Source of the DNA: an uncultured Actinomycetes bacterium
Lineage (GTDB): Bacteria > Actinomycetota > Actinomycetes > S36-B12 > GCA-2699445
Direction: 5' to 3'
NCBI GenBank assembly: GCA_964510455.1
Contig: CAZECO010000003.1
Coordinates: forward strand, 1-61,592
Length of the DNA stretch: 61,592 nucleotides
In this document: positions 1 through 61,592 of the stretch, in pieces
Layout: the number at the start of each line of letters is the position of its first letter
Position numbering within the stretch: position 1 is the first letter of the stretch
Program-made: the position numbers and the translations under genes
The notes under the pieces: model-generated
What the model was told of the DNA's origin: nothing
Database searches by the model: none
The model's input: only the letters and a program-made list of their open reading frames with translations

Positions 1-110
1 ATCGGTGTGTTGCCGATCGTCTCCAGCACCGATGACAGGATCTGTGTTCCCGGCAGGTGGACGCGCTGTGTGCCGAACCCTGCGGTTCCCGCTGGGGATT
101 CCTTGATCAC
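1..110 (-). CDS. PLP-dependent cysteine synthase / cystathionine beta-synthase family protein, 5' end only (runs off the left edge)
   Basis: Manual translation from GTG at 110 gives MIKESPAGTAGFGTQRVHLPGTQILSSVLETIGNTP. 'SVLETIGNTP' matches the family N-terminal motif. A GGAAGG RBS lies upstream. Not in the ORF track. Confidence 0.7.
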   Translation of the reverse strand, partial: MIKESPAGTAGFGTQRVHLPGTQILSSVLETIGNTP

Positions 111-124
111 GGAACCTTCCCTTC

Positions 125-259
125 TCAGCAGCACGCAGCTGAGCTGATACCCGGACCCGAGACCGGTGGGGCGAGCGCCGACAGCGCCGGCATTTCGGGC
201 GCATCGCCACGGAAGACCCAGTCCTGATCCTGCGTCAGAGGACCTCGCAACCCCACCAT
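125..259 (-). CDS. Leaderless 44-aa short ORF ending in Cys-Cys, candidate leader/attenuator peptide
   Basis: ATG at 259 in the frame of ORF 125..502 reads MVGLRGPLTQDQDWVFRGDAPEMPALSALAPPVSGPGISSAACC*. A TAATCT -10 box lies 7 nt upstream and the stop is 14 nt before the cysteine-synthase-like start. Confidence 0.55.
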   Translation of the reverse strand: MVGLRGPLTQDQDWVFRGDAPEMPALSALAPPVSGPGISSAACC

Positions 260-266
260 GTATATC

Positions 267-272
267 AGATTA
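267..272 (-). promoter_or_regulatory. -10 element (TAATCT) of a probable leaderless promoter
   Basis: TANNNT hexamer in an AT-rich patch, 7 nt upstream of the ATG at 259. Confidence 0.5.
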
Positions 273-425
273 GTAGACAAACGGGAAGGGTGAAGCCAGG
301 TATGACCTCCCGAGTGAGACTGGAGGGACATGCCCCGAGGGTCGGCAAGCGGTCCCGGGCAGTCCGCATTCCTTCGTGCGGCATCGAGGGCGGCGGGGTA
401 GCGTCGGCGGCGGTACCATCGACGG

Positions 426-1733
426 ATGCGTTCCCCGGGCGGCTCGCCGCCTCCAACGGGGCCCTCGATTGACCCGGCGACCCACGAGGTGACCTTCCGC
501 ATCGGGACGGATGTCCGTTGCCGCCCGAGGCGGGTCTGGTACCACCTGCGGGATCATGGGGCCGATCCCACGTTCCACCTCGAGGGCGTCCAATGGGTCG
601 CCAGGATCCCGAGGCCGCCGGTGGCGCGCATGGAGTACCTGGTGATCATGGAATGGCCGGACGGCACTCAGTCGATGGTGCCCGACCCGACGAACCCGCG
701 ACGGGTGCGCTCCGTCTTCGGCGACAAGTCCGAGATCGAGTTCCCCGGCTACAGCCGGCCTTGGTGGTTGTCGGTCGGCGATGCGGCCGATGCCCAGGCG
801 CGCTGGGACGCGGAGGCCCGAACCTTCGTGCCGGTGGCGGTGCGCACCCCTTCGACACCTCAGGATGACCCCGCCATGCGGGTGCCGGCGGCCGGAGAGG
901 TTGTGGTCTCCGTGCGCACTCGCCCCCGGGACTCCGGCGGCGACGATCGGCGCCACTGGGAGCTGGCGAGCTGGGAGGATTCCCCTGGGGCTCCGGTCCC
1001 TGATCGGCGGACGGCTGAGGTCGTCGATGAAGACGCAGCCGTCGCCATCAGCGGGCAGCTGCACGTGCCCGCTGACTCGACCCCCGCCGCGCCGTTGCCT
1101 CTGCTGGTCGTCCACGACGGTCCCGAGTACGCAGACCTCGCACAACTCCTGCGGTACGTGTCGACCCTGGCCGTTATCGAGCCCGGTCTGCGTTGCCGGG
1201 TACTGCTCCTGCAGCCCATCGACCGCGACCGCAGCTACTCCGCCTCGCCCGCCTATGCCCGGGCCCTCGTGAACGGGATGCTGCCCAGGGTGACCGAGGC
1301 ATTCGCCACGTCCGGGCGGCCCGTGGGGATGGGTGCGAGCCTCGGGGGACTGGCGATGCTGCATGCGGCGACCAGCTACCCCGGTACCTTCGCCGGGGTG
1401 TTCAGCCAGGCCGGATCCTTCTTCCGCCCACGCACGGACGGCATGGAGCGCGGCTTTCGCCACTACGACCGGATAGTGCGCTTCGTCGAGGACCTCGACC
1501 TCGATCCCCACCGCCTGGCCGACCTGCTCGTCAGGCTGACCTGCGGCACCGGCGAGGAGAACCTGGCCAATAACCGGTCGCTGGCGCAGCGACTCAACCG
1601 GCTGGGCGTGGCCGTGGAGCTGGTGGAGAATCCCGACGGGCACAACTACACGGCCTGGCGCGACTGCCTGGACCCCGGCCTGCGCCTGTTGTTGCGCGAG
1701 GCGTGGAACGGGACGGGCATCCCTCCCACCTGA
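426..1733 (+). CDS. Enterochelin-esterase-like alpha/beta hydrolase with an N-terminal extra domain
   Basis: Nucleophile motif GASLGG, 'LLVVHDGPEY', 'GTFAGVFSQAGSF' and C-terminal 'DGHNYTAWRD'. Confidence 0.85.
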   Translation: MRSPGGSPPPTGPSIDPATHEVTFRIGTDVRCRPRRVWYHLRDHGADPTFHLEGVQWVARIPRPPVARMEYLVIMEWPDGTQSMVPDPTNPRRVRSVFGDKSEIEFPGYSRPWWLSVGDAADAQARWDAEARTFVPVAVRTPSTPQDDPAMRVPAAGEVVVSVRTRPRDSGGDDRRHWELASWEDSPGAPVPDRRTAEVVDEDAAVAISGQLHVPADSTPAAPLPLLVVHDGPEYADLAQLLRYVSTLAVIEPGLRCRVLLLQPIDRDRSYSASPAYARALVNGMLPRVTEAFATSGRPVGMGASLGGLAMLHAATSYPGTFAGVFSQAGSFFRPRTDGMERGFRHYDRIVRFVEDLDLDPHRLADLLVRLTCGTGEENLANNRSLAQRLNRLGVAVELVENPDGHNYTAWRDCLDPGLRLLLREAWNGTGIPPT

Positions 1734-2052
1734 TACGCGACAGTGGGCGCATGCAGCGCGACAAGTGGCAGGCGTGGTCCCCCAATGCCTCGGGGTGCCG
1801 GACCACATCATGGCTTCCAGCCGCTGGAGTTTCCGTGCTCCACCTCCGCTGCGAGGGTGGCAGCGCCGACGGCGACCACTTGGCATGGTTGCGCCGCCGG
1901 GTATTCATCCAGCCGGCGGTGGGGACCGGCTCGTTCGAGCATCCGTCCCGGGCGCTGCCGGCCTCACGGCCTCTGGTCCATGCGCCGTGGGTCATGGCAG
2001 GGGATGGCCCAGAAGCACATCGCCACGCTCAGCTGGAAGAACCGGAGGAACC

Positions 2053-3342
2053 ATGGACGGCACCACACGATCCCACCTGGTGGGGCTGCTGCTCGGCACG
2101 GAGGACGACTGGCCGACGGCGTTCGAGTCTCTGGTGCGGGCCCTCGGCCCGATCCCGGACGGGCGCGGCACGTCCCACAGGATCACGACCGAACGCACGA
2201 CGATCGAGCCCTTCAACCTTCGAGACCGGCCCCGTCAGGAGTTGGTGATCGACCGGTTGGCCTACTGGTACTACGTGCCCCGCGAGTGGTTGAAGAAGGT
2301 CGCCCTGATGGACGACGTGTACCTGCTCAACAACCCCTTCACGTTCCAGTCGATGGAGAAGCATTCCGCCTACTGCGCGATGATGCGGCTGGGGATGAAG
2401 ATCCCCGAGACCGTGCTGGTTCCCTACAAGAACCCGTTGGACCATGCCAAGTACGCCTACACCGCCGAGCGCTACAACGTGCCCTTCGACCTTGCCGCGC
2501 TCGCCGACGAGGTGGGCTATCCGATGTACATGAAGCCCTTCGACGGGTCGGGCTGGCGGGGCGTTTCGCGCATCGACACGCCGGCCGGCCTGTTCCGCGC
2601 CTACGACGACTCCGGCGAGATGCTGATGCACCTGCAGGCTGCCGAACCCTACGATGTCTTCGCTCGGTCGCTGTCCATCGGACCGGAGACGATGGTCATG
2701 CACTTCCTTCCCGAGCAACCGATGCACGCCCGGTACGCGGTGGACCACAACTTCCTCTCAGCCCAGGCCGGCGACGAGTGCGTCACGATCAGTCGGACGG
2801 TGAACGCCTTCTTCCGGTGGGAGTTCAACTCCTGCGAGATGCTGGTCAGGCGCGGGGCCGATGGTGGACCCGACCAGGTGTTCCCGATCGACTTTGCCAA
2901 CGCCTGTCCGGACGTGGCGATCACTTCGCTGCAGTACTACTTCCCCTGGGCGATGAAAGCGCTGGTCAGGTGGAGCGCCTACTGCCTGGTCACCGAAAGG
3001 CCCACCACGGTGGACATGCAGACCTCCCGGTACTACGAGATAGCCGACCGTGAGGACCTCACATACGAGGAGAAGCTGCCTGGCTACCGGAGGCTCGCGG
3101 ACGAGTACTTCGACGCGGACCGGTACCAGGATTGGTGCGATGCCCGGCTGCGCGACTTCGACGAGATCGCGCTGGAGTGGTTCAGCGGCGCCGAGATGGA
3201 CGCCGTGATCGTCGACACCGTCCGCGCGACCTTCCCGCCGCATGAGCACGACCAGTTCATCGAGCACTACCGGGGCCTGATCGGCTTGTGGTGCCAAGAC
3301 GAGCAGGTGCGCCTGATTCGAGCGGCCGTCGCCGACGCGTGA
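2053..3342 (+). CDS. ATP-grasp domain protein (RimK/glutathione-synthetase-like amidoligase family)
   Basis: ATG at 2053 with a GGAGG RBS. Motifs include 'LLNNPF', 'MKIPETVLVP', 'GYPMYMKPFDGSGWRGVSRI', 'WEFNSCE' and 'IDFANACPD'. Confidence 0.85.
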   Translation: MDGTTRSHLVGLLLGTEDDWPTAFESLVRALGPIPDGRGTSHRITTERTTIEPFNLRDRPRQELVIDRLAYWYYVPREWLKKVALMDDVYLLNNPFTFQSMEKHSAYCAMMRLGMKIPETVLVPYKNPLDHAKYAYTAERYNVPFDLAALADEVGYPMYMKPFDGSGWRGVSRIDTPAGLFRAYDDSGEMLMHLQAAEPYDVFARSLSIGPETMVMHFLPEQPMHARYAVDHNFLSAQAGDECVTISRTVNAFFRWEFNSCEMLVRRGADGGPDQVFPIDFANACPDVAITSLQYYFPWAMKALVRWSAYCLVTERPTTVDMQTSRYYEIADREDLTYEEKLPGYRRLADEYFDADRYQDWCDARLRDFDEIALEWFSGAEMDAVIVDTVRATFPPHEHDQFIEHYRGLIGLWCQDEQVRLIRAAVADA

Positions 3343-3724
3343 GGACCTACGCGGCGGCGGGCGCGCGGAGGCGGCCCGCTTGCCGAGAGGCTCGGGCATG
3401 CGTCGCGACACCTGGGCTCTTCGACGTCCCAGAGTTGGCCCACTCCGGCAACGTCATCGGATACGGCCATCGGGACGGCCCGTGCTGTCCTCCCCTCCGA
3501 AGCAGGTAGCCCGCCTGCGTGGGACCACGCTGCAACCCTCGCGGATGGCCTGTCGTTGTTGGGTGCGGTTCAGGAATTCTGGACCCGCAGGGTTGCGCGG
3601 AGGACCACGCGGTCACTGTGGGGACCGGAGTGAAGGTTCGGCCCATCCCGATCTCCGCTGCCCTGTGCTTGATCGCTACTAGGTCCACATCCTGCGTTTC
3701 GATGAGAACCGCATCCGCGCGGCT

Positions 3725-4100
3725 ATGGCAAGCAATCACGGCCTCGGTCGGCCGGCGCTGCGGCCGCTGCTGGCTGAACTCGCTTCAGATCAGGATCCGG
3801 AGCACTTCCTGCGGTACGACCTGCGACGCATGCGAGGTCTGGGATCGGCCGCACATTGGGTTCCCGCCAGCCTCGACCATCCGCTGCTCGGTCCCCTTGT
3901 GGCTGCACTGACGGGTAAGCCGAATGTGATGGCGGCTGCATCGCGGCACGGGGACCCGTTGGTCCGACTCGGACTGGTGGGCAACCCCGCGGTGCATGCG
4001 GACACGGTCCAGGCGCTGCTGGGGGACCTGGAGTCGGACGTCCATTGCACCGCGGGAGCGCGTCATGGGTGCGCTGATGGTGGCGTAGGGCCAACTGGCA
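3725..4100 (+). pseudogene. Possible fragment of a helical-repeat (LRV/HEAT-like) protein
   Basis: 'DPLVRLGLVGNPAVHADTVQALLGDLESDVH' looks repeat-like; the rest of the ORF does not look like real coding sequence. Confidence 0.25.
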
Positions 4101-4319
4101 TGCTGCGGCAGCCCAATCCGGGGCATGCGCACAACTGCGGGGGATTTCGTCCCGCTGGTCTGTCGGGACTCCACGGCATCATGGAGGCAGGTCAAGAGTG
4201 GACAGCGCCAACGCCCTCCGGCGAGCTGTCCCGGCAACCGGAGCCTCGGCACGGTGCCCCCGGAGGAAGACCGGCCCCACCGGAAGGCGGTGGGGAACCG
4301 ACGGCACCGGGAGTCATCC

Positions 4320-5375
4320 ATGTCCCCACGAACCCGCCTGGCCCTCGCGGCCGGTTTCAACCCACAGTCCCTGCCCGATGCCGCACCGCCTGTGCCGAAC
4401 GCACGGCCGTGGCAGTGGCTGGCCGAACGGGGCGCCGCCCCCGCCGAGCGCCCGGTTAAGGACGAGCGGCGGGGCATCGTTAGCCGCATCTTTCGCCGCC
4501 TCGAGCCGAGCCCTCAGCCCCTCGAACCCACCGAGCTCGAGACGTACCTCGCACGGTTCGTCGCCGGCTTCGGGACCGTGGATCCGTCCGACCGGAACCT
4601 GGCCGTGCGTCCGCTGCCCCGCGAGCAGGTGATCGCCAGCCACCTCGACCAGGACGTGGTCTTCGACTTCGACGGCGCCCCGCGCGTGACGGTCCGGCTG
4701 TCCGCGGCCGAGCCCGACGGGGCTGAGGGAACGTTCCCCTTCACCGGCCCGGTGGCCATCGTCGGCACGGTGCCGCCCGCAAGCAAGGCGGTGGAGGTGC
4801 TCGGCAGGAACCTGCGTGAGGAGCTGCAGGCGCACCTCGACGACAAGGGCATCGGGCATGAGCGGGCGGTCGCCGTGGACCGCGACCGCCGGTGGCTGGA
4901 GGACGCACTGATCGTGGACTACAGCAACGCTGCCGCGGTGCGGTTCGCGGCGGGCTTGTTCCTGCAGCCGTACCTCACGGTGTGGCGCTGCGAGGACGGC
5001 AGGTCGGTCCTGGACGTGGTGGACCTGGCGCGGTGGCCCGAGGAGGCCGTGGTCGCCACCGGGCACGCGGCCCTGGGCCGGCTCGCGCACCGGCCCTGCC
5101 CGCTGATCCCGGGCGCCGGCAGCGCCGACCTGTGCAAGATGCACGGGGGTCCGTACGTCTCCCGTTCGATCACGGCGGCGGCGCGTTGGGAGCGGAAACG
5201 CGCCCGCATGCTCTCAGCTCTGGGCTGCGACACCTGCGGCGACGGCGCGATCAAACTGTTCGGAGGCAGATGCGTCCGCGTCCTCAACGGCGGCCGGAGC
5301 ACCCAGGACGCCCGTCTCGACCCAGGCACCCAGTCACGGCACGACGAACTCGTCGCCTCGCCGGACAAGGACTGA
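4320..5375 (+). CDS. Hypothetical protein with a C-terminal Cys/His cluster
   Basis: Long ORF with GC-biased codons and ATG at 4320 after GGGAG. The C-terminus contains CPLIP...LCKMH...CDTC. Confidence 0.6.
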   Translation: MSPRTRLALAAGFNPQSLPDAAPPVPNARPWQWLAERGAAPAERPVKDERRGIVSRIFRRLEPSPQPLEPTELETYLARFVAGFGTVDPSDRNLAVRPLPREQVIASHLDQDVVFDFDGAPRVTVRLSAAEPDGAEGTFPFTGPVAIVGTVPPASKAVEVLGRNLREELQAHLDDKGIGHERAVAVDRDRRWLEDALIVDYSNAAAVRFAAGLFLQPYLTVWRCEDGRSVLDVVDLARWPEEAVVATGHAALGRLAHRPCPLIPGAGSADLCKMHGGPYVSRSITAAARWERKRARMLSALGCDTCGDGAIKLFGGRCVRVLNGGRSTQDARLDPGTQSRHDELVASPDKD

Positions 5376-5595
5376 TCGTCGACGGGAGGGGGCCGCGAGG
5401 CCGCCGGGCCCGAGCGCACCAGGAGATTCAGATGGTCGAGGAAGAACTCGCGGTGGACTGCAGTGAGGAATCGGCGGGGCGCCCCTTCCGCCGCGACTGC
5501 TGTCCGGGTCCGGGGCATCTCGCCGGTCACTGGCCGGGAAGGAAGTGGAAATCGATGAGCAAGGGTGCCCGTATCGCCTCTGCGAGACTCGGATC

Positions 5596-6087
5596 ATGGA
5601 CGGGTTGAGAGATCTTCGGATGTACGCCATCCGAGAGGCACTCGATGAGATCGTGGGCGCTGACCAGTTGGTCGACGCGGCTGTGCGTGCACTGATCGAG
5701 GGTGTCGATTCGCCATCTCTTCCGTTGCTCGCAGGTCTGTCGCGGCGTGAAGAGGGCGATGCGCACGACTTGTTCCGTGCAGTCACCGTTGAGTTGGACC
5801 TAGCGCCGCCCGAGCCGCTCAACACGCGGGCCGAGCGCTGGAACCTCGTGCGCTGGCTGTGCCAGACCATCGTCGACGAGACCGTCGAGCCCGAGGTTGC
5901 CGGGCGACTGATCTGGTACCAAGGGTGGCATGAGTTGGACTATCCCGAGGCGCTTCAGCCAATGGTGGGATGGGTTAGTGAATGGGACGACTGGAGCCCG
6001 TCGTGGGACGTGAACAGAGACCACTATCGGCAGTTGATAGTTCAGGAGGCTCAGACCTTGCTCGGTGGGTCCTGGCCGCCCGAGTGA
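5596..6087 (+). CDS. Hypothetical acidic helical protein
   Basis: Protein-like composition ('LVDAAVRALIEGVDSPSLPLLAGL...EWDDWSP'); start codon uncertain. Confidence 0.6.
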   Translation: MDGLRDLRMYAIREALDEIVGADQLVDAAVRALIEGVDSPSLPLLAGLSRREEGDAHDLFRAVTVELDLAPPEPLNTRAERWNLVRWLCQTIVDETVEPEVAGRLIWYQGWHELDYPEALQPMVGWVSEWDDWSPSWDVNRDHYRQLIVQEAQTLLGGSWPPE

Positions 6088-6404
6088 CAGTCCTCCCGCC
6101 GTCGCCAGCGCCGCCGAGAAGGTGCGTCTTTTCGCCGCGAAGGACTGAAGCGGGGGAACGAGCTCCCGGGCCTTCTACCTCCCATAACAATAAGTCCGGG
6201 ATGAATGCGCGCCCTGCATAAGCGATGCCTAGCGAGGCGTGCAGGTCACCGTACGCCGCTCCTCGCTGTGGCGGGGGAGGTGGCGGCCGGCAGGCAGAGA
6301 ACAGAAGTGGGTTGGTTCGGGCTAGGACACGATCCAGCGGCTTGATCCAGGTGGGGTCGTGCCTCGGGGGTTAGCACGTCTCGATCCGTTTCCGCACCCG
6401 TTGA

Positions 6405-7996
6405 AGTTGTGTCCCCGATAGTGGTGTAGCGCGGTTGTTGTGATCGTCGTTCGGCATGTCGCCGACGATGGGCGCGGCCATCGCGTGATCCTTCGAGTGA
6501 ACCGTTCAGAGCACTCTCAAAGGAGCATCACGATGACCGCACCTCACATTCTCAACCCTGCTGGTGTTTTGGACCAGGCCCTGTCGGACGCGTCGCCGGA
6601 TCTGATGCGCGATCTGCTGTCGACGGTGATCAACGCGCTGCTGTCGGCCGAGGCCGACGCGGTGTGCGGCGCCGAGTGGGGCCGGCCCAGCGCGGATAGG
6701 GTGAACCGGCGCAACGGGTACCGGCACCGGGAGCTGGACACCCGGGCGGGCACGATCGACGTGGCGATCCCGAAGCTGCGGACCGGTTCGTACTTCCCGG
6801 AGTGGCTGCTGGAGCGGCGCAAGCGCGCGGAGGCCGCGCTGATCAGCGTGGTGGCGACCTGCTACTTGCTGGGCGTCTCGACCCGCCGGATGGACAAGCT
6901 GGTGCAGTCGCTGGGCATCACCGGCCTGTCGAAGTCGCAGGTCTCGCGGATGGCCGCCGACCTCGACGAGCAGGTGGCCGCGTTCCGGACCCGTCCGCTG
7001 GGCGACGCCGGGCCGTTCACGTTCGTGGCCGCGGACGCATTGACGATGAAGGTCCGCGAGCACGGCAGGGTGGTCAACGCGGTCGTGCTCGTCGCCACGG
7101 GGGTGAACGCCGACGGGCACCGCGAGGTGCTGGGCGTGAAGGTCGCCACCAGCGAGACCAAGCAGGCGTGGAACACGTTCTTCGCCGACCTGGTCGCCCG
7201 CGGCCTGACCGGGGTCCGGCTGGTCACCTCCGACGCGCACGCCGGGCTGGTCGAGGCGATCGCGGCGAACCTGCCCGGCGCGTCGTGGCAGCGGTGCCGG
7301 ACGCACTACGCCGCGAACCTCATGAGCGAGTGCCCCAAATCCGCGTGGCCGGCGGTCAAGGCGATGCTGCATAGCGTCTACGACCAGCCCGACGCACCCG
7401 CGGTGCACGCCCAGTACGACAAGCTGCTCGCCTCGGTCGCCGACAAGCTGCCCGACGTGGCCGAGCACCTCGACAGCGCGCGGGCCGACGTGCTGGCGTT
7501 CACCGCCTTCCCCAAGGCGATCTGGCGCCAGATCTGGTCGAACAACCCCAACGAGCGCCTTAACCGGGAGATCCGGCGCAGGACCGACGTGGTGGGCATC
7601 TTCCCCGACCGGGACGCGGTCACCCGCCTGGTCGGGGCCGTGCTCGCCGAACAGCACGACGACTGGATCGAGGGACGGCGCTACTTCTCCCTCGACGTCC
7701 TGGCCCGCGCCCGGACGGCCGAACCGCCCGCCCTGCCCGCACCCGCCCTCGACACGGACCTGGAGCCGGCCGCATGACGCACACCCCGAACAGCCGCGAA
7801 GACGACCTCGCACGCCTCGCCGCCGGCCTCGAGACCGGCTTCTGGGACGACCTCGGCCGACCCGCGCCCTGGCCCGACGACTTCGATGAATGGAGGCCGA
7901 CCAGCAGCGAACCCCTCACACCCGAACCCGGCCAAAACCCCTTCTAGCCAAACCCACTCGAAGAATCAGCCGTACACCACGCCCAGGGACTTGACC
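6405..7996 (+). mobile_element. IS256-family insertion sequence, apparently complete
   Basis: Imperfect terminal inverted repeats (6406-6428 vs 7973-7995, 16/23 match). An 8-bp direct repeat CCCGTTGA flanks it at 6397-6404 and 7997-8004. Confidence 0.9.
6533..7777 (+). CDS. IS256-family (Mutator) DDE transposase
   Basis: 'RNGYRHR', '[14 protein letters not shown]', '[10 protein letters not shown]', 'WQRCRTHY' and '[17 protein letters not shown]'; AGGAG RBS before the ATG at 6533. Confidence 0.97.
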
Positions 7997-8000
7997 CCCG

Positions 8001-8029
8001 TTGACAACCGGGATCGGCGCCCGTAGGTG
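8001..8029 (+). promoter_or_regulatory. Sigma-70-type promoter: TTGACA, 17 bp, TAGGTG, with ATG 5 nt downstream
   Basis: Perfect -35 at 8001-8006, TAGGTG at 8024-8029 and ATG at 8035. The -35 overlaps the right IS256 target duplication. Confidence 0.55.
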
Positions 8030-8034
8030 TACCC

Positions 8035-8420
8035 ATGCCGCAGCCAGCAGCCGTCGTCCAACGACTCCAAGCCGGAGTGCAAGGAGAATAGCTCCGAGAC
8101 CACCACACCGCGGACGCCTTCACGATCGAGCGCCCGAACCTGATCAAGTCGAACGGCGCGACGACTTCCCTGGAGGGAACCTTCGCCAACTCCACTGCAG
8201 GCGCGGGCATGCTCCGCGAGCAGCGCTACGACGTGATCGACATCGTGGAAAGCGGGGACACCGCCATCCTCCGGCTGACGGGACCGGTGTGATCGGCCAG
8301 ACGATCGGCCCCTTCGTCGAAGGTCAAGTGCTGACCGCGCATCGCACAGTTCGTTCGCGTTGAGGATGATCGGATCGCATCCATCGAGACCTACGACTGC
8401 TGTGAGCCGATTGCCAGACG
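8035..8420 (+). pseudogene. SnoaL/NTF2-like protein, disrupted
   Basis: In-frame TAG at 8089 plus frameshifts. Pieces read 'MLREQRYDVIDIVESGDTAILRL(W)TGVIG...HIAQFVRVEDDRIASIETYDC'. Confidence 0.75.
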
Positions 8421-8647
8421 CCGACCTGCCGAACCACAGGCCTGATTTCTGGGGGAGGAGAGGGGGCGGCCCCCGGCGGAGATCTTTCCATCTCGTGGTC
8501 ACGGAGTGCCTGGCTCGCTTTGTGGCTGCACCAGTGCCCTTTCAGCCGCATCCGTCAGGTGGGGGTGGCACCAACTCCGACATCAACTCGTCCGGGACGG
8601 CGAGCGCCCGGTGAGGCCGGGTCGGGCAGCAAGCGGAGCTACACGAT

Positions 8648-8920
8648 GACTCACACCGCGACGCTCAGCAGGTCGCTCGAAAGTGCTGGCCTGGTCGAAA
8701 TCCCTTGCCCCGCAACGGATTTCACCCGAGCGGACGAGGGGACTCGAACCCCTAACCCCTGTTCACAAGTCGACTCCACCCCTGTTCGTCAACGTCCGGC
8801 GCCGTGCGGGTGGGTACGCGAAATGCGTTGCGGCACACGGGATTTCGTCCATCGTCATCCGCCTGCGACCGGCGGCGTTCCGCGACGCTTGTCCTTTGGA
8901 GGACTCACAGATGACTCACA
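8648..8920 (-). other. attP-like site 1: degenerate tRNA-Thr 3'-half core (8728-8769) with GACTCACA arm-type repeats
   Basis: The core's reverse complement is CTTGTGAACAGGGGTTAGGGGTTCGAGTCCCCTCGTCCGCTC. GACTCACA occurs at 8648, 8902 and 8913. Confidence 0.75.
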
Positions 8921-8934
8921 GAAGGCGGCGTCAC

Positions 8935-9070
8935 AGCGAGACCGAAGCATCTGGACCGAGTTCCTGCGCGACCTCCGTCGCCGCGGTCCACGGGGTTCCA
9001 GTTGGTCGTCTCCGATGCCCACACCGGACTGAAGGCCGCGATCAACACGGTGCTGCAGGGAGCGGCCGGG
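8935..9070 (+). pseudogene. IS256 transposase internal fragment
   Basis: Frameshifted 'SETE..WTEFLRDLRRRG...VVSDAHTGLKAAINTVLQGA..QR'. Confidence 0.75.
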
Positions 9071-9260
9071 CAGCGGTCATCCGTGACATGGGAAAGTGGC
9101 GGTCCTGGGGCCAGCGTCGCGGCTGGCGGGATGGCCCCTGGTTCACCTCCGCCCGTTGGGAGAGGACCTTGGCAACGTGACCCGGTGAGGTCCAGCGGCG
9201 GGTCTGGCACCCCCGGCAGACAGGTTGCCGCGTAGAACTCTCACGTTCTATGCTATCCCC

Positions 9261-9581
9261 GTGGACCAAGGCTGGGAGGTCATCCTCGAACCCGAGGTGA
9301 GCGCCTGGATCCTGGGCCTACCCGACATGCTCGCCCAGGGCGGACCCGGGCTGGGCCGGCCGTTGGTCGACTCGATCACCGGCAGTCGACACCAGAACAT
9401 GAAGGAGTTGCGGGTCGGCACCTGCCGGATCCTGTTCGCTTTCGACCCGACCAGGAACGCGATCCTGCTGGTCGCCGGCGACAAACGCGGCCAATGGCGC
9501 ACCTGGTACCCAGCAGCCATCGCCCTTGCCGACCAACGATTCGATGACTGGCTCAAGCACTTGAAAGGCGGCACACCATGA
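9261..9581 (+). CDS. Type II TA toxin, RelE/ParE-like (phage Gp49/HigB-like)
   Basis: 'GPGLGRPLVDSITGSRHQNMKELR..RILFAFDPTRNAILLVAGDK'; overlaps the downstream XRE gene by 4 nt. Confidence 0.85.
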   Translation: MDQGWEVILEPEVSAWILGLPDMLAQGGPGLGRPLVDSITGSRHQNMKELRVGTCRILFAFDPTRNAILLVAGDKRGQWRTWYPAAIALADQRFDDWLKHLKGGTP

Positions 9582-9889
9582 CCGGACACACCACTTGGTC
9601 CGACGTGCGCGAACAGCGCGGCACGACCCCGCAACGCCGCGCAGCAGCCCGCGAAGCCCTCGAGAACCAGATCGCCGGCTACCGCCTCGTCGAGCTGCGC
9701 AAGGCGCGTGGCCTGACCCAACAACAGGTTGCCACCACCATGGGGATCTCCCAACGCCGAGTCTCCGCGATCGAACGCGGCGACATCGACCGCTCCGAGC
9801 TGACAACCCTGCGCACGTACATCGAAGCTCTCGGCGGCCAGATCCACATCGTGGCAGAGTTCGACGACGTCACCACCCAGATCGCCTGA
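9578..9889 (+). CDS. XRE-family HTH antitoxin (HigA-like)
   Basis: 'LVELRKARGLTQQQVATTMGISQRRVSAIERG...LRTYIEALGG'; toxin-first gene order. Confidence 0.9.
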   Translation: MTGHTTWSDVREQRGTTPQRRAAAREALENQIAGYRLVELRKARGLTQQQVATTMGISQRRVSAIERGDIDRSELTTLRTYIEALGGQIHIVAEFDDVTTQIA

Positions 9890-9999
9890 TACCGCCCTCG
9901 CCAACGCCTGACGCGCCACCTGTCACTTGCGTCCCGTTCGGTCGAACTCACGTCCGAGCACGCTGGCAGATCGTCCCACGACACACCCCTTCCCCGTCG

Positions 10000-11478
10000 T
10001 TCTGGCGGAGGCTGCTCGACTGGTCGAGAAGGCACGCGAAGCTTTCCGCCACCGAGTGGGCCGCCCTCGACGTGGCCATCGCCGGGCTGGATGGTTTCAG
10101 CGACGACCAGGCCTACCGGGCGATGGACCTGCTGATCGGGGCCGACGCCACCGCGAAGGTGCAGGAGGCGGTGTTCTTCTCCGTGGCGAACCTGCTGAAC
10201 CTCGAGGTCGACCTGCTGATGTTCGACACGACGTCGTCGTACTTCGAGACCGACCGCCTGGACGAGGGGTTCCGCCGCCGCGGCCATTCCAAGGACCACC
10301 GCCCCGACCTGCCGCAGGTCGTCATCGGGCCGGCCGTGAGCAAGGAGGGGATCCCGGCGCGCTGCTGGTGCTGGCAGCCGGGGAACACCACCGACGTCTC
10401 GGTGCTGCCGGAGGTCCGCGACGGGATGCGGGACTGGAAGCTGGGCCGCGTGGTCACCGTGGCGGACCGCGGCTTCTCCTCCGATGCGAACCCGGCCTGC
10501 CTGCGGCGCGGCGGCGGGCACTGGATCGCCGGGGAGCGGATGCGCGACCGCAGCCCCGCCGCCGCCGCCGCGCTGGCCCGGCAGGGCCGGTTCACCCCCG
10601 TCGACGACCACCTGCTGGTCAAGGAGGCGAAGCTGGACTCCACCCCCGGGATCCGGTGGATCGTCTGCCTCAACCCCGCCGAAGCGGTCAAGGACAAGGC
10701 CACCCGGGAGAACGCGCTGGAACGGATCTCGGCGGAGCTGGACCGGATCGCCGCCGCCCGCGCCAAGACCGCCGCCGCGCTGGCCAGCGCCGGCGCCGCG
10801 AAGGCGAGTACCCGGCTGGAGGCGGAACTCGCCGGGCATGTGAAGGCCGAGTGCGCGCTGCGGGGACCACAAGGCGCTGGGCCGCTACCTGCGGCAGACC
10901 ACGACCGGGCGGCTCGTCATCGACCGTGCCAAGGTCGCGGCGGAGGAGAAGCTGGACGGCAAGTACCTGATCTCCACCTCCGACCCGCACCTGGCGCCCG
11001 CGGAGGCGGCGCTGGCGTACAAGAACCTGCTGGAGGCCGAGCGCGGCTTCCGGGACATGAAGTCCACCCTCGACCTGCGGCCGGTCTACCACCGCATCGA
11101 GCCCCGGATCCGCTCCCACGTGCTGATCTGCTGGCTGGCCCTGCTGCTGGTCCGCATCGCCGAGAACCGCACCGGCGCCACCTGGAACACCATCGCCGCC
11201 ACCATGCAGCGGCTGCACGAGATCACCCTCGCCGGACCCGCCGGCATCCTGGTGCAGAGCACCGACCCCACCCACGAGCAATCCGCGCTTCTCCGCGCCG
11301 GCAACGTGCCCCCGCCGGCCCGCCTGATGCGCGCAAACACGGCCTCACCCGCGTAAACACACCGCGGCGCACCCCTCCCGGGGCGTGGACACACGACCCC
11401 CCGCGCCGCACCAGCCGAAACCCGTTACCCCGCAAACACTATCGGCCAATCGCGTGACCACATCCTGCGGAACTCGGG
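10000..11478 (+). mobile_element. IS1634-family element, 5'-truncated, with a frameshifted transposase
   Basis: 'LLMFDTTSSYFE', 'GHSKDHRPDLPQVV', 'VVTVADRG', then a frameshift near 10862 into 'GKYLISTS...ERGFRDMKSTLDLRPVYHRIEPRIRSHVLIC'. The end reads CTGCGGAACTCGGG at 11465-11478. Confidence 0.85.
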
Positions 11479-11821
11479 TGCAGGGACCGCGATCCGCTGG
11501 CCAGCCCTTGTCCCCGGGTTAGAGCTGGCCAGAAGCCAAGAGGAGCAACACGCCGGTTCCTCTTGCAAACCTCCCCGCCTCGCCCGCCGCGCCCAGCCCC
11601 GGCAGTTCTGGACTGGCACGACTCTGTCCAGGCTGCTCCCACCCTGCGATCCCCGGATCCGGCTGCCTCCAGCTTCCCCCCCACCACTACGACTGCGGTC
11701 TCACACCTCCGTTCGAGCGCCTCGTGGCGCACCGGCTCGCTGCAACACCCCTACAAACTGACTGCATTTGTGCAATCACGGAAGAGTCCCAGGCGACTGC
11801 CGTCCACAAAGTCACGGCGGA

Positions 11822-12229
11822 CTACGTCCAGCGGGCCCCGGTGAGGCGACTCCCAATCTGCTCCTTCAAGCCCTCTGCAAAATGCTTGGGGACTATCGAG
11901 TCAGAGTTTTCAGTGTTGATCCAGTAGGTGCCGGTGAGGTGACCGTAATCGTTGAAGTCGACCTCGGCTCCCCACGTGGAGAGGCCACTGTTGGATCTGA
12001 CCCGGAGGGTAACGGTCATGCCGGATACGGCAACATCCTTGATCCGCGGCGTACGTTTTGCAGCATCGCTAGCCATCACAACGAACTCGCCCTGAGTGAT
12101 GCCCTCATCGAAGCAAAGCGGCGACTCCTTGCGGCGCTTCGTCTCTTTAGCATCCTTGTAGGCCGAGGTGGCGACGGCGGCGAGCACGACGGCACCAACG
12201 CCCACAGCCAGCTTTTCGACAAATCCCAT
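11822..12229 (-). CDS. Hypothetical protein with an N-terminal membrane anchor
   Basis: Hydrophobic N-terminus 'LAVGVGAVVLAAVA' followed by a globular-looking domain; visibly lower GC than the flanks. Confidence 0.6.
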   Translation of the reverse strand: MGFVEKLAVGVGAVVLAAVATSAYKDAKETKRRKESPLCFDEGITQGEFVVMASDAAKRTPRIKDVAVSGMTVTLRVRSNSGLSTWGAEVDFNDYGHLTGTYWINTENSDSIVPKHFAEGLKEQIGSRLTGARWT

Positions 12230-12339
12230 CTCGTACCCGATCGAAGTCGATTTTCCCAGAAAAGCATCTTACGCCTCGCAGCCCACTGACACGTTCTTTC
12301 CAAGAAGCGCCTGCGGGCCCCCATCGCGCCGCACTGACA

Positions 12340-12507
12340 GTGGATCAGTACCAAGCGGCGAAAGACCAGTTGCTCCGCTCCGCCTCGCACCGCCGCCAGA
12401 ACGACGCGTTCGCCCATCTGGATCGACTGGTGGAGCTCCATGAAGCTGGCATCCTGAGCGACGTCGAGTTCGGCGCCGCCAAGCTGAAGGTGCTTGGTCT
12501 GGCGTAG
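12340..12507 (+). pseudogene. Tandem SHOCT-domain C-terminal fragment or 55-aa mini-ORF
   Basis: Manual translation: (ALT)VDQYQAAKDQLL...AFAHLDRLVELHEAGILSDVEFGAAKLKVLGLA*. Below the ORF-track length cutoff. Confidence 0.65.
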
Positions 12508-12591
12508 ACCCGCCAGCGTTGTTGATGTGCCATCCAGGTGTGGGCTGAGTTAGGATCAAACTCCTTCTCCTTTCATAGGTGAGGGTTCTCA

Positions 12592-12624
12592 GAGGCGCCC
12601 CGGCCCTAGTGGCCGGGGCGCCTC
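12592..12624. terminator. 14-bp perfect GC-rich hairpin, probable intrinsic terminator
   Basis: GAGGCGCCCCGGCC-ctagt-GGCCGGGGCGCCTC. Confidence 0.6.
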
Positions 12625-12817
12625 CTGTTTCCGGGGCGGAAGCCCGCGTGGCACCAACAATCTGTCGAACGAGGCAGCGTGGAGAAGGGCGGGAAATCCA
12701 CTTGACGATCATCTCAAAAGTGATGTGATAACGCGGTTGGCTCTGAACTGAACGCCGATTTGGGGTTGGGGCTATTTGGCCCAACCTTGGACATCTCCGG
12801 ACGGATACTCTTCCGGC

Positions 12818-13333
12818 ATGCGCGTCATAGCTGCTACCACGCTCGCCGTAGTAATGACCCTCTCCGCTTGCGGATCCGACGAGCCTGCGAGTTCGCCTTC
12901 CAGCGGCGAACCGACAGCGACGCAGACAGAGACGCAGGGGGCGGAGGCGAAGTCTGCAACCGAGATCGGTAACGCGCTAATGGCCGAGATCCCTGAAATC
13001 TCCAATGTGGTCACGATCACCGAGGACAACGACCCGAACGACAAGATCGGCCGCCCGGGCGGTTACATCGACGGTGCGGTCATGTATGACTCGCGCGCCG
13101 AACCCCTCGGCGAAGAGCCCGGCGTAGACCAGGGTGCGTTCCTTGAGGTATGGCCAGACGAGGCTGCGGCCGCCGCCCGGGCGACGTTCATTCAGGACAC
13201 ACTCCAGGGCAGCGGCGGCGTCCTCGGCACCGAGTACCACTACCAGCACGAGGGGTACCTCTTGCGCGTCACGGGCAAGATCACTCCGTCCGAGGCGAAG
13301 GCGTACGAGTCCGCCTTCAACGCCCAGTTCTAG
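12818..13333 (+). CDS. Putative lipoprotein
   Basis: Signal peptide with lipobox LSAC, a Ser/Thr/Pro-rich linker, then a globular domain. Confidence 0.8.
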   Translation: MRVIAATTLAVVMTLSACGSDEPASSPSSGEPTATQTETQGAEAKSATEIGNALMAEIPEISNVVTITEDNDPNDKIGRPGGYIDGAVMYDSRAEPLGEEPGVDQGAFLEVWPDEAAAAARATFIQDTLQGSGGVLGTEYHYQHEGYLLRVTGKITPSEAKAYESAFNAQF

Positions 13334-13774
13334 TTGCTCGTGAGGGATGAGAACAAGATGATCGAGAGCGATATTCGCAACGGTGCCGGCTGCCCGGTGC
13401 CCGCCGCCGGGCAGGACGAGGACCTCCCGCGATCGACGTACAGGCCGCCGCGCGCGAGCTTCTGATGTTGGAAGGGCGCAAGTGGAATACCTTCGACCGC
13501 GCCGCTATCGACGCGGCGCCAGCGACTCCCACTGCTGGTGTCGGTCATTCAGCCGATCCTGAACTACTCGTTGCCAAACGTGGCTCGAGCCCGAGCTGGC
13601 CGCCCAACGCCGGCGAGGGCCTGTGGCCGGCGTTGGGCCTTGATCTAAGCCGAGCGCAGCCAGCAGTCTGCCCGCCGGGATCCGCGGTCGACCGGCGACA
13701 GTCGCAAAGGCGGATTTCAGCCCAGTTGGTGTACGGGTTGATGTACGAGGTCAATTTCGGGGGACTGCAAACCG

Positions 13775-13823
13775 CGAAATCCCTTGTCCCATAACACACT
13801 TGGTGCGTCCGGAGGGATTCGAA
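13775..13823 (-). other. att-like remnant: 3' end of a different tRNA (TTCGAATCCCTCCGGACGCACCA)
   Basis: T-loop, acceptor strand and CCA on the minus strand at 13801-13823. The adjacent CGAAATCCCTTG motif also occurs beside the Thr-type cores. Confidence 0.55.
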
Positions 13824-14062
13824 CTCCAAGCGACCGGGTCAAAGAGCCCTACCGTGCGCTCTTGGGCTACCGGCACGGTGTTCCGCACAGGGGACGAACT
13901 GGGGGATACACCCGAGGCCAGTCGGAGGATCGCCCGCCGACCCTGGAATCCCGGGGACGCATATGCCGCCCGGAGACCCGAGCCGCGCGCCCCGCGCGTC
14001 GGCCAAATGGGCAGCAGACGCTCAACGCGGACGAGTACAACGTGAGCCACACTCGCGCCTGT

Positions 14063-14359
14063 GACTCACAATGCGACGTTCATCAGCCTGCTCGAAGGTA
14101 CTGGCCTGGCCGAAATCCCTTGCCCCCCAACACATTTCACGAGAGCCGACGCGGGGACTCGAACCCCGAACCCCCTGTTTACAAGTCGACTCCACCCCTG
14201 TTCGCCCGCATCCGGCACCGTGCGTCGATGTACGCGAAATACGTTGCGGCACAAGGGGATTTCGTCCATCGTTGTCCGCTGGCGACCGGCGGCGTTCCGC
14301 GACGTTTATGCTCCGGAGGACTCACAGTTGACTCACACCCGACTCACGGATGACTCACA
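14063..14359 (-). other. attP-like site 2: tRNA-Thr(UGU) 3'-half core (14143-14185) with GACTCACA arm-type repeats
   Basis: The core's reverse complement is CTTGTAAACAGGGGGTTCGGGGTTCGAGTCCCCGCGTCGGCTC. Repeats occur at 14063, 14319, 14330, 14341 (GACTCACG) and 14352. Confidence 0.8.
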
Positions 14360-14519
14360 GGTGGGCGGCGCATGGCTGGCTCGATCTACCGCGTGTTTCC
14401 AGTTCGTCGACCTGCACGATGCCTGGTCGCGGTATCTCCCCCCTCATCGCCAAAAGCCGCTACACCCGCTACACCCGCTACAGACACCGACCAGGCACAC
14501 GCACGCCGAGACGGGGCCT

Positions 14520-15190
14520 GGCGCCGTAGCGGACGAAGCCCTATGCGGACCAGGAACCTGAGCATGAGGGTCTGGTCTTCGGGGTCGTGGTCGTTCATGA
14601 AGCCGTGCCCTGCGCCGGGGTAGATCTTGACGTCGTGCGGCACCTCGAAGCCGGTCAGCAGCCGGTCCAGGCGCCGGCCCGCCTTGTGCCCCAGCGGGGA
14701 CCGGTCGGCGCCGCCGAAGCTGCCGACGATCGGGCACGCCTGCGGCAGCCACTGCTCGGCGTCGGAGGGGCAGCCGCCGTAGTTGACGCTGGAACTGTCG
14801 AAGCCGCGGTCCGCCGCGGGCGCCAACGCGTAGCCCCGCCCTGCAGAAGCCGATGACGCCGACCATGCCGGTGCAGCCGTCGTGGCTGATCAGCCAGCGC
14901 CGGGCCGCGTCGATGTCGTCGAACGACCGGCCTCGGCGGACACCAAGGTCGCGCATGATGGTCCGCAGGCACCCCAGCCGGCTGCCCCAGTAGTACAGGT
15001 CCGGCGCCACCGCGAAGAACCCCTCGCTGGCCAGCCAGTCCGCCTGCGCCCGCAGGTCGTGGCTCATCCCGGTGAAGTCGTGGATCACCACGACGCCCGG
15101 CCAAGGCGGCGGCACCGTGGCCGGGCGGGCCACGTACGCGGGCATCGGTCCGTGCGGTGTGCGGATCTCGATGTCCTGCGCCGCGGTCAT
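14520..15190 (-). pseudogene. Dienelactone hydrolase family, frameshifted
   Basis: 'GVVVIHDFTG...GVIGFC', then a frameshift at the nucleophile elbow, continuing as 'VNYG...IYPGAGHGFMNDH'; the C-terminus degrades near the att-like site. Confidence 0.8.
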
Positions 15191-15293
15191 GGCCGCATTG
15201 TGCCCTCCGGGCACGCTGGCCAGCCTGGTGGAGCGCCGCGCGTACCGCCCACCTCGCCACGGACCCGCGAAATGGGCACTGGGCCGAGCGGTG

Positions 15294-15700
15294 TCAGGAT
15301 GCCGCTGCCGGCCCGATCCCGGCGCCGGCGAGGAAGGCGCGGACCTCGCGCCGGACCAGATCGCCCTGCCCGAGCAGGAGGTGCCCGCCGGACTCGCAGA
15401 TCAGGACCCGTGCCGCGGGGAGCCGGGTGGCGGAGTAGCGGACGACATCGGCGGTCAGGTACGGGTCGTCGGCGGCGGAGACCAGCATCACCGGCATCCG
15501 CAGGTCCTCGATGGGCAGGTCGGGGGCGATGGGTGTGGTCGTGCGCATGTCGTGGCCGAGCCCGACGTGCCGGGCGGCGGCGGGGAAGAACCACTCAACG
15601 ACGTTGCGGCGGAACTCTGGCGTGACCTCACCGGAGAGTGATCGGGGGACGCTAGCGACCCGGACCAGCGGGCCCGGGGGCGGGCCCGCCCGAGCCGCAG
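15294..15700 (-). pseudogene. Alpha/beta hydrolase C-terminal fragment
   Basis: 'MPVMLVSAADDPYL...ESGGHLLLG'; no N-terminal half upstream. Confidence 0.65.
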
Positions 15701-15743
15701 ATGCGCGGGGATGCCGACATGCCGAGATGGGCAGTCCCGGTAT

Positions 15744-15767
15744 TTACTACACTAGATACCGTGAATA
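15744..15767. promoter_or_regulatory. Candidate operator TTACTA-N12-TGAATA
   Basis: AT-rich 6-12-6 motif upstream of the HTH/nirK operon, similar to the sites at 21828 and 33021. Confidence 0.5.
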
Positions 15768-15810
15768 AACTGGTCGGCATGGAACAGCGTCGCCCGCACT
15801 TGGAGGGGCC

Positions 15811-16542
15811 TTGAGCGCCGCTCGCGGGCCCGCCCCCGTCCGCCGCAGCGCCGCCGCGCCCGACCTCTCGGCGGCGCGTGCGCGCCTGCTGGAGCACGTG
15901 CAGCAGCATCAGGGCGATCTCACCGTCGACGAGGTGGCCCGGGAGTTCGACCAGCACCCGAACACCGTGCGCGAGCACCTCGAGGCCCTGGTCGAGGGCG
16001 GCCTGGTGACCCGCGAGCGCATCGCCGGGCCGGGGCGCGGCCGCCCGGCCTGGCGCTACCGGGCCAGCCAGTCGCTGCGCGAGCCCGATCCGCGGGTGCG
16101 CGAGTACGGGGCGCTCGCCGGTGCGCTGGCGGCGCACATCGCGGCACACAGCCCGGATCCGCAGGCGGAGGCACGAACCGCGGGGGAGCGCTGGGGGCGG
16201 GCGCTGGTCGACGGCGGCGCGGGCGAAGCAGGCCTCGACCCCGCCGGCGTCAGGCGCGCGCCCCGTGGTCGGCCCGCCGCCCGGCGACGCGTCGTCGAAC
16301 TGTTGGCCGAGCTCGATTTCGGCCCGCGCGCCAACCGCGCCGACACAAGGATCGTGCTCACGACGTGCCCCCTGCTGGATGTCGCCAAGCGCCATCCCGA
16401 GGTGGTCTGCGCCGCGCACGAGGGAATGGTCGCGGGCGCACTGGACAGCCTGGGCGCGCCCTCCGACGGGGTCGCCCTCACGCCCTTCGGCGCCCCGGAC
16501 GGCTGCATCCTCGTCTTGCAAGCGCCCCGGGAGAGGCCGTGA
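15811..16542 (+). CDS. Winged-HTH transcription regulator with three C-terminal Cys (ArnR/SufR-like)
   Basis: HTH 'LTVDEVAREFDQHPNTVREHLEALV...GRGRPAWRY'; Cys spacing C-x13-C-x2-H-x28-C. Confidence 0.8.
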   Translation: MSAARGPAPVRRSAAAPDLSAARARLLEHVQQHQGDLTVDEVAREFDQHPNTVREHLEALVEGGLVTRERIAGPGRGRPAWRYRASQSLREPDPRVREYGALAGALAAHIAAHSPDPQAEARTAGERWGRALVDGGAGEAGLDPAGVRRAPRGRPAARRRVVELLAELDFGPRANRADTRIVLTTCPLLDVAKRHPEVVCAAHEGMVAGALDSLGAPSDGVALTPFGAPDGCILVLQAPRERP

Positions 16543-17651
16543 CCGCGCCGGCGATCACCGCCCGCGGACCCATCACGGCCGGCACGCGGACGACGATTCC
16601 CCGGCGCCGCCTGGTGCTTCTGGGCCTCGGTGGGATCAGCCTGCTGGCCGGGCTGAACGCGGGCCTGCTGCTTGCCGGCCTACCGGCCCCGATCCGCCTC
16701 GAACGGCTCGAGGCCGTGCACGGACCGCTGATGCTGCTGGGCTTCCTCGGCACCCTCATCGCCCTGGAGCGCGCCATCGCGCTGCGCACCCGGTGGGCGC
16801 TGCTGGCCCCGGGGCTGCTGGGCGGGGGCGGGCTCCTGCTCATCTCGCCGCTCCCGGAGTCCGCCGGCCACGCCGCCCAGACGCTGGGCGCGGCCGCGCT
16901 CTTCGGGGTGTACGCCGCGCTGTGGCGCCGCGGCGGGTCGGAGGCGCTGCTGATCCAGTGGCTCGGGTCGGTGCTCGCGGTGAGCTCGGCATTGCTGTGG
17001 TGGGCCGGGATCCCGACCGGTGCGATCCTGCCCTGCATCGCCGGATTCCTGGTGCTGACGATCGCCGGGGAGCGGCTGGAGTTGGCCCGCGTCGGCGGCC
17101 CGGACCCCGGGGCGGTGCGGCAGTTCGCGATCGCCACCACGCTGGCGGTCCCGCTCGCCGGGGCGGCGCTGCTGTGGCCCACGCCCGGCACGGAGCTGTT
17201 CGCCGGGACGCTGCTGGTCATCGCGGCCTGGTTGGCCCGACACGACGTGGCCGTGCGCCTCGTGCGGGGCACCGGGCTGCCGCGGTACGTGGCGGTGAAC
17301 ATCCTGGCCGGGATCGCGTGGCTGGCGGTCTGCGGGCTCACGCTCCTGCTGCTGGGTCCGCAGCACGACGGACCCGGGTACGACCTTGCGATCCACGCGG
17401 TCGGCCTGGGGTTCGCGATGTCGATGGTGCTGGCGCACGCCCCGATCATCCTGCCGGCGGTCCTGCTGCGGCCCCTGCCGTACCGGCCGGTCCTGTACGC
17501 CGCGACCGTGCTGCTGCAGGGCTCCCTGCTGCTGCGCGCCGCCGCGGATGTGCGCGAGCTCGGGTGGGCGTGGCAGGCCGGCAGCGCGCTCAACGTGGTC
17601 GCGGTGCTGGCGTTCCTGCTGATCTCCGTGACCCTGGTGGTGCGGCGATGA
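16539..17651 (+). CDS. Polytopic membrane protein with intramembrane His (NnrS-like)
   Basis: About 12 hydrophobic segments, 'HGPLMLLGFLGTLIALERA' and 'HAVGLGF..MVLAHAPIILP'. GTG overlaps the upstream stop. Confidence 0.75.
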   Translation: MTAPAITARGPITAGTRTTIPRRRLVLLGLGGISLLAGLNAGLLLAGLPAPIRLERLEAVHGPLMLLGFLGTLIALERAIALRTRWALLAPGLLGGGGLLLISPLPESAGHAAQTLGAAALFGVYAALWRRGGSEALLIQWLGSVLAVSSALLWWAGIPTGAILPCIAGFLVLTIAGERLELARVGGPDPGAVRQFAIATTLAVPLAGAALLWPTPGTELFAGTLLVIAAWLARHDVAVRLVRGTGLPRYVAVNILAGIAWLAVCGLTLLLLGPQHDGPGYDLAIHAVGLGFAMSMVLAHAPIILPAVLLRPLPYRPVLYAATVLLQGSLLLRAAADVRELGWAWQAGSALNVVAVLAFLLISVTLVVRR

Positions 17652-20197
17652 CCCGGGCGGGCTGGCATGTGCGGATGGGTTCGGTCGTGCTGGCGTGGAT
17701 CGCCGCGGCCGGCATGGTGTCGGTGCTGCATCGGCAGGTGCCCGCCGCGGGCTGGCTGATGGTGCATCTGCTGCTCCTGGGGGCGGTGAGCAACGCGCTG
17801 CTGGTGTGGAGCTGGCACTTCACGCAGGCGGTCCTGCGGCTGCCGGCGCCGGACCGGCGTGCGGAGGCGGCGCGGCTGATCGTTTTCAATGCGGGCGCGC
17901 TGGCCGTGGTCGGCGGCGTGATCGCCGATGCGCAGGGCCTCGTGGCGCTGGGTGGAGCGGTGGCGGCGGCCGCGGTCGTGACGCATGTGGTCGTGCTGGT
18001 CCGGGCGCTGCGCGGGGCGCTGCCGAGCCGGTTCGCCGTGACCGTGCGCTTCTATGTGGCCGCCGGAGCGCTGGCCGTGCCGACGATCGGCCTCGGGGTC
18101 GCCCTGGCCCGGGGCGCGCTGTCCGGCCTGGACCCCTCCGGAGTCGTCCTGGCCCACGCCGCGCTCGGCCTGCTCGGCTGGGTGGGACTGCCGATCCTGG
18201 GCACCCTGCTGACCCTGTGGCCGACCATGCTGCGCACCCGCATCGCCGGCACCGCGGAGCGGCACGCCCGGCAGGCCCTGCCCGCACTGGTGCTCGCGAC
18301 GCTGGTCGCCGCCGGCGGCCTGCTCGGCGGCGCGCCGATCATCGGCGGGCTCGGTGTGGCCGCGTACCTCTTGGCCGCGGTCTGGAGCATGGGGCCGATG
18401 GTGACGGAGATGCGCCGGCGCCCGCCCGCCTCCTTCGCCACCTGGTCGACGCTGGCCGGTGTCTGTTGGATCGGCGCGGCCCTGTTCGCCTTCGCGGTCG
18501 CGCTGCTCGCCTCGACGGGTTCCGCGGGCGGCAGGCTGACGGCCGCAGCCGTCGTCGGCGGGGTGCTGCAGGTGCTGCTCGGCTCGCTGTCCTACCTGCT
18601 GCCGGTGATGGCGGGCGGCGGGCCGGTCGCGGTCCGGGCCCGCAACGAGCGGGTCGACCGGGCGATGGCCCTCCGATTGGTGGTGACCAACCTGGCGCTG
18701 GCGCTATGCGTGTTGCCGAGCCCGTCGGCGGTGCGCGTGGTGGCGTCCGTCGCGGTGCTCGGCGCACTCGGCGCAACTGTCGCCGCGATCGGTACCTCGA
18801 TACGCGGGCAGCGTTCCGCGGCGAAGGGCGACCCGGCTGCTGTTCCGCCGGGCTGGGCCGCCCGTCACGGCTCGGGGCTGGCCGTCGGCCTGGCGATCGT
18901 GATGCTCGCGCTGTCGGCCGGCGTCGCCTTCGACCCTGCGGCGCTCGGCAGCGGTGCCTCGGGCGCCGCCCCCTCGGACGCCGGAGCCGCGCCGACGGGC
19001 GTCACGACCCGAGTGGAGGTTGCGGTCGAGGGAATGCGCTTCGTCCCGGACACCATCAGCGTCCCTGCCGGCAACTCCCTGGTGATCACGCTGACCAACA
19101 CCGGCGACGATGTCCACGACCTGACCTTGGAGACTGGGCAGCGCACCCCGCGCCTGAGCCCGGGCGAATCCGCGACGATGGACCTCGGGGTGATCGGCCG
19201 CGACCTGTCCGGTTGGTGCTCCATCGCCGGCCATCGGCAGATGGGAATGGTGCTGGCCATCGACGTGCCGGGGTCACAGACGGCCACCCATGATCATGCG
19301 AGTTCGGCGGACGGCGAGGCGCCGCGGGTGGACCTGATGGCGTCCCCGGGCGCCGGCTTCTCGGCCCGCGACGCGCGCCTGGCCCCGGCTCCGCCGGAAC
19401 GCGAGCACCACGTCCGCCTGGTCGTCACGGAGGTCGTCGCGGAGGTCGCCCCCGGGGTGCGGCAGACCCGCTGGACGTTCGGCGGCACGGTCCCGGGACC
19501 GGTGCTGCGGGGGAAGGTCGGCGACACGTTCGTCGTCACGCTCGTCAACGACGGCAGCATCGGCCACTCCATCGACTTCCACGCCGGCGCGCTGGCGCCC
19601 GACGGTCCGATGCGCACGATCGCGCCCGGCGAGGAGCTGGAGTACCGGTTCACCGCGAACCGGGCGGGGATCTGGATGTACCACTGCTCGACCATGCCGA
19701 TGTCGATGCACATCGCCAACGGGATGTTCGGGGCCGTCGTGATCGACCCGCCGGACCTGCCCGAGGTGGACCGGGAGTTCCTGCTGGTGCAGTCCGAGGC
19801 CTACCTGGGGCCGCAGGAGGGCACCGCAGACGCGGAGGCGATCGCCGCTGGCGAGGCGGACCTGGTGACGTTCAACGGGTACCCGATGCAGTACGACCAC
19901 GCGCCGCTGCAGGCCGGCGTCGGCGAGCGGATCCGCATCTGGGTGCTCGCCGCCGGGCCGAACCGGGGCAGCTCGTTCCACGTCGTCGGCGGCCAGTTCG
20001 ACACCGTCTACCGGGAAGGGGCGGTGGAACTGGCCCCCGGAAGCGGGGGAGCGCAGGCCTTGGGCCTGTTCCCGGCCCAGGGCGGATACGTCGAACTGGT
20101 GCTGCCCGAGGCCGGCAACTACCCGTTCGTCACGCACGCCATGAGCGATGCCGAGCGCGGGGCGCACGGCATCCTGCACGCCGGGCCGGTCGGCTGA
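17648..20197 (+). CDS. nirK: Copper nitrite reductase fused to an N-terminal polytopic membrane domain and a cupredoxin domain (849 aa)
   Basis: Cupredoxin type-1 site 'WCSIAGHRQMGM'. NirK motifs 'HSIDFHAG', 'MYHCSTMPMSMHIANGM', 'SSFHVVG' and 'YPFVTHAM'. ATG at 17648 is coupled to the upstream stop. Confidence 0.85.
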   Translation: MTRAGWHVRMGSVVLAWIAAAGMVSVLHRQVPAAGWLMVHLLLLGAVSNALLVWSWHFTQAVLRLPAPDRRAEAARLIVFNAGALAVVGGVIADAQGLVALGGAVAAAAVVTHVVVLVRALRGALPSRFAVTVRFYVAAGALAVPTIGLGVALARGALSGLDPSGVVLAHAALGLLGWVGLPILGTLLTLWPTMLRTRIAGTAERHARQALPALVLATLVAAGGLLGGAPIIGGLGVAAYLLAAVWSMGPMVTEMRRRPPASFATWSTLAGVCWIGAALFAFAVALLASTGSAGGRLTAAAVVGGVLQVLLGSLSYLLPVMAGGGPVAVRARNERVDRAMALRLVVTNLALALCVLPSPSAVRVVASVAVLGALGATVAAIGTSIRGQRSAAKGDPAAVPPGWAARHGSGLAVGLAIVMLALSAGVAFDPAALGSGASGAAPSDAGAAPTGVTTRVEVAVEGMRFVPDTISVPAGNSLVITLTNTGDDVHDLTLETGQRTPRLSPGESATMDLGVIGRDLSGWCSIAGHRQMGMVLAIDVPGSQTATHDHASSADGEAPRVDLMASPGAGFSARDARLAPAPPEREHHVRLVVTEVVAEVAPGVRQTRWTFGGTVPGPVLRGKVGDTFVVTLVNDGSIGHSIDFHAGALAPDGPMRTIAPGEELEYRFTANRAGIWMYHCSTMPMSMHIANGMFGAVVIDPPDLPEVDREFLLVQSEAYLGPQEGTADAEAIAAGEADLVTFNGYPMQYDHAPLQAGVGERIRIWVLAAGPNRGSSFHVVGGQFDTVYREGAVELAPGSGGAQALGLFPAQGGYVELVLPEAGNYPFVTHAMSDAERGAHGILHAGPVG

Positions 20198-20262
20198 TCT
20201 CCGAGGCCGGGGCCGGTGACGTTCAGAAGCGTCTGCAGGTCATGACCGGCAGCCCGGCTAGC

Positions 20263-21441
20263 CTACGAGGCAACGGGCAGCAGGCGCTCGATGTCGTCGG
20301 CGAACCCAAAGCTGCCGGGCTGGTAGGCGCACAACGGGTCGTCGCCGAGCAGGTCGCCGGTGGCGCCAAAGGCCCGCGGGCGCGAACCCCCGCACACCCG
20401 GCGGAACTCGCAGGCTCCGCAGCGGTCAGTCGGCGCGTCGGGATCGCGCAGCTGCCGGAAGAGCGTCGAGTCCCGGTAGATGCTGGTCAGTGGCCGGTCC
20501 TGCACGTTGCCGGCGGACACCGGGAGGAATCCGCTGGGGTACACCTGTCCGGTGTGGGAGACGAAGGCGAATCCCCGGCCGGCGCTGATCGGCAGGGGCG
20601 GGCGGCGAGGTCCCTCATCGTTCTCAGGCAGCCCCAACTCCCGCATCCGCTGCACGAGGTAGTCGTATTCGACACCGGTCAGTCCGGCTCCCTTCAGCGG
20701 GATGCCCCGGTCAGCGAGGATGCGCCGTTGGAAGCTGACGCGACGGAACGCGGGCGCCTCGGTGGTCTTCACCGACACGATCCGGTTGGCGTCGTAGCAG
20801 AAGTGCAGAACGTCCTCGGTTTGCTGCGCCCTCAGTTGCGGCAGGTGCGTTCCGCGGCCGGTGGGGACGAGGAAGAACAACGACCAGGTCAGCGCTCCGC
20901 GGGAGTGGATCAGGGCCAGCAGGTCGGGCAGTTGGCGGAAGTTGGAGGGCGTCACGGCTGTGTTGATCTGGACCCGCAGCCCCAGCTCCTTGGCCCTCGC
21001 CCACCCGGCCAGCGTGAGGTTGAAGCTCCCCTCGACGCCGCGGAACCCGTCGTGGGTGGGAGCATCGGCGCCGTCGATGCTCAGCGAGATCGCGCTCGCG
21101 CCGGCCTCCCGCAACCGGCGCAGGTTCGGCTCGTTCAAGGCGGGCGTCCCGGACGGCGACACCGCGACCGGCAGCCCGATGCCCGCCCCGTGGGCTACGA
21201 GTTCGTACAGGTCGGGCCGCATGAACGGGTCCCCGCCGGTGATGACGAAGAAGGGGGGCGGTTGGCCGACCGAGCGGACATCGTCCATCAGGTCGCACGC
21301 CTGCTGCGTCGTCAGCTCCCAGGGGCTGCGCTGCGGGATCGCCTCCGCCCGGCAGTGCAGACAGGCCAGCGCGCAGGCCCGCGTGGCCTCCCAGATGACG
21401 ATGAACGGGCGCTGGGCCAGATCCATGTGCGCCGTGCGCAT
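20263..21441 (-). CDS. Radical SAM/SPASM-type protein (TIGR04053-like, NirJ/Ahb-related clade)
   Basis: CALACLHC in 'IVIWEATRAC..C..CRA' and C-terminal 'CGACEFRRVCGGSRPRA...DPLC'. Confidence 0.85.
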   Translation of the reverse strand: MRTAHMDLAQRPFIVIWEATRACALACLHCRAEAIPQRSPWELTTQQACDLMDDVRSVGQPPPFFVITGGDPFMRPDLYELVAHGAGIGLPVAVSPSGTPALNEPNLRRLREAGASAISLSIDGADAPTHDGFRGVEGSFNLTLAGWARAKELGLRVQINTAVTPSNFRQLPDLLALIHSRGALTWSLFFLVPTGRGTHLPQLRAQQTEDVLHFCYDANRIVSVKTTEAPAFRRVSFQRRILADRGIPLKGAGLTGVEYDYLVQRMRELGLPENDEGPRRPPLPISAGRGFAFVSHTGQVYPSGFLPVSAGNVQDRPLTSIYRDSTLFRQLRDPDAPTDRCGACEFRRVCGGSRPRAFGATGDLLGDDPLCAYQPGSFGFADDIERLLPVAS

Positions 21442-21485
21442 GACGGGCCGCCCGGTCCTACCGACGCCCGCCCCCGGGCCAGGCA

Positions 21486-21785
21486 TCAGGGGGTGCGGAC
21501 CAGCCGCAGCCGCCATTCCTGCGGCCCCCGCTGCAGGTACTCGACCTGAATCGCGCCGTCGTAGCGCTGCTCGGCCTGGGCCAGCAGCGGCAGCGGGTCG
21601 TGCGGGGCGATCAGCACCAGCCCGCCTCCCGGCGCGATGGAGTCCAGGGCGCCGAAGATCGTGGCATGCCTGATCGCGTGCGGGATGGCTCGGGCGTCCA
21701 GCACCGGCTCGGCATCGTGCTCGTGCCCGCAGCCGCACTGGTGCTCGGCCTGCGCCAGCGGGATCTCGGTACGTGAGTCGGTCAT
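21486..21785 (-). CDS. DUF2249 domain protein
   Basis: 'VLDARAIPHAIRHATIFGAL...LIAPHDPLPLL..QRGPQEW' with an N-terminal 'HQCGCGH'. Confidence 0.85.
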   Translation of the reverse strand: MTDSRTEIPLAQAEHQCGCGHEHDAEPVLDARAIPHAIRHATIFGALDSIAPGGGLVLIAPHDPLPLLAQAEQRYDGAIQVEYLQRGPQEWRLRLVRTP

Positions 21786-21827
21786 CAGGTTCCCTTTCGT
21801 CATGGGTCAATCAGCCTAGGATTCAGT

Positions 21828-21851
21828 TTACTACGGTGCTTGCCGTAAAAA
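21828..21851. promoter_or_regulatory. Candidate operator TTACTA-N12-TAAAAA
   Basis: AT-rich 6-12-6 motif upstream of DUF2249 and the radical SAM gene. Confidence 0.5.
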
Positions 21852-21870
21852 AAGATATGGGACGGCCAGG

Positions 21871-22650
21871 TCAACCCAGCGCCAGCGCCGTACCGATCAC
21901 CACGAGCACTGACACCAGGGACTCGACCGCGCCGATCACCCCGGGCCTGCTCCCGGCGGGCACGGCGTAGGCGCGCGTCGCGGCGGCGCCGAAGGGCAGG
22001 AGCAGCCACGGCGACAATAGGCCCAGGCCGAGCGCGGCGGTGTGGAACACCCGCGACGCCACCGCCCACCGGCGGTCCCCGGCCTCCCTGATGAGCGACT
22101 TGACGTGCAGAACGGATCCGGTGAAGAACACCAGGCAGATGCCCGCCGCCGCCCACGCTTCGGCGGGCGGTCGGGCGTCGATCGTGATGGCCCACATCAG
22201 CGGGACCGCCAGCGCCGCCTGGGCCACCAGCAGCAGGTCGTTGCCGACCCCGCGCTCCCGTCCGGCCCGGGCCAGCCACAGGCTGGCCGACCAGGCGAGG
22301 GCGAGCACCGGCGCCAGCACGATCAGCCAGGGCCGAAGCACCAGCAGGACGGCGGCGGGGACTAGGGCCATCGCAATCCAGGGTGCTGCTGCCGACAGCT
22401 CGCGCTTGGCGAGCCGCGACCACGTGCCGCGCCGCCATCGGATCACCACCGCCCGGCTGGCGAAGAAGCTGGCCGGGTAGGACAGGAACCAGGCCAGGGC
22501 GAAGCACACGCCGATCGCGGTCCAGCCCGCCAGGATGAACACCAGCAGGACCGGGACGGCCAGGAACGCCCAGGCGCCGTGCTGGTTGGGGATGGCCAGG
22601 CTCCGCCGGCGCGGACGCGCCTTGGGCGGCGCCGACGTCGTGGTGGTCAC
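21871..22650 (-). CDS. YwiC-like membrane protein
   Basis: 'IPNQHGAW' signature, multiple TM segments and 'FFTGSVLHVKSLIRE'; start overlaps the narI stop. Confidence 0.85.
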   Translation of the reverse strand: MTTTTSAPPKARPRRRSLAIPNQHGAWAFLAVPVLLVFILAGWTAIGVCFALAWFLSYPASFFASRAVVIRWRRGTWSRLAKRELSAAAPWIAMALVPAAVLLVLRPWLIVLAPVLALAWSASLWLARAGRERGVGNDLLLVAQAALAVPLMWAITIDARPPAEAWAAAGICLVFFTGSVLHVKSLIREAGDRRWAVASRVFHTAALGLGLLSPWLLLPFGAAATRAYAVPAGSRPGVIGAVESLVSVLVVIGTALALG

Positions 22651-23390
22651 CCGACCTTCTCCCAGCCGCGCCTCGGGGGCCGGTTGCCCGCGTCGTGCGG
22701 TCCGCGGTCCCGGTAGACGACGTACGGCCGGAACAGGTAGCCGATCGGCGCGCTGAAGGCGTGCACCAGCCGGGTGAACGGCCACACCATGAACAGCGCC
22801 AGGCCCGCGACGGCGTGCACGCGGAACGCCAGCGGCGCACCCGCCATCAGCTCCGGCTGCGGGTTGAGCAGGAAGATCGACCGGAACCAGACCGAGACGT
22901 CCTCGCGGTAGTTGTGGCCCTCGCCGATCACCCCGGCGCCGACCATGGTGGCGATGACGCCCAGGCAGATCGCCGATACCAGGAACACGTACATGGTCTT
23001 GTCGTTCTTCGTCGTCGCGGCGAAGACCGGGCCCACCGTGCGGCGGCGGTAGATGAGCAGCGCGATGCCGGCGACGGTCGCGAACCCGGCGAAGGCGCCC
23101 AGCGTCACGGCGAAGAAGTGGTACACGGATTCGGAGATCCCCAGCGCCTCGGTCCAGGACTCGGGAACGAGCAGCCCCATCACATGCCCCATGGCGACGG
23201 CCAGGATGCCGAAGTGGAACAGCGGGCTGGCGATGCGGATCAGCTTGCGCTCGTACAGCTGGCTGGAGCGGGTCGTCCAGCCGAACTTGTCGTACCGGTA
23301 GCGCCAGATCGTGCCCACCACGAACACCGCGATCGTCACGTAGGGCAGCACCACCCACAGCAGGATGTCCAGGGTGGTCGAATCGCTCAT
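22647..23390 (-). CDS. narI: Respiratory nitrate reductase gamma subunit
   Basis: 'WRYRYDKFGWTTRSSQLYE', 'LFHFGIL..GH' and 'WPFTRLVHAFSAP'. Confidence 0.97.
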   Translation of the reverse strand: MSDSTTLDILLWVVLPYVTIAVFVVGTIWRYRYDKFGWTTRSSQLYERKLIRIASPLFHFGILAVAMGHVMGLLVPESWTEALGISESVYHFFAVTLGAFAGFATVAGIALLIYRRRTVGPVFAATTKNDKTMYVFLVSAICLGVIATMVGAGVIGEGHNYREDVSVWFRSIFLLNPQPELMAGAPLAFRVHAVAGLALFMVWPFTRLVHAFSAPIGYLFRPYVVYRDRGPHDAGNRPPRRGWEKVG

Positions 23391-24025
23391 CGCCGGGCCC
23401 CGATCGTGACCAGCGGGAGGGTCGCCGAGTACGGCTCCAGCCCGACCCGCTCCACCGGCGGCCCGCCCGCGGCCAGTTGCGCCATCCGGGCGCGGACCTC
23501 GGGGGTCAGCGCAGGCAGGGTCGCGATGACTGCGTCGACCACATGCGAATAGGGCGAGTCCAGACCGACCAGGGCCTCGCGCAGCAGCCGCACCGGTCCG
23601 GCGTGCTCGGCGAGCAGCGCATCGCCGGTGAGCCGGTCGCCGACCGCGGCGAACTCCAGCACGACCGACAGGTGGTCCGCCAGCTCCTTGTCGCCCGGGT
23701 CGAAACCCGCCTCCAGGTAGGCCTGCTTGAAGCGCAGGATCGCCACCCCGCGGTTGCGGGTGTCGCCGTCGGTCCAGTACGTCAGGTACGGGCAGGCGCG
23801 GCGCTTCATGTCGAAGACCGACACATGGTGCCGCTGCACGTCCATGAGCGGCGTCTCGGCGAGGTGATCGAGGAACGCGCCGAGCGGATCGCCCAGGGCG
23901 GGCGGCAGGGTCGCGACTGCCGCGCCGATCCGCGGCAGGCGGGCCGCGAGCTCCTCGTCCGGGTACCACAGCAGCCACGATGCGGCTAGCCGCGCCGCCG
24001 CCACCTGATCGGCGTGATGGTTCAT
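23387..24025 (-). CDS. narJ: Nitrate reductase molybdenum cofactor assembly chaperone
   Basis: 'YLTYWTDGDTRNRG' and 'ELADHLSVVLEFAA'; lies between narH and narI. Confidence 0.95.
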   Translation of the reverse strand: MNHHADQVAAARLAASWLLWYPDEELAARLPRIGAAVATLPPALGDPLGAFLDHLAETPLMDVQRHHVSVFDMKRRACPYLTYWTDGDTRNRGVAILRFKQAYLEAGFDPGDKELADHLSVVLEFAAVGDRLTGDALLAEHAGPVRLLREALVGLDSPYSHVVDAVIATLPALTPEVRARMAQLAAGGPPVERVGLEPYSATLPLVTIGARR

Positions 24026-25698
24026 TCGTCCTCCCCCTTGGTGCGCCGCGGCGGAATCGTCGGGATGCCCAGCGGCACCCCGACGCCGTCCCAATTCAGC
24101 AGGCCGACCCGGGCGCCGCGATCCTCCGCGGGCACGATCGTCTCCGACGTCTGCCGCTGCTTCAGGGCGTGGAACGTCTCCACCGCCACGGGCTGCGGAC
24201 GTCCCGACGCCTCGCCGAACGGGCCGGACTCGTACATGCCCGGGGCGCCCTCGTAGTCCAGCGAGCAGGCCAGCTCGTCCAGCGTCCGGGCCGTCTCGGT
24301 GTGCGCCTTCGGGATGACGTAGCGGTCCTCGTACTTGGCGATCGCGAGCAGCCGGTACAGCTCGTACATCTGCTCCTCGGTCATCCCGACCGCCTCGCAC
24401 AGCTCGGGACGCGCCTCGTTGCCCAGGTTGTGGTCGCGCATGTACGAGCGCATCGCCGCCAGGATGTGCAGCGAACGCTTGACCGGCACCACGTCGCCAG
24501 CGGTGAACAACTCGGCGAGGTACTCGATCGGGATCCGCAGCGAGGACAGCGCCCCGAACAGGTTCCCGGCGTCCTCGGCGTCGTGGCCGGTGTCCCGCAG
24601 CGCGTCCACGACCGGGGACAGCGGTGGGATGTACCAGACCATGGGCATCGTCCGGTACTCCGGGTGCAGCGGCAGGGCGACGCGATACTCGCAGGCCAGC
24701 CGGTAGACCGGCGACCGGCCCGCCGCCTCGATCCAGTCGTCCGGGATGCCGTCCCGCCGGGCGGCATCGATAACGGCCGGATCGTTCGGGTCCAGCAACA
24801 GGTCCAGTTGCGCCTCGTACAGGTCGCGCTCGTTGGGTGTCGAGGCGGCCGCGGTCACGCGATCGGCGTCGTACAGGAACAGTCCGAGGTAGCGAAGCCG
24901 GCCCACGCAGGTCTCCGAGCAGACGGTCGGCAGCCCAACCTCGATCCTGGGGTAGCACATGGTGCATTTCTCGGCCTTGCCAGTGCGGTGGTTGAAGAAC
25001 ACCTTCTTGTACGGGCAGCCCGAGACGCACATCCGCCAACCGCGGCAAGCGTCCTGGTCGACCAGCACGATGCCGTCCTCACTGCGCTTGTACATCGCCC
25101 CGGAGGGACAGGACGCGACGCAGGAGGGGTTCAGGCAGTGCTCGCAGATCCGCGGCAGGTAGAACATGAACGCCTGCTCGAACTCCAACTTCACGCGATC
25201 GCCGACCTCGCCCTTGATCTTCTTCAGGACCGGGTCGTTGGGCGCGAGTTCGGGGCCGCCAGCCAGATCGTCGTCCCAGTTGGCCGACCACTCGATCTTC
25301 ATCGGCTTGCCGCTGATCAGCGACTTCGGCCTGGCGACCGGGGTGTGCTCCCCCAGCGGGGCGGAGATCAGCGTGTCGTACTCGTAGGTCCACGGCTCGT
25401 AGTAGTCGCTCATGAGCGGAAGCTTGGGGTTGCTGAAGATCTTCGAGAGCCGATGCAGCCGCCCGCCGGCCCGCAGCCGCAGTTTCCCGCGCTTGACGAT
25501 CCAGCCGCCCTGCCACTTCTCCTGGTCCTGATACGTGCGCGGGTAGCCCTGGCCGGGCCGGGTCTCCACGTTGTTGAACCACGCGTACTCCATGCCGGCC
25601 CGGTTGGTCCAAGCCTGCTTGCAGGTCACCGAGCACGTGTGGCACCCGATGCACTTGTCGAGGTTCATCACCATGCCGACTTGCGCCATAACCTTCAT
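24022..25698 (-). CDS. narH: Respiratory nitrate reductase beta subunit
   Basis: 'MKVMAQVGMVMNLDKCIGCHTCSVTCK', 'CEHCLNPSCVASC' and 'CRGWRMCVSGC'; GAGGAG RBS. Confidence 0.98.
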   Translation of the reverse strand: MKVMAQVGMVMNLDKCIGCHTCSVTCKQAWTNRAGMEYAWFNNVETRPGQGYPRTYQDQEKWQGGWIVKRGKLRLRAGGRLHRLSKIFSNPKLPLMSDYYEPWTYEYDTLISAPLGEHTPVARPKSLISGKPMKIEWSANWDDDLAGGPELAPNDPVLKKIKGEVGDRVKLEFEQAFMFYLPRICEHCLNPSCVASCPSGAMYKRSEDGIVLVDQDACRGWRMCVSGCPYKKVFFNHRTGKAEKCTMCYPRIEVGLPTVCSETCVGRLRYLGLFLYDADRVTAAASTPNERDLYEAQLDLLLDPNDPAVIDAARRDGIPDDWIEAAGRSPVYRLACEYRVALPLHPEYRTMPMVWYIPPLSPVVDALRDTGHDAEDAGNLFGALSSLRIPIEYLAELFTAGDVVPVKRSLHILAAMRSYMRDHNLGNEARPELCEAVGMTEEQMYELYRLLAIAKYEDRYVIPKAHTETARTLDELACSLDYEGAPGMYESGPFGEASGRPQPVAVETFHALKQRQTSETIVPAEDRGARVGLLNWDGVGVPLGIPTIPPRRTKGEDE

Positions 25699-25861
25699 CT
25701 GGTCGTCCTCCTCGTGCGTGGGGAGCATTGGGCCGTCCGGAATCGATGATGATGCGCGACGCCGGAGGATGGCGATTCTGGGCGGATTCGACCGGATGTG
25801 GCTGATTCCAGGCGCCAATCGTGCAACCGCCGACGATCTGCGACTCGGCTGCCCTGGTCCA

Positions 25862-28800
25862 TCAGTACGTCACGTCCTGCGAGCGCCGGCGGATCACGGT
25901 GATCTCGTCGCGCTGATTGCCCGTCGGACCGAGGTAGTTCATCGCGAAGGTCAGTTGCGCATAGCCCCCGATCACATGCGTCGGTTTGATCAGCAGCCGC
26001 GTCAACGAGTTGTGGATGCCGCCGCGCTTCCCGGACGTCTCAGCTTGCGGCACGTCCACCGTACGGTCCTTCGCGTGGTACATGTACACCGTCCCCGCGG
26101 GCATCCGGTGGCTGACGATCGCCCGGGCGACGACCACGCCGTTGCGGTTGTACGCCTCGATCCAATCGTTGTCCTTCACCCCGATCGCCTCAGCGTCCTG
26201 CGGGCTCATCCACAGATCCGGCCCGCCGCGGGACAGCGACAGCATGAACAGGTTGTCCTGGTACTCCGAGTGGATCGACCACTTGGAGTGCGGCGTGAGG
26301 TACCGCACGGTCACCTCGCGCCCGGCCCCGGTGCCCTGGTCGCCATACAGCCGGTGCATGTTCAGCGGCGGCCGGAAGGTGGGCAGCTGCTCGCCGACCT
26401 CGCTCATCCAGTCATGGTCGAGGAAGAAGTGCTGCCGTCCGGTGAGGGTGTGCCACGGCTTGAGGTGCTCGACGTTGATGGCGAACGCCGTGTACCGGCG
26501 GCCGCCGTGCTCGCTGCCGGACCACTCGGGGCTGGTGATCACCGGTACCGGCCGTGCCTGGGTGTCGGCGAACGTGATCCGCTTGCCCTCGTGCTCCTGC
26601 GCCAGGAACGCCATGGGCTGGCCGGTGCGCCGCTCCAGATCCTGGAAGCCCTCCACCGCGACCCGGCCGTTTGTGGTGCCGGACAGCGCCAGGATCGCCT
26701 CGCACGCCTGCACATCGGTCACCAGCGCTGGCCGCCCGGCAGCCGGGCCGGACGGGATGACGCCGTTGATCCGGGCGAGCAGGGCGACCTCGGGGGAGGT
26801 GTTGACGGCCACGGCCTTGTGGTTCGTGCCGACCGTGTCCAGCAGCGGGCCCAGTGCGGACATCTTGGCGCCGATCGCGGTGTAGTCGCGCTCGACGGGG
26901 ATGAACTTGGGCGCGGTGGCGCCGGGGATGAGGTCGACCTCGCCGGTGCGCCAGTCACGGACCACGCCGCCCGGGACGGCCATCGCGTCCGGGGTGTCAT
27001 GGGTCAACGGAATGCTCATCACGTCCTGCTCGACCCCGAGGTGCCCCTCCGCCAGCGTCGAGACCGCCCGGCCCAGGCTCTGGAAGATCTCGTAGTCGCT
27101 GCGGGTCTCCCACGGCGGGTCGATGGCCGGCGTGAAGGCGTGCACGTAGGGGTGCATGTCGGTGCTGGACAGGTCGTGCTTCTCATACCAGGTCGCCGCG
27201 GGCAGCAGGATGTCGCCGAACAGCCCGGTGGACGTCATGCGGAAATCGATGGAGACCAGCAGATCGAGCTTGCCGATCGGCTCGTCGTCGCGCCAGGTCA
27301 CGTCCTTGGGCCGCTCGGTCTCGGGCGTCTCGTCGGCGCGGACGGAGTGGTCGGTGCCCAGCAGATGCTTCAGGAAGTACTCGTTGCCCTTGCTGGAGGA
27401 GCCCAGCAGGTTTGCCCGCCAGACGGTCAGTACCCGCGGCCAGTTCTCCGGCGCGTCCGGATCCTCCACGGCGAACTTGAGATCCCCCGACTTCAACTGC
27501 TCGGTGATGTACTGCGCCACGGGTTGCCCTGCGGCCTTGGCGTCGGCCGTGATCTGCAGGGGGTTGCGATTGAAGGAGGGGAAAGACGGCATCCACCCCG
27601 AGCGGGCCGATTGCGCCAGGGTGTCCATCATGGCCATCCCCTTGAACCGACCCTCGCCCAAGGGGGACGCGAGCAGGTCCGCTCCGAGCCGGTCGTAGCG
27701 CCATTGGCTGGTGTTCACGTACCAGAAGGCTGTGCCGATCATCTGCCTGGCCGGCCGCTGCCAGTCCAGTCCGAACGCCAATTGTGCCCAGCCCGTTACC
27801 GGCCGGCACTTCTCCTGGCCGACGTAGTGGGCCCAGCCGCCGCCGTTGATGCCCTGGCAGCCGGTCAAGGTGATCATGGCCAAGAAGGTGCGGTAGATCG
27901 TGTCGGAGTGGAACCAGTGGTTGGTGCCCGCCCCGAGGATGATCATGGAGCGCCCGCCGGAGTCCTCGGCGTTCTGCGCGAACTCCCGGCCCACCCGGAT
28001 CGCCTGGGACGCCGGGACGCCGGTGATCTCCTCCTGCCAGGCGGGTGTGTACGGTGCGGGGTCGTCGTAGCCGGTCGGCCAATCGCCCGGCAGGCCGTCG
28101 CGGCCCACGCCGTACTGGGCCAGCATCAGGTCGAAGACGGTAGTCACGAGACGCTCGCCGCTGACAGTGTGGATCGGGACGGCCGGAACCCCGCGGGAGT
28201 GCACGCCGCCGCCCTCGGAGTTCTCCTGCCCGATGTCGAACCGGGGCATCAGCACCTCGAGGTTCTTCGATCCGCCAGCATGCAGCAGCGTCAGGGCCGG
28301 GTCGACCCCTTCCAGGTCGAGGTTCCACTTGCCCACCCCCGACTCGTTGAACCGGAAGCCCAGGGACCCGTTGGGAACGTGCGGCCGTCCGGCCTTGCGG
28401 TCCACCAGCACCGTCTTGAACGCCGCACCCTCGGCCGTGTCGCCCAGGTCGGCCGCAGTGAGGAACTTGTCCGCGACGTAGGCGCCGTCCTTCTCCCGCA
28501 GCGCGACCAAGAACGGCAGGTCGGAGTACTTCTTGACGTACTCGACGAACCGCGGCACCTGGCGGTCGATGTAGAACTCCTTGAGGATGACGTGCCCCAT
28601 CGCCATGCCCAGCGCACCATCGGTGCCCGGATGGGGATTGAGCCACTCGTCGGCGAACTTGGTGTTGTCCGCGTAGTCCGGCGACACCGTGACGACCTTC
28701 TGGCCCCGGTAGCGCGCTTCGGTCATGAAATGGGCATCGGGTGTGCGGGTGACCGGCACGTTCGCGCCCCACATGATCAGGTACGAGGCGTTCCACCAAT

Positions 28801-29560
28801 CGGCCGACTCCGGCACATCGGTCTGGTCGCCGAACACCTGCGGGGAAGCCACTGGAAGGTCGCAGTACCAGTCGTAGAAGCTGAGCATCGCCCCCCCCAT
28901 GAGGCTGATGAACCGGCTGCCCGCGGCGTGCGAGGCCATGGACATGGCCGGGATGGGGGAGAAGCCGAAGATCCGGTCCGGCCCGTGCTGCTTCACGGTG
29001 TGCACATGCGCGGCCGCCGCGATTTCCAGCACCTCGCCCCAGGATGCCCGCACCAGGCCACCCTTGCCCCGAGCCTTCTGGTAGCGGGCGCGGACGACTG
29101 GATCGCCGACCACCGCGGCCCAGGCGTTCACCGGGTCGGGGTGCACCCGCTTGGCCGCCCGATACGACTCGAGCAGCACGCCGCGCACGTACGGGTAGCG
29201 CACGCGGGTGGGGGAGTACGTGTACCAGGAGAAAGCCGCCCCGCGGGGGCAGCCTCGCGGCTCGTATTCGGGGGAGTCTGGGCCGACACTGGGGTAGTCG
29301 GTCTGCTGGGACTCCCAGGTGATGATCCCGTCCTTGACGTACACCTTCCAGGAGCACGAACCGGTGCAGTTGACCCCGTGCGTGGACCGCACGACCTTGT
29401 CGTGGCTCCACCGGTCGCGGTAGAACGCGTCGCCGTCGCGACCACCTACCCGGGTGACCGTCCGCTGATCGGCGGAGACCTCACCTGGGGTGAAGAACCG
29501 GCCCGCACCCACCAAGAATTCCTTCACGGCATCGGACGGGGCCTGCGGCGCGGGGCTCAT
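25862..29560 (-). CDS. narG: Respiratory nitrate reductase alpha subunit (1232 aa)
   Basis: 'DKVVRSTHGVNCTGSCSWK', 'HYVGQEK' and 'RYLTPHSKWSIHS'; GAGGAG RBS before the ATG at 29560. Confidence 0.98.
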   Translation of the reverse strand: MSPAPQAPSDAVKEFLVGAGRFFTPGEVSADQRTVTRVGGRDGDAFYRDRWSHDKVVRSTHGVNCTGSCSWKVYVKDGIITWESQQTDYPSVGPDSPEYEPRGCPRGAAFSWYTYSPTRVRYPYVRGVLLESYRAAKRVHPDPVNAWAAVVGDPVVRARYQKARGKGGLVRASWGEVLEIAAAAHVHTVKQHGPDRIFGFSPIPAMSMASHAAGSRFISLMGGAMLSFYDWYCDLPVASPQVFGDQTDVPESADWWNASYLIMWGANVPVTRTPDAHFMTEARYRGQKVVTVSPDYADNTKFADEWLNPHPGTDGALGMAMGHVILKEFYIDRQVPRFVEYVKKYSDLPFLVALREKDGAYVADKFLTAADLGDTAEGAAFKTVLVDRKAGRPHVPNGSLGFRFNESGVGKWNLDLEGVDPALTLLHAGGSKNLEVLMPRFDIGQENSEGGGVHSRGVPAVPIHTVSGERLVTTVFDLMLAQYGVGRDGLPGDWPTGYDDPAPYTPAWQEEITGVPASQAIRVGREFAQNAEDSGGRSMIILGAGTNHWFHSDTIYRTFLAMITLTGCQGINGGGWAHYVGQEKCRPVTGWAQLAFGLDWQRPARQMIGTAFWYVNTSQWRYDRLGADLLASPLGEGRFKGMAMMDTLAQSARSGWMPSFPSFNRNPLQITADAKAAGQPVAQYITEQLKSGDLKFAVEDPDAPENWPRVLTVWRANLLGSSSKGNEYFLKHLLGTDHSVRADETPETERPKDVTWRDDEPIGKLDLLVSIDFRMTSTGLFGDILLPAATWYEKHDLSSTDMHPYVHAFTPAIDPPWETRSDYEIFQSLGRAVSTLAEGHLGVEQDVMSIPLTHDTPDAMAVPGGVVRDWRTGEVDLIPGATAPKFIPVERDYTAIGAKMSALGPLLDTVGTNHKAVAVNTSPEVALLARINGVIPSGPAAGRPALVTDVQACEAILALSGTTNGRVAVEGFQDLERRTGQPMAFLAQEHEGKRITFADTQARPVPVITSPEWSGSEHGGRRYTAFAINVEHLKPWHTLTGRQHFFLDHDWMSEVGEQLPTFRPPLNMHRLYGDQGTGAGREVTVRYLTPHSKWSIHSEYQDNLFMLSLSRGGPDLWMSPQDAEAIGVKDNDWIEAYNRNGVVVARAIVSHRMPAGTVYMYHAKDRTVDVPQAETSGKRGGIHNSLTRLLIKPTHVIGGYAQLTFAMNYLGPTGNQRDEITVIRRRSQDVTY

Positions 29561-30291
29561 TCGGGACTCCTCATCGTGATCGTACGAACGGGCCGCTGAT
29601 CGCTGCGGCGCAGGTGGGCCGTGCAAACGCCCGGCCGAGGGAAGACGTCGAACCGCTCCAACTCCACCGGCTGCCCGCTGGCCTCCAGCAGTTGTAGCAG
29701 CAGGGCGGCATGGATGTCGCAGATCACGGGCCGATCCGCGACCAAGTCCGCGTAGGGGCACGACCGCAGATCGATCCGGTCGCCCAGCGGGGTGACGGTC
29801 GCCTGGAAGCCCAGGGCGGCCAGCGAATCGGCCGCCGCGAGCACGGCATCGTCCGCGCTCTGCGCGGGCCGGGGACGGTGATCCGGCTCGAGCTGCGCAG
29901 CCCAACGGCTGGCGGCTTCATGCGCAAGCGCCGCGGAGTCCGCACCCTGCAGCGCGTCCACCAGGGCGTCGGCGAGCTGCTTGCGCTGGCGCATGGCTTC
30001 GGTCTCCACCGCCCGGTACAGCCACGGCGGTCGCCCGCGGCCGACGGACCGGCCCTGCTCCCGCGTGATCCGGCCGGTTGCGAGGAGCAGGTCGAGGTGC
30101 GGACGGACGGTATTGGCGTGCAGTCCTGTCGCTGCGCAGATGCCGTCCATGGGGATCGGCGCGCCGGCCTCGGCGATCGCCCGGAAGACCGCGTCGCGTG
30201 AGGAGGACGTCTTTTCCTGGCCTCCGCTGTGGCTGATCCTGCCGAGCCGCGAAAGCGTCCTGCCGATCGCTGCGGCTGAGGCGGGGGGCAC
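29557..30291 (-). CDS. Second ArnR/SufR-like winged-HTH regulator with three C-terminal Cys
   Basis: 'GLHANTVRPHLDLL...GRGRPPWLY'; Cys spacing C-x12-C-x2-H-x28-C; stop overlaps the narG start; start codon uncertain. Confidence 0.8.
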   Translation of the reverse strand: MPPASAAAIGRTLSRLGRISHSGGQEKTSSSRDAVFRAIAEAGAPIPMDGICAATGLHANTVRPHLDLLLATGRITREQGRSVGRGRPPWLYRAVETEAMRQRKQLADALVDALQGADSAALAHEAASRWAAQLEPDHRPRPAQSADDAVLAAADSLAALGFQATVTPLGDRIDLRSCPYADLVADRPVICDIHAALLLQLLEASGQPVELERFDVFPRPGVCTAHLRRSDQRPVRTITMRSPE

Positions 30292-30651
30292 GGGACAGTT
30301 TTACCACACTGCCGGTGTGTTGATATGCACGGGGTTTATCGTTCCGTGTGACGAAATGCGGAAGCCGGTGGTGAGGATGCGGACAGCTGGCCATGTCGAA
30401 CCGCGGCTGCGCAGTGGATGCTGCGGCAGGGCGCGCCCCGGGGCGTTGATCGCAGTAATCTGCCAGCCCTGCGGTGAAACTCTGCGATTCAACCGTCGCG
30501 GTAGCGAGCCGCCGGCCCGACCCGGGCGGGCGGGCCCGCGCGGCCCGGGGCCGCAGTCCACGGAAGCGGTACCGGCCGGGCCCCCGCAGGCCGCGACGTC
30601 CAGAAAGCCGGGGCCTGACGGTCACGGATCCGTCGGGCCTATCCTGCCGAC

Positions 30652-31731
30652 GTGGACATGGAAATCTTGGGTCGCACCGAGCGCGCGGTGCGGGGGCTGA
30701 CGCCGGGCTACTTCGCGCTGGTCATGGGCACCGGCATCGTGTCCGTCGGGCTCAACCTCGAGCAGCATCGGACGGCTTCACTCGTCCTGATGTGGCTGGC
30801 ATGCGGGGCCTACGCCACGCTCATCGTGCTCAACGTGTGGCGGTTCACGGCCTTCCGGGATGCGGTGGTTGAAGACTTCCAGGACCCACGGCGAGCGTTC
30901 GGCTTCTTCACCTTCATCGCTGGGACGAACGTCATCGGCGTCCGCCTCGCGACTGAGGGCTACTACGGGGCGGCGACGCCGCTGTTCGTCGTGTCCCTGC
31001 TGCTGTGGCTTGTCCTGGGATACGTCATCCCCTGGACAGCGGTGCTCGGTCGTACGGAGCGTCCCCTGGTGGCTATGGCCAACGGCACCTGGTTCATCTG
31101 GGTGGTGGCCAGCCAGTCCGTGGCGGTGGCCGCGGCCACTCTGGAGCCGGTCACTGGATCTGGGCGTCGCGAACTGGCGATCGTGGCCGTATTCGCCTGG
31201 TCCGTGGGAGTGGTCCTCTACGGTGCGGCGGGGGTCTTCGTGGCGGCCCGGATGATGCTGTACGAATTCGGTCCTGTTGACCTCACCCCGCCCTACTGGG
31301 TTGCCATGGGTGCGTGTGCGATCACCGTGCTGGCCGGGGCGCGCATCGTTGAGATGCTAGACGCCCCGATGGTCAACGTAACCCGGGGGCTGGTCGCGGG
31401 AGTGTCTGTGATGTTCTGGTGCTTCGCCACCTGGCTCATCCCGGCGCTGGTTGCCGCTGGATGGTGGCGCCACCGGCTCCATCGGATCCCGCTGAACTAC
31501 GAGGCCACGCTGTGGAGCATCGTCTTCCCCCTCGGGATGTATGCCGCGGCCGGAATCTACATCGGACAGGCCGACGAACTGCCCGTCGTGGCGGGAATCG
31601 GAGCGGGGTGGCTGCTCCTTGTGGCATTGCCCGTCTGGCTCCTCACCTTTGCAGCCATGCTGATCCACCTGGTTCGCACTGTACTGCGCACCCCCGCGTC
31701 GACCACTAGTGTGCCGGGTCCCGCCGGGTGA
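30652..31731 (+). CDS. TDT/SLAC1-family (tellurite-resistance/C4-dicarboxylate) anion transporter
   Basis: 'LTPGYFALVMGTGIVS', 'PPYWVAMGA.AIT' and 'WSIVFPLGMYAAA'. Confidence 0.85.
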   Translation: MDMEILGRTERAVRGLTPGYFALVMGTGIVSVGLNLEQHRTASLVLMWLACGAYATLIVLNVWRFTAFRDAVVEDFQDPRRAFGFFTFIAGTNVIGVRLATEGYYGAATPLFVVSLLLWLVLGYVIPWTAVLGRTERPLVAMANGTWFIWVVASQSVAVAAATLEPVTGSGRRELAIVAVFAWSVGVVLYGAAGVFVAARMMLYEFGPVDLTPPYWVAMGACAITVLAGARIVEMLDAPMVNVTRGLVAGVSVMFWCFATWLIPALVAAGWWRHRLHRIPLNYEATLWSIVFPLGMYAAAGIYIGQADELPVVAGIGAGWLLLVALPVWLLTFAAMLIHLVRTVLRTPASTTSVPGPAG

Positions 31732-31732
31732 G

Positions 31733-32944
31733 TCAGAGCACCCGGGGTCGAATCACCAACCACGTGTAGGCCAGCGCCGCCAGCGCTGCGAACGCGAGCA
31801 GGACGAAGCCGATCGAATAATCGCCGAGCGCGCCATAAATGGCTCCCATGAGCAGCGGGGGGAAGAAGCCGCCCAGGCCCCCGGCTGCGCCGACCACCCC
31901 GGTGACCGAGCCGACCTTGTCCGGTGGCGCGAGCCGGGAGACCAGCGCGAACACTGCACCGGTGCCCAGGCCCAGGGCCGCTGCCAGTCCGAGGAAGGCG
32001 AGGGTCCCGACCGGGACCAGAGGGAATTCGAAGGAGGCAATTCCCGCCAGCACGAAGGCGAGGGTGTAGGACGCCGCGAGCACCGTGACGGGGTGGGTCC
32101 GGTCCGAGAGCCAGCCACCGACGGGTCGCATGATCACCGCGAAGACGACGAAGCCCGCGGTGCGGGTCGCGGCGTCGCCCTGGGTCAGCTCATAGGCGTT
32201 CTTGAGGTAGGTCGGCAGGTACACGCTGAAGGCCACGAATCCACCGAAGGAGACCGCGTAGAGCAGGGCCAGTTCGATGGTGGGGCGAAGCTTGAGCGTG
32301 GCCCAGGTCCGTGCGATCCAGCTCCCCTGGGCGCGCGGGCGGTCGCTGCGATCACGCAGGATCAGCCAGGCCGCGACCGCATAGATGGCCAGAAGCGCCG
32401 CCACCAGGTTGAAGGGGAATGCGGGGCCGACGGATTCGGTCAGGCGGACGGTGGTGAAGGCCGAGATGGCGGTTCCACCCATGCCCGCACCGAAGATGCC
32501 CAACGCCGTTCCCCGCCGGGCGGGTGGGAACCAGGAGTTCACGAAGGGGATGCCGATGGCGAAAGTCGTGCCACCCACTCCGAGGAAGAATCCGGCGACC
32601 AGGTATTCGGCATAGGTGGTCGCAACATTGCCCAGGTACATTACGGGCGCGATGGTGAGCACCGCCATGAGGGGGAACATGACCCTGGCTCCGAGGCGGT
32701 CGGTCAGGGCGCCTACCGGGATGCGGCCCAGCGATCCGACGATCACGGGAACCGCGATCAGTACCGACTGCTGGAAGGAGGTGAGCCCGAGCTGGTCACG
32801 CAGGGCGGGCCCGAGGGGACTGAGCAGTGCCCACGCCCAGAACGTCAGGGCGAAGCCGATGGTCGACATGGCGAGCATCGGGTTGGGTGACCTGCTCTGC
32901 TCGAGGCTCGCCGGATGCCGAGCCTCCGCCAGGTGTTCCTGCAT
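31733..32944 (-). CDS. narK: NarK/NasA-family MFS nitrate/nitrite transporter
   Basis: 'GSLGRIPVGALTDR', 'FAIGIPFVNSWFPPARRG' and 'GVVGAAGGLGGFFPP'. Confidence 0.92.
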   Translation of the reverse strand: MQEHLAEARHPASLEQSRSPNPMLAMSTIGFALTFWAWALLSPLGPALRDQLGLTSFQQSVLIAVPVIVGSLGRIPVGALTDRLGARVMFPLMAVLTIAPVMYLGNVATTYAEYLVAGFFLGVGGTTFAIGIPFVNSWFPPARRGTALGIFGAGMGGTAISAFTTVRLTESVGPAFPFNLVAALLAIYAVAAWLILRDRSDRPRAQGSWIARTWATLKLRPTIELALLYAVSFGGFVAFSVYLPTYLKNAYELTQGDAATRTAGFVVFAVIMRPVGGWLSDRTHPVTVLAASYTLAFVLAGIASFEFPLVPVGTLAFLGLAAALGLGTGAVFALVSRLAPPDKVGSVTGVVGAAGGLGGFFPPLLMGAIYGALGDYSIGFVLLAFAALAALAYTWLVIRPRVL

Positions 32945-33020
32945 CTTCTCTCCTCGTTCCCCGGAGTACTCTCCCGCACAGTACAGGGTTTGGTTACAGC
33001 TGCGACGGTAGAGACCGTGA

Positions 33021-33044
33021 TTATTATGACCTCGGCTTTAATAA
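33021..33044. promoter_or_regulatory. Perfect palindromic operator candidate TTATTA-N12-TAATAA
   Basis: Inverted repeat in the AT-rich region upstream of narK. Confidence 0.6.
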
Positions 33045-33383
33045 GATAGGCGCGTCGCAGTGAGCGACCTGCACCCCCCGGAGGCCGCACGGGCGATGCC
33101 CCTCGCCCGTACCAGTCCGGGCGTGGACCACGAATCGCCTCCCTGTTCGACGCCGAGGAAGTCCAGGAGTTCCGGGGGCCACAATGCGAGCCTCCTGGGA
33201 CGGCGCCGATCGCTCAGCAGCGGATCGCGACCGGCGTGTCGGCGGTAGTCACCACCGCCATCCCACTTGGACCCGTGCGGCGCGACAGTGGCCTCCAGCG
33301 TCCGCCGTCAGTGTTGACAGCCCCCTGAGGCTCGACCAATGTCGGGGATAGGCGTGGCGTACGAGGATCGGAAGGACCTGCCG

Positions 33384-33743
33384 ATGTCCGAGCACAAGGT
33401 ACAGGTGGGCCGCGTCTACGACGCCCGGGCCCGGGAAGACGGCACCCGCGTTCTGGTTGATCGGCTCTGGCCCCGTGGCCTGTCCAAGGCAGCGGCGGAC
33501 ATCGACGAGTGGTGCAAGGGGGTCGCACCGTCGGCAGAGCTGCGTACCTGGTACGGCCATGACCCGGAGAAGTTTGCGGAGTTCACGCGACGCTATCGAG
33601 CCGAACTCGATGATCCCGCGGCCCAGGAGGTGATCGAACACCTGCGCGCCCTGGCCCGGCAGGGCAACATCACGCTGCTGACAGGCAGCAAGGAGGTCGA
33701 CCTCAGCGACGCCGTCGTGCTGGCCGAGCTGCTGGGCGAGTGA
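33384..33743 (+). CDS. DUF488 (YeaO-like) protein
   Basis: 'RVYD...DGTRVLVDRLWPRG...APSAELRTWYGHDPEKF'. Confidence 0.9.
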   Translation: MSEHKVQVGRVYDARAREDGTRVLVDRLWPRGLSKAAADIDEWCKGVAPSAELRTWYGHDPEKFAEFTRRYRAELDDPAAQEVIEHLRALARQGNITLLTGSKEVDLSDAVVLAELLGE

Positions 33744-33908
33744 GCCTCGGACGATCACCCGCGCTGCCATTCAGGCGCCTGGAGTCAACCGGCTTGCGGT
33801 GCTGCGTTCGGTGCCGGAGGCGCCGGAGCACACCGGCCTGGTCGGGGAAGCGCTGACATTGTGGTCCTACGCGCGCCGCAATCGCGGAAGAGCGTTCCTG
33901 ATGCGCGG

Positions 33909-35081
33909 TCATCCCGGCAGTGGCAACAGGGGGACCCGCTGCCCGACCGCAGCGCCGCCCGGCGGTACCACCGCGAAACCGTCGGAGTCCGCAAGTCCTC
34001 GCAGCATCGCCGACCCCAGGTGCGCAACGGGGGTCGCGCGCCCTTCGCGGACCACGCATGCCACCAGACGGTGCTCCTGGGTAGGCGCCTTCGTGGGGTG
34101 CGTGAGTTCAACTGTCGACAGTTGCTCCGGGGGCCGGCCAAGCAGGGAGTCGATGAGCGGCGCACCCAGGGTCAGCAGCGACACGATGGCGCTCTGCGGG
34201 TTGCCGGGCAGGCCGAGCAACCACCGGGCGCCGGCATCCGTGCCGAGGTCCGCCAGGGCCATCGGATGGCCCGGCCGGACCGCGACCGAGTCGATGACGA
34301 AGGCCCCGTCCAGCGCCGCAACCGCCGGATGCAGATGGTCCACCGGGCCGGCCGCCGTGCCTCCGGTGGTGATGACCAGGTCGGCGTCCGGCCGCGCCGC
34401 GGCGATCGCTGCGATGTGCGCAGCCAGCGTGTCGGACGCCCGCGCCACCGAGACGGTGGCGACCCCCAGGCGCTCCAACCAGCCCGGCAGCTGCGGCCCG
34501 AGGGAATCGCGGACCTGGCCCGTGCCAGCGACACCCGATTCGGTCAGCTCGTCGCCGAACAGCACGATCGCAGCGCGCACCCGTTGTCGAACCTCGATCG
34601 CATCGAGACCCGCGGCGGCGAACATGCCGAGGTGGGCGGGAGTGAGGGTTGTGCCTGCGCCCGCAAGCACATCGCCTGCCCGGCATTCCTCGCCGCGAGG
34701 GCGGATGTCGGTCCCCACTGCCGGCGCGGGGGCGGATACCGATCCGTCCGCGAGCGAGCCGTCCTCCCGCCGCACCACTGCGGTCGCCCCGTCGGGCACA
34801 GCCGCACCGGTGGCGATGACACACGCTTCGCCCGGACGCAGCAGGACATCGGGTGCGCGGCCCGCTAGCACCGTGCCGATCAGCCGCCAGGGTCCAGGTC
34901 CGGCGACCGCCCAGCCGTCCATCGCCGAGGTGGGATACGCGGGCAGGTCGGTCAAGGCGCGGGCGGCCGCTGCCAGCACCGTCCGGTCGGCCACGGTGAG
35001 AGGGACCGTCTGCGCCGACAGCACGGTGCCGCACGCCGCAGCCCGGCGGGCGCTATACCAATCGGGCTCGTGCAGGGTCAT
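33909..35081 (-). CDS. moeA: Molybdopterin molybdotransferase
   Basis: 'SAMDGWAV', 'IATGAAVP', 'LVITTGGTAAG..D', 'VRPGHP' and 'LPGNPQSA'. Confidence 0.93.
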   Translation of the reverse strand: MTLHEPDWYSARRAAACGTVLSAQTVPLTVADRTVLAAAARALTDLPAYPTSAMDGWAVAGPGPWRLIGTVLAGRAPDVLLRPGEACVIATGAAVPDGATAVVRREDGSLADGSVSAPAPAVGTDIRPRGEECRAGDVLAGAGTTLTPAHLGMFAAAGLDAIEVRQRVRAAIVLFGDELTESGVAGTGQVRDSLGPQLPGWLERLGVATVSVARASDTLAAHIAAIAAARPDADLVITTGGTAAGPVDHLHPAVAALDGAFVIDSVAVRPGHPMALADLGTDAGARWLLGLPGNPQSAIVSLLTLGAPLIDSLLGRPPEQLSTVELTHPTKAPTQEHRLVACVVREGRATPVAHLGSAMLRGLADSDGFAVVPPGGAAVGQRVPLLPLPG

Positions 35082-35088
35082 GGGAGCG

Positions 35089-35889
35089 CTATTCGTCGGC
35101 GATCCAGCCGGACGCCAAGTCACGGATCTTGTCCGCCGCCTCGTGCAGCGGCATCCCCGATCCCACGGCGAGGCCGAGCAGGTAGGTCGTCACGGGCGCC
35201 GCGGGGCGCTGAACATTATGGGCGACATCCTTGGCCACATCGAGGACGACGTCGACGTCGAGTTCCCCTGTCATGTTGAGGTCGAGACGTACCGCGTCGA
35301 TCCAGCCCTGCATCATCACTGCTCCTCGTGCCCTGGCCAGATCGGCCGGAGTATCGACATCCATCGTCGGGTCAACGGTAGTCGTGCGCGGTTTGTAGCG
35401 AACGCTGTGGAGGTTCCGGACCAGTCGGCGCATGGCGACGCCGTCGGGATCGCCGAGTTCTGTGACAGATGCGCGCAGCGACGCGGTGCGGTAGGCGGCG
35501 CACACCGGCTGCTCCCGCCCCGTTGAGTCGGTCGCCAGCACCGCATCGGCACCGGAATCGGCCAGCCGGTGCACGAGCCGCTCGGGGAGATCGCCGAGGA
35601 AAGGCAGATCCGTGGCGAGCAGCGCCAGCAGGTCCGTCGCGACGTGGGGCAGGGCCGCCGCCAGTCCGGCGACCGGTCCGCCGCCGGGCGGTTCCTCGCG
35701 GGTCAGCACGACCGGTCGCGCGAAGTCGACCGCGGGAGCCGGGCCGACGATCACGATCGGCACCGCGCCCGGGATCGCCGCGACGACCCGCTCGACCATT
35801 GCGGCGCCACCGATTGTCGCGTGCGCCTTGTCCCGGCCCATGCGGACGCTGCGACCCCCGGTGAGGATCACGGCGGTCCAGGCAGTCAC
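35089..35889 (-). CDS. mobA: Molybdenum cofactor guanylyltransferase fused to DUF6457
   Basis: 'ILTGGRSVRMGRDKA', 'GPVAGL' and 'ATDLP'; C-terminal 'VLDVAKDVAHNVQRPAAPVTTYLLG'. Confidence 0.88.
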   Translation of the reverse strand: MTAWTAVILTGGRSVRMGRDKAHATIGGAAMVERVVAAIPGAVPIVIVGPAPAVDFARPVVLTREEPPGGGPVAGLAAALPHVATDLLALLATDLPFLGDLPERLVHRLADSGADAVLATDSTGREQPVCAAYRTASLRASVTELGDPDGVAMRRLVRNLHSVRYKPRTTTVDPTMDVDTPADLARARGAVMMQGWIDAVRLDLNMTGELDVDVVLDVAKDVAHNVQRPAAPVTTYLLGLAVGSGMPLHEAADKIRDLASGWIADE

Positions 35890-35919
35890 AGGCCCGACAA
35901 TAGGCCAGCGGCGGAGGTG

Positions 35920-36495
35920 TCAGTCCGACCCGTCGCGGGCGCGCCGGTAGCGCTCGAAGATCACCCGCGAGCCGAAAGTCCTGGTCTCGATCAAGTCGAG
36001 CCGGATGTCTTCGGCGACCGGCGGCAGGAAGGGCGTGCCGCCACCGACGACGACCGGATAGCGGAACATGCGCAGCTCGTCGACGAGGCCGAGCTCGATC
36101 GCCGCCGCGGCAAGGCCGGCCCCGCCGATCTCGACGTCCTTGTCGGTCGCGCCGAGCGCCGCAGCAGCCTCCGCGGCCAGCGATCCCCCGGCGAGCCGGG
36201 CATTGCCCTGAACACTGTCGAGCGTGCGGCTGAAGACGACCTTCGGGATCGCGCACCAGAGGTCGGCGAACGCGGCGTCGAGCTCGTTCTCGCGCATCGA
36301 CGGATCGGAGTCCCACACCAGCATGGTCTCGTACAGCCTGCGACCCAACAGAGCGCCGCCAATCTCGCGGGTCTGCTCGATGTGGAAGCGGAACAGCTCC
36401 TCGTCAGGGACCGACCATTCGAACCCGCCTTCGCGGTCGGCGATGAAGCCGTCGACCGAGACGCCCATCGAGTACAGCAGCATGGATTCGAGCAT
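35920..36495 (-). CDS. Dihydrofolate reductase-like (RibD C-terminal) protein
   Basis: 'YSMGVSVDGFI', 'LLGRRLYE', 'PKVVFSRTL' and 'GLVDELRMFRYPVVVGGG'; start codon uncertain. Confidence 0.9.
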   Translation of the reverse strand: MLESMLLYSMGVSVDGFIADREGGFEWSVPDEELFRFHIEQTREIGGALLGRRLYETMLVWDSDPSMRENELDAAFADLWCAIPKVVFSRTLDSVQGNARLAGGSLAAEAAAALGATDKDVEIGGAGLAAAAIELGLVDELRMFRYPVVVGGGTPFLPPVAEDIRLDLIETRTFGSRVIFERYRRARDGSD

Positions 36496-36880
36496 ATAGC
36501 GCGAGAGCGGGCGGTGATCGCGATGAAGTTCGCCGTTGGGCCGGCATCTGGGCTCGCCTTCCTGCCTTGGCGGACCGGACGCGAGATCCCAGCGATCGAG
36601 CTGCCATAGCCAAAGCCGCCGAGATCCCGGCAAGACCACCCTCACCGGAACCCTGCTGTGGACGGCTCAACACGCCCGCCGTGTTTGGGTTCCGCCTGCC
36701 GCATACGGGGAGCGGACCCCCAACACGACGGCCCCGGACCATCCCCCGCTGAGAGGGCTCCGAACTCCGCCACCCGCGACCCCATGGAGGCCCGTTCGCT
36801 CTGAAGGACCGCAACTCACCGCCCCGGAAACTATTCGGCGTCCTCGTCGCAGCAGGTCACAAAGGGGTGGCACGAGTCGA

Positions 36881-36928
36881 CCCGGTGACCATCGCGGCAG
36901 TCCAAGCTGTCACAGGCGCGACAATAGG
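36881..36928 (-). repeat. Diverged duplicate of the mobA 5' end and promoter (matches 35857-35904)
   Basis: CCTATTGTCG(C/G)GCCT GTG, then [11 protein letters not shown] versus mobA MTAWTAVILTG, with synonymous third-position changes. Confidence 0.75.
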
Positions 36929-36947
36929 GCTGTCGAAGGGATCTCAT

Positions 36948-37409
36948 ATGACCGACCTGACGCATCTCGACGCTGCCGGCCACGCGCGGATGGTCGATGT
37001 GGCGCAACGGGCGGTCACCGCGCGCACCGCCGTCGCCACCGGTGTCGTGCGGACGACGGCGGCATCGATGATCGCGGCCGGCACCGTGCCGAAGGGCGAT
37101 GTGCTGGCGAGCGCCCGGATCGCGGGAATCATGGGCGCCAAGCGCACACCCGATCTGATCCCGCTGTGCCACCCGATCGCTGTCCACGGGGTCACGGTGG
37201 ACCTGGCGGTCGTCGACGACGAGGTCCGCATCACCGCGCAAGTGCGGACCGCTGATCGCACCGGGGTGGAGATGGAGGCCCTGACCGCGGTGGCCGTGGC
37301 GGGGCTGACCGTGATCGACATGATCAAGGCGGTGGATCCCGCCGCATCGCTGGAGGCCGTGCGGGTGGAGTCCAAGGACGGCGGCCGCAGCGGGCGGTGG
37401 CAGCGATGA
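36948..37409 (+). CDS. moaC: Cyclic pyranopterin monophosphate synthase
   Basis: '[15 protein letters not shown]', 'LIPLCH' and 'TGVEMEAL'. Confidence 0.96.
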
Positions 37410-38323
37410 GGGCTGCCGTGATCACCTGCTCGGACTCGGTGGCCGCCGGCCGTAACCACGACGACTCCGGCGCTGCTGCCGCTGCTGCCCTGCGCGGCCT
37501 CGGCTGGACGGTCGGGGACGTGGATGCGGTGGCCGACGAGGCGGCGACGATCGCAACAGCGGTGCGCCGGGCCATCAGCGACGGGGCCCGGGTCGTGGTG
37601 ACCAACGGCGGCACCGGGCTCGGCCCGCGCGACGTGACAGTGCTGACCGTGGCAGGGCTCGGCGGCGTGGTCGTGCCCGGGATAGGCGAGGCGATCCGGG
37701 CGGCATCCCGCGGAGGTGTGCCCACGGCGGACCTGTCGCGGGCGGGGGCGTACCAGGTCGGGTCCGCGCTGGTGCTGTGCCTGCCCGGCAGCCCGGGCGG
37801 CGTGGCCGACGGGATGGCGGTCGCCGGGCCGCTGCTGGAGCATGCGGTGTCGATGATGGACGGCGGGGGGCACGTCGCTCATCTGCTACCCGACCCTCGG
37901 CCGGTCGAACCCCGCAGGGCGGTGCTGACCGACGCTTCGATCGACCTGGCATCCCTGGTGGATGCGGTGGCCAGAGACGCCGCGGGCGCCGTGATCACCT
38001 TCGAGGGCAGGGTCCGCAACACCGACCACGGCCGGCAGGTCGCGTCCCTCAGCTATGAGGCGCACCCCGACGCTCAGCGGGTGCTGGCGCAGATCGTCGC
38101 GCGGGCCGAGCGCCAGCGGAAGGTGCTCGTCGCCGCGGCCGCGCATCGCACCGGGGAGTTGCGGATCGGTGACCTGGCGTTCGCCGCAGTGGTTGCGACG
38201 CCGCACCGTCGGGAGGGCTTCGCGGCGCTGTCGTGGTTGGTCGATGAGGTGAAGAGCGAACTGCCGGTGTGGAAGCTGCAGGTGTTCGCCGATGGGACGC
38301 GGGAATGGGTGAACTGCGCATGA
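37406..38323 (+). CDS. moaE: MoaB/Mog domain fused to molybdopterin synthase catalytic subunit MoaE
   Basis: N-terminal '[13 protein letters not shown]' and 'LPGSPGG'; C-terminal '[27 protein letters not shown]'. Confidence 0.9.
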
Positions 38324-39309
38324 GCGGATTCGTCGACGGCTACGGCCGGGTCCACGCCGATCTGCGGGTGTCTCTGACGGACCGCTGCTCGTTGCGGTGC
38401 ACGTACTGCATGCCCGCGGAGGGGCTGCCGTGGCTGCCCGGGGCGGACCTGCTCTCGACCCCGGAGCTGCTGCGGCTGGTGACCATCGCGGTGTCGCAGG
38501 GCGTGCGCAGCATCCGGCTGACCGGCGGAGAGCCGTTGCTGCGGCCCGATGTGGTGCAGATCGTGCGGGCGATCGCGTCCCTGCCGCAGCGGCCGTCGGT
38601 CTCGCTGACGACCAACGGCCTGCGCTTGCCGGGTCTGGCGGCGCCGCTGGCGGACGCCGGCCTCCGCCGGGTGAACGTCAGTCTGGACACCTTGAATCGG
38701 GAGACGTTCAAGCGCCTGGCGCACCGGGATCGGCTCGTGGACACGCTGGCGGGCATCGCGGCCGCCCAGGTGGCGGGATTGCATCCGGTGAAGATCAATG
38801 CGGTCCTGATCCGCGGCGTCAACGACCATCAGGCGCCTGACCTGCTGCGCTGGGCACTGGCGGAAGGCCTGTCCCTACGGTTTATCGAGCAGATGCCGCT
38901 GGATCCGCAGCACGGCTGGAACCGTGCGGACATGGTGACGGGCGATGAGATCCGGGCGCGGTTGGCCGAGGCCGGCTTCCTCCTCACGCCGGGGGACGGC
39001 CGTGGCAGCGCACCTGCGGAGGAATTCCTGGTCGACGCGGGCCCCGCGACCGTCGGCATCGTGGCCTCGGTGACGGCGCCGTTCTGCGGCGACTGCAACC
39101 GGGTTCGGCTCACCGCCGATGGCCAGTGGCGCAACTGCCTGTTCGCCCGGTCCGAGACGGACCTCCGCACTCCGATCCGCGAGGGCGCCTCAGATGCGGA
39201 TCTGGCCCTGGTGATGCGGCTCGGTGTGGCTGGCAAGGCGGCGGCCCACGGCATCGATGACCCTTCGTTCGCGCAGCCGCAGCGTCCCATGTCGGCGATC
39301 GGGGGCTGA
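38320..39309 (+). CDS. moaA: GTP 3',8-cyclase
   Basis: 'LRVSLTDRCSLRCTYC', 'PFCGDCNRVRLTADG..RNCLF' and C-terminal 'MSAIGG'. Confidence 0.97.
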   Translation: MSGFVDGYGRVHADLRVSLTDRCSLRCTYCMPAEGLPWLPGADLLSTPELLRLVTIAVSQGVRSIRLTGGEPLLRPDVVQIVRAIASLPQRPSVSLTTNGLRLPGLAAPLADAGLRRVNVSLDTLNRETFKRLAHRDRLVDTLAGIAAAQVAGLHPVKINAVLIRGVNDHQAPDLLRWALAEGLSLRFIEQMPLDPQHGWNRADMVTGDEIRARLAEAGFLLTPGDGRGSAPAEEFLVDAGPATVGIVASVTAPFCGDCNRVRLTADGQWRNCLFARSETDLRTPIREGASDADLALVMRLGVAGKAAAHGIDDPSFAQPQRPMSAIGG

Positions 39310-39312
39310 ACG

Positions 39313-39567
39313 ATGGTGACGGTGCGCCTGTTCGCGGCGGCCCGCGAGGCCCTCGGAGCGGCGGAGGTCGAGGTCCCGCACGGACCGGTCCGCGACGTGT
39401 GCTCGCGGATCGAGGGGTCGGTGGAGGCGCAGCGGCGCCCTCGGGTCGCCGCGGTGCTGGCGATGAGCACGCTGCTGTGCGACGGGGTCCGCCACCGGGC
39501 AGCAGATGACGCAATGCTGCCTGCCGGGTCGGTCCTCGACGTCCTGCCGCCGTTTGCCGGGGGGTGA
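39313..39567 (+). CDS. moaD: MoaD/ThiS sulfur carrier
   Basis: 'VRLFAAARE' and C-terminal 'DVLPPFAGG'. Confidence 0.93.
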   Translation: MVTVRLFAAAREALGAAEVEVPHGPVRDVCSRIEGSVEAQRRPRVAAVLAMSTLLCDGVRHRAADDAMLPAGSVLDVLPPFAGG

Positions 39568-39569
39568 CG

Positions 39570-40718
39570 ATGACCGCGACGCTCGAAGCACCCGTGGCCG
39601 TGCAAACGTCATGGTGGCGGGAGGCCGGGGGATCGGTGGCCGACCTCGGGGTGCTGATCCCGATCGCGGTTGCGCTCATCGTCGCCAACGGGTTGTCGGT
39701 CACGGCGGTGCTGCTGCCCGCCGGTTGTGCCTATCTATTGGTCGCCCGCGTCTACCGGGTTCCCGTCGCAGTTCAGCCGTTGAAGGCGTTCGGCGCGTTG
39801 GCCATCGCAGTGGGGGCGGGAGTAGATCTGATCGCCGCGGGTGCGCTCCTGATGGGCGTCCTCTTCATCGGCCTCGGTGCCAGCGGGGCCGTGGACCGGC
39901 TTGCGAAGTTCTTCCCCCTTCCGGTCATCAGAGGAGTCCAGTTGGCGGTCGGGCTGACGTTCGGCAAGATCGCGTGGGGACTCATCACAAACCCGCCAGC
40001 CAACTTCTCGCACCAACCGCCGCAGACCTTGGTCGCGCTGGGCGCGGTGATCGGGGTTGCGCTGCTCCTGATGTGGCGTGGTGCGGCCGCCCTGGCGCTG
40101 GTCGCCGCCGGATTGGGGATCGCGATCATCGTGAGCATCGACTCCCTCGGCGTCGGGCTCGGTCCGACAGCCCTGGCAGTGCCCTCGATCGACTGGCAGA
40201 CGCTGGGTCTCGCCCTGACGCTCTTGGTGCTGCCGCAGGTGCCGTTGACGTTCGCCAACTCGTGCCTGGCTCCGGCCGACGCGGCCGCGGCGTACTACGG
40301 GCCAGCCGCAGCCGCGGTGCGACCCGGTCGCCTCGCGCTCACACTCGGCGGGACCAACGTGGCGGTGGCGGCGATCGGCGGGATGCCGTTGTGCCACGGC
40401 GCAGGAGGAATGAGCGCGCACTACGCGTTCGGCGCACGGACGTGGCGAGCCCCGGTGATCATCGGGTCCGCGCTCGTAGCGGCGTCCCTGCTGCTGGCCG
40501 CCCCCCTTGCGGTTGTGCTGCGATCCTTCCCGTTGCCCGTCTTGGCTGCGCTACTCGTCGTGGCAGGCGTCACGCATGCCCAACTGGTACGCGACGTTCG
40601 AGGGCCGGTCCCGTGGATGGTAGTCCTCGGCATAGGCCTGGCGGGACTGTTCGGATACCTGCTGTGGGGCGTGCTCGTCGGGGTGGTCATCACGGCGATC
40701 AGGAGGCGTGTCCCGTGA
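39570..40718 (+). CDS. Putative molybdate transporter (MOT1-like)
   Basis: 'ADLGVLIP', 'PVAVQPLKA', 'LPQVPLTFANS' and 'GMPLCHGAGGMSAHYAFGAR'; last gene of the moa operon. Confidence 0.8.
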   Translation: MTATLEAPVAVQTSWWREAGGSVADLGVLIPIAVALIVANGLSVTAVLLPAGCAYLLVARVYRVPVAVQPLKAFGALAIAVGAGVDLIAAGALLMGVLFIGLGASGAVDRLAKFFPLPVIRGVQLAVGLTFGKIAWGLITNPPANFSHQPPQTLVALGAVIGVALLLMWRGAAALALVAAGLGIAIIVSIDSLGVGLGPTALAVPSIDWQTLGLALTLLVLPQVPLTFANSCLAPADAAAAYYGPAAAAVRPGRLALTLGGTNVAVAAIGGMPLCHGAGGMSAHYAFGARTWRAPVIIGSALVAASLLLAAPLAVVLRSFPLPVLAALLVVAGVTHAQLVRDVRGPVPWMVVLGIGLAGLFGYLLWGVLVGVVITAIRRRVP

Positions 40719-40850
40719 AGGCGCCCTGCGACGGGTAAGGCAGGTGCGGCCGAGCACTTGGGGACAGTAGCGAACAGGCGGTGTCGGGAAACCGTTGCAG
40801 TACTTCACCGGCTGTGTGTCCCCATTCAGCCTCGAAGCCCTGAGCAGCAC

Positions 40851-41011
40851 TGCCCACGCCGGCCTGAAGGCCGCGATCAACACGGTGCTACAGGGAGCGG
40901 CCGGGCAGCGGTCATCCGTGACATGGGAAAGTGGCAGTCCTGCGGCCAGCATCGCAGCTGGCGGGATGGCCCCCCTGGCTCACCTCCGCCGTTGGGAGAG
41001 GACCTTGGCAA
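40851..41011 (+). repeat. Partial copy of the repeat's right part (IS256 fragment; matches 9016-9175)
   Basis: Near-identical from 'CTGAAGGCCGCGATCAACACGG' to 'GGACCTTGGCAA'. Confidence 0.85.
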
Positions 41012-41012
41012 G

Positions 41013-41150
41013 CATGATCGACAAGGACGTGACATTGACTCGGTTCGCCGGGATCGGCTGGGGTGGTGAGCACCACCAGTTCTGTGTGGTCGACACCACG
41101 GGTACCAGGCTCACCCAGCTGTGGGGCACCCACGACCTCGCCGGGCGAGC
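41013..41150 (+). pseudogene. Possible IS110 transposase N-terminal fragment
   Basis: 'RFAGIGWGGEHHQFCVVD' resembles the IS110 'GIDW..EHH..CVVD' start. Confidence 0.45.
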
Positions 41151-41299
41151 CGACGTGGACAGAGAACTGACCCGGTCCGCCCCACTGATGCTGGATCGCG
41201 AGCGAACGAAGCGAAGGGCTGCTCATCGAGCACTTGCAGGTCCGCGGGCACGCCGTGTTCCCAGTCTCGCTGCGATTCCCTTGGTGGCCCGAGCCTGCT

Positions 41300-41935
41300 C
41301 GAGCAGGTGCAGCGAATCGAAGCGCTGCTGGAAGCAGCCAACGATCGAGTCACGCTGGGCGGGGCCTTCGCCGAGCGCGTCGTTCGCCAGCTCCCGGCGC
41401 GAGCTGCACGCGAGGCCGTCCTCAACGGAGTGGTTCACCGGGACTGGAACCTCCACGATCCAACGACCGTGACCTGGGTCGAGGCCGATGTCTCTCTGAC
41501 CGTTGTCTCCCCTGGCGGGTTCGTCGGCGGCGTGAACGCGGACAACGTGCTGACCCAGCGGTTCAGCCGCTCGCCCGCACTGGCCGATGCGATCCGGGCC
41601 CTCGGACTCGTGGACAAGCAGGGCATTGGCGTGGACCGCATGTACCGGGAGATGGTCACCCTCGGCCACCGCTCCTCGTCGAAGAACCCGGACCACGGGT
41701 CCGGGCACGCCTGGTTGGGGGGTCCCCGGTGGTGCCCATCATGCGTCTGACCTCCCGCATCCAGCCTGGTGCCCGGCAACGAGACGTTCAGATCGCCCTC
41801 ATCGTGTTCATCCTCCTGCATCAGCCGTTCACGACCCCCGATCACATGGCCACGGTGCTACAACGCACGCTCGGCGAAGCCGAGGAAGCCCTGGACAGCG
41901 CCAGCCGGTGCGTCATCGATGAGCAACCCGTCATC
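41300..41935 (+). pseudogene. Fragment of an ATP-binding protein with a RecG-C-terminal/HATPase_c_4-like domain
   Basis: 'AREAVLNGVVHRDW', 'VVSPGGF..V' and 'LGLVDKQGIGVDRMY'; no N-terminus and frameshifted. Confidence 0.7.
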
Positions 41936-41939
41936 GACC

Positions 41940-42650
41940 CCTGCGTCGTCAACGGGGCCAAGACGTTCATCACCTCCGGCGTCCGTGGCGACTTCGTCAC
42001 CACGGCGGTCCGTACTGGTGGGCCAGGCTTCGGCGGCATCAGCCTGCTGGTCATCGAGCAGGGCACGCCCGGCTTCACGGTCGCCCGGCCGCCGCAGAAG
42101 ATGGGCTGGCACTGCTCGGACACCGCCGAGCTCAGCTTCACCGACCTTCGAGCCCCCGCGGGCCAACCTCATCGGGGAGGAGAACGGCGGGTTCGTGCTG
42201 CTCATGCAGAAGCCCGTCGACGAACGCCTCGGCCTGGCGGTCCAGGGATACGCCACCGCGCAGCGCGCCCTCGACCTGGCCGTCCGCTACGCCAGGGCCC
42301 GCGATACCTTCGGCAAGCCGCTGGCCAGCCGACAGCTGATCCGGCACAAGCTCGTGGAGATGCATCGGCGCACCCATGCCGCTCGCACCGTGACCCGCGT
42401 CGCGATCGAGCGATCGCTGGAGCCTCCCGCCACGGATCGCGGGGTGACCCGCGACGCCGTCATGGCCAAGAACACGGCCGTGGAGGCGGTGGAGTGGGTG
42501 GTCAGCGAATCGGTCCAGATCCACGGCGGCACGGGCTATATGCGCGAATCCGAGATCGACCGCCACTACCGTGACGCCCGCATCCTGGGCATCGGCGGCG
42601 GCGCCACGGAGGTCCTGACCGAACTCGCCGCGAAGCCCCTCGGATACTGA
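41940..42650 (+). pseudogene. Acyl-CoA dehydrogenase C-terminal part, frameshifted
   Basis: 'VNGAKTFITSG', 'KMGWHCSDTAELSF' and 'QIHGGTGYMRESEIDRHYRDARILGIGGGATE'. Confidence 0.85.
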
Positions 42651-42910
42651 GCGACCACCTACCCGGGACGGGGCCGAAGTGCTGCGCGATCGCGATCAGG
42701 GCCATGAACCGCCGGGTTCCGGTGGGCGATCATCTGCGACCCGCTGTTCAACACCGCGCGCAGCAGCGGTGTCAGACCGGCGTCGGCGTCAGGATCGATC
42801 CGCCCCGATGCCGCCAGGGCCATCGCCTGGTCCAGGATGCCGCGGCCTGGGCCTGGGTCGTGGTCTCCTCCGAGGAGACCAGATGGATCAACACTTGCGT
42901 GACACCAGAT

Positions 42911-43110
42911 CCCGGCTGATCGTCGACCGGCCCACCCCCGCGGTCTCCGCGGCCGCGTTGACCGTGGTCTCACCACGGACCAACTGCAACCAGATCTCGC
43001 ACTTCACCGACGGCGCCAACAACTTCTTCACCCGCTGCTGCGGGCCGCCGCACTCGCCGGGACATCCTGGCTCGGACTACTCATCGACACTCACTTTCGG
43101 GTCAGGCAGA
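42911..43110 (-). pseudogene. IS3-like OrfA fragment
   Basis: 'VKKLLAPSVKCEIWLQLVRGETTVNAAAETAGVGRSTI', an HTH, ending abruptly. Confidence 0.45.
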
Positions 43111-43335
43111 GACCCTTACAGCGTGGTCTGATCCAACCCGCGAAATGCGACACGATCCCTGACGGAAGGCCGGTGCGCGTGTGCGTGCGGTGCGTGTTTC
43201 GTTGAGTGTGGCTGTACTTGTGCGTGTCGGGCGAAACTTGCCGTGCATGGCCAACGGCAGGGCATGATGGATGCGAGCGGCCCGCGGTGGCGTGGCCTGC
43301 TCGTAGTCCGAGCGCCTTCGAGGCCAGGAGGATTC

Positions 43336-44241
43336 ATGACGGGCCACACCGAACCCGACATCGGCGTTGGGCGTGTCCCGCGCGTGCTGGTCGGCTACGA
43401 CGGCTCACCAGCCGCGGCGGAGGCGATCACCGTCGGCGCCTCGCTGCTGCCTGGGGCCACGGCGTGGGTCGCTTATCTGTGGTCGCCGCCCTTCGCGAGC
43501 CCAGAACTGTTCGCGCGGCTGCGACGAAGGGCCCGCAACCTGAATGAGCTCATCGAACTCGTAGAGGCACAGGGCGGCGCCGAGGCGAAGCGCCTGGTCG
43601 CGACCGGGGTCGCCGTGGCCCGGGCCAACGTATGGTCCGCAGACAGCGTGGTGCGCCGAACGTTGGGCGGTGCGGGCCTCGAGATGGCGGCACTGGCCGA
43701 GGAACTCGAGGCTGACGTCATCGTTGTCGGCTCCCGGGGGCTCGGCGGCCGCCGGGCCGTGCTCGGCAGCGTGTCCGAAGTCATCGTGCACTACAGCACG
43801 ACCCCAGTCCTGGTCGTGCCCCGCCCGCTGGCCACCACCGCCTACGATGCGCTCGCCGCCGGTCCCCTCGTGGTCGGCTGGGACGACTCGCCAGGGGGGA
43901 ACGTCGCCCTGGCATCGGCAGCCGAGCTGTTTCCCGACCGCGAGCTGATCGTCGTCGAGGTCCGTTCCCAGGACGACGAGGAGGACCTCCGACAGCCGGA
44001 CGAGCTTCCAGCGCGGGCTCGCTTCGTCCGACTGCCGCTGATCAACCGGATCGGGTACGGCCGGGCTGTCGCCGAGCAGTTGGACACCATCGCAGACGAG
44101 CGCGCCGCTGCGGCCATCGTCGTCGGGTCACGAGGCCGCGGCGCCATGCGAGAACTCCTGCTCGGCAGCGTGGCCAAGGCGACTCTCCACAACGTCCGGC
44201 GGCCAGTCCTCGTTGCACCCCAGCCTCGGTACGAGGGCTAG
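43336..44241 (+). CDS. Tandem universal stress protein
   Basis: Two USP domains ('VLVGYDGS', 'VIVVGSRG.G...LGSVS', 'LVVGWDDS' and 'IVVGSRGRG..LLLGSVA'); AGGAGG RBS. Confidence 0.93.
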   Translation: MTGHTEPDIGVGRVPRVLVGYDGSPAAAEAITVGASLLPGATAWVAYLWSPPFASPELFARLRRRARNLNELIELVEAQGGAEAKRLVATGVAVARANVWSADSVVRRTLGGAGLEMAALAEELEADVIVVGSRGLGGRRAVLGSVSEVIVHYSTTPVLVVPRPLATTAYDALAAGPLVVGWDDSPGGNVALASAAELFPDRELIVVEVRSQDDEEDLRQPDELPARARFVRLPLINRIGYGRAVAEQLDTIADERAAAAIVVGSRGRGAMRELLLGSVAKATLHNVRRPVLVAPQPRYEG

Positions 44242-44333
44242 TTCCGCTGCCGGGACCCCGAATCAGCACCGCAGGCACGGGGTGGGTTCGAGGCGCGCCG
44301 GGGTGCGCGCACCTATCTCACCTGGGCCGGGCT

Positions 44334-45310
44334 GGGGCGTGTCTGCCTGTTCCAGTGGGGATGGTCCGGGATTGTTGGGTCATGTCGCGTCCTGCTTCCG
44401 ATGCTCAGTGGGCTCGGATCGAGCCGTTGATGCCGTCTTCCCAGGGGCGGCGCGGTCGTCCGTGGCGTAATCACCGGCAGGTGTTGGAGGGCATCCTCTG
44501 CCGGTTCCGGACCGGGATCCCGTGGCACGATGTGCCCGCCGACGGGCCGTGGACCACCGTGTGGGAGCGCCACGACCGGTTCAGCGACAACGGAACTTAC
44601 GACAGGACCCCTGGCCGCCTGTCGCCGAGGCTGACGCCGTGGGCGACCTGGACTGGATGGGCAGTGTGGACACCACGATCAACCGTGCCCATCAGCGTGC
44701 CACCAACCGCAGCCGGGTCGAACGGCCCGCGGGCCTCACGGGGGTGAATCGAACTCCAAGAGTTCGGCCGCCGAGCCGGCTCGTGAGCCGCTCGACCATG
44801 CGATCGGGCGTTCTCGCGGGGCCTCTCGACCAAGATCCACAGCTCGTCGACGGCCAGAAGCGCCCGCTGGTCATCGCGTTCACTGCGGGCCAAGCCGGCG
44901 ATTCCCCGGATGCTCAAGCACCTGCTGGCCGACCTTGCGGCGCCCCAACTCACCGCCACCGGGCAGCCCGCGCCGGGTCGTACCGGGCCACGCCCCGGGC
45001 GCTGCTCGGCGACAAGGCCTACTCCTCGCGCGGCACCCGGCAGATGGTGTCGGCCAGGGGCCTCAAGGCCGTCATCCCTCAGCGCGCCGACGAGGTCTGC
45101 CATCTCCTCGACCGTGGCTCGGCCGGGGGCAGACCACCCGGGCTTCGACCCCGTCGCCTACAAAAGGCGCAACACCGTGGAGCGATCCTTCAACGACACA
45201 AACCGACGCGCGGCGTGGCCACCGCTAAGAGAAACTCGCCACCAACTACCGAGGAGGCTTCGTTCCGCGCCCCATCGTCATCTGGATCAACGAATTGCCG
45301 GACACGCCTA
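44334..45310 (+). mobile_element. IS5-family element with a multiply frameshifted transposase
   Basis: 'SDAQWARIEPLMP...GRPWRNHRQVLEGIL..FRTGIPW', 'LLGDKAYSS' and 'YKRRNTVERSF'; inverted ends GGCGTGTC (44336) and GACACGCC (45301). Confidence 0.85.
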
Positions 45311-45316
45311 GCGGTA

Positions 45317-47057
45317 TCAGGCTGGGAGGGTGTAGCGGGCCTGGACCAGGTCGAGGACGATCTGTCTACTCTGCCATGGCTCGACGTCGTTGCGTCGTTC
45401 GATCTGCTCAGTCGCGTCGGCGAGATAGTCGTCGCGCACTGCGTGGCGGAACCACGCCGAGTAGTCACCTCGGCGCAGGTGGAACATCCAGGTCTGCTCG
45501 TCGACTCCCTCGGCGAGCTGGCAGAAGACGGCCAGGTTCTGTGCCTTGAGGTTGAGCCTGTCGTCCGGACCGCGGAAGTAGAAGCTGTGCCAGCGCAAGT
45601 CGCCCTCAGCGTACTTGCGCCGGTGGCGGATGCGCTCCGCGCGCCCCGCCTGGGGTCGCATCGAGAACGCCCTCGGCGTGGCGTCCGCGAGCATCCAGGC
45701 GACCACACGCCCCGGCTGATAGCTGAGTTCGTCACCATCGGGCGCCGGACGCCCGGCGGCCTCGGCGAATGCGGTGAGCGTCTCGTGGGGTGACGGCCCT
45801 ACCGCCACCACGACGTCGACCGGGTGGAGCACATTCGGCTCGACGTGCGCCGGATGAACGGTGACAAGGATCGTCTCGGCCAGCGTCATGGGCAGAACCG
45901 CCGGGCTGTGCCCCCAGGTCTCAGGCAGCAGGTGGTGGGCCTCGTCCAGGACGATCCAGTGCGGACGACCAGTTCGGGCGCGCATAGCCTGTAGCGCCGG
46001 TACGAGCTGGGCTAGGAAGGCGGGCCGGTCACCCAGTGGGATGCCGAGGATGTTGACGCTGACGTTGACCTTCGGGTCCTCAAGGATGCCCGTGATCTCG
46101 CTGACGCTCGGTGCACGCCACTGGTTGCCGAGGGCCACGACGTCGCGCAGCGTGGAGTAGTCGCCCTCCGGGTCGATGACGCACACCTGATAGTCCTTGT
46201 CGATCAGCCGCTCGATGACGCCGGCCACGAATGTCGACTTGCCACTGGCCGACGGACCGGCGACCAACATGTTGTGCCCGTACGGCGCAAGGTGCACCTC
46301 CGCTCCCTGGGCATCGGTGCCCAACCTGATCCAGTGCTGGGGCAGCTTGCCCCCCAGCCGGCTCAGGTCGTCGGCGATGACCTCGTCGATCAACTCGACG
46401 ACCCCCGCGCCGTTCTCTCCCTGGGTGACGAAGGCTGCGGCCTCCTTGATCGACGGCGACGCGTTGGCCACCGCCACTGGACACTCACTGTGGCGCAAGA
46501 ACGAATGATCGTTCTCGGCGTCGCCGATCGCCACGACCTCGTGTCGCGACAGGCTCATGTCACGCAACGCGTGGGCCAATCCGCTGGCCTTGTTGACACC
46601 GGCAGGCAGCAGCATCACCGCACTGCGGTTGCCGATCACCTGCACCTCCAGGCCCAGCTCCCAGATGACCTCCTGAACTGCGGCACGGTGATTGGCCCGA
46701 GTGCCGACCACTACCTGACCGATCTCGAGCGGATCAACCCCTCGGTCCCTGAGGGCGTCAAGCAGACGAGTGGGCAACGGATCGGTGAGCCGGGTGCGTT
46801 CGCGGGTCTTCGGGTTGTATTTGACCGCACCGTTCTCGGCGACAACGCGGGCGAACAGCTCTACGCAGGTGCAGTCCTCGAGCAGGTGGTCCACTCGGCG
46901 CCCCGTGACCAGGATCGCCCGGCGACCGGACGTCCTCAGGCGCTCCAGGGCCGCCACGGCAGCGTCCGGTACCGTGTCGTGCCGGGCCAGCGTCCGGTAC
47001 CGTGTCGTGCCGGGCCAGCGTCCCGTCGAAGTCAATCGCGACTGCCAGATACCGCAA
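45317..47057 (-). pseudogene. HAD-IIB (Cof-like) phosphatase fused to a P-loop ATPase, frameshifted by a 28-bp tandem duplication
   Basis: TTG start 'MRYLAVAIDFDGTL', 'GVNKASG', 'GDAENDH', Walker A 'GPSASGKST' and 'LDEAHH'; duplication at 46961-47016. Confidence 0.85.
46961..47016. repeat. Exact 28-bp tandem duplication
   Basis: AGCGTCCGGTACCGTGTCGTGCCGGGCC twice, followed by AGCGTCC. Confidence 0.95.
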
Positions 47058-47740
47058 ACAACCCTCCCGACCCCGCAGGCACCCACCCCGAGCCTGCGCC
47101 AGACCCGGTTACGCACCGAGCACGCTCTGTCGGCGATGACCTCGACCATACGGTCTAACCCGCTGGCCCATCCAGCGGTGGACTGATCTTGGAGGTCGGT
47201 GGATGTCAGCGCCTTCCTCGACCAGCACGTCCTTTGGAAGTCGCCGACGGCGGTGAGCCAGCGATGCGCAGGCTGCAGAGCCCGGTCGTGCTGGGCCTGG
47301 GATCGTGATGGTCGCGGGCATGCCCGGACATGCGGCGCTGAGGCTGCCGGATCCCAGCGCTGGCGGAGCCAGCTGTCAGTGGGCATGATGGTGCTCGTCG
47401 GACGCCATGGAGGCCACGATGAAACCGGCACCCACTGCTGAAGGAACCGACACGGGTCCGCACATTCATGACGGAAGCGGCGCCAACAAATTCGTCGCTG
47501 GGAAAGCGAAGGGGGCTCCTTGGGCCCGGCCCATTAGGGATCCGGAAGCAATCGCGCAAGACAAAGCAAACCCTGACCTGGCGGTCCCCCGCAGTGCATC
47601 ACTTCGGCTCCCTGGTGTTGTAAACTCGCCGACGAGACTGACCAGGGGCACCGCCAGCGCGTCCTGAATCCGGGCTCGGCGCTCCTGGCTGCGCTCCCCA
47701 GCCTCGGCCCGCATGGCCCGTGCCCGGGGACCCCTCGCGC

Positions 47741-48759
47741 GCGCGACGACTTCCTTGGAGGGGATTCTCGCCAACTCCACCGCAGGTGGGGCATGCTCCG
47801 CGAGCAGCGCTACGACGTAATCGACATGGAGAGCGGGGACACCGCCATCCTCCGGCTTACGTGGACCGGTGTGATCGGCCAGACGATCGGCCCCTTCGTC
47901 GAAGGTCAAGTGCTGACCGCGCACATCGCACAGTTCGTTCGAGTTGAGGATGATCGGATCGCATCCATCGAGACCTACGACCTGCTATGAGCCGATGCCA
48001 GACGCCGGCCTGCCGAACCACAGGCCTGATTTGTGGGGGAGAACAGGCGGCGGCCCCCGGCGGAGATCTTTTCATCTCGTGGTCACGGAGTGCCTGGCTC
48101 GCTTAGTTTGCTGCACCAGTGCCCTTTCAACCGCATCCGTCAGGTGGGCGTGGCACTAACTCCGAAATCAACTCGTCCGGGACGGCGAGCGCCCGGTGAG
48201 GCCGGGTCGGGCAGCAAGCGGAGCTACACGATGACTCACAACGCGACGCTCAGCAGCCTGCTCGAAAGTGCTGGCCTGGTCGAAACCCCTTGCGCTGCAA
48301 CGGATTTCACGAGAGCCGACGAGGGGACTCGAACCCCTAACACCCTGTTTACAAGTCGACTCCACCCCTGTTCGTCAAGGTCCGGCGCCATGCGTGTGGG
48401 TATGCGAAAAGCGCTGCGGCACACGGGATTTCGTCCATCGTCATCCGCTTGCGACCGGCGGCGTTCCGCGACGCTTGTGCTTTGGAGGACTCACAGAGGA
48501 CTCACAGAGGACTCACAAAGGGGCGGCGTCACAGCGAGACCGAAGCAGATGGACCGAATTCCTGCGCGACCTCCGTTTCCGCGGTCTACGGGTTCCAGCT
48601 GGTCGTCTCCGATGCCCACACGGCCTGAAGGCCGCGATCAACACGGTGCTGCAGGGAGCGGCCGGGGCATCGGTCATCCGTGACATGGCACAGTGGCGGT
48701 CCTGCGGCCAGCATCGCGGCTGGCGGCATGGTCCCCCTGGTTCACCTCCGCCGTGGGAG
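47741..48759 (+). repeat. ~1-kb diverged direct repeat, copy 2 (SnoaL fragment + att-like site + IS256 fragment)
   Basis: Co-linear with 8156-9162. Confidence 0.9.
48233..48517 (-). other. attP-like site 3: tRNA-Thr(UGU) 3'-half core (48313-48355) with GACTCACA arm-type repeats
   Basis: The core's reverse complement is CTTGTAAACAGGGTGTTAGGGGTTCGAGTCCCCTCGTCGGCTC. Repeats occur at 48233, 48488, 48499 and 48510. Confidence 0.8.
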
Positions 48760-48900
48760 CCATCTCCCGGTGCCCGGGCCTCGAACGGAAATCGCTCGGC
48801 CCACTCGACCGCCTCGCCCACCGACCGCACGTCGAGGATCCAGTAGCCCGCGATCAACTGCTTCGACTCCGTGAACGGACCGTCGATGACGGCGCGGTCC
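48760..48900 (-). pseudogene. YciI (DGPF-motif) protein C-terminal fragment
   Basis: 'VIDGPFTESKQLIAGYWILDVRSVGEAVEWAERFP'. Confidence 0.75.
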
Positions 48901-49045
48901 CGGCAGAGGCTCCCAAAGCGGTGAAGGGGACCGTGCTGCTGCCGTTGTTTAGGCTCGTGTTCCCCCGAGTATTTCCGCGGCAGTCGGCAGCGGTGTTGGA
49001 TCTATACGCGACATCGGAACGCGACCGCGCCTGATAGCCCAGCGT

Positions 49046-49306
49046 TCAGGGGCCGTTCGCGCGCCATGCATCGATCGCGGCACGACACTTGTCAGCCGCG
49101 GCCTCGTCGCGGGGCAGGTGCAGGTTGATGATCATCGAGTCGGGCTCGGATACCCACCCGGTGAACGTGAGTGTTCCACCGTGCCTGCGAAGCGCGTGGA
49201 TGAGCGGTCCGAGGTCTCGTCCCGGCTCTGGGGTGCCTGGCTCGGTTGTCACGAACACCGACGATATCCCCAAACAGCGCCGTGGTTCTTCAGGAGATGC
49301 GGTCAT
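49046..49306 (-). CDS. Small hypothetical protein
   Basis: Isolated 86-aa ORF with plausible composition; no recognised motif. Confidence 0.35.
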   Translation of the reverse strand: MTASPEEPRRCLGISSVFVTTEPGTPEPGRDLGPLIHALRRHGGTLTFTGWVSEPDSMIINLHLPRDEAAADKCRAAIDAWRANGP

Positions 49307-49393
49307 GTTCGCGGCCGACGGGTGGTGCCTCTAGGTGGGGTGTGGGCGCAGGGCATGTGTTCTGACCCGCTGCGGACGGGGGTTGGTGCGCCG

Positions 49394-50542
49394 TCAGGCG
49401 GGCCACCTGCGGGGGGCGTCGGCGGGGGCTGACCCGTCCTGCGGGGCGGCGGGAAGGCGCAGCGCCATAGTGGTGCCCGCGCCACGGCCTCCGCTGGCGG
49501 CGGTCAGGCTTCCGCCGTGGTCGGCGGCGATCGCCCTGGCGATGGTGAGGCCGAGCCCGCTGCCGCTGCCGTCGCCGGAGGTGCGGGCGCCGTCGACGCG
49601 GTGGAACCGGTCGAAGATCGCGTCGAGCTGGTCGCCGGGGATGCCCTCGCCGTTGTCGGCGACGGTGAACTGGACCTGTCCGTCGGATGCCTGAGAACAC
49701 GTCAACTGCACGGCGCCTCCCGGGGGCGTGTGGCGCAGCGCGTTGTCCAGCAGGTTGGCGAGCACCTGCCCGATGCGGTCGGCGTCGGCCATGACGAGCG
49801 GCTGGCGCGCGGCGGGCCGGCGATCCAGTGCGACGCCTTTGGCGGTGTAGCGGGGGACGGCGGCCTCGTAGGCTGCGTCGAGCAGCGCGACCGGCCGCTC
49901 GGGGGCCAGTTGCAGGTCTAGGGCGTGCTCCTGCGCGGCGGCGGCAAGTTTGATGTCGCTGGCCAGCCTGCGGAGCCGGTCGACCTGCCCCCGCATGACG
50001 GCGTATGTGTCGGGATCGGCGTACACGAGCCCGTCCTCCAGGCCGTCGATGTGGGCCTCCAGGGTCGCGAGCGGGGTGCGGATCTCGTGGGCGAGGTCGG
50101 CCAGCAGTCGGGTGCGGGCGGTGTCGGTGGCCGCGAGCCGGGCAGCCATGTCCCCGAAGGACCGGGCCAGGGTGGTGAGCTCTCTGCCGTAGCCGTCCGT
50201 CGGCACGGTCACCTGGTACTGGCCGGCGGCGATGGATGCCGCGGCGTCGGCGAGCTCCTCGATCGGCCGGCTGACGCGCCGGGTCAGCAGCCAGAACAGC
50301 AGCGCCGCGGTGACCAGCGCCGCTGCGCCGGCGAACGCCATCGCGATGGCGAAGGTCGCCTCGAACGCCTCCTGCGCATGCTGCTGGACGATCGGGGACG
50401 TCTCCCCGGCGTGCTCGAGGTGGTACCGGAACAGGCCCCGGGCGACCAGCAGGCCGGTGGCGACCAGCGTCGCGCCCGCCACGGCCAGGACGATGAGCTG
50501 AGCGGCCAGCAGCCGGGCGGCGATGCCGCTGCGGCCGATCAC
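49394..50542 (-). CDS. HAMP-domain sensor histidine kinase
   Basis: H box 'DLAHEIRTPLA', 'QVLANLLDNALRH', 'VADNGEGI' and 'GSGLGLTIA'; two TM segments. Confidence 0.95.
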   Translation of the reverse strand: MIGRSGIAARLLAAQLIVLAVAGATLVATGLLVARGLFRYHLEHAGETSPIVQQHAQEAFEATFAIAMAFAGAAALVTAALLFWLLTRRVSRPIEELADAAASIAAGQYQVTVPTDGYGRELTTLARSFGDMAARLAATDTARTRLLADLAHEIRTPLATLEAHIDGLEDGLVYADPDTYAVMRGQVDRLRRLASDIKLAAAAQEHALDLQLAPERPVALLDAAYEAAVPRYTAKGVALDRRPAARQPLVMADADRIGQVLANLLDNALRHTPPGGAVQLTCSQASDGQVQFTVADNGEGIPGDQLDAIFDRFHRVDGARTSGDGSGSGLGLTIARAIAADHGGSLTAASGGRGAGTTMALRLPAAPQDGSAPADAPRRWPA

Positions 50543-51246
50543 GGGCCCGCAATGCCGTAGCCGACGCCGCGGACGGTGCGGATGAACGCCGGTTCCGCGG
50601 CGTCGTCGCCGAGTTTGCGGCGCAGGTGCCCGATGTGGACGTCGACGATGTGCTCGTCGCCGAACCAGTCCGACCCCCACACCTCGTCGATGAGCTGACG
50701 CCTGGTGAACGCCCGCCGCGGGCTGGCCGCTAGCACTGCCAGCAGGTCGAACTCGGTGCGGGTGAGTTCCAGCTCCAGCTGGTCGCCGGACAACCAGGCT
50801 TTCCGCGAAGCGGTGTCAATGTCCAGGCCCGCTGCCGAGAGCCGCTCGCCCCCTGCCTGCTCCGGGACCACGGCTCCGGTGCGGGGGCGGCGCAGCATGG
50901 CCCGGACGCGGGCGACCAGCTCGCGCGGCGAGAAGGGCTTCACCAGGTAGTCGTCGGCCCCGACGGACAGCCCGACGACCTTGTCGATCTCCTCGTCGCG
51001 GGCGGTGAGCATGATGATGTAGCAGTCGCTGAACTGCCGGATCCGGCGGCAGGCCTCGATCCCGTCGAACCCCGGCAGCATCACATCCAGCACGACAAGC
51101 TCGGGATCGGTGCCGCGGGCGGCCTCCACGGCGGCCGGGCCGTCGTGGGCGAGGTCGACGGCGAAGCCCTCGGCCTCCAGGTAGGAGCCGACGACCCGGG
51201 CCAGCGGCCGCTCGTCGTCGACCACCAGGACGCGGCGCTGGTCCAC
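50539..51246 (-). CDS. OmpR-family response regulator
   Basis: 'VLVVDDE', 'VLDVMLPGFDG', 'GADDYLVKPF' and 'TVRGVGY'. Confidence 0.96.
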   Translation of the reverse strand: MDQRRVLVVDDERPLARVVGSYLEAEGFAVDLAHDGPAAVEAARGTDPELVVLDVMLPGFDGIEACRRIRQFSDCYIIMLTARDEEIDKVVGLSVGADDYLVKPFSPRELVARVRAMLRRPRTGAVVPEQAGGERLSAAGLDIDTASRKAWLSGDQLELELTRTEFDLLAVLAASPRRAFTRRQLIDEVWGSDWFGDEHIVDVHIGHLRRKLGDDAAEPAFIRTVRGVGYGIAGP

Positions 51247-51266
51247 CCTGCCTCCTCCCGCTGTGT

Positions 51267-51536
51267 TCAGGCCGGCGCCGGCCGATCGGCCGCACCGGTC
51301 CCGTCGCCCAGGAGGCGCCGCGCCTCGATGTACTCCTGCTGGGAGATCTCGCCCGCCGCGAACCTGCCGTCCAGCACCTGCCGCGCCGTCGGCGCAGGCG
51401 CCTGCCGTTCAGCCCGGCCGTCCCGCCGCGTCAGCGCCACCACCGCCCAGACCGCCACCGCGACGAGGACCGCCCAGCCGAGCATCATCACCACCATCCA
51501 GCCGTAGGACCATCCGTCGTCGTACCAGCCCATCAT
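51267..51536 (-). CDS. SHOCT-domain small membrane protein
   Basis: 'MMGW..GW..MMLGW' TM segment, then 'VLDGRFAAGEISQQEYIEARRLL'. Confidence 0.85.
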   Translation of the reverse strand: MMGWYDDGWSYGWMVVMMLGWAVLVAVAVWAVVALTRRDGRAERQAPAPTARQVLDGRFAAGEISQQEYIEARRLLGDGTGAADRPAPA

Positions 51537-51598
51537 GGTGCACCTCCTGCTTCCGGCTCCACCATCGCCCCGCGCGGTATCCCTGCGGTCCAGCGTCC

Positions 51599-51640
51599 AT
51601 GAAGTTTCGATGAAGGCCAGCTTCTTCATGGAACCTTCAT
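51599..51640. promoter_or_regulatory. Two oppositely oriented ATGAAG-N5-ATGAAG direct repeats (response-regulator boxes)
   Basis: ATGAAG at 51599 and 51610; CTTCAT at 51624 and 51635; both with an 11-bp period, between divergent operons. Confidence 0.7.
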
Positions 51641-51685
51641 CCGATCTGGACAGAACCTCCAGCCGGTCCGGACACAGTTGCCGTC

Positions 51686-53143
51686 ATGGAGCCCACCGCC
51701 GCCCTGAGCCGCCGGCAGGTGCTGGCCGGGCTGCTCGGCGCCGGCGCGGCCGCGGGCCTGGCTGCCTGCACCCGCGGCGCGCCGGACCCGGTGGGGCCGT
51801 CGCAGGTGGCGGCGGCCGAATCGGCCCGCCCCACCACCGGGGCGGTCCGCGCCTACCAGCTGGCCGCGGGGCAGGTGGACGTCGACCTCGGCGGCTGGGT
51901 CGTGACGACGTGGGCGTACGGCGGCACGGTCCCCGGGCCGCCGATCCGCGCGACCGCAGGGGACCTGGTACGGGTCGCGTTCGCCAACGACCTTCCCGAG
52001 GAGACGTCGGTGCACTGGCACGGGCTGGCGATCCGCAACGACATGGACGGCGTCCCGCACGTCACCTCAGACCCGGTCCAGCCGGGCGAGGACTTCGCCT
52101 TCGAGTTCGTGGTGCCCGATCCGGGCACCTACTGGTTCCACCCGCACACCGGCCTGCAGACCGACCGCGGCCTGTACGCGCCGTTCATCGTCGACGACCC
52201 CGCCGACCCGGGCGGCCACGACGCCGAGTGGGTCGTGGTGCTGGACGACTGGACCGACGGGGTCGGGCCCTCGCCGGAGGACATCTACGCCGGCCTGCGC
52301 AGCGGTGGCGGCGGCATGATGGGCATGCACGGCGGCGGGATGGGCGGCATGGACGCCGGCGACGTCGACTACCCCCTGTACCTGATCAACGGCCGGGCCC
52401 CGGCCGACCCGGACGTGCTGCAGGCGAAACCGGGCCAGCGGATGCGGCTGCGGATCATCAACGCCGCCTCCGACACGATCTTCGACGTTGCTCTGGGCGG
52501 GCACGACCTGACCGTCACCCACAGCGACGGCTACCCCGTCGAAACGCTGTCGGCAGGCGCGGTGCGGATCGCCATGGGCGAGCGGTACGACGCCACCGCG
52601 ACCCTGGCCGACGGGGTGTTCCCGCTGGTCGCGCGGCCGCTCGGCAAATCGGGCGGCGCCCGCGCGCTGGTCAGCACCGGCAGCGGCGCCGTGCCGGAAC
52701 GCGGGGTCCTGCCGGAGGGCCTCGACCGGCCGCCGGTGACCGTCGCGGGGCTGCGGGCGGCAGCCGGCGCCGCGCTGCCGGACCGGGATCCGGACAGGGT
52801 GCAGGACCTGGTCCTGGGCGGGTCGATGGGTCCGTACGTGTGGACGATCAACGGCCGCACCTACGACGACACGGCGCCGCTGACGATCCGGCAGGGGCAG
52901 GCCGGGCGGCTGCGGATCGTGAACCGGTCGATGATGCAGCACCCGGTGCACCTGCACGGGCACACCTTCCAGCTCGGGCCAGCCGGCGGCACAGGCGCCC
53001 GCAAGGACACACTCCTGGTCCCGGCGATGGGGGTCGCGGAGGTCGATTTCACCGCCGCCAACCCGGGGCAGTGGATGATCCACTGCCACAACACCTACCA
53101 CGCCGAGGCGGGCATGATGACCCGCCTGGACTACACCACCTGA
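51686..53143 (+). CDS. Multicopper oxidase with a Tat/lipoprotein signal
   Basis: 'LSRRQVL..LAAC'; Cu motifs HWHG, WFHPH, HPVHLHGH and HCHNTYHAEAGM. Confidence 0.95.
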   Translation: MEPTAALSRRQVLAGLLGAGAAAGLAACTRGAPDPVGPSQVAAAESARPTTGAVRAYQLAAGQVDVDLGGWVVTTWAYGGTVPGPPIRATAGDLVRVAFANDLPEETSVHWHGLAIRNDMDGVPHVTSDPVQPGEDFAFEFVVPDPGTYWFHPHTGLQTDRGLYAPFIVDDPADPGGHDAEWVVVLDDWTDGVGPSPEDIYAGLRSGGGGMMGMHGGGMGGMDAGDVDYPLYLINGRAPADPDVLQAKPGQRMRLRIINAASDTIFDVALGGHDLTVTHSDGYPVETLSAGAVRIAMGERYDATATLADGVFPLVARPLGKSGGARALVSTGSGAVPERGVLPEGLDRPPVTVAGLRAAAGAALPDRDPDRVQDLVLGGSMGPYVWTINGRTYDDTAPLTIRQGQAGRLRIVNRSMMQHPVHLHGHTFQLGPAGGTGARKDTLLVPAMGVAEVDFTAANPGQWMIHCHNTYHAEAGMMTRLDYTT

Positions 53144-53155
53144 AGGGAACCACCG

Positions 53156-53794
53156 ATGAAGCACACCAGGAAGCTGGCCGCTCTCGGGATAGCGGTCGCG
53201 CTCGCCGTCGGGCTGTCCGCCTGCACTGACGACTCGACCGATGACGAGGCGGCCGCATCGGACGGGGCCACGGCCACGGCGTCGGCCTCGGACGTCTCCT
53301 TCGCGCAGGCGATGATCCCGCACCACCAGCAGGCCGTGGCCATGGCCGACATGGCGCTGGACCCCGACTCGCAGGCGTCCGCCGACGTGCAAGACCTCGC
53401 CACACAGATCAAGGCCGCGCAGGACCCCGAGATCGAGCAGATGACCATGATGCTGGAGGGCTGGGACCAGCCGACGGCCATGCCCGGCGCCACCTCGCCC
53501 GAAGGCATGGAGGGCATGGGCCACGACATGGGAGGCATGACCGTTTCGGGGATGATGAGCGATGAGGACATGGTGGCCCTTGACCAGATGACCGGTGCCG
53601 AGTTCGACCAGGCGTGGCTGCAGATGATGACCGAGCACCACCAGGGCGCCATCGACATGGCCGAGCAGGCAGCCTCGACGACCCTGGACCCGCAGGTCGC
53701 GGCACTGGCGAACGACATCATCACCGCGCAGCAGGCCGAGATCGCCACCATGGAGGAGATGATGGGCTCGATGCAGGGGACGCCGGCACCATGA
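53156..53794 (+). CDS. DUF305 lipoprotein
   Basis: Lipobox LSAC; paired 'MIPHHQQAV.MA' and 'MTEHHQGAIDMA'; Met-rich. Confidence 0.92.
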   Translation: MKHTRKLAALGIAVALAVGLSACTDDSTDDEAAASDGATATASASDVSFAQAMIPHHQQAVAMADMALDPDSQASADVQDLATQIKAAQDPEIEQMTMMLEGWDQPTAMPGATSPEGMEGMGHDMGGMTVSGMMSDEDMVALDQMTGAEFDQAWLQMMTEHHQGAIDMAEQAASTTLDPQVAALANDIITAQQAEIATMEEMMGSMQGTPAP

Positions 53795-54687
53795 GGCTCC
53801 CCGCCGAGACCCCAGCCGCCCTCGCCGCGCTGACCGCGGCAGCCCTGGTCGCCGGCTGCAGCGCAGCAACCGAGGACGATGTGCCCGCGAATCCGTCGCC
53901 CACCGCGTCCTCGCCGGCCGCTGCCGCCGCACCGGTGTCCGCGGACGGCATCGACATCGGGCACGTGCACAACGTCAGCCTCGACGGCGACGCCGTCCTG
54001 CTGGGCACCCACGGGGGCCTGTACAGGCAGGACCCCGGCCAGGCCCCGGCGCTGGTCGGGGAACCGTTCGACGTAATGGGGCTCACCCTCGCCGCCGACT
54101 GGTGGCTGGCCTCGGGCCACCCCGGCCCGGGGATGGCCGCCCCCGCCGACCTCGGGCTGCTGGCGTCAACCGCCGGCGGCGCCACCTGGCAGCAGGTGTC
54201 ACTGGCAGGCGAGGCCGACTTCCACCGGCTGACCGCCAGCGGCGCAACCGTCCTGGGCGTCAACTCCGGCGACGGGCTGCTGTGGCGGTCCACCGACGAG
54301 GGAGTGCAGTGGGCCACGCACGGCGCGGGGCCGTTCGACCTGGCGCTGAACCCCGCCGACCCGGCGCAGGGCATTGCCACCACCTCCAGCGGGCTGCTCG
54401 GCAGCCGCAACGGCGGCCTGACCTGGGCCCCCATCCCCGATGCTCCGCTGATCGCGTACGTGGCCTGGACCGGCGTTGGTATCGTCGGCGCTGCCCCCGA
54501 CGGCCAGATCCTGCGCTCCACCGACGGCGGGGCGACCTGGACCCCGGCCGGCCGTGTGGACGGGCAGCCCTCCGCCCTGGCCGCCTCCGGCGAGCGGGTC
54601 GCGGTGCTGCAGGGCGACACCCTGTGGGAGAGCATCGATGCAGGGGCCACGTTCACCGCGCGGATCACCGGACTAGCGGGCAACTGA
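53791..54687 (+). CDS. F510_1955-like BNR-repeat lipoprotein
   Basis: Lipobox VAGC, 'HVHNV', 'LGTHGGL', 'DVMG', 'SGHPG' and S/T-x-D-G-G-x-T-W repeats. Confidence 0.85.
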   Translation: MRLPAETPAALAALTAAALVAGCSAATEDDVPANPSPTASSPAAAAAPVSADGIDIGHVHNVSLDGDAVLLGTHGGLYRQDPGQAPALVGEPFDVMGLTLAADWWLASGHPGPGMAAPADLGLLASTAGGATWQQVSLAGEADFHRLTASGATVLGVNSGDGLLWRSTDEGVQWATHGAGPFDLALNPADPAQGIATTSSGLLGSRNGGLTWAPIPDAPLIAYVAWTGVGIVGAAPDGQILRSTDGGATWTPAGRVDGQPSALAASGERVAVLQGDTLWESIDAGATFTARITGLAGN

Positions 54688-54696
54688 GGAGGAGCC

Positions 54697-57183
54697 ATGA
54701 GCCAGCACCATTCCGCCACCGGTACCGGGACAGGTGCAATGGACGGTTTCGTGTGCCCGATGCACTCCGAGGTCACCGGCAGCGGGCCCACCGACTGCCC
54801 CAAGTGCGGCATGCGCCTGGTGCCGGCCGCCGGCGCGGCAGCAGGGGAGCACCACCACGACCACGACCAGGCCCCCAGCCACCACGACCCTCACGGCGTG
54901 CACGGCGGCGGGGCGGCATACGACGCCGCGTACGGATGCCCGATGCACCCTGAGGTGACCGGCGATGGGCCGGCGATGTGCCCCAAGTGCGGCATGCGCC
55001 TGGTGCCCGCCGCCGACACGGCAGCCGATGGCCACGGCGCGTCTCCGGCCAAGCCGCCCGCGATGACGGCACCTGCGCCGCGCGCCGCGAACGCCCGCCA
55101 GTACACGTGCCCAATGCACCCGGAGATCGTGCGGGACAAGCCGGGCCGCTGCCCGATCTGCGGCATGCACCTGGAACCGATGGTCCCAACCGCCGACGAC
55201 GACACCGCGATGCGTGAGTACCGGGACATGTCGCGCCGGTTCTGGATCTCGGTGCCGCTGTCCTTGGTGCTGCTCTCGATCACCGTGCTCGGCTTCCCGC
55301 CGCTGACGGCGGAGGTCCAGCCGTGGGCGGAGCTGGCGCTCGCGACCCCGGTGGTGCTGTGGTGCGCGGGACAGTTCTTCCTCTGGTTCGCCGCCTCGGT
55401 CCGCAACCGCAGCCCGAACATGTGGACCCTGATCGGCCTCGGCGTCGGCGCCGCCTACACCTACTCGGTGGTCGCCACTCTCGCCCCGGGCATGTTCCCC
55501 GAGTCGCTGCGCGACGACGACGGCATGGTTCCGGTGTACTTCGAGGCGGCAGCGGTCATCTGTACCCTCACCCTGCTGGGGCAGGTGCTGGAGCTGCGCG
55601 CCCGCGCCACCACCGGCGACGCGATCAGGGGTCTGCTGGACCTCGCGCCGGCGACCGCCCGCCGGATCCGCCCGGACGGCGGCGACGAGGAGGTCCCGCT
55701 CGCGGCGGTCGTGGTCGGCGACCGGGTCCGCGTTCGGCCCGGGGAGAAGGTCCCCGTCGACGGGATCGTGGACTCCGGACAGTCAGCGGTCGACGAGTCG
55801 ATGCTCACCGGGGAACCGGTCCCCGCCGACAAGCAGCCCGGCGACCGGGTCATCGGCGGCACCCTCAACACCACCGGCGCCCTCGTCGTGACAGCCGCCC
55901 AAGTCGGCGCCGACACCGTGCTGTCCCGGGTGGTAGAGATGGTCGCCAGCGCGCAGCGGTCCAAAGCACCGATGCAGCGGCTGGCCGACCGCGTCGCAGG
56001 CAGGTTCGTGCTCGCCGTCATCGGCATCGCGAGCGCCGCGTTCCTGGTCTGGGGGCTGCTCGGCCCCGACCCAAGCTGGGGCTACGCCATCGTCACCGCA
56101 GTCTCGGTGCTGATCATCGCCTGCCCATGCGCCCTGGGCCTGGCCACTCCAATGTCGGTCATGGTCGGCACCGGCCTGGGCGCCAAGCATGGGGTCCTGT
56201 TCTCCGACGCTGCCGCGATGGAGAAGCTGCGGCAGATCGACACCATCGTCGTGGACAAGACCGGCACCCTCACCATCGGCCGGCCAACCGTCAGCGCGGT
56301 CCTGCCCGCGGACGGCTGGACCGAGCAGCAGGTCCTGCACTACGCGGCCAGCGCCAACCGGGCCAGCGAGCACCCCATCGCGCGTGCGGTGCATGCTGCG
56401 GCGCAACGCGCAGGCCTGCAGCTGGCCGAGCCCGATCAGTTCGAGGCGGCCCCCGGGTCCGGGGTGCGGGCAACGATCGATGGGCGGGCGATCGTCGTGG
56501 GCAACATGGAGATGTTGCACGAGGACGACATCCGCCACGACCACGCCCTCGACAAGCGGGCCGAGCCCGGCGCCACCGTCATCAGCGTCGCCGTCGACGG
56601 CTCCCGGATCGGGATCATCTCCCTCACCGACGCCATCAAAGACACCACACCGCACGCCGTCGAGGCACTCCACGCCGACGGCATGACCATCGTGATGGCC
56701 ACCGGCGACTCCCGCGCGCCCGCGCAGCGGGTCGCGGAGGAGCTCGGTATCGACGCCTGGCACGCAGGGGTGAAGCCCGACGACAAGCTCCGCATCGTCG
56801 GCGACCTGCAACGGGAAGGCCGCCTGGTCGCGATGGCTGGCGACGGCATCAACGACGCCCCTGCCCTGGCGCAGGCCGACATCGGCATCGCCATGGGCAC
56901 CGGCAGCGACATCGCCATCGACGCCGCCCAGATCACCCTCGTCAAAGGCGACCTGCGCGGCATCACCGCAGCCCGCAGGGTGTCCACCGCGACCGTGCGG
57001 AACATGAAGCAGAACCTCGGCTTCGCTTTCCTCTACAACACCCTCGGCATCCCCATCGCCGCCGGCGTGCTCTACCCCGCCACCGGCCTGTTGCTGTCAC
57101 CGATGATCGCCGCCGCCGCGATGAGCCTGTCCAGCGTCTCCGTCATCGTCAACGCCCTACGGCTGCGACGCGCGAAGGTGTGA
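54697..57183 (+). CDS. copA: Copper-translocating P1B-type ATPase with three N-terminal CPMH..CPxCGM metal-binding repeats
   Basis: [31 protein letters not shown] and M..SS motifs. Confidence 0.95.
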
Positions 57184-57314
57184 GGCCGCCGGGAGGCCGA
57201 CGATCCGGCTCGTTGCCCGCTCAAGCAGGCACGGCAGCCAGCCGCTGAATGCCTGCCACCAGAAGCACCTGATTGGTACGCCTTTGAGGGAGCCGGATGC
57301 GACACGATCCCGGC

Positions 57315-57959
57315 ATGAGCGTCCACAGCGGCCCGGACTACACCAGCCCGGCGGCCCGCCGCGCGGTCGGTTATGCGTGGTTCACCATCGGCTACAACAT
57401 CGTCGAGGGCGTCGTCGCGGTCGCCGCCGGCATCGCGGCGTCCGCAGTGTCGCTGATCGGGTTCGGCATCGACTCCGGTATCGAGGTCGCCGCCGCCGTG
57501 ATCGTCCTGACCAGGCTGCTGACCGAGATGAAGGGTGGCGTGCCGGACCTGGGCAAGGAGCGCCGGGCGCTGCGGTTCATCGCCCTCACCTTCTTCGCGC
57601 TGGCGGGCTACGTGATCGTCAGGGGCGTCGTCTCGCTGGTCTCCGGGGAAGTTCCCGACACCAGCTGGGCCGGCATCGCGGTCACCGGGGCGTCCATCGT
57701 CGTCATGCCGTGGCTGGCGCGGGCCAAGCGCCGTGCCGGGCTGGAGATGAACTCCCGCCTGGTTGTCGCCGACGCCGCCGAGACCCGGCTGTGCGCGTGG
57801 CTAAGCGTCTCCACCTTCATCGGGCTGGCCGCGTTCGCCGCGTTCGGCTGGACTTGGCTGGACCCGGTTGCTGGGTTCGTCATCGCCGCCTTCGCGATCA
57901 TGGAGGGCAGGGAGGCATGGCAGGGCGAACTGGTCGAGTCCGACGACGATGACGACTGA
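57315..57959 (+). CDS. Cation-efflux (CDF-like) transporter, TM domain only
   Basis: 'YNIVEGVVAV.AG..AS.VSLIGFGIDS.IE' and 'WTWLDPVA'. Confidence 0.85.
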   Translation: MSVHSGPDYTSPAARRAVGYAWFTIGYNIVEGVVAVAAGIAASAVSLIGFGIDSGIEVAAAVIVLTRLLTEMKGGVPDLGKERRALRFIALTFFALAGYVIVRGVVSLVSGEVPDTSWAGIAVTGASIVVMPWLARAKRRAGLEMNSRLVVADAAETRLCAWLSVSTFIGLAAFAAFGWTWLDPVAGFVIAAFAIMEGREAWQGELVESDDDDD

Positions 57960-58405
57960 CCGGGGCCGATCGGGGGTCAGCGGTGGATCGAGTGCCCGGG
58001 GACCATGCCCGCGGGTTCGATCTGGATATGGAGCGCACGGCTGAGCGGTCCACCGCGACCACCCGGCCCACCCGATCGCGCAGCCATGCGACAGTGCCGG
58101 ATCGGCTACCTCGACCGCACCCGTCGCCCCTAGGTGCGTGGCCGTCACCAGCCCGCGTCCCCGTAGGCAGACACGTTCCTGCGCCTTGCCCGCACCGGTG
58201 GCGACGGTTGGGCTACATCGGATCAACATGGATTCTTCGCCGGAACCAGCAGGCTCAGGGACGACTATCAGTCCGTGGGAATGGTCACCGGCACTGGTAT
58301 CTAGAACCTGGGACAGTCCCGGCATTGTGGTATTTTCTGTGGCATATCAGGCGTTCCCAGCGGCCGGACGTGATGGCCCGGGAGCCGACCAGTTTGGGGG
58401 GCCAC

Positions 58406-59791
58406 ATGCGACGAGCGCAACACCTGACGGGAGTCCGGGGACGGAGCCTGGTGGCGCTCATGGGCCTTCTTCTGCTGGCGCCCGCCGTGCCGGCGGCCGG
58501 TGCCGCGCCTACGGTGGAGCGGACCGAAGCGGTCTTCGTCCAGTGCGCTGTGCAGGCCGGAGAGGCGCTGGTCGAGGTGGAAGCCAGCATCGACGGGGTT
58601 GGTGGCGAGACGAGAGTCGAGGTCTTCGTCTTGACCCCGACGGAGTTCGTGGCGCCGGACTTCGCGCAGCAGGCAGACATCGTCGTCGAGCCGAGCTCGG
58701 TCAGCGCGTCGCTCCCGATGCTGCGGTATCCGGCGGGTGAGCTCGCTGAGCCCGCCGGTGTGGCGCTCGTCGAGCTTGCGTTCGCACCTGTCGGCGAGCC
58801 GACGGTCATCCGGGAGCGCGTCGACACCGGAGAGAACGTCCGCAGTCGGACCACGGGGACGTCGCAGCAGCTCTCAGTGACCGGCTCAGTCATCGTTGCA
58901 GGTCTGACCGTCACCGATCTCAGCGGCTGCCAGGCAGAGCGCGTCGACAGGACCAGCTCGCAGACCAATCCTGACACCGTCGTCTCCGGCGCCGGTGGCG
59001 GGTGGGGGTACGACGCGCACTGCGTTGTGGACCAGGGCGACGGCTACCTCGAGCTCATCGTCGAGGGGAAGGAATCGGTCGGCTCCTTCGGAGTCGTGAC
59101 GACGGATGGCGTTTTCGAAGGTTCGATCCTCAACGGGGCCGCGCATCCCGGAGTGCTCACCGCCACGTACGATGCCACCGTCGACGGCATGTCGGTCGGT
59201 ACCGCGTCGACGCGCATCACCTCAAGCGACCTGATCAGCGAGGACAAGACGCTGGACACGCTCGGCCCATTCCGCCGGATGGTCCGTGACAGGACCTTCG
59301 ACGCCTCCGGGGAGCTGACCATGCCGGACGGCAGGGTCATCCCGCTCGCATGCGAGCTGTTCGAGTCGAACGGTTACGCGATCCTCCACTCACCGTCCGG
59401 TCCCCGCCCGAGCAACGATCTGCCGCAGGGTGCGCTGCCCTTGGCCGCCGGGCAGCAGGTCCAGGCCCGGACCAGTGGTGCCGCGCGGGAGCCGGAGGTC
59501 GGCAGCCAATGCGCGGAGGAGGGGCTGACCCACACGGTTTGGTACACGTTCACCGGAATCGGTGGCGACGTCACACTGGACACAGCGGGCAGTGACTTCG
59601 ACACCGTCATCGAGGTCTTCGTCTTGGGCCCGGACGGTGAGCCGGCCGGCGTCGGATGCGCCGACTACGCCGAGGACGGCAGCCGCATCGCCCGGCTCAC
59701 GTTGCCCACCACCGAAGGATCGACCTACCTCGTCCAAGTCGGCGGCTCAGACGGACACTCCGGTCGACTCACCCTGACCCGCAGCCCCTGA
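58406..59791 (+). CDS. Secreted hypothetical protein with a C-terminal beta-sandwich (PPC-like) module
   Basis: Signal peptide; C-terminal 'PSNDL...TVWYTFT..VTLDTAGSDFDTVIEVF..TYLVQVGG'. Confidence 0.75.
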   Translation: MRRAQHLTGVRGRSLVALMGLLLLAPAVPAAGAAPTVERTEAVFVQCAVQAGEALVEVEASIDGVGGETRVEVFVLTPTEFVAPDFAQQADIVVEPSSVSASLPMLRYPAGELAEPAGVALVELAFAPVGEPTVIRERVDTGENVRSRTTGTSQQLSVTGSVIVAGLTVTDLSGCQAERVDRTSSQTNPDTVVSGAGGGWGYDAHCVVDQGDGYLELIVEGKESVGSFGVVTTDGVFEGSILNGAAHPGVLTATYDATVDGMSVGTASTRITSSDLISEDKTLDTLGPFRRMVRDRTFDASGELTMPDGRVIPLACELFESNGYAILHSPSGPRPSNDLPQGALPLAAGQQVQARTSGAAREPEVGSQCAEEGLTHTVWYTFTGIGGDVTLDTAGSDFDTVIEVFVLGPDGEPAGVGCADYAEDGSRIARLTLPTTEGSTYLVQVGGSDGHSGRLTLTRSP

Positions 59792-59933
59792 CACGACGGA
59801 CCCTCCCAACGGGACCTGAGCAGCAGCGAGCGCCACCGACCGCGTCGAGTCCGATAGGCCGGCGGATCGCGCGTGGGAAAGCAGCCAAGAGCCCCTAGGG
59901 CACGAGGTTGACTATGCTGCCTGCTGTTCCGAT

Positions 59934-60452
59934 GTGCCCAGTGTGGAGAGGTTCCTAACATTGGCCTTATGTGTTTATTGGGTCAACGCCCTTCCGCCCG
60001 TCACTCAGGGACTCTTCGTCGAGGGCGGTTACGTTGGCGACATCGAAGACATCGGAACCAGCTGGGTGGCCACGCAGATCCTCGTGGTATCGGACCTTGT
60101 ACGGTCGCGCCAGTGGTGGACACAGGTCCTCGGCGCCGAGGTGTACCGCGAGTACGGCGGCTCCAGCGTGGTCCTGCGCTTCGCCGGGATGTGGCTCCTG
60201 CTGGTAACGGGTGGGGAGCCCACGGCGGACAAGCCTGAGGTCGTATTGGCGCCGCCCGCTTCCGCGTCCATGGCTGACCACCTCATCACGGTCCGGGTCC
60301 AGGACTGCCAGGCAGAGTACGAGTCGGTTCGGGCCCGTGGCGGAGAGTTCCTGACGCCTCCGCACAAGTGGGGCGCCGAGGTCCGATGCTTCCTGCGCGA
60401 TCCCGACGGGCATCTGATCGAGCTGTCGGGGTTGTTGGCGGCGACGCCCTGA
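59934..60452 (+). CDS. VOC/glyoxalase family protein (true start probably near 60030)
   Basis: 'ILVVSDLVRSRQWW..VLG' and 'WGAEVRCFLRDPDGHLIEL'. Confidence 0.85.
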   Translation: MPSVERFLTLALCVYWVNALPPVTQGLFVEGGYVGDIEDIGTSWVATQILVVSDLVRSRQWWTQVLGAEVYREYGGSSVVLRFAGMWLLLVTGGEPTADKPEVVLAPPASASMADHLITVRVQDCQAEYESVRARGGEFLTPPHKWGAEVRCFLRDPDGHLIELSGLLAATP

Positions 60453-60689
60453 ACGTGTGCTGCACTCGACGCCAGACGCGGTGGCGGGTGACCTGATGTA
60501 GCGGTGGCAGGCAAATCCTGAATTCGCATGTCCGCGTCCCGCGTCCCGATTATCCGTACGACTCGCAGCCCCATCCGTCGCCATCAGCATCGAGGCGGTG
60601 GTGGTCGGGGTATCCCGCGACGCAGGCAATTGCATACTCATGACTCAATGCCCAGCGTTCCATGCGACTTTCGCGTGGTAGACAGCGCC

Positions 60690-60950
60690 AGTGCCCCGAC
60701 GTCGTCGACATCTTCCCCAACCGGGAATCCGCGATCCGCCTGGTAGGCGCGGTCCTGGCCGAGCAGCACGACGAATGGGCCGAGATGCGCCGCTACATGG
60801 GCCTCGACGTCCTCCCCCGAGCACGCCTGACCGTCATCAACGGCGGCAACGACACGACCATCCCGGAGGTGACCACGGGACCCGCCCTCACCGCATAACA
60901 TCAACCCCACCGAGGGTCACGAACGCGACCGTTCGTACACCACCCCAGGC
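60690..60950 (+). mobile_element. IS256 3' remnant
   Basis: '[33 protein letters not shown]' followed by the end-like sequence TCGTACACCAC. Confidence 0.8.
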
Positions 60951-61538
60951 CGATGGCGAGTCAGATGACTCCGTGCTCGCCGAAGGCGGGCGCGAAGGCT
61001 TCACCCGGCATGGCGTACCGACCGCGAACACCTACGTGCCTGGGCAGTACAAGGCGTTCTGGGTTACCGGCTGCCCCAACCCCTAGGACATCTGATGGAT
61101 CGATCTTCACCAACAAGCGGGCCGGATCAGGGACGCAGGAGAAACTCGGCAACTGGGTCGCGCCCGCCTGTCGAGTCAGGGACCGGCTCCGACGGCGTCT
61201 CAGCGACCCACGTCGCCGGATCGGGCCGCTCAGGCAGACCCACGACCTCCAGTTGTGGCTCGTCCACCGGGTTGGTGGTGGCGTCGGACACAGGCCCTCC
61301 CAACCGACTACTGCTGTTACGTCGTTCTTAGACTAAGCCCGCCAGGCTGTGGGCGACGAAGTCACATCCGGATCAAACGCCAGCCATTCACCGTCTTACG
61401 GGCAAAGGACTATCGGCTGTGGACAGCGGTGGTGCCTGGCATGCTCCCGAGCCGTCTGCTCCATGTGACAGACCGGGAGGTCGTCACCAGCGCGTCGGCA
61501 TCTTGTCGCGGGGTCCACAAGAGGAGCATGGCGGAATG

Positions 61539-61592
61539 TGTCGGCGTCGGCTGAATACTGACCCCGGAGCGTCGGCCGAATCTTGACCCCTC
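61539..61592 (+). mobile_element. IS21-family terminal sequence, cut by the window edge
   Basis: Starts TGTCGGCGTCGG with repeated (C/T)TGACCCC blocks. Confidence 0.6.

Follow-up and report, generated by a model that had tools for sequence, protein, structure and literature searches.

A candidate cysteine-sensing leaderless upstream ORF before the cystathionine beta-synthase operon of an Acidimicrobiales genome

The cbs-CGL operon of an Acidimicrobiales MAG is preceded by a short ORF (sORF) of 44 codons that ends in two consecutive Cys codons, and this sORF would form the first, leaderless cistron of the operon mRNA. We regard it, with a probability of roughly 0.55, as a Cys-tRNA-sensing leaderless upstream ORF of a known kind with an atypical geometry; among the polycysteine leaderless-sORF sensors it is probably a minimal one and specific to its lineage. 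Elements of this kind were predicted in 2005 (Seliverstov et al. 2005, PMC1262725) and demonstrated in 2020 (Canestrari et al. 2020, bioRxiv 10.1101/834739). For the cbs sORF, what is said of the transcription start, of translation, of ribosome pausing on the Cys codons and of an influence on cbs is predicted from genome sequence. In the proposed mechanism, ribosomes would load on the 5' AUG and translate 42 codons, after which passage over UGC-UGC-UGA would depend on charged tRNA-Cys. Because the sORF stop lies 14 nt before the cbs GUG with a Shine-Dalgarno (SD) sequence in between, the frequency of cbs initiation would be set by where that ribosome stands at the sORF/cbs junction and not by a terminator or by a Cys-tract:SD duplex.

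Results

The cbs operon and its upstream sORF

The window (the whole stretch of DNA that was analysed, 61,592 nt) belongs to a genome placed as an Acidimicrobiales MAG (69.8% GC, 526 contigs), that is, to a class other than that of the mycobacteria, and the suggestion of another actinobacterial lineage in the preliminary description of this DNA was thus borne out. The start of the window is a contig end, and a 55-bp overlap joins it to contig C171, where cbs continues; the junction is spanned by four independently assembled Logan contigs, in which the encoded protein and the leader are identical. These same-species contigs derive from other runs, namely SRR16797978, SRR16797999, SRR16798008 and SRR16798009. 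The complete gene encodes a cystathionine beta-synthase of 475 aa (PALP plus two CBS domains) and overlaps by 8 nt the next gene, which encodes a Cys_Met_Meta_PP enzyme (cystathionine gamma-lyase/synthase, CGL/MetB type), the two enzymes making up a pair on the route from methionine to cysteine. The preliminary description had called the downstream gene a member of the cysteine-synthase family and had attached importance to its being cysteine-related. The relation to cysteine was borne out by cbs and the adjoining CGL-type gene, but the enzyme is a cystathionine beta-synthase and not an O-acetylserine sulfhydrylase. The cbs start at GTG 110 was confirmed by the 86% orthologs, in which a GTG likewise lies 15 codons before RVHLPGT behind a GGAAGG or GGAG box, and in which, from there on, all changes relative to the cbs gene studied here are synonymous.

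Read on the minus strand, the locus runs TTGTCTAC-TAATCT-GATATAC-ATG and later GTG ATC AAG ..., encoding ...SSVLETIGNTP (Table 1). The coordinates assigned beforehand to the promoter box, the 7-nt gap, the ATG at 259, the TGC TGC TGA at 133-125, the 14-nt gap and the GTG at 110 were all right, and so was the placement, 14 nt past the sORF stop, of an RBS (seen as GGGAAGG) and of a gene with the SVLETIGNTP motif. A second in-frame TGA overlaps the cbs GTG, as GTGA. The divergent intergenic region between cbs and an esterase gene measures 315 bp and is bounded by the leaderless promoter of the esterase gene.

Table 1. Positions of the elements at the cbs locus, numbered from the first letter of the window
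Feature	Position	Strand	Remarks
TAATCT, -10 promoter box (TANNNT type)	267..272	minus	sequence inspection
GATATAC, 7-nt gap between TAATCT and the sORF ATG		minus	
ATG, sORF start and predicted transcription start	257..259	minus	A259, A261 also possible; from the genome-wide leaderless geometry
sORF MVGLRGPLTQDQDWVFRGDAPEMPALSALAPPVSGPGISSAACC, 44 sense codons plus stop	125..259	minus	no Pfam match, no homolog in relatives
TGC TGC, consecutive Cys codons	133-131 and 130-128	minus	codons 43-44 of the 132-nt ORF, then TGA at 127-125
GAAGGGAAGGTTCC, 14-nt gap between sORF stop and cbs GTG	124-111	minus	
cbs Shine-Dalgarno GGGAAGG	115..121	minus	4 nt 5' of GTG; GGAAGG box also before the start in the 86% ortholog L266
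cbs 5' part, GTG at 110-108 opening VIKESPAGTAGFGTQRVHLPGTQILSSVLETIGNTP	1..110	minus	rest of the gene on contig C171
TACCAT + 6 nt + ATG 426, leaderless promoter of the divergent esterase gene	414..428 (TACCAT 414-419)	plus	

The sORF reading frame stays open upstream as far as ATG 502, which would give an ORF of 125 aa, so that one can speak of a 44-codon ORF only given a transcription start near 259. The longer ORF was rejected as a real gene: its upstream 81 codons score as non-coding (-0.29 per codon), it overlaps the esterase promoter, and neither the sORF nor the 125-aa extension has a Pfam match. The frame of the sORF itself has the best coding score among the six frames, yet the score is weak (-0.01 per codon, at about the 7th percentile of real genes). 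A frameshift from the sORF into cbs was likewise rejected, there being no slippery site and no SD for the GTG (134-132) that lies over the first Cys codon; the cbs frame does stay open along the entire sORF, though 50 open codons are unremarkable at 70% GC.

Frequency of Cys-Cys sORFs in the genome

To set the cbs sORF against the rest of the genome, all 3.9 Mb were scanned for a TANNNT box followed after 5-8 nt by ATG or GTG in non-genic DNA and opening an ORF of no more than 80 codons that contains Cys-Cys. Seven leaderless-type Cys-Cys sORFs matched, or about 0.001 per upstream region. One match is an artefact of masked bases and three precede unrelated or unknown genes; the remaining three stand before sulfur or cysteine operons, namely cbs-CGL, sir-cysH (contig C22) and an operon of cysteine-dioxygenase-like (CDO_I) and rhodanese genes (contig C112), whereas chance would place about 0.01 to 0.04 such matches before the approximately 10 sulfur/cysteine operons. 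Contigs C3, C22 and C112 are compositionally typical of the bin. The cbs sORF is the sole leaderless-type sORF in the genome with Cys-Cys as its last two codons. With a Cys-codon frequency of ~0.03 in non-genic DNA, the probability of a terminal Cys-Cys is ~0.001 and that of Cys-Cys anywhere in 44 codons is ~0.04. The CDO_I-rhodanese sORF extends across the start of its gene. Other cysteine loci of the genome, comprising cysK-cysE, a second, leaderless cysK, a cysM-like gene behind a CysO-like carrier, and cysD, have no Cys-Cys sORF. A broader regulon of genes whose starts adjoin a Cys-Cys-stop was considered and rejected; Cys-Cys-stop is over-represented close to gene starts (7 of 37 within 30 nt, where 6.2% is the background; p = 0.007), but none of the seven genes is cysteine-related.

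Polycysteine leaders in related genomes

The sORF of the sir-cysH operon, MSLPATTVSALGRWMCSCMRTDMCCCA, opens with an ATG 6 nt after TACTCT and lies 120 nt before sir (sulfite reductase). It has been kept in 19 of 29 Acidimicrobiales genomes (for example as ...MCCCMCCCA, ...RCCMCCCS and ...CLCCA, each followed directly by the stop), with ends 86-198 nt before the aligned sir start in the relatives, and in all 19 a [T/C]ANNNT box stands 6-8 nt before the start codon. This comparative evidence indicates that the sir-cysH sORF is real, and hence that the order uses polycysteine leaderless sORFs. In addition, a canonical polycysteine leader, MTTATDRVTSTSVVRRRVDLCRICACCA, precedes cbs by 114 nt in the 83% ortholog (L253), and its Cys region, GCAUCUGCG, is perfectly complementary (9 bp) to CGCAGAUGC over the start codon of cbs; by its sequence this leader apparently follows the design and mechanism of Ms5788A of Mycobacterium smegmatis. 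[quoted passage not shown] An RRxVDLC motif is common to the L253 cbs leader, the sir leader of L230 and the mycobacterial leaders Ms5788A and Ms4527A. The conserved sir-cysH leader, the canonical L253 leader and the motif common with mycobacteria are more solid results than the reading of the cbs sORF from which they arose. The first two also lend partial support to the interpretation given in the preliminary description.

The sir-cysH and L253 leaders resemble the cbs sORF in coming from the same order (for sir-cysH, from the same genome), in having a -10 box 6-8 nt before the start and a C-terminal Cys run, and in targeting sulfur or cysteine operons, the L253 target being the orthologous operon. 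They differ from it in their 3-7 Cys codons, in a spacer of 80-200 nt, and usually in one more residue (Ala or Ser) before the stop. The RRxVDLC motif of some of them and the 9-bp complementarity of L253 are also absent from the cbs sORF, in which no Arg-Arg-x-Val-Asp-Leu/Lys motif precedes the Cys run.

Conservation of the cbs sORF

For neither the sORF nor its leader DNA was a counterpart seen in 40 relatives, where only chance matches were found, or at ~195 cbs loci, and the comparison consequently gives no sign that the Cys codons are under purifying selection. On alignment, the leaders of the 83% and 86% orthologs showed no meaningful similarity to it, the polycysteine sORF of the 83% ortholog being an unrelated one, and no polycysteine sORF was present at any of 186 other cbs loci that had 150 nt or more of upstream sequence. 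The leaders on the four same-species contigs are identical except at one site upstream of the promoter and, being so nearly identical, are uninformative on conservation; same-genus and same-family genomes have no cbs at all. In the 86% orthologs (L252, L266 and L267), cbs lies behind an ABC permease gene and, directly upstream, a gene for an Rrf2-family regulator (Rrf2 being named for L266 and L267), with no Cys sORF. The 75-78% orthologs mostly have a plain leaderless cbs, with TANNNT 6-7 nt before the cbs ATG in L254, L255, L257 and L261-L263, and no Cys sORF lies upstream of cbs in the 56-78% orthologs. Close relatives thus have three other layouts of the orthologous operon (an upstream Rrf2 gene, a canonical polycysteine leader, or no leader). 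The Rrf2 gene of the 86% orthologs suggests that the cbs clade carries dedicated upstream regulatory elements of differing kinds, and from these comparisons the sORF is a singleton within a small cbs clade whose other members carry such elements.

Conserved Cys-rich frames before cbs in Nocardioidaceae (QLACCSCCPH...) and Propionibacteriaceae (CACCPT...) were examined as candidates and rejected as off-frames of neighbouring genes, being the N-terminus of the divergent gene and the C-terminus of the upstream membrane protein.

The preliminary description had held that a lack of conservation of the Cys codons would speak against its proposal, and it does so here insofar as none of the 40 relatives or ~195 cbs loci has the sORF at all. 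For the mycobacterial polycysteine sORFs, independent gain and loss have been described (10.1101/834739), so that the absence from relatives lowers the support for membership of the cbs sORF in this group and is still compatible with it.

The ORF may, alternatively, be incidental, i.e., the mRNA starts at A259 and the AUG is translated like any leaderless AUG, while the frame and its terminal Cys-Cys arose by chance with no selected sensing, any cysteine control of cbs being exerted by a protein regulator or not existing. The absence of conservation in any relative, the weak coding signal and the presence of only two Cys codons all fit such a reading, as does the leaderless expression of cbs, with no leader, in most of the 75-78% orthologs; moreover, very many windows were screened, and some chance Cys-Cys ORFs before cysteine genes are to be expected. 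The junction itself, described below, adds the lack of a structural switch, an ordinary opening cost and a geometry unfavourable for derepression. Set against these points are the low probability of a Cys-Cys pair, at the terminal position above all, and the great rarity of such sORFs genome-wide, with three of the seven standing before sulfur or cysteine operons. Furthermore, the nearest orthologs have upstream regulatory elements of their own, which in L253 is a polycysteine leader, a cysteine-specific element, and in L266 and L267 an Rrf2-family gene. On balance an incidental origin appears possible but rather unlikely.

Evidence for a leaderless start

Throughout the genome, TANNNT lies 6 nt before 279 and 7 nt before 147 candidate gene starts, compared with ~14 at other spacings, and with a box at this distance from about 400 gene starts, leaderless mRNAs appear to be common in this organism. 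The promoter proposed in the preliminary description, TAATCT followed after 7 nt by ATG, fits this strong signature well. TAATCT is the sole TANNNT on the minus (cbs) strand in window positions 1-1830, and it lies in a GC minimum that is the only AT-rich island of the 315-bp intergenic region (GC 0.40 versus 0.70 for the genome). Since the esterase gene has a leaderless promoter of its own, the AT-rich island at 257-280 is left for cbs. The single box, its AT-rich setting and the separate esterase promoter together make a start at A259 or A261 the best reading, and judging from this geometry the cbs-CGL mRNA most likely starts at A259 or no more than 2 nt from it.

If the cbs transcript instead started elsewhere, or if the AUG were not used, positions 125-272 would be an untranslated promoter and 5'-UTR. 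Scans of window positions 1-1000 with a sigma-70 consensus and for terminators gave no promoter and no terminator-like site, the former result being one that such a reading would lead one to expect. Among short non-genic ORFs, moreover, the TANNNT-7 nt-ATG geometry is barely enriched over other spacings, so that geometry alone proves little. Nevertheless, a 6-7 nt rule as strong as that in this genome, and the fact that from cbs to the divergent gene this strand has a single -10-like box, situated in the AT-rich island, both weigh against it. In mycobacteria, a 5'-terminal AUG reportedly suffices for robust translation, and the work concerned shows this for no other actinobacteria (10.1101/834739). 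This too counts against the absence of a translated sORF, which we judge to be very unlikely.

RNA structure and geometry of the sORF-cbs junction

A search of window positions 1-3000 against Rfam (E up to 1) gave no match, which argues against a SAM or other riboswitch, and folding of the leader was on a par with that of shuffled sequence (z = -0.2 and +0.5). The cbs SD is partly paired in a local hairpin (-11.6 kcal/mol), with cbs codons 4-6 and not with the Cys codons. In constrained folding, the cost of opening the cbs start region was 11.6 kcal/mol for the free RNA, 13.1 kcal/mol with a ribosome at the first Cys codon (Cys1), 11.2 kcal/mol with a ribosome at the second (Cys2) and 8.7 kcal/mol with a ribosome at the stop. 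The free value is below the median of 13.7 kcal/mol for 80 SD-led genes of this genome and is thus ordinary. The minimum-free-energy fold has cbs codons 6-13 paired to the Cys codons, which closes a compound structure around the start region. A structural switch was rejected on the grounds that the fold z-scores are near 0, that ribosome footprints bring no gain in accessibility of the SD or start, and that, suggestive as the local SD hairpin looks, opening the start region costs less than the genome median.

A distance of 5 nt separates the Cys codons from the SD, and a ribosome that has Cys2 in its A site has a footprint extending over 3 of the 7 SD bases. The P site is 26 nt from the cbs GUG when Cys1 occupies the A site, and 23 nt when Cys2 does. 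Collided ribosomes are spaced ~27-30 nt apart, and in systems in which a stall unmasks an SD (erm, cat, mifM and secM) the distance from the pause site to the downstream start is ~35-40 nt or more. With its P site only 23-26 nt from the GUG, a paused ribosome should therefore occlude the cbs start for as long as the pause lasts. On the plus strand the GC skew is positive over 141-180 but negative on either side, over 101-140 and 181-270, which makes the minus-strand RNA rich in G rather than in C along most of the sORF. Rut sites need an excess of C over G, and such a leader RNA does not favour one.

The preliminary description had implied an attenuator of the Ms5788A type; in such an attenuator the vacated Cys tract would hide the cbs SD in cysteine-replete cells and a stalled ribosome would unmask it. 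Although this mechanism has been proven for Ms5788A (10.1101/834739) and is apparently used by the L253 ortholog, and although the Cys codons here do pair with cbs codons 6-13 in the minimum-free-energy fold, it is already highly improbable for the cbs sORF, which has no spacer, no terminator and no Cys-tract:SD duplex, the SD being paired with cbs codons 4-6, and in which a ribosome on Cys2 reaches into the SD, while one on either Cys codon has its P site close to the GUG and leaves the opening cost unlowered (13.1 and 11.2 versus 11.6 kcal/mol). As the cost is not lowered by a ribosome on the Cys codons, an attenuator that acts by derepression on cysteine shortage finds no support here, and the geometry suggests occlusion.

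Discussion

The closest known counterparts of the cbs sORF are the polycysteine leaderless sORF attenuators of the mycobacterial "Cys ribulon" (Ms5788A/Rv0815A, Ms4527A, Ms4533A, Ms5280A and Rv2334A; Canestrari et al. 2020, bioRxiv 10.1101/834739). Like these, it is a short ORF that is missing from annotation and opens a leaderless mRNA (here a predicted one), has two or more Cys codons in succession at its C-terminus or close to it, constitutes the first cistron of a cysteine/sulfur operon, and is lineage-specific and apparently of independent origin; as in Ms5788A, the stop directly follows the Cys run. Two consecutive Cys codons are sufficient in M. smegmatis, where Ms4533A ends in ...AHCCR and Ms5280A in ...GCCRAQ (10.1101/834739). 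The cbs sORF differs from Ms5788A in that its stop lies 14 nt from the next start rather than across a 97-nt spacer, and from the mycobacterial group as a whole in having two Cys codons only, no Cys-tract:SD duplex and no stable leader structure, in its target (cbs-CGL, i.e., reverse transsulfuration) and host (Acidimicrobiia), and in being known from sequence alone.

Leader ORFs with Cys codons had been predicted earlier, including one before a cbs gene in an actinobacterium, and a tna-like, Rho-dependent mechanism was proposed for them (Seliverstov et al. 2005, PMC1262725). Those predictions have in common with the cbs sORF a short ORF, Cys codons near the stop and no recognisable terminator; they rested on conservation among related genomes, however, whereas the cbs sORF is a singleton. 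Codons for the end product within a leader ORF are also a feature of trpL and hisL of enterobacteria and of the M. tuberculosis ilvB1 leader (PMC13236596). In contrast to trpL-type attenuators, the cbs sORF has no terminator/antiterminator pair, for which the 14 nt between its stop and the cbs start leave no room. The succession of a stop, a 14-nt gap with an SD and a start is that of ordinary translational coupling (termination-reinitiation, with 10-20 nt gaps and an SD), from which the cbs locus differs in that the upstream cistron would be a 44-codon leaderless ORF ending in two codons whose decoding needs the product of the pathway.

For a Cys-tRNA-sensing sORF of this build, the direction of control may be argued in more than one way. 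Physiology and the 83% ortholog predict derepression, with more CBS being made when cysteine is short, and we hold this outcome to be possible, if only tentatively so; it would have to proceed by a route other than SD unmasking, such as the shielding of the mRNA by the paused ribosome from 5'-3' decay or from Rho. The geometry of the junction predicts a gating by completion, with less cbs initiation while a ribosome is paused at the Cys codons, in which a completed sORF would deliver a terminating ribosome 14 nt from the cbs start, and this we consider doubtful.

In an extension of the latter argument, which we think unlikely, the sORF would act as an inverse cysteine sensor by geometry alone, such that cbs-CGL would be translated only when Cys-tRNA is charged and sir-cysH would be derepressed when it is uncharged. 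Because the Cys-Cys-stop abuts the cbs SD, a ribosome awaiting Cys-tRNA would block the start, and ribosomes that finish the sORF would hand over to cbs. The cbs-CGL operon can also consume cysteine and release H2S. The same pausing signal would then have opposite outputs at different operons, set only by the distance from the Cys codons to the start.

If the cbs sORF is a Cys-tRNA sensor, it is a new, minimal and atypically built member of a known group in another actinobacterial class, and it would extend the ribosome-based cysteine "ribulon" from mycobacteria to Acidimicrobiia, with reverse transsulfuration as a target. It would also illustrate how cheaply such sensors may originate, namely from a leaderless AUG and two Cys codons. 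Should it be no more than a chance ORF, it shows where, at the lower end, the finding of Cys-Cys ahead of a cysteine gene ceases to count as evidence. The abutting arrangement offers a clean test of whether the distance from the pause site to the start decides the sign of regulation, and in the event of an inverse sensor, the CDO_I-rhodanese sORF, which runs across the start of its gene, might represent a third layout.

Polycysteine leaders ahead of the sir-cysH and cbs operons

In the Acidimicrobiales genome to which the window belongs, a polycysteine sORF of the leaderless type lies 120 nt ahead of the sir-cysH operon (NIR_SIR, PAPS_reduct). Of 29 related Acidimicrobiales genomes, 19 carried counterparts, with C-terminal ends in the relatives that read ...MCCCMCCCA, ...RCCMCCCS, ...CLCCA and ...MRCC before the stop codon, and every sir-cysH sORF of those 19 genomes had a [T/C]ANNNT box 6-8 nt ahead of its start codon. 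The functional counterpart of this leader in M. smegmatis is Ms4527A, the polycysteine leader of sirA (...ARRHVDKRVCSCCCLP).

Among about 188 cbs loci examined, L253 was the only one to carry such a leader, which is separated from the cbs ATG by 114 nt. Its Cys region, GCAUCUGCG, forms a perfect 9-nt complement with CGCAGAUGC, which spans the cbs start codon, and as judged from sequence the L253 leader is a putative translational attenuator on the cbs operon of the kind represented by Ms5788A, a leaderless polycysteine sORF of M. smegmatis. A motif was present directly ahead of the Cys run in four leader peptides: the L253 cbs leader, the sir leader L230 from the related genome G037, Ms5788A (KRRAVDLCRVAGCCCC...) and Ms4527A (ARRHVDKRVCSCCC...), the latter two peptides being taken from supplementary Table S1 of 10.1101/834739. 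The motif is therefore common to mycobacterial and Acidimicrobiia leaders, a sharing that could reflect common descent or a nascent-peptide or RNA constraint.

A 60-codon ORF in the window's own genome precedes a cysteine-dioxygenase-like (CDO_I) gene, itself followed by a rhodanese gene, and overruns the SD and ATG of the CDO_I gene. This ORF has a strong predicted promoter (TTGACG, 16 nt, TACCAT, 6 nt, ATG), and its VMPM..MCC segment is similar to sir leaders in relatives.

Features located in the window, other contigs of its genome and compared loci
Feature	Location	Strand	Sequence or signal
sir-cysH polycysteine sORF, leaderless type	C22:17208-17291 (= L217 3209-3292)	minus	MSLPATTVSALGRWMCSCMRTDMCCCA, stop; TACTCT + 6 nt + ATG
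Canonical polycysteine cbs leader (Logan SRR28011710 contig; cbs 83% identical)	L253 1300-1386		MTTATDRVTSTSVVRRRVDLCRICACCA, stop
Motif before Cys run, cbs leader	L253		VVRRRVDLCRIC...
Motif before Cys run, sir leader	L230		VVRRHVDLCLMC...
60-codon ORF before CDO_I	C112:3727-3909	plus	MTDRKRVQRSRPVMPMSMCCRRPRP...
Leaderless-type start of esterase gene adjoining cbs sORF	window 414-428		
Leaderless-type second cysK copy	C140 around position 706		TAGGCT + 7 nt + ATG
First TGA of cbs sORF to second in-frame TGA at cbs start	window 105-127	minus	GTGA
Upstream context of cbs-CGL (Rrf2-family regulator, ABC permease, mini-ORF)	L266 345-830; L267 353-916		

Genomic background of the cbs sORF

In this genome, TANNNT lies exactly 6 or 7 nt ahead of the start codon in ~400 of ~3,060 predicted genes, so that leaderless transcripts seem to be very frequent. 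Most 75-78% identical cbs orthologs are themselves leaderless. In non-genic DNA of the genome, Cys-Cys-stop lay 30 nt or less upstream of a gene start in 7 of 37 cases versus 6.2% for other dipeptide-stops, a threefold excess (p = 0.007). The seven genes that follow encode a lipoprotein, a DoxX-like protein, an ABC ATPase, an L,D-transpeptidase-like protein, an aquaporin, an acetyltransferase and a transposase, and none of the seven is cysteine-related.

Neither a cbs ortholog (CysK-like matches only, 42-46% identity) nor the CDO-like gene was found in genomes G001-G015 of the same genus and family, and both operons are accessory in the window's genome. The contigs bearing them have a composition typical of their bin.

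Surroundings of the cbs start

In the closest cbs orthologs, L266 and L267 (86% identical), genes for an Rrf2-family regulator and an ABC permease stand directly upstream of cbs-CGL, the pair of cbs and a cystathionine gamma-lyase-type gene. A conserved mini-ORF of 7-8 codons, in the versions (V)MEGPHRE, (V)MEWSTL and (V)MDWSAM before the stop, runs across the cbs SD and start codon in the 86% orthologs. In the window, the cbs sORF frame meets a second TGA five codons past the first, overlapping the cbs start codon, so that read-through of the first stop would finish exactly at the cbs start.

Follow-up and report, generated by a model that had tools for sequence, protein, structure and literature searches.

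Three co-oriented attP-type units with a tRNA-Thr(UGU)-derived core in a region of respiratory and copper islands of an uncultured actinobacterium

Three attP-type units in the window

The window, by which we mean the whole stretch of 61,592 nucleotides analysed here, is one contig (C3) of an uncultured high-GC actinobacterial MAG. It carries three units of ~280 bp each, all in the same orientation and 84–85% identical to one another in pairwise comparison. Each comprises a single copy of the word GACTCACA (P arm), a core of 42–43 nt that corresponds to tRNA-Thr(UGU) from the anticodon loop to the 3' end, and a tandem array of the same word (P' arm):

8647–8920, plus strand: site 1, attP-type unit
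8648–8655: site 1, P-arm GACTCACA
8728–8769: site 1, core, tRNA-Thr(UGU) 3' half (tRNA sense on the minus strand)
8902–8909 and 8913–8920: site 1, P' array, two copies
14062–14371, plus strand: site 2, attP-type unit
14063–14070: site 2, P-arm GACTCACA
14143–14185: site 2, core
14319, 14330, 14341 and 14352: site 2, P' array, four copies, the third of which reads GACTCACG
48232–48517, plus strand: site 3, attP-type unit
48233–48240: site 3, P-arm GACTCACA
48313–48355: site 3, core
48488, 48499 and 48510: site 3, P' array, three copies

With distances to the arm words counted from the tRNA 3' end, the single P-side GACTCACA stands at −80 in all three sites. The P' arrays of sites 1, 2 and 3 start at +174, +176 and +175 (133–134 bp past the core) and run with a period of exactly 11 bp for two, four and three copies, respectively. 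The original prediction had described three co-oriented sites with a tRNA-Thr core and phased GACTCACA arrays, and its positions and spacing are confirmed for all three. The exact spacing does not amount to three independent coincidences, because the sites are homologous to one another, as copies of a single ~280-bp unit. As in an attP, the arm-type repeats flank the core on both sides and differ from it in sequence.

The window holds 11 exact copies of GACTCACA, every one within a unit and on the plus strand, against an expectation of 1.75 (maximum 6) in shuffled sequence. Genome-wide, 18 of 35 occurrences, together with every clustered pair, fall within five att sites. When the four attP copies of the genome are aligned (the three of the window and one on another contig, described below), 24 of 24 arm-word columns are invariant, compared with 155 of 219 other columns (Fisher p = 4e-4); the arm words are under stronger conservation than the spacers. 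A 20-mer of the core/P'-arm junction that three of the four copies have in common matched no relative among the contigs of the metagenome collection.

A junction block in two copies and insertion-sequence debris

Sites 1 and 3 are embedded in a 1-kb direct repeat, and IS256-family sequences lie within it and elsewhere in the window:

6440–7777, plus strand: intact transposase of the IS256 family (Mutator type), just left of repeat copy A
8038–8415: NTF2/SnoaL-like gene, the 3' part of which lies in copy A, upstream of site 1
8156–9153, plus strand: 1-kb direct repeat, copy A, containing site 1
about 8950–9175: internal fragment of an IS256-family transposase in copy A, frameshifted (Transposase_mut, E = 1.6e-4)
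40851–41011: third IS256-family fragment, within interval 2
47741–48752, plus strand: 1-kb direct repeat, copy B, containing site 3, 91.5% identical to copy A
47790–47981: NTF2-like fragment of copy B, followed by site 3 and then by an IS256-family fragment
60665–60826: IS256-like fragment at the contig end

Because the flanks are shared on both sides, sites 1 and 3 represent a single junction block in two copies, and not independent accretions. The IS256 fragment of copy A abuts the array at the expected position of an integrase start codon. The assembly graph branches at 7943–7997.

Cargo of the intervals

The units delimit three intervals with the following content:

8921–14061, plus strand: interval 1, 5.1 kb, decayed remnant, GC 66%
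9225–9889: HigB/Gp49-like and HTH antitoxin pair
about 9950–11356: IS1634-family transposase, frameshifted
14395–47740: interval 2, 33–34 kb, anaerobic-respiration island (nitrate/nitrite, molybdenum cofactor)
14386–15214, minus strand: dienelactone hydrolase, split
16121–20197: NirK-type fusion
20263–21810, minus strand: radical SAM/SPASM protein
24022–25818, minus strand: NarH
25862–29905, minus strand: NarG
interval 2: TehA/SLAC1 and MFS transporter
interval 2, molybdenum-cofactor genes: MoeA, MobA, MoaC, MoaB-MoaE, MoaA
39564–40718: molybdate transporter
interval 2: split acyl-CoA dehydrogenase, universal stress protein, HAD-ATPase
48753–61592: interval 3, copper island, at least 12.8 kb, continuing past the contig end
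49394–51246, minus strand: two-component system
51686–53143: multicopper oxidase
interval 3: DUF305 protein
54697–57183: copper P-type ATPase with heavy-metal-binding domains
interval 3: cation diffusion facilitator

About 2.7 kb of interval 1 has a weak coding signal, and intervals 2 and 3 cannot be told from the remaining genome by composition. Neither an integrase nor a relaxase turned up in 8921–14061 or 14395–47740; as in a CIME, the intervals are bounded by att units of one system and are devoid of integrase and transfer genes. The analogy with a cassette array drawn in the original prediction over-reads the region, the intervals being multi-gene islands full of insertion-sequence debris and pseudogenes. 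Nor is this an integron-type array: there is no integron integrase (the integrase described below scores 46 bits against an integrase_gron cut-off of 265), each site is an attP-type unit of 280 bp, and the intervals are islands of 5–33 kb.

An integrase-linked copy and a tRNA-Thr(UGU) locus on other contigs

A fourth copy of the unit lies on contig C187 (2702–3005), 88–92% identical to the window sites, and leads directly into an intact 372-aa open reading frame with a Phage_integrase domain (E = 9e-27). The catalytic-set residues R, HxxR, H and Y are readable in its sequence, and a weak match to Arm-DNA-bind_4 (E = 0.0057) falls below the cut-off. Its nearest phage relative is the Giles integrase, at 34% identity, and no excisionase gene was seen adjoining it. 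Identity with the C187 copy is 92% for site 3 and 89% for site 2 (over 14062–14394), where it extends past the array:

14372–14394, plus strand: integrase gene remnant at site 2, first eight codons (MAGSIYRV); homology to the C187 gene stops at 14394

These eight codons are the sole integrase remnant in the window, in which a tblastn search with the integrase of the genome returned nothing. The adjacent cognate integrase gene expected of an attP is therefore missing from the window sites and present at their homologue on C187.

The genuine tRNA-Thr(UGU) gene lies on a further contig of the same MAG, C51, at 7504–7577 on the complementary strand. Over 74 nt (the 43-nt stretch between anticodon loop and 3' end and the 31 nt that follow it downstream), identity to this region ranges from 96% for site 2 to 90.5% for site 1; relative to the C51 tRNA, the site 2 core has a compensatory T-stem change (14151 C, 14167 G). 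The word GACTCACA recurs next to the gene at −79 and −91 and, inverted, at −113. The arm-repeat side carries NikA-like and MobA/VirD2-type relaxase genes (weak matches) and a Fic gene, and the opposite side is conserved chromosome, syntenic with two genomes of the same genus. Because the arm repeats lie ~80 bp downstream of the tRNA and a relaxase-bearing element adjoins them, the locus looks like an attR. An attL (chromosome–core–P') was not found in the MAG, and among its 526 contigs no contig-end overlap joins C3, C51 and C187.

The original prediction reported neither integrase nor tRNA. This holds for the window, where ARAGORN finds no tRNA, but not for the genome: the search that it proposed, for a tyrosine integrase and an intact tRNA-Thr(UGU) beside the same arms, locates the former on C187 and the latter on C51.

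Same geometry, other words in relatives

In genome G008, a 10.3-kb element is bounded by the tRNA gene and a 47-bp tRNA-Thr repeat, with GTGGGTCCA twice upstream of int and three times at 80–115 bp from the tRNA end. Integrases with 50–58% identity likewise have a core from the 3' half of a tRNA about 165–220 bp upstream of int, together with a repeat pair of period 11–14. Four other words occupy the same position among them, in two cases in both arms, and the words differ by target: GTGGGTATC with tRNA-Thr, TGGGTAYC with tRNA-Arg, and GTGAGTGCAGT, which is present in both arms, with tRNA-Val. The survey of core-plus-arm geometry suggested by the original prediction thus yields a conserved geometry with lineage-specific words: the arm word co-varies with the integrase lineage while the geometry is kept.

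The prediction had named the want of any related integrase-associated att with this arm motif as fatal to it. That objection fails because the C187 integrase, the C51 arms and the relatives carry such att geometry, and the same three lines support the attP-like character of the sites and the arm-type nature of their repeats.

Proposed origin of the layout

We consider it probable that the window sites are copies of the attachment region of an integrative mobilizable family that targets tRNA-Thr(UGU), and that the layout arose by tandem accretion followed by decay. The tyrosine integrase of this family would target the tRNA-Thr(UGU) gene through a site ordered P arm, core, P' arm, and would exchange strands with the chromosomal gene within the 42–43-nt core. 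The GACTCACA words are predicted arm-type sites, to be read by the integrase N-terminal domain, one placed 80 bp away on the P side and two to four, helically phased, on the P' side directly upstream of the int start. Integration of an attP into an attR would generate an internal P–core–P' junction. Integrase genes would have been lost afterwards, with eight codons kept at site 2 and an IS256-family fragment in place of the start codon at sites 1 and 3, whose junction block exists in two diverged copies. Because of this loss after accretion, the intervals would represent integrase-less CIME-type islands, namely an insertion-sequence/toxin-antitoxin remnant, a 33-kb Nar/NirK/molybdenum-cofactor island and a copper island. 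The intact C187 integrase could recombine the window sites in trans today.

The common orientation of the sites, the island-type cargo, insertion-sequence debris and pseudogenes of the intervals, and the alternative arm junctions in the source metagenome described below argue for accretion. Against it stand the missing physical link between the window and the tRNA-Thr locus, the missing attL, the P arm of only one GACTCACA, the native composition of intervals 2 and 3, the single block shared by sites 1 and 3, the fall in depth at the site-2 core described below, and the failure to see an excisionase gene beside the C187 integrase. The phrase used in the original prediction, junctions of tandemly integrated elements, remains the best reading, tempered by the unlinked contig and the common origin of sites 1 and 3.

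Several of these points would fit a different history, in which the attP remnants are genuine and the layout is the work of insertion-sequence shuffling (IS256, IS1634, Tn3) and homologous recombination. Pieces of one or two attP-bearing elements or plasmids would have been inserted, duplicated and rearranged in this way, and the supposed cassettes would be arbitrary intervals, in part native chromosome. Sites 1 and 3 each adjoin an IS256-family fragment, a third such fragment lies at 40851–41011, an intact IS256 and a frameshifted IS1634 are nearby, and the duplicated 1-kb block includes flanks that are not att sequence; native composition, the missing attL and the missing tRNA link point the same way. 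Yet all three sites share one orientation, each is a complete P–core–P' unit that has lost sequence on the integrase side only, the intervals carry cargo of the kind expected in islands, and the 8.5% difference between the 1-kb copies is hard to fit to a recent insertion-sequence-mediated duplication. We regard shuffling as unlikely.

Somewhat more doubtful is an active extension of the accretion reading, in which the C187 integrase, acting in trans, excises, reinserts and reshuffles islands of 5–34 kb between attP-type sites and the tRNA-Thr gene. This would make the region a tRNA-anchored island array served by an integrase in trans, its composition varying between co-existing cells, and would have two footprints in the source community, namely a step in abundance exactly at the site-2 core and contigs with alternative P/P' junctions. 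Among contigs of the source metagenome, one connects the P arm of C51 with a P' arm, and in another a C51-like P arm is connected with the P' arm and int of C187.

Logan contigs (k = 31) from four runs of one study (X1–X4) show a fall in depth of about 1.3–1.7-fold, left to right, exactly at the site-2 core, from about 94, 48–56, 59–66 and 50–71 to about 54–67, 30–37, 37–42 and 36–46 in X1, X2, X3 and X4, respectively. At this point, therefore, the contig may combine sequences of unequal abundance. If at least site 2 were an assembler join through the shared core, the sequence left of 14163 and that right of 14175 would stem from separate strains or replicons, and no single molecule would carry all three sites. 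The Logan contigs break at 14163/14175, strain variants are visible, and contamination of the MAG is put at 3.7%. A distance of 38 nt separates the left-specific SNP (14167) from the right-specific one (14205), too far for k = 31 contigs to link them. In the other direction, a 60-nt contig (14143–14202, depth 68 in X1) ties the site-2-specific core SNPs to a P'-type arm, and joins neither the tRNA 5' half nor the C187-type arm (without one T). If the assembly used k = 55, as the 55-bp contig-end overlaps suggest, one 55-mer would cover both SNP sets. Site 1 is spanned from P arm through core to P' arm by one 233-nt contig (8626–8858; X1 and X3), and depth shows no step at sites 1 or 3. An assembler join is quite improbable in our view.

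That the sites are inert tRNA-derived repeats spread by block duplication, with a functionless GACTCACA spacing, is very hard to credit: homology of the copies would account for the identical spacing, and full copies number only four, but the unit has an intact integrase next to it, its arm words recur at the real tRNA locus, relatives keep the geometry with other words, and the arm words are invariant while the spacers diverge.

Relation to known systems

The layout that we ascribe to accretion and decay is already known from accreted genomic islands; the window illustrates it clearly and reveals neither a novel type of system nor a new mechanism. Accretion that leaves internal chimeric att sites ('attI') and CIMEs has been reviewed, with ICESt1/ICESt3-CIME of Streptococcus thermophilus, the IME_Sag2603_tRNALys composite and Streptomyces pathogenicity islands as examples (PMC5704250). 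As in these, co-oriented att sites of one integrase system separate islands without integration and transfer genes, internal junctions bear the arms of both neighbours, the target is the 3' end of a tRNA gene, and a functional integrase elsewhere could mobilise the islands. Unlike them, the internal junctions of the window are complete attP-type units in three copies, two of which derive from one 1-kb block; the array is read without a tRNA gene at its end, is known from sequence alone, and belongs to an uncultured high-GC actinobacterial MAG.

In mycobacteriophage attP sites, pairs of 11-bp arm-type repeats surround a tRNA-derived core 5' of int; in Pixie the left arm has two repeats plus one inverted and the right arm three (PMC3203893). 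L5, Giles, Pixie and Tweety share with the units described here a common core from the 3' part of a tRNA, an attP 5' of int, direct repeats of about 11 bp in pairs or triplets on both sides, and arm words that vary among related integrases. The present element, by contrast, is not a phage: its copy at the tRNA is accompanied by genes for NikA-like, relaxase and Fic proteins. It also differs from these phages in its arm word, GACTCACA, and in its target, tRNA-Thr(UGU), and the window copies have no int. An AICE is not indicated, as no FtsK/SpoIIIE-type Tra or Rep was seen in the examined contigs, which are themselves fragments. A tRNA-derived dispersed repeat of MITE or SINE type does not fit just four full copies plus the attR in 3.9 Mb.

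At the level of its abstract, a study of Dehalococcoides describes vinyl-chloride reductase islands in tandem at the single-copy small-RNA gene ssrA (PMC3146451); so described, they resemble the present case as respiratory-enzyme islands inserted site-specifically at the 3' end of a structured RNA gene, and differ in integrase family, host and target gene.

A complete Nar/Nir plus molybdenum-cofactor island and a copper island lie between sites that the integrase of the genome could still use, which bears on the movement of respiratory and metal-resistance traits among related strains, as in engineered or compost-type communities. The closest relatives of the C187 integrase lineage have 58% identity or less, and the core, arm word, spacing and cognate integrase described here provide a dissected att site for a rare, so far uncharacterised actinobacterial lineage, whose integrase/attP pair could become an integration-vector tool for high-GC actinobacteria.

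Three att units with a common geometry

The window holds three homologous copies of a ~280-bp unit, with pairwise identities of 84–85%:

Site 1, 8647–8920, plus strand, copy of the ~280-bp unit
Site 2, 14062–14371, plus strand, copy of the ~280-bp unit
Site 3, 48232–48517, plus strand, copy of the ~280-bp unit

All 11 exact matches to the putative arm-type word GACTCACA in the 61.6-kb window lie inside these units and on the plus strand, against an expectation of 1.75 (maximum 6) from shuffles. With the tRNA-like 3′ end as origin, a single GACTCACA is located at −80 in each site, and arrays with exact 11-bp spacing start at +174, +176 and +175 and comprise 2, 4 and 3 copies at sites 1, 2 and 3, respectively; the site 2 array has GACTCACG as its third copy. 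The original prediction, which placed the three sites at these positions, each with one word 80 bp before the core and an 11-bp-phased array, is borne out. The spacing is identical because the copies share an ancestor, and does not amount to three independent coincidences. Genome-wide, five att sites (sites 1–3 and those on contigs C187 and C51) contain 18 of the 35 GACTCACA words and every clustered pair. Across the four attP copies (sites 1–3 and C187) the arm-word columns are all invariant (24/24), versus 155/219 of the other columns (Fisher p = 4e-4). The sites have no Rfam match.

The integrase-linked copy and the tRNA-Thr(UGU) locus

Within the window, ARAGORN found no tRNA gene, and neither an integrase nor a relaxase was found. 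The predicted absence of integrase and tRNA thus holds for the window but not for the genome, a MAG of 3.9 Mb in 526 contigs, of which the window is the whole of C3: the integrase is on C187 and tRNA-Thr(UGU) on C51, as a search of the genome for both beside the same arms revealed.

The fourth att unit, on C187, is 88–92% identical to the window sites, and its last GACTCACA leads directly into a 372-aa ORF that begins MAGSIYRVSDGKWMAQVS. The ORF has a Phage_integrase domain (E = 9e-27) and, N-terminally, a weak match to Arm-DNA-bind_4, and R, HxxR, H and Y of the catalytic set are legible; judged from its sequence, it is a tyrosine recombinase. At site 2, the 8 initial codons of a C187-type integrase gene survive (14372–14394), after which homology ends. 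No excisionase is seen adjoining the C187 integrase. A VapB/VapC (RHH/PIN) pair and transposase fragments, assigned to the Tn3 family from translated sequence, lie on the P-arm side of the C187 attP (3390–4093 and 4205–5704).

The genome's tRNA-Thr(UGU) lies at c[7504–7577] of C51, and the unit core matches 43 nt of it, from the anticodon loop to the 3′ end. On the 3′ side of the tRNA, GACTCACA occurs twice (−79, −91) and once more in inverted orientation (−113); next come genes for a NikA-like protein, a MobA/VirD2-type relaxase and a Fic protein. The opposite side is a sugar ABC transporter region, and two same-genus genomes have syntenic DNA flanking their tRNA-Thr. With arm words and mobilization genes on one side and syntenic chromosome on the other, C51 looks like an attR (P arm–core–rest of tRNA) with a mobilizable element adjoining. 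No attL was found in the MAG, and up to the contig ends nothing links the window to C51 or C187. The left part of the window is not supported as the native tRNA-Thr flank: its homologues in one same-genus genome (G001) lie 45 kb from an att relic, on the opposite side, and are absent from the other (G002). This degenerate relic is common to both genomes (G001, locus L062 12389–12474; G002, locus L058 992–1080) and comprises the core and the first part of the P′ arm, preceded ~81 bp upstream by the word GTCACAC; the 97% homology between the genomes stops exactly at the relic core, which in G002 is 2.2 kb from the tRNA-Thr gene.

The site 2 core (14143–14185) differs from C51 by a compensatory T-stem change, A:T to C:G, at 14151 and 14167 (pair 49:65). 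The C:G variant recurs in the core of a related integrase locus (L066) and on unlinked source-metagenome contigs, which is consistent with the core having been, in another host, the 3′ half of a functional tRNA.

Arm position and arm word in related integrases

Among 5.8 billion sequences, the nearest proteins to the C187 integrase are only 50–58% identical; among phage integrases, that of mycobacteriophage Giles comes closest (34%). At all loci of these 50–58% relatives a tRNA 3′-half core lies ~165–220 bp upstream of the integrase gene, and a direct-repeat pair with a period of 11–14 lies 20–100 bp before the start codon. In a same-family genome (G008), a 10.3-kb element is ordered as a 47-bp tRNA-Thr repeat, integrase gene, element body and tRNA-Thr(UGU) gene, with GTGGGTCCA twice just upstream of the integrase gene and three times at 80–115 bp from the tRNA end. 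The survey of relatives therefore yields the same core-plus-arm layout with other repeat words:

Repeat words at loci of related integrases
L066: GTGGGTATC; tRNA-Thr UGU; contig reaches 218 bp past the integrase gene, one arm visible
L067: TGGGTAYC; tRNA-Arg ACG; word recorded in one arm
L069: GTGAGTGCAGT; tRNA-Val UAC; word in both arms, attR 7.6 kb away

Mycobacteriophage attP sites lie 5′ of the integrase gene and have a tRNA-derived core between 11-bp arm-type repeats, with arm words that differ among related integrases (PMC3203893). Likewise, in the C187 integrase family the arm position is kept and the word varies by lineage, a pattern that is as expected of arm-type sites. The integrase-linked copy on C187, the attR-like C51 and the geometry shared with relatives support the predicted attP-like reading, and sites 1–3 are very probably attP-type sites of the C187 integrase family.

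Scanning genome contigs with the integrase protein gave only distant matches, and the core/P′ junction 20-mer, used as a pattern against metagenome contigs, had a single match, due to chance. Several att sites, belonging to different elements, share a second conserved, partly palindromic word, TTG(C/T)GCTGCAACG(G)NTTTC, immediately 3′ of the tRNA end (window 8700–8727, 14115–14142 and 48285–48312; L069 9875–9905 and 17505–17530), and a related word recurs in the P′ arm. A second protein may bind this conserved word, which could alternatively be left over from the tRNA terminator.

Flanks and intervals

Sites 1 and 3 are embedded in a 1-kb direct repeat, 91.5% identical between copies, and from this sequence are read as a single junction block present twice rather than as separate events. 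The IS256-family fragment in the repeat is internal and frameshifted, and starts exactly at the expected position of the integrase start codon.

8156–9153 and 47741–48752, 1-kb direct repeat: 3′ part of an NTF2/SnoaL-like gene, att unit, IS256-family transposase fragment
40851–41011, third copy of the IS256-family fragment
8921–14061, interval 1: HigB/Gp49-like and HTH pair, frameshifted IS1634-family transposase, poorly coding lower-GC DNA
14395–47740, interval 2: split dienelactone hydrolase, NirK-type fusion, radical SAM/SPASM, NarG (TIGR01580, 1640 bits), NarH, TehA/SLAC1, MFS; MoeA, MobA, MoaC, MoaB-MoaE, MoaA, molybdate transporter; split acyl-CoA dehydrogenase, universal stress protein, HAD-ATPase
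48753 to contig end, interval 3: copper island with two-component system, multicopper oxidase, DUF305, copper P-type ATPase, cation diffusion facilitator

The dienelactone hydrolase (14386–15214, minus strand) and acyl-CoA dehydrogenase (41234–42650, plus strand) are each split over two frames and are therefore probably pseudogenes. The IS1634-family transposase (9950–11356) is frameshifted near 10700, and a metagenome allele has a 1-nt deletion at 10862; a candidate synteny of interval 1 with G001, based on homologues of 10037–11321 about 1.5 kb before the att relic, was dropped, since the gene is this transposase. Outside the intervals, a SAM-IV riboswitch (4190–4306, plus strand; RF00634, 50.8 bits) lies inside a mechanically called ORF (4125–5375), so that the true downstream gene must begin past it. 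The 55 bp at 7943–7997 are identical to the start of contig C184, an assembly-graph branch adjoining the IS256 copy.

Origin of the array

Site-specific accretion has reportedly been studied in Streptomyces pathogenicity islands, work cited in a review of the subject. In accretion, the attP (P-O-P′) of an incoming circle would recombine with a resident attR (P-O-B′); the resulting P-O-P′ junction would be internal, and the tRNA would carry a new attR. Repeated rounds would place co-oriented attP-type junctions between elements, and later loss of the integrase gene would leave integrase-less islands bounded by att sites. Like the reviewed accretion remnants without integrase and transfer genes (CIMEs), which have chimeric internal att sites, the islands of the window are integrase-less and att-bounded, with internal att junctions (PMC5704250). 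We favor, with some confidence, attP-type sites left by tandem accretion and subsequent integrase loss as the overall best explanation; an ordered-accretion history of the array is slightly better than an even bet. The layout is the known accretion pattern and the system itself is not of a new kind, so the predicted "cassette array" over-reads it. The predicted tandem junctions are the best available reading but are not proven, as the window is unlinked to the tRNA locus, attL was not found and sites 1 and 3 are one block. These same points, together with a compositional test for foreign origin in which intervals 2 and 3 look native, allow that insertion-sequence activity or homologous recombination built the layout, which we regard as unlikely. 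By identity matrix, the P arm of site 3 most resembles that of C187 and its P′ arm that of site 1. The matrices differ only slightly and not significantly, and such mosaicism was dropped as evidence for core exchange.

Depth and junction variants in metagenomes

Approximate Logan contig depth (k = 31) in four runs (X1–X4) of one study
Window 1–14163: X1 94; X2 48–56; X3 59–66; X4 50–71
Window 14175–61592: X1 54–67; X2 30–37; X3 37–42; X4 36–46
C51 chromosomal side: X1 72; X2 41; X3 40–44; X4 52
C187 integrase segment: X1 88; X2 44; X3 73–83; X4 55
C187 flanks: X1 63–65; X2 32–39; X3 40–42; X4 43–52

In all four runs depth drops 1.3–1.7-fold exactly at the site 2 core (14163/14175), with no such step at sites 1 and 3. 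Two metagenome contigs have alternative junctions, one between the C51 P arm and a P′ arm and one between the C187 P′ side and a C51-like P arm; because the SNPs that distinguish left from right are 34–38 nt apart, k = 31 contigs cannot phase site halves or count recombinant junctions. The step and the alternative junctions mark the cores as branch points among co-existing variants, which is what recombination there would produce. That a single integrase still shuffles the window islands in trans is quite unlikely. The branch points also leave room for site 2 being an assembler join through the core, to which the position of the depth step would point; a 60-nt contig that ties site-2-specific core SNPs to a P′-type arm, and a single contig spanning site 1, count against this improbable reading.

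The C187 integrase segment is deeper than both its flanks, so that two or more contexts of the integrase co-exist in the community. A compost run of an independent study (X5) has C187-type variants at ~140x and the window's own flanks at ~3–23x, so the integrase-linked version seems to be present in other communities too.

Follow-up and report, generated by a model that had tools for sequence, protein, structure and literature searches.

Two predicted regulator-operator pairs of ArnR/SufR-like proteins at nitrite and nitrate reductase genes of an uncultured actinomycete

The window, the whole 61,592-nucleotide stretch analysed here (contig CAZECO010000003.1 of an uncultured Actinomycetes bacterium), has a G+C content of 70% and contains just 29 A/T runs of at least 5 bases. 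It carries genes for nitrite and nitrate respiration, two regulators (R1 and R2) and four AT-rich sites (S1 to S4), arranged as follows; the nar genes and ywiC were delimited by Pfam matches and start codons.

15743..15768 (+): S1, predicted R1-type operator TTTACTACactagataccGTGAATAA; 35.1 bits with a matrix from other genomes
15779..15814 (+): putative upstream ORF (uORF) of 11 codons (MEQRRPHLEGP), read from the sequence
15811..16542 (+): R1, winged helix-turn-helix (wHTH) protein with RGRP AT-hook and C186/C200/H203/C232, R1 clade
16539..17651 (+): X, a polytopic membrane protein whose GTG start codon and the R1 stop codon overlap (GTGA)
17648..20197 (+): membrane domain-cupredoxin-NirK fusion (copper nitrite reductase; TIGR02376, E 1.4e-46)
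20263..21489 (-): radical SAM/SPASM protein, TIGR04053 (AhbD/NirJ-like; 458.8 bits, cut-off 395)
21486..21803 (-): DUF2249 protein, first gene of the DUF2249-radical SAM operon (PF10006, E 1.9e-25)
21827..21852 (+): S2, predicted R1-type operator TTTACTACggtgcttgccGTAAAAAA; 32.3 bits, one mismatch to TTTACTAC-N10-GTGRAWAA
21871-22650 (-): ywiC
22647-23390 (-): narI
about 23387-24025 (-): narJ
24022-25698 (-): narH
25862-29560 (-): narG
29557..30291 (-): R2, wHTH protein with RGRP AT-hook and C178/C191/H194/C223, R2 clade; first gene of the nar operon
30294..30351 (-): S3 region, R2-type control region TCACACggaacGATAAACCCCGTGCATATCaacacaCCGGcaGTGTGGTAAAACtgtccc; 20.9 bits with the R2 matrix at 30317-30338
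30652..31731 (+): TDT/SLAC1-family anion channel (PF03595, E 1.8e-43)
31733..32944 (-): narK, nitrate/nitrite transporter (TIGR00886, E 4.3e-57)
33009..33046 (+): S4, predicted R2-type operator copy upstream of narK, TAGAGACCGTGATTATTatgacctcggcTTTAATAAga; 17.4 bits with the R2 matrix

As the initial annotation had proposed, each regulator gene is the first of its own operon. The putative uORF before R1 starts 7 nt after the -10 element, is probably leaderless and ends in a TGA overlapping the TTG start of R1 (TTGA); a counterpart with an ATGA overlap lies in an 89% copy of the region on contig C363. Protein X, for which no family match was found, is 62% identical to a paralogue on contig C1, and its stop codon is overlapped by the ATG of the NirK fusion, which also matches cupredoxin and multicopper-oxidase domains. 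On the other strand, the narG ATG overlaps the R2 stop (ATGA) and narG-narH-narJ-narI-ywiC form a tightly coupled block (21871..29560). The channel gene sits between R2 and narK and has a leaderless promoter of its own (TATCCT-N6-GTG).

R1 and R2 are 28% identical (E 3e-14) and belong to separate clades of the SufR/ArnR (COG2345) family; the genome's own SufR-like gene (C4:56956-57522) is a distant outgroup to these clades. They had been described as paralogous wHTH proteins sharing a Cys/His pattern, and this holds: the spacing is C186-x13-C200-x2-H203-x28-C232 in R1 and C178-x12-C191-x2-H194-x28-C223 in R2. In an alignment of 12 sequences from both clades, the first two sensor-domain cysteines and the histidine (H203, H194) are invariant and the third cysteine is nearly so. 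The N-terminal wHTH of R1 matches HTH_20, IclR and MarR_2, and by Foldseek the AbfR2/Lrs14-type wHTH (E 1e-4); that of R2 gives weaker matches to Lrs14/Sta1 and aligns with R1 throughout. Both clades share an invariant recognition-helix motif, H-x-NT-x-R-x-HL, and a GRGRP AT-hook in the wing (residues 75-79 in R1, 84-88 in R2), in which G77, R78 and P79 are invariant. The R1 model (pLDDT 83.9) matches wHTH proteins and TRAPPC3 (6aq3, TMq 0.43-0.44 over ~168 columns), and a TRAPPC3-like sensor fold is suggested by this one model; the model of Corynebacterium glutamicum ArnR (Cgl1185; Q8NR72) also matches TRAPPC3 (PMC12343034). The proposed ArnR-like identity is supported by defining SufR/ArnR (COG2345) motifs in both proteins, including a His in place of the SufR Glu, a replacement described for ArnR and its close homologues (bioRxiv 10.64898/2025.12.26.696629; PMC12343034). 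Neither protein appears to be SufR proper: the SufR model TIGR02702 scores R1 at 30.9 bits against a cut-off of 178.8 and does not match R2, and the neighbouring genes are nir and nar, not suf. No Rrf2 or CRP/FNR domain match was obtained for R1 or R2, and sequence searches of the PDB detected no SufR or ArnR relative.

All four AT-rich sites that the initial annotation had placed in the window are present in the sequence and lie far above chance. The shared operator proposed there, TTAYTA-N12-TAATAA, describes them unevenly. With up to two mismatches (0.00 matches expected from shuffles), it finds S2 (21828, one mismatch) and S4 (33021, none), but S1 requires three. The box at 33021 upstream of narK is indeed a perfect palindrome (no mismatch to TTATTA-N12-TAATAA), and the box at 30301, within S3, is a weaker half-site with a partial match. 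Outside coding sequence, paired A/T runs of at least 6 bases occur in the window only at S1 and S4; a further A/T pair at 31816/31835 was rejected as a site, lying inside the narK coding sequence. When matrices were built for each regulator clade, the idea of a single 6-12-6 motif found no support, S1 and S2 representing one motif and S3 and S4 another. The R1 matrix, trained on 7 sites from other genomes or contigs, scores S1 and S2 at 35.1 and 32.3 bits and the S3 and S4 regions at background level (at most 3.2 and 9.1 bits), whereas the R2 matrix gives S3 20.9 and S4 17.4 bits, and S1 and S2 at most 10.3 bits.

Both S1 and S2 represent one imperfect palindrome of 26 bp, TTTACTAC-N10-GTGGAAAA. 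S1 matches TTTACTAC-N10-GTGRAWAA exactly (0.01 matches expected) and overlaps a promoter, TTTACT (-35) - N17 - TAAACT (-10, 15766-15771). S2 occupies the canonical position adjoining the DUF2249 gene; on its regulator side just ATGGGACGGCC is left, followed by the 3' end of ywiC. No significant tblastn match to decayed regulator genes was found 3' of S2 or S4, and the notion of a relic goes no further than resemblance at the promoter level and the ATGGGACGGCC that follows S2. Across the 3.9-Mb genome the R1 matrix exceeds 30 bits at only four sites: S1, S2, C1:47546, which belongs to a paralogous cluster, and C363:893, in the near-duplicate (the 89% copy). The next-best site scores 16 bits.

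One AT-rich motif, the R1 type, precedes nitrite-reductase, DUF2249 and nitrate-reductase genes in many actinobacteria. The initial annotation had made its proposal depend on conservation of the motif in orthologous promoters, and for the R1 type such conservation is found: 61 of 66 loci from named Actinomycetota, including Nocardioides, Blastococcus, Pedococcus, Pengzhenrongella, Timonella and Kribbella, carry it at 18 bits or more, directly upstream of the regulator gene and always on its strand, and it is present at every R1-type homologue in relatives. At these 61 loci TTTA-CTAC-N10-GTGG-AAAA lies over the -35 and -10 elements of the regulator's own promoter, with A/T tracts flanking the core; the consensus, aTTTACTACAcT-N4-tCCGTGGAAAAtaat, includes conserved bases inside the promoter spacer. 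Among the 66 loci, DUF2249 is divergent in 48, NirK lies downstream in 29, X downstream in 25, and narK/narG are on the divergent side in 14. One metagenome-assembled genome (MAG) contig, L074, has three separate R1-type sites, before X-nirK, the regulator and DUF2249-radical SAM. Variant TTTGGCAC sites co-occur with GRGRPGW; such covariation of recognition residues and operators was set aside as evidence, being confounded by phylogeny.

The R2-type region consists of CCGTG-TTTATT-N12-TTTAT, a GTGGTAGAA -10 element and a leaderless start, and lies between narK and R2-type regulators heading narGHJI. At almost all of the order's 30 loci, narK adjoins R2-narG divergently or the two stand in tandem; the upstream regions stack without gaps and keep two A/T tracts at a distance of 18 bp. 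Of 20 further loci examined out of sample, 13 score at least 15 bits with the R2 matrix, in the same place and orientation. Both a direct repeat and a TAAAC-N5-GTTTA palindrome are candidates for the operator within this region. In S3, a -10 element (TAAAAC, 30298-30303) precedes a leaderless GTG start at 30291; this is a degenerate copy without the second A/T tract and with spacing 4 nt shorter than canonical. S4, which contains TTATTA-N12-TAATAA, is in register with the canonical regions (TTTG-N26-CCGTG, with a 25-nt distance between CCGTG and G(G/A)TAG), and narK has a putative -10 element TACTGT (32978-32983), whose TAnnnT is kept in five aligned narK upstream regions.

Only three sites in 7.8 million positions reach 17 bits with the R2 matrix: one upstream of a second R2-type gene (R2') on contig C7, S3 and S4. 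S4 ranks third by a slim margin (17.4 against 16.7 and 16.6 bits); the fourth-best match (window position 6184), beside an IS256/Mutator transposase, was taken as background. With a 72-nt profile of canonical narK/R2 intergenic regions, nhmmer placed S3 best genome-wide (E 0.063) and the C7 copy at E 0.17 and did not recover S4, so that S4 rests on the 22-nt matrix and its register. The homologous narK upstream region on C7 scores just 10.5 bits. Scanning metagenomes with NarK gave 80 loci (53-72% identity), among which were about eight with an R1-type site, one with an R2-type site (L132, 24.7 bits, oriented as S4) and none with a close footprint for S4.

These observations probably describe two separate regulator-operator pairs of ArnR/SufR-like (COG2345) Fe-S wHTH/AT-hook factors. 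From co-localisation we infer that R1 acts at S1 and S2, and R2 at S3 and S4. Most likely, R1 would bind TTTACTAC-N10-GTGGAAAA as a dimer, covering its own promoter from the -35 TTTACT to the -10 (TAAACT here, AATAAT in most genera) and also the -10 of the divergent DUF2249 promoter. In the window, S1 would then control R1-X-nirK and S2 DUF2249-radical SAM. R2, heading R2-narGHJI-ywiC, would be tied to the R2-type control region, with copies upstream of itself (S3) and of narK (S4). DNA binding, an Fe-S cluster and an NO response are postulated for both proteins by analogy with C. glutamicum ArnR, on which model the cluster-bound forms would act as repressors and nitrosylation by NO would release them; repression is likewise a predicted property. 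The suggested division of nitrate and nitrite control between the paralogues agrees with this genome (nirK and DUF2249 for R1, narGHJI and narK for R2) but is lineage-specific, as in Nocardioides and other genera an R1-type operator separates the regulator from a divergent DUF2249-narK-narG operon.

That both paralogues recognise one 6-12-6 AT-rich operator, within a single nar/nir regulon divided or shared between them, is improbable. Each of the four sites is an AT-rich pair, spaced by ~18-22 bp, within a promoter region, R1 and R2 share the recognition-helix motif and the AT-hook, and SufR has low core specificity and depends on A/T tracts (bioRxiv 10.64898/2025.12.26.696629). Matrices from each clade's own upstream regions nevertheless separate the sites cleanly, the conserved cores differ (CTACAcT...CCGTGG versus CCGTG-TTTATT...TTTAT), and each clade keeps its own upstream architecture across many genera. 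It is also rather unlikely that the boxes are simply strong conserved sigma-A type promoters, some of them leaderless, or are bound by some unrelated factor. Core promoter elements are overlapped by both motifs, which accounts for part of their conservation: TTTACT-N17/18-(T/A)AA(A/T)(C/A)T has the form of a promoter, the R1-type site keeps one orientation to the regulator gene at 61 of 61 loci, and S3 holds the -10 of a leaderless R2 transcript. A plain promoter, however, needs neither the conserved spacer bases nor the dyad (TTTWCYAC / GTRGWAAA), R1-type sites number just four per genome, and the motif accompanies the regulator gene from order to order, with extra, unlinked targets (S2, L074); no other regulator is consistently linked to R1-type loci.

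The sign and the signal of regulation might differ as well, R1, R2 or both being activators or dual regulators that respond to O2 or Fe-S status instead of NO. In proteobacterial denitrifiers, NO activates nirK through NnrR/DNR, and the CCGTG box of S4, which precedes the putative narK transcription start by ~45-60 nt, is compatible with activation too. Against such a scheme, to which we give little credence, the R1 site is placed between -35 and -10 elements whose spacer is of normal length (17-18 bp), the geometry of a repressor, and the two family members characterised so far, SufR and ArnR, both act by repression, ArnR being no direct O2 sensor (PMC12343034).

Beyond this genome, chances seem about even that the R1 clade and its TTTACTAC-N10-GTGGAAAA operator form the main, so far undescribed denitrification regulator of many high-G+C Gram-positives, and that in the window's order control of the nar operon has passed to the sister clade R2. 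To our knowledge, the control of nitrate and nitrite respiration in non-corynebacterial actinobacteria is largely unknown. Were this reading true, Nocardioides, Blastococcus, Pengzhenrongella, Nanopelagicales-type MAGs and others would carry one Fe-S/AT-hook repressor acting on back-to-back promoters. It would coordinate copper nitrite reductase, its membrane partner and DUF2249 with the AhbD-like radical SAM protein (possibly an oxygen-independent haem maturation), in many genera also narK-narGHJI, and would fill the place of FNR, NnrR/DNR and NsrR in proteobacteria. The present analysis provides two uncharacterised clades with a defined operator open to testing and a small predicted regulon (nirK, the membrane partner, DUF2249-radical SAM, narK, narGHJI), whose conservation extends from soil Nocardioides to MAGs of wastewater and freshwater. 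DUF2249 and the TIGR04053 radical SAM protein, both of unknown function, are tied to a nitrogen-oxide regulon, and the natural operator variants could serve to examine the recognition of DNA by AT-hook and HTH together that has been proposed for SufR.

SufR apart, Corynebacterium ArnR is the one member of COG2345 with known targets (bioRxiv 10.64898/2025.12.26.696629). ArnR is a [4Fe-4S], NO-responsive repressor of narKGHJI and hmp (PMC12343034). By its published description it shares with R1 and R2 the wHTH, the RGRP wing and the dimerisation helix and, as modelled for R1, the TRAPPC3-like sensor domain, and its cysteines occupy nearly equal positions (179/193/223, compared with 178/191/223 in R2 and 186/200/232 in R1), with a conserved His two residues past the second. 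Linkage to respiratory nitrate reductase genes and an AT-rich dyad operator (the ArnR hmp site is GGATTTAATCTAATTAAATAAATCC; PMC12343034 Table S1) are further likenesses. The operator sequence itself, however, differs from both TTTACTAC-N10-GTGGAAAA and CCGTG-TTTATT-N12-TTTAT; arnR lies downstream of narKGHJI, whereas R2 comes first in the nar operon; and nirK, the membrane partner and DUF2249-radical SAM, the putative targets of R1, are not reported for ArnR. No hmp-type target of R1 or R2 was found here. SufR (Mycobacterium tuberculosis Rv1460, Streptomyces, cyanobacteria), the [4Fe-4S] repressor of the suf operon, belongs to COG2345 as well. SufR-like proteins read flanking A/T tracts via the AT-hook (bioRxiv 10.64898/2025.12.26.696629), and R1 and R2 would resemble SufR in the proposed dual read-out, AT-hook in A/T tracts plus HTH, and in the predicted autoregulation by a repressor whose operator overlaps its own promoter. 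SufR differs in its fourth ligand, a Glu where R1 and R2 have His, and in adjoining suf genes. The likeness to NsrR (Rrf2) and NnrR/DNR (CRP/FNR) lies in the proposed role, coupling nar and nir expression to NO or anoxia, whereas their folds and operators are unrelated to those of R1 and R2.

The four AT-rich sites for which the initial annotation had proposed one shared motif are all present where it placed them, but they form two motif classes that do not cross: S1 (15743-15768) with S2 (21827-21852), and S3 (30294-30351) with S4 (33009-33046). With at most 2 mismatches, the earlier consensus matches only S2 and S4 in the window (0.00 matches expected by chance), and the sequence, at ~70% G+C, contains only 29 A/T runs of at least 5 bases. 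In a cross-check, a matrix for the first class (R1 matrix) does not exceed 3.2 bits across the S3 region or 9.1 bits across the S4 region, and one for the second class (R2 matrix) stays at or below 10.3 bits over S1 and S2. The classes are named after R1 and R2, two ArnR/SufR-like regulators (COG2345). The surrounding genes, called by GC3-guided ORF calling and family searches, are as follows.

15811-16542, plus strand: regulator R1
16539-17651, plus strand: X, membrane protein lacking a family match
17648-20197, plus strand: membrane-cupredoxin-NirK fusion
20263-21489, minus strand: radical SAM/SPASM protein (rSAM), family TIGR04053
21486-21803, minus strand: DUF2249
21871-29560, minus strand: ywiC, narI, narJ, narH and narG
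29557-30291, minus strand: regulator R2
30652-31731, plus strand: TDT/SLAC1 anion channel
31733-32944, minus strand: narK

At the R1/X, X/NirK and R2/narG junctions the stop codon overlaps the following start, so that R1 and R2 each head an operon, as originally proposed. The TDT/SLAC1 gene, which separates R2 from narK and runs opposite to both, has its own predicted leaderless promoter (TATCCT-N6-GTG); at four other loci (L007, L063, L069, L100) a member of this family again adjoins an R1-type regulator or nar genes, and the protein is a candidate channel for nitrite or anions. A DUF488 gene (33339-33743, plus strand) and moeA, for molybdopterin biosynthesis (33909-35123, minus strand), adjoin the narK promoter region, which fits a nitrate-reductase maturation neighbourhood. 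Elsewhere, an AT-rich stretch (6184-6205) lies ~230 nt upstream of an IS256/Mutator-family transposase gene (6422-7777; PF00872, E 5e-140).

S1, S2 and the upstream regions of R1 homologues in relatives (40-52% identical) share a gapless 26-bp element, TTTACTAC-N10-GTGGAAAA. The R1 matrix was trained on 7 sites, none of them from the window. Across the 3.9-Mb assembly, both strands included, only four sites exceeded 30 bits with it: S1 (35.1), S2 (32.3) and one site on each of two other contigs, C1:47546 (34.7) and C363:893 (32.2). The fifth-ranked site scores 16 bits. Scanning the R1-clade alignment against one genome per species gave 66 loci in named Actinomycetota; the motif is found at 18 bits or more in 61 of them, in every case on the same strand as the regulator and immediately before it. 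The extended consensus, aTTTACTACAcT-N4-tCCGTGGAAAAtaat, is dyad-symmetric (TTTWCYAC / GTRGWAAA), shows conserved bases in its spacer and contains a predicted promoter, TTTACT and AATAAT (TAAACT in the window) separated by 17-18 nt. Because the site occupies the space between -35 and -10, with a spacer of normal length, the geometry is that of a repressor. By sequence comparison, S1 and S2 are one conserved predicted operator. A short ORF (15779-15814), likely leaderless, starts 7 nt past the S1 -10, and its stop runs into the regulator start codon; the overlap reads TTGA in the window and ATGA in the 89% copy on C363 (~925-1010). The peptides of these two copies differ in length and sequence. 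In most other genera there is no such ORF in between, and the regulator begins directly after the operator.

DUF2249 is divergent from the R1-type regulator in 48/66 loci; NirK lies downstream of the regulator in 29/66 and X in 25/66; in 14/66, mostly Nocardioides, the divergent operon extends into narK-narG. A paralogous cluster in the same genome (C1:43500-52050) is undivided, reading rSAM-P450-orf-DUF2249, motif, R1'-X'-NirK'. The window has this unit in two pieces, S1-R1-X-nirK and S2-DUF2249-rSAM. S2 has the canonical orientation and is followed by ATGGGACGGCC, which is similar to the MGPAP start of R1-type regulators. At 21853-21870, where the regulator gene usually begins, gatATGGGACGGCCAGG resembles ATG-GGN-CCN-GCN (MGPA) and then enters the 3' end of ywiC; a search downstream of S2 detected no further regulator remnant. 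This stretch is possibly the scar of a rearrangement that divided an ancestral divergent unit. A contig of MAG UBA10799 (L074) carries three separate R1-type sites (90, 3974 and 6652), preceding X-nirK, the regulator and DUF2249-radical SAM, respectively, and is an independent case of the window's multi-operator layout.

The cytochrome P450 gene of the C1 cluster (C1:45161-46312; L022:5161-6312), with a weak R1-matrix match of 15.1 bits at its start (C1:46305), lies within the DUF2249-radical SAM operon and recurs at L054 and L075. An NO reductase was not seen in such clusters, so an NO-related role for the P450 is worth checking. Other copies in the assembly are an R1-X copy (89%) on the 2-kb contig C363 and a second nar cluster on C7:3878-6100, in tandem order narK-R2'-narG (NarG 91%, NarK 94%, R2' only 66% identical to the window). 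The C1, C363 and C7 copies may be genuine paralogues, or they may reflect mixed strains in the MAG (3.7% contamination).

R2-type regulators occur in 87/201 genomes of the order, nearly all in one of two arrangements: narK, intergenic region, R2-narG, or tandem narK-R2-narG. Their upstream regions stack with hardly any gaps: a TTT(A/G)TTCAC box, CCGTG-TTTATT, 12 nt, (C)GTG-TTTAT and the -10, GTGGTAGAA. The ATG or GTG is 6-7 nt past the -10, a distance indicative of a leaderless transcript. Scanned over the genome (7.8 million positions), the 22-nt R2 matrix, built from 22 R2 loci, scores 17 bits or more only at C7:4633 (25.5, upstream of the second R2 copy), S3 (20.9) and S4 (17.4), with background at 16.7 bits and lower; 13 of 20 out-of-sample loci reach at least 15 bits in the same place and orientation. 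From stack and matrix, S3 comprises the -10 of the predicted leaderless R2 promoter and a degenerate control-region copy, with spacing 4 nt shorter than canonical. The 6-12-6 element first noted in S4 corresponds to the canonical TTTATT-N12-TTTAT pair, and S4 retains the flanking-box register and the orientation seen at L132. Both sites are assigned to a second system, with weaknesses: nhmmer did not recover S4, the narK upstream region on C7 scores only 10.5 bits with the R2 matrix, and the R2 operator is defined only approximately.

R1 and R2 are 28% identical. Both contain the C-x12/13-C-x2-H-x28-C motif, as initially described, and GRGRP; H-x-NT-x-R-x-HL, G-R-P, C, P and C-x2-H are invariant in both clades, and the last Cys nearly so. 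The GRP AT-hook of SufR-like proteins is described as reading flanking A/T tracts (bioRxiv 10.64898/2025.12.26.696629). This genome encodes six family members. In a tree, the R1 clade (support 93/78) and the R2 clade (86/80) are separate, and the SufR that this genome encodes on contig C4 is a distant outgroup. The AlphaFold model of R1 (pLDDT 83.9) matches archaeal Lrs14/AbfR2 winged-helix proteins and, in its C-terminal part, TRAPPC3, as reported for the ArnR model (PMC12343034).

Full-text literature searches, with regulon databases such as RegPrecise outside their scope, found no description of these operators and, beyond Corynebacterium, no case of nirK or DUF2249 under ArnR-like control. 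Apart from SufR, ArnR is described as the one family member whose targets are known, and it and its close homologues are stated to carry a His in place of the Glu of SufR (bioRxiv 10.64898/2025.12.26.696629). R1 and R2 are likened to ArnR by family features (C-x2-H and the TRAPPC3 match of the R1 model). R1 would bind S1 and S2, and R2 would bind S3 and S4, each as a cluster-bound dimeric repressor. NO arising from nitrate/nitrite respiration would then nitrosylate the clusters and release both regulators, as in ArnR (PMC12343034).

Follow-up and report, generated by a model that had tools for sequence, protein, structure and literature searches.

Actinobacterial copper nitrite reductases (NirK), found in soil, freshwater, skin and pathogen-related genera, produce NO, and two questions follow: where does the enzyme obtain its electrons, and how is NO tolerated by bacteria without Nor or Hmp? 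Both are addressed here for an operon in a window of 61,592 nucleotides (the whole stretch of DNA analysed), in which NirK is fused to a membrane domain and accompanied by a second membrane protein.

The regulator-P1-P2 operon and its copper sites

A regulator and two membrane proteins, P1 and P2 (Table 1), are encoded by a three-gene operon on the plus strand that is common across actinobacteria; regulator-P1-P2 is the standard nirK operon of this group. The regulator matches Pfam HTH_20, HTH_IclR and MarR_2, with an additional weak NCBIfam SufR match over residues 32–201, and lies 5′ of P1-P2 on the same strand in 63 of 80 related loci. Its stop codon overlaps the P1 start in the sequence GTGA. 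The P1 stop codon overlaps the P2 ATG (ATGA), and the polytopic partner P1 therefore lies upstream of the NirK fusion, which the original prediction described as translationally coupled to a second polytopic protein.

Table 1. Positions of the operon, its domains and conserved residues, and a neighbouring gene within the window.
Feature	Position	Strand	Description
Regulator	15811..16542	+	243-aa winged-helix protein, ArsR/SufR/ArnR-like; opens the operon
P1	16539..17651	+	370-aa 12-helix membrane protein, GTG start; predicted heme-copper-oxidase-subunit-I-like fold, remotely NnrS-like
P1 His61 codon	16719..16721	+	TM2, outer third; conserved in 143/143
P1 TM6 motif G-E178-R179-L-E181	17070..17081	+	Close to the cytoplasmic face
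P1 His286 to His300	17394..17438	+	TM10; H286 towards the outside, H300 towards the inside, spaced by 14 residues
P2	17648..20197	+	849 aa, ATG start; 12+1 membrane helices, type-1 Cu cupredoxin, NirK core
P2 residues 1–430	17648..18937	+	Predicted 12-helix HCO-subunit-I-like fold plus TM13 (408–428), which takes the chain outside
P2 cupredoxin	18983..19267	+	Type-1 Cu ligands H490, C524, H529, M534; Pfam Cupredoxin_1 3e-8
P2 NirK core	19373..20197 (including stop codon)	+	Two cupredoxin-like domains; T1Cu and T2Cu sites
DUF2249 protein	21486..21803	-	105 aa; downstream, in converging nar/rSAM operon; Pfam DUF2249 1.9e-25

The domains, Cu ligands and 12+1 helices of P2 confirm that this NirK carries its own extra type-1 Cu cupredoxin and about 12 TM helices. 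The Cu-ligand columns of the cupredoxin are at least 90% conserved, and its motif CSIAGHRQMGM is almost identical to CSIAGHRQAGM of HdNIR, the three-domain NirK of Hyphomicrobium denitrificans (PDB 2dv6, 6tfd), which has an N-terminal cupredoxin. HdNIR is the top sequence match to P2 residues 466–845 (2dv6, 4e-51), and many further CuNiR structures match the NirK core. Within this core, the T1Cu ligands H640, C680, H688 and M693 are complete, lying in HSIDFH and YHCSTMPMSMHIANGM in columns at least 90% conserved; the T2Cu ligands H645, H679 and H830 are likewise complete, and the catalytic residues D643 and H778 are present, the latter in the clade II motif SSFHV. Motifs SSFHVVG and VTHAMS complete the set, and the T1Cu, T2Cu and catalytic residues of P2 all align with those of HdNIR. 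HdNIR, however, is soluble and periplasmic, and possesses neither a membrane domain nor a P1 partner. Against NCBIfam TIGR02376, the core scores 1.4e-46 and 159 bits, below the equivalog cut-off of 296; the model is based on clade I-type enzymes, and in view of this shortfall together with PDB matches down to 4e-51, the P2 NirK is treated as a divergent clade II member.

Homologues of the P2-type fusion occur in Streptomyces, Intrasporangium, Nocardioides and Nanopelagicales, among others. Passages in two papers describe a NirK fusion of approximately 880–990 aa in Propionibacterium/Cutibacterium acnes and Corynebacterium pseudotuberculosis, with a membrane part of approximately 400–500 aa and 13 predicted helices that has been of 'function unknown' since at least 2016 (Decleyre 2016, PMC4770552; PMC5338063). 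As described there, the long NirK follows the same plan as P2—a membrane domain, a cupredoxin with the CX4HX4M motif and a NirK core of clade II—with no difference in kind. The description 'largely uncharacterised' thus stands for function but not for the architecture, which was published in 2016–2017. Those passages mention neither a P1 partner upstream, nor the predicted fold, nor the fusion variants; added here are the predicted folds, the invariance of the histidines, the synteny and natural fusions of P1 and P2, and an at best remote relationship of P1 to NnrS.

Predicted fold and conserved histidines of the membrane modules

P1 has no match in Pfam or NCBIfam, P2 residues 1–430 match no Pfam family, and PDB sequence searches with the P1 profile and with the P2 membrane domain return chance matches only. 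A P1 profile search of 1.84 billion representatives recovers 2755 representative clusters at E ≤ 1e-3, the best 150 of the 2755 all being strong. AlphaFold models P1 with 12 helices (pLDDT 93, pTM 0.90) and the P2 membrane domain with 12 helices plus a 13th (pLDDT 87, pTM 0.87), and the only credible Foldseek matches in the PDB for either model are heme-copper oxidase (HCO) or NOR subunit I structures. For P1, the top matches are exclusively HCO subunit I, NorB and CcoN (probability 1.0, TMq 0.59–0.68); for the P2 membrane domain, they are cbb3 CcoN, cNOR NorB and ba3/aa3 subunit I (probability 1.0, TMq 0.51–0.61). The Foldseek comparison with heme-copper oxidase folds that had been suggested for this locus is therefore positive for both modules, which are predicted by these models to share the 12-helix HCO subunit I/NorB fold. 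The positive-inside rule places both N termini inside (14:3 for P1; 18 Lys+Arg inside versus 2 outside for the P2 membrane domain), and TM13 is predicted to put the cupredoxin and NirK of P2 on the outer side.

The original prediction had also drawn attention to an H-x(n)-G-(F/W/A) motif repeated in both membrane domains, the four quoted instances of which correspond to P1 H61 and H286 and P2 H40 and H170. The histidines are conserved, but a shared repeat is not detectable: P1 and the P2 membrane domain were compared for homology, which was not upheld (BLASTP E=1.6; hhalign 6% and 12%, collinear over TM5–TM10 and non-significant). Over cluster representatives of at most 50% mutual identity, P1 H286 is present in 147 of 149 and H300 in 147 of 147, alongside H61 (Table 1), and the TM6 motif is nearly as constant (E178 149/149, R179 148/149, E181 142/149 plus six Asp). 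In the P2 membrane domain, H40 (120/121 homologues), H170 (122/122) and H113 are invariant, H28 is conserved in 94%, and H57 in 88%, being otherwise Tyr. The four motif histidines are thus essentially invariant, and the loss of conservation that would speak against a cofactor role is not seen.

Judged by its histidines, each module departs from its structural relatives. COX1 (PF00115) has no Pfam match to P1, the P2 membrane domain or the members tested, and the six canonical HCO histidines (one each on TM2 and TM6, the TM7 pair HH, two on TM10) are absent as a set from both. P1 has histidines on TM2 and TM10 only, with a single TM10 residue at heme depth; it lacks the CuB/FeB histidines (TM6, TM7 HH) and the high-spin heme histidine, whereas in the model its TM2 and TM10 histidines appear to lie as deep as the ligands of the low-spin heme. 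We infer that H61 matches, in helix and depth, the ligand that TM2 of HCO subunit I offers to this heme. The P2 membrane domain carries its histidines on TM2, TM4 and TM6, with none on TM7 or TM10. Neither module has a TM6/TM7/TM10 histidine set matching the heme b3 histidine and FeB ligands (three His, Glu) of cNOR and qNOR, and by defining residues neither belongs to HCO/NOR subunit I. The lack of histidines for CuB/FeB or a high-spin heme argues for electron transfer and against catalysis.

In each module, conserved histidines lie at two levels in the membrane, one with H61/H286 and one with H300 in P1, and in P2 one with H40/H170 and one with H57/H113. Along TM10 of P1, H286 and H300 lie at 0.74 and 0.29, respectively, all such depths being derived solely from positions on the helices. 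The invariant histidines of P1 TM2/TM10 and P2 TM2/TM6 lie at the outer-leaflet depth at which HCOs hold their hemes.

Gene order, natural fusions and neighbours

P2 directly follows P1 in 79 of 80 related loci from many actinobacterial genera, and three types of natural fusion join the parts in other ways. In P0404/L089 (whose cluster includes near-identical members from Actinomyces sp.) and in P0397 (Micrococcales), P1 is fused to the P2 membrane domain and a separate cupredoxin-NirK gene follows. In P0373 (Brachybacterium vulturis), P0395 and P0402, a P1-TM-cupredoxin-NirK chain dispenses with the P2 membrane domain, and in P0500, P1 is joined through a TM helix to cytochrome c; in the latter two types, the extra helix brings a one-electron carrier to the outside of the membrane. 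Together, synteny and fusions support the proposal that the two membrane domains act as a unit.

Neighbourhoods of the 80 loci were clustered with a GC1>GC2 filter against antisense ORFs in high-GC DNA. A DUF2249 gene adjoins the module in 65 loci, mostly divergent and upstream, and a hemerythrin domain does so in 44, the one gene checked against Pfam being a hemerythrin-DUF2249 fusion. Apart from four gene families, none recurs in more than 9 of the 80 loci. Radical SAM TIGR04053 and YwiC genes were rejected as conserved companions, occurring in two loci and one locus, respectively. No conserved gene for Nor, a Cu chaperone (Sco/PCuAC-type), a cupredoxin, a cytochrome c or another electron donor lies near the operon across the 80 loci.

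Proposed electron supply to NirK and competing roles

The reading preferred here, tentatively and at somewhat less than an even chance, is that P1 and the P2 membrane domain together form a redox unit in the membrane that carries heme and connects NirK with the quinol pool. It is put forward because of the predicted fold, the topology, the invariant histidines, the adjacency in 79 of 80 loci, the fusions and the lack of a conserved donor gene. P2 would be a copper nitrite reductase embedded in the cell membrane, its cupredoxin and NirK core lying on the outer side, and P1 and the N-terminal domain of P2 would be highly divergent modules of the HCO subunit I fold that have lost the binuclear centre and kept invariant central-helix histidines. 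Heme b would be held by the outer histidine pairs, H61/H286 (TM2/TM10) in P1, much as oxidases and NORs hold their low-spin heme, and H40/H170 (TM2/TM6) in P2. Electrons could then pass from menaquinol to the membrane unit, the tethered cupredoxin, and the T1Cu and finally T2Cu of NirK, giving a carrier-independent quinol:nitrite oxidoreductase in bacteria without soluble periplasmic carriers. That the unit binds heme and oxidises quinol, and which way electrons run through it, we infer; qNOR and cytochrome bo3 are precedents for electron transfer from quinol to a low-spin heme b within the HCO subunit I fold. If correct, this arrangement would add a new type to the known respiratory nitrite reductase complexes. 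However, a simple outer-face path from quinol through heme to copper leaves the invariant cytoplasmic-side charged cluster and H300 of P1 unexplained, and the true electron donor could be the bcc complex.

The main rival, possible but on the whole doubtful, is NO handling: P1, perhaps with the P2 membrane domain, would be an actinobacterial counterpart of NnrS that binds heme and possibly copper, placed beside the source of NO and standing in for the missing Nor/Hmp by trapping, reducing or neutralising NO or by protecting the iron pool. NnrS contains heme and copper; it aids NO resistance in Vibrio cholerae, a bacterium without NirK (PMC3345576), and forms part of NO regulons (PMC1274295). 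P1 resembles NnrS (PF05940) in its 12 helices and its neighbours, nirK and DUF2249 also adjoining rhizobial NnrS, and may share with it the placing of histidine motifs on TM2 and TM10 and a G-x-R on TM6. It appears to lack the TM9 histidine (H282) and lacks the GHTGR motif. P1 nearly always comes with the NirK fusion; NnrS is also found without NirK.

Sub-threshold Pfam matches and the shared neighbours make P1 at best a remote relative of NnrS. P1 itself is unmatched by the Pfam model, and no family member tested reaches the gathering score of 28 bits, yet weak matches recur in 6 of 43 and 7 of 111 members (best E 2.8e-4), and P0395 attains 25.4 bits with residues 27–330 on profile positions 46–359 of 371; the P2 membrane domain yields none among 26 members. 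With the deeper P1 profile, hhalign against NnrS is full-length and collinear at a probability of only 1%, pairing VHGxLMxxGF with WHAHEMLFGF, GER with GGR (TM6; NnrS motif GGRIxPSF), H61 with H65 and H286 with H309. The canonical invariant four of NnrS are H65, H282, H309 and H331 (R. phaseoli numbering; motif GGRIxPSFTxNW), and in that 1%-probability alignment no P1 histidine stands opposite H282 and H300 is not aligned to H331. With a 14-sequence NnrS profile, neither module could be linked to canonical NnrS (hhalign 0.1% with the shallower P1 profile, hmmsearch noise); a PDB search with the NnrS profile gave chance matches only and no solved NnrS structure.

Further evidence bears on NO handling from both sides. 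The hemerythrin-DUF2249 companion, the remote similarity of P1 to NnrS and its NnrS-like neighbours all point towards NO stress and away from electron supply, and the regulator is similar to SufR/ArnR-type Fe-S regulators (PMC12343034). Genes for nor, hmp and nosZ, already noted as missing from the window, are also absent across the assembly (3.9 Mb, 97% complete, 526 contigs), so that the search for nor elsewhere in the genome found none; its COX1 family comprises a single ctaD-like gene beside a CuA subunit. The predicted fold is, moreover, that of NorB; however, the ligands of a binuclear NOR-type site are missing, and bis-His hemes are poor NO catalysts. The assembly also encodes one truncated globin, with no gene of the Globin family, and this protein could deal with NO.

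A broader proposal, which we consider unlikely, is that P1 and the P2 membrane domain are hitherto unrecognised, cofactor-bearing offshoots of the HCO fold, with P1 bridging to NnrS, and that with cupredoxin-NirK they form one self-sufficient menaquinol:nitrite oxidoreductase. The two-depth arrangement of the histidines could carry electrons across the membrane or could mark a second, NO-directed site. Should this proposal hold, it would provide the first mechanistic handle on NnrS. The same-fold partner module, the fusions in several orders and the cytochrome c relative make the electron supply of NirK, its NO tolerance and the roles of the membrane domain and of NnrS directly testable.

Copper delivery or maturation is improbable. 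Here the outer-face histidines (P2 H28/H40/H170, P1 H61/H286) would bind Cu and load the three extracytoplasmic Cu sites of cupredoxin-NirK, which is consistent with the clustering of invariant histidines on that face, with the copper reported in NnrS (Bartnikas 2002, as cited in PMC3345576) and with the lack of a recurrent Sco/PCuAC-type chaperone near the operon. A fusion of P1 to cytochrome c, however, would be senseless for a copper chaperone, and fusion to the enzyme in fixed stoichiometry speaks for a lasting partner rather than an assembly factor. No copper chaperone is known to be built on a 12-helix oxidase fold.

Least probable of all is that the modules merely anchor and organise NirK trimers or hexamers on the membrane of cells that lack an outer one, with the conserved residues serving folding and packing: monoderm bacteria need to tether extracytoplasmic enzymes and every architecture includes the single helix TM13, but one helix or a lipoprotein anchor would suffice, two 12-helix modules with invariant His, Glu and Arg persist among representatives at most 50% identical, and the P1-cytochrome c fusion argues for a redox role.

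Gene order and genomic setting

The operon encodes P1, a polytopic membrane protein, and P2, a membrane domain–cupredoxin–NirK fusion, behind a winged-helix regulator; the coupling originally predicted between the NirK fusion and a second polytopic protein is borne out by their shared stop and start codons. On the opposite strand, a radical SAM/SPASM gene (TIGR04053), a DUF2249 gene, a YwiC-like gene, and narIJHG run toward the 3′ end of P2, while an MFS transporter, a SLAC1/TehA-like channel, and molybdenum cofactor genes lie farther out in the window (G+C approximately 66%–76%). Given the narIJHG, molybdenum cofactor, and transporter neighbours, the operon lies in a nitrate-respiration island. 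The radical SAM gene, related to heme b synthase AhbD, and the YwiC-like gene seldom adjoin the module elsewhere (2 and 1 of 80 related loci, respectively).

Features of the operon and its surroundings in the window
Feature	Position	Strand	Remarks
Winged-helix regulator, 243 aa	15811-16542	+	First of three overlap-chained genes
P1, 370 aa	16539-17651	+	GTG start overlaps regulator stop as GTGA
P2, 849 aa	17648-20197	+	ATG overlaps P1 stop as ATGA
TIGR04053 radical SAM/SPASM gene	20263-21426	-	458 bits; between nirK and narI
YwiC-like membrane protein	21871-22608	-	Between nirK and narI
Second regulator paralogue	29557-30291	-	Directly upstream of narG; 28% identical to nirK-operon regulator

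Further regulator paralogues occur on contigs C1 and C7 of the same assembly (3.9 Mb, 526 contigs, 97% complete). C1 also holds, at approximately 43.6–52.0 kb, a second, diverged copy of the module (radical SAM, DUF2249, regulator, P1, P2), with identities to the window copy of 62% for P1, 57% for the P2 membrane domain, and 83% for NirK, and three small contigs (C349, C363, and C452) carry fragments 84%–97% identical to the window copy. The extra copies may be genuine paralogues together with strain variants, or else the 526-contig assembly may include some contamination.

With each species represented by one genome, scanning found 588 P1 relatives, of which the best 80 loci were used for synteny counts. 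All are labelled Actinomycetota (including Mycobacterium, Streptomyces, Micromonospora, Nocardioides, Cryobacterium, Arthrobacter, Sanguibacter, and Rhodococcus) except one Dehalococcoidia-labelled MAG. A P2-type membrane domain directly follows P1 in 79 of the 80, with cupredoxin following in 73 and NirK in 71, the absent cases being mostly contig ends. The regulator is upstream on the same strand in 63, a DUF2249 gene adjoins in 65, and a hemerythrin (HHE) domain match lies beside the DUF2249 gene in 44; the only such gene checked (L035:5230–6060, minus strand) is a single hemerythrin–DUF2249 fusion of approximately 276 aa, confirmed by Pfam. No other gene family occurs near the module in more than 9 of the 80 loci, and no Nor, copper chaperone, or cytochrome c recurs there. 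Both DUF2249 genes of the source genome lack the hemerythrin part. In one Micromonospora locus (L032:7341–8552), the tblastn match to the P2-type domain is interrupted by an in-frame stop codon, which may reflect a pseudogene or a sequencing error.

Predicted fold and conserved residues of the membrane modules

Neither P1 nor residues 1–430 of P2 matched a Pfam or NCBIfam family. AlphaFold models built on family alignments gave 12 helices for P1 (pLDDT 93, pTM 0.90) and, for P2(1–440), 12 helices plus a 13th at 408–428 (pLDDT 87, pTM 0.87), in keeping with the approximately 12 helices first ascribed to the NirK fusion. Compared with the PDB by Foldseek, a check against heme-copper oxidase (HCO) folds proposed at the outset, both predicted modules credibly matched only HCO subunit I and nitric oxide reductase NorB (cNOR 3o0r_B and 4xyd_A, cbb3 CcoN, and ba3/aa3 oxidases; probability 1.0, TMq 0.5–0.68), all remaining matches having TM <0.3. 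Lys+Arg counts under the positive-inside rule favour an N-in topology (14:3 for P1, 18:2 for P2); the P1 C terminus would then lie inside, and TM13 of P2 would take cupredoxin and NirK to the outside of the cell membrane, where NirK is necessarily located.

Conservation in P1 was assessed over 150 sequences (P1 itself and 149 cluster representatives no more than 50% identical to one another), and is near complete at H61 (143/143), H286 (147/149), H300 (147/147), E77 and R78 (145/146 each), E178 (149/149), R179 (148/149), E181 (142/149, plus six Asp), D236 (147/149), and R333 (147/147). Across 122 P2 membrane domains, the TLWPTMLRT motif is near-invariant and the conserved histidines are H40 (120/121), H113 (121/122), H170 (122/122), H28 (114/121), and H57 (107/121, Tyr in the rest). 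The four histidine motifs of the original prediction contain exactly H61, H286, H40, and H170, so lack of conservation does not count against cofactor binding. As a sign of shared ancestry, the motif is a resemblance only: sequence homology between P1 and the P2 membrane domain is not claimable (BLASTP E = 1.6; hhalign probability 6% and 12%), the better hhalign alignment, at most at the 12% level, being collinear across TM5–TM10. We conclude that the P2 membrane domain is an orphan with the same predicted fold as P1.

Residue depths were taken from helix positions in the predicted models. The low-spin heme of oxidases and NORs is held by TM2 and TM10 at outer-third depth, and we infer that P1 H61 (TM2) and H286 (TM10), both placed in the outer third of the membrane, map onto these ligands. 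H300 lies 14 residues down TM10 from H286, near the cytoplasmic face and level with E77/R78 and E178/R179/E181. In P2, H40 (TM2) and H170 (TM6) occupy the outer third, with H57 (TM2) and H113 (TM4) deeper. The TM7 His pair is absent from both modules, P1 has a single TM10 His at heme depth and no TM6 His, and the P2 domain has no TM10 His; an oxidase/NOR-type binuclear centre is therefore excluded.

The nitrite reductase and its natural fusions

The best match to residues 466–845 of P2 is three-domain NirK from Hyphomicrobium denitrificans (HdNIR; 2dv6, 4e-51; 6tfd), with dozens of further CuNiR structures ranking behind it. The extra type-1 Cu cupredoxin predicted earlier has its full ligand set (H490, C524, H529, and M534), in a loop (CSIAGHRQMGM) nearly identical to that of HdNIR (CSIAGHRQAGM). 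The NirK core retains T1Cu ligands H640/C680/H688/M693, T2Cu ligands H645/H679/H830, and both catalytic residues (D643 and H778), carries the SSFHV motif of clade II, and scores 159 bits against an NCBIfam equivalog cut-off of 296; from its sequence we read it as a complete though divergent clade II NirK.

The membrane domain–cupredoxin–NirK fusion is already published: two accounts describe a Propionibacterium acnes NirK of approximately 900 aa, in which a CX4HX4M cupredoxin accompanies a transmembrane domain of 400 aa listed as of unknown function (PMC4770552), and an 882-aa Corynebacterium pseudotuberculosis NirK with 13 helices (PMC5338063). Nothing was found in the searchable literature on the P1 partner, the oxidase-like fold, or fusion permutations. 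Such permutations were found among distant P1 representatives. P1–TM–cupredoxin–NirK fusions without a P2-type domain occur in P0395, P0402, and P0373, the last from Brachybacterium vulturis, where DUF2249 and regulator genes precede the fusion. P1 is fused to a P2-type domain, followed by a separate cupredoxin–NirK gene, in P0404 (L089; clustered with a near-identical Actinomyces sp. protein) and P0397 (clustered with a protein of Micrococcales KH10), and a P1–TM–cytochrome c fusion, P0500, lies on a contig of 57.6% G+C (L087:2399–4815). Fusion permutations are classic evidence for one complex; in those joining P1 to cupredoxin–NirK or cytochrome c, the extra helix brings a one-electron carrier to the outer side of P1.

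Possible roles of the membrane modules

The best-supported reading, held tentatively, is that the oxidase-fold modules link NirK to the membrane quinol pool. The outer His pairs of P1 and the P2 domain would ligate heme b, and electrons would pass from quinol through these hemes to the tethered cupredoxin and on to NirK. This is favoured because the ligand sets are of electron-transfer rather than catalytic type, the fusions carry electron carriers on the outer face, the operon has no other donor gene, and such a link suits bacteria that lack soluble carriers in the periplasm; a route from quinol to an oxidase-fold heme already operates in qNOR and bo3. The mechanism does not account for the invariant H300/Glu/Arg cluster on the cytoplasmic side of P1 or for H57 and H113 of P2, which lie deeper in the membrane. 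The value of the finding is a concrete, testable hypothesis rather than a demonstrated function.

The main rival, a role in coping with NO like that of NnrS, is compatible with the quinol link and somewhat less likely. An alignment of canonical NnrS from genes adjoining nirK on rhizobial and Phaeobacter plasmids has H65, H282, H309, H331, and GGRIxPSFTxNW invariant. Profile–profile probability with P1 was 0.1% for the first P1 profile and 1% for a 111-sequence profile, the latter alignment being full-length and collinear, pairing VHGxLMxxGF with WHAHEMLFGF, GER with GGR (TM6), and the first TM10 His of each. The Pfam NnrS model gave sub-threshold matches to 6 of 43 and 7 of 111 P1-family members, one P1-type domain reaching 25.4 bits over nearly its whole length, and none to the P2 membrane domain. 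P1 is thus probably a remote NnrS-like protein but falls short of membership of the family, none of these matches reaching the Pfam cut-off of 28 bits. On a Rhizobium phaseoli plasmid (pRphaR744b; L005 3750–8837), canonical NnrS has nirK on one side and, on the other, two DUF2249 genes separated by a hypothetical gene and then an Fe-S assembly factor gene; the actinobacterial module has these same companions. Also in favour of an NO role are this remote similarity, the shared neighbours (nirK, DUF2249, and hemerythrin), the Fe-S-type regulator (PMC12343034 for ArnR), and a source assembly without Nor and Hmp. NnrS is a core NO-regulon member (PMC1274295) that aids NO resistance of V. cholerae, its action not being known (PMC3345576).

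The sole COX1-family gene of the assembly adjoins a CuA subunit and is therefore ctaD-like; a NorB or qNor gene would have been picked up through the same Pfam family, of which both are members. The early remark that no Nor was in view thus extends genome-wide, with the caveat of a fragmented assembly. Neither a Globin-family (Hmp) gene nor NosZ was found in the assembly (97% complete, 526 contigs), which has one truncated globin.

Beside the quinol link, copper loading by the membrane modules is improbable and pure anchoring slightly more so, mainly because P1 also occurs fused to cytochrome c and because polar residues of the modules are invariant.

After the P1–cytochrome c gene of L087 come two proteins, each approximately 143 aa long, that weakly match DUF2871 and helices 1–4 of COX1; the neighbourhood also includes an MFS transporter, a nitronate monooxygenase, and two Crp/Fnr regulators.
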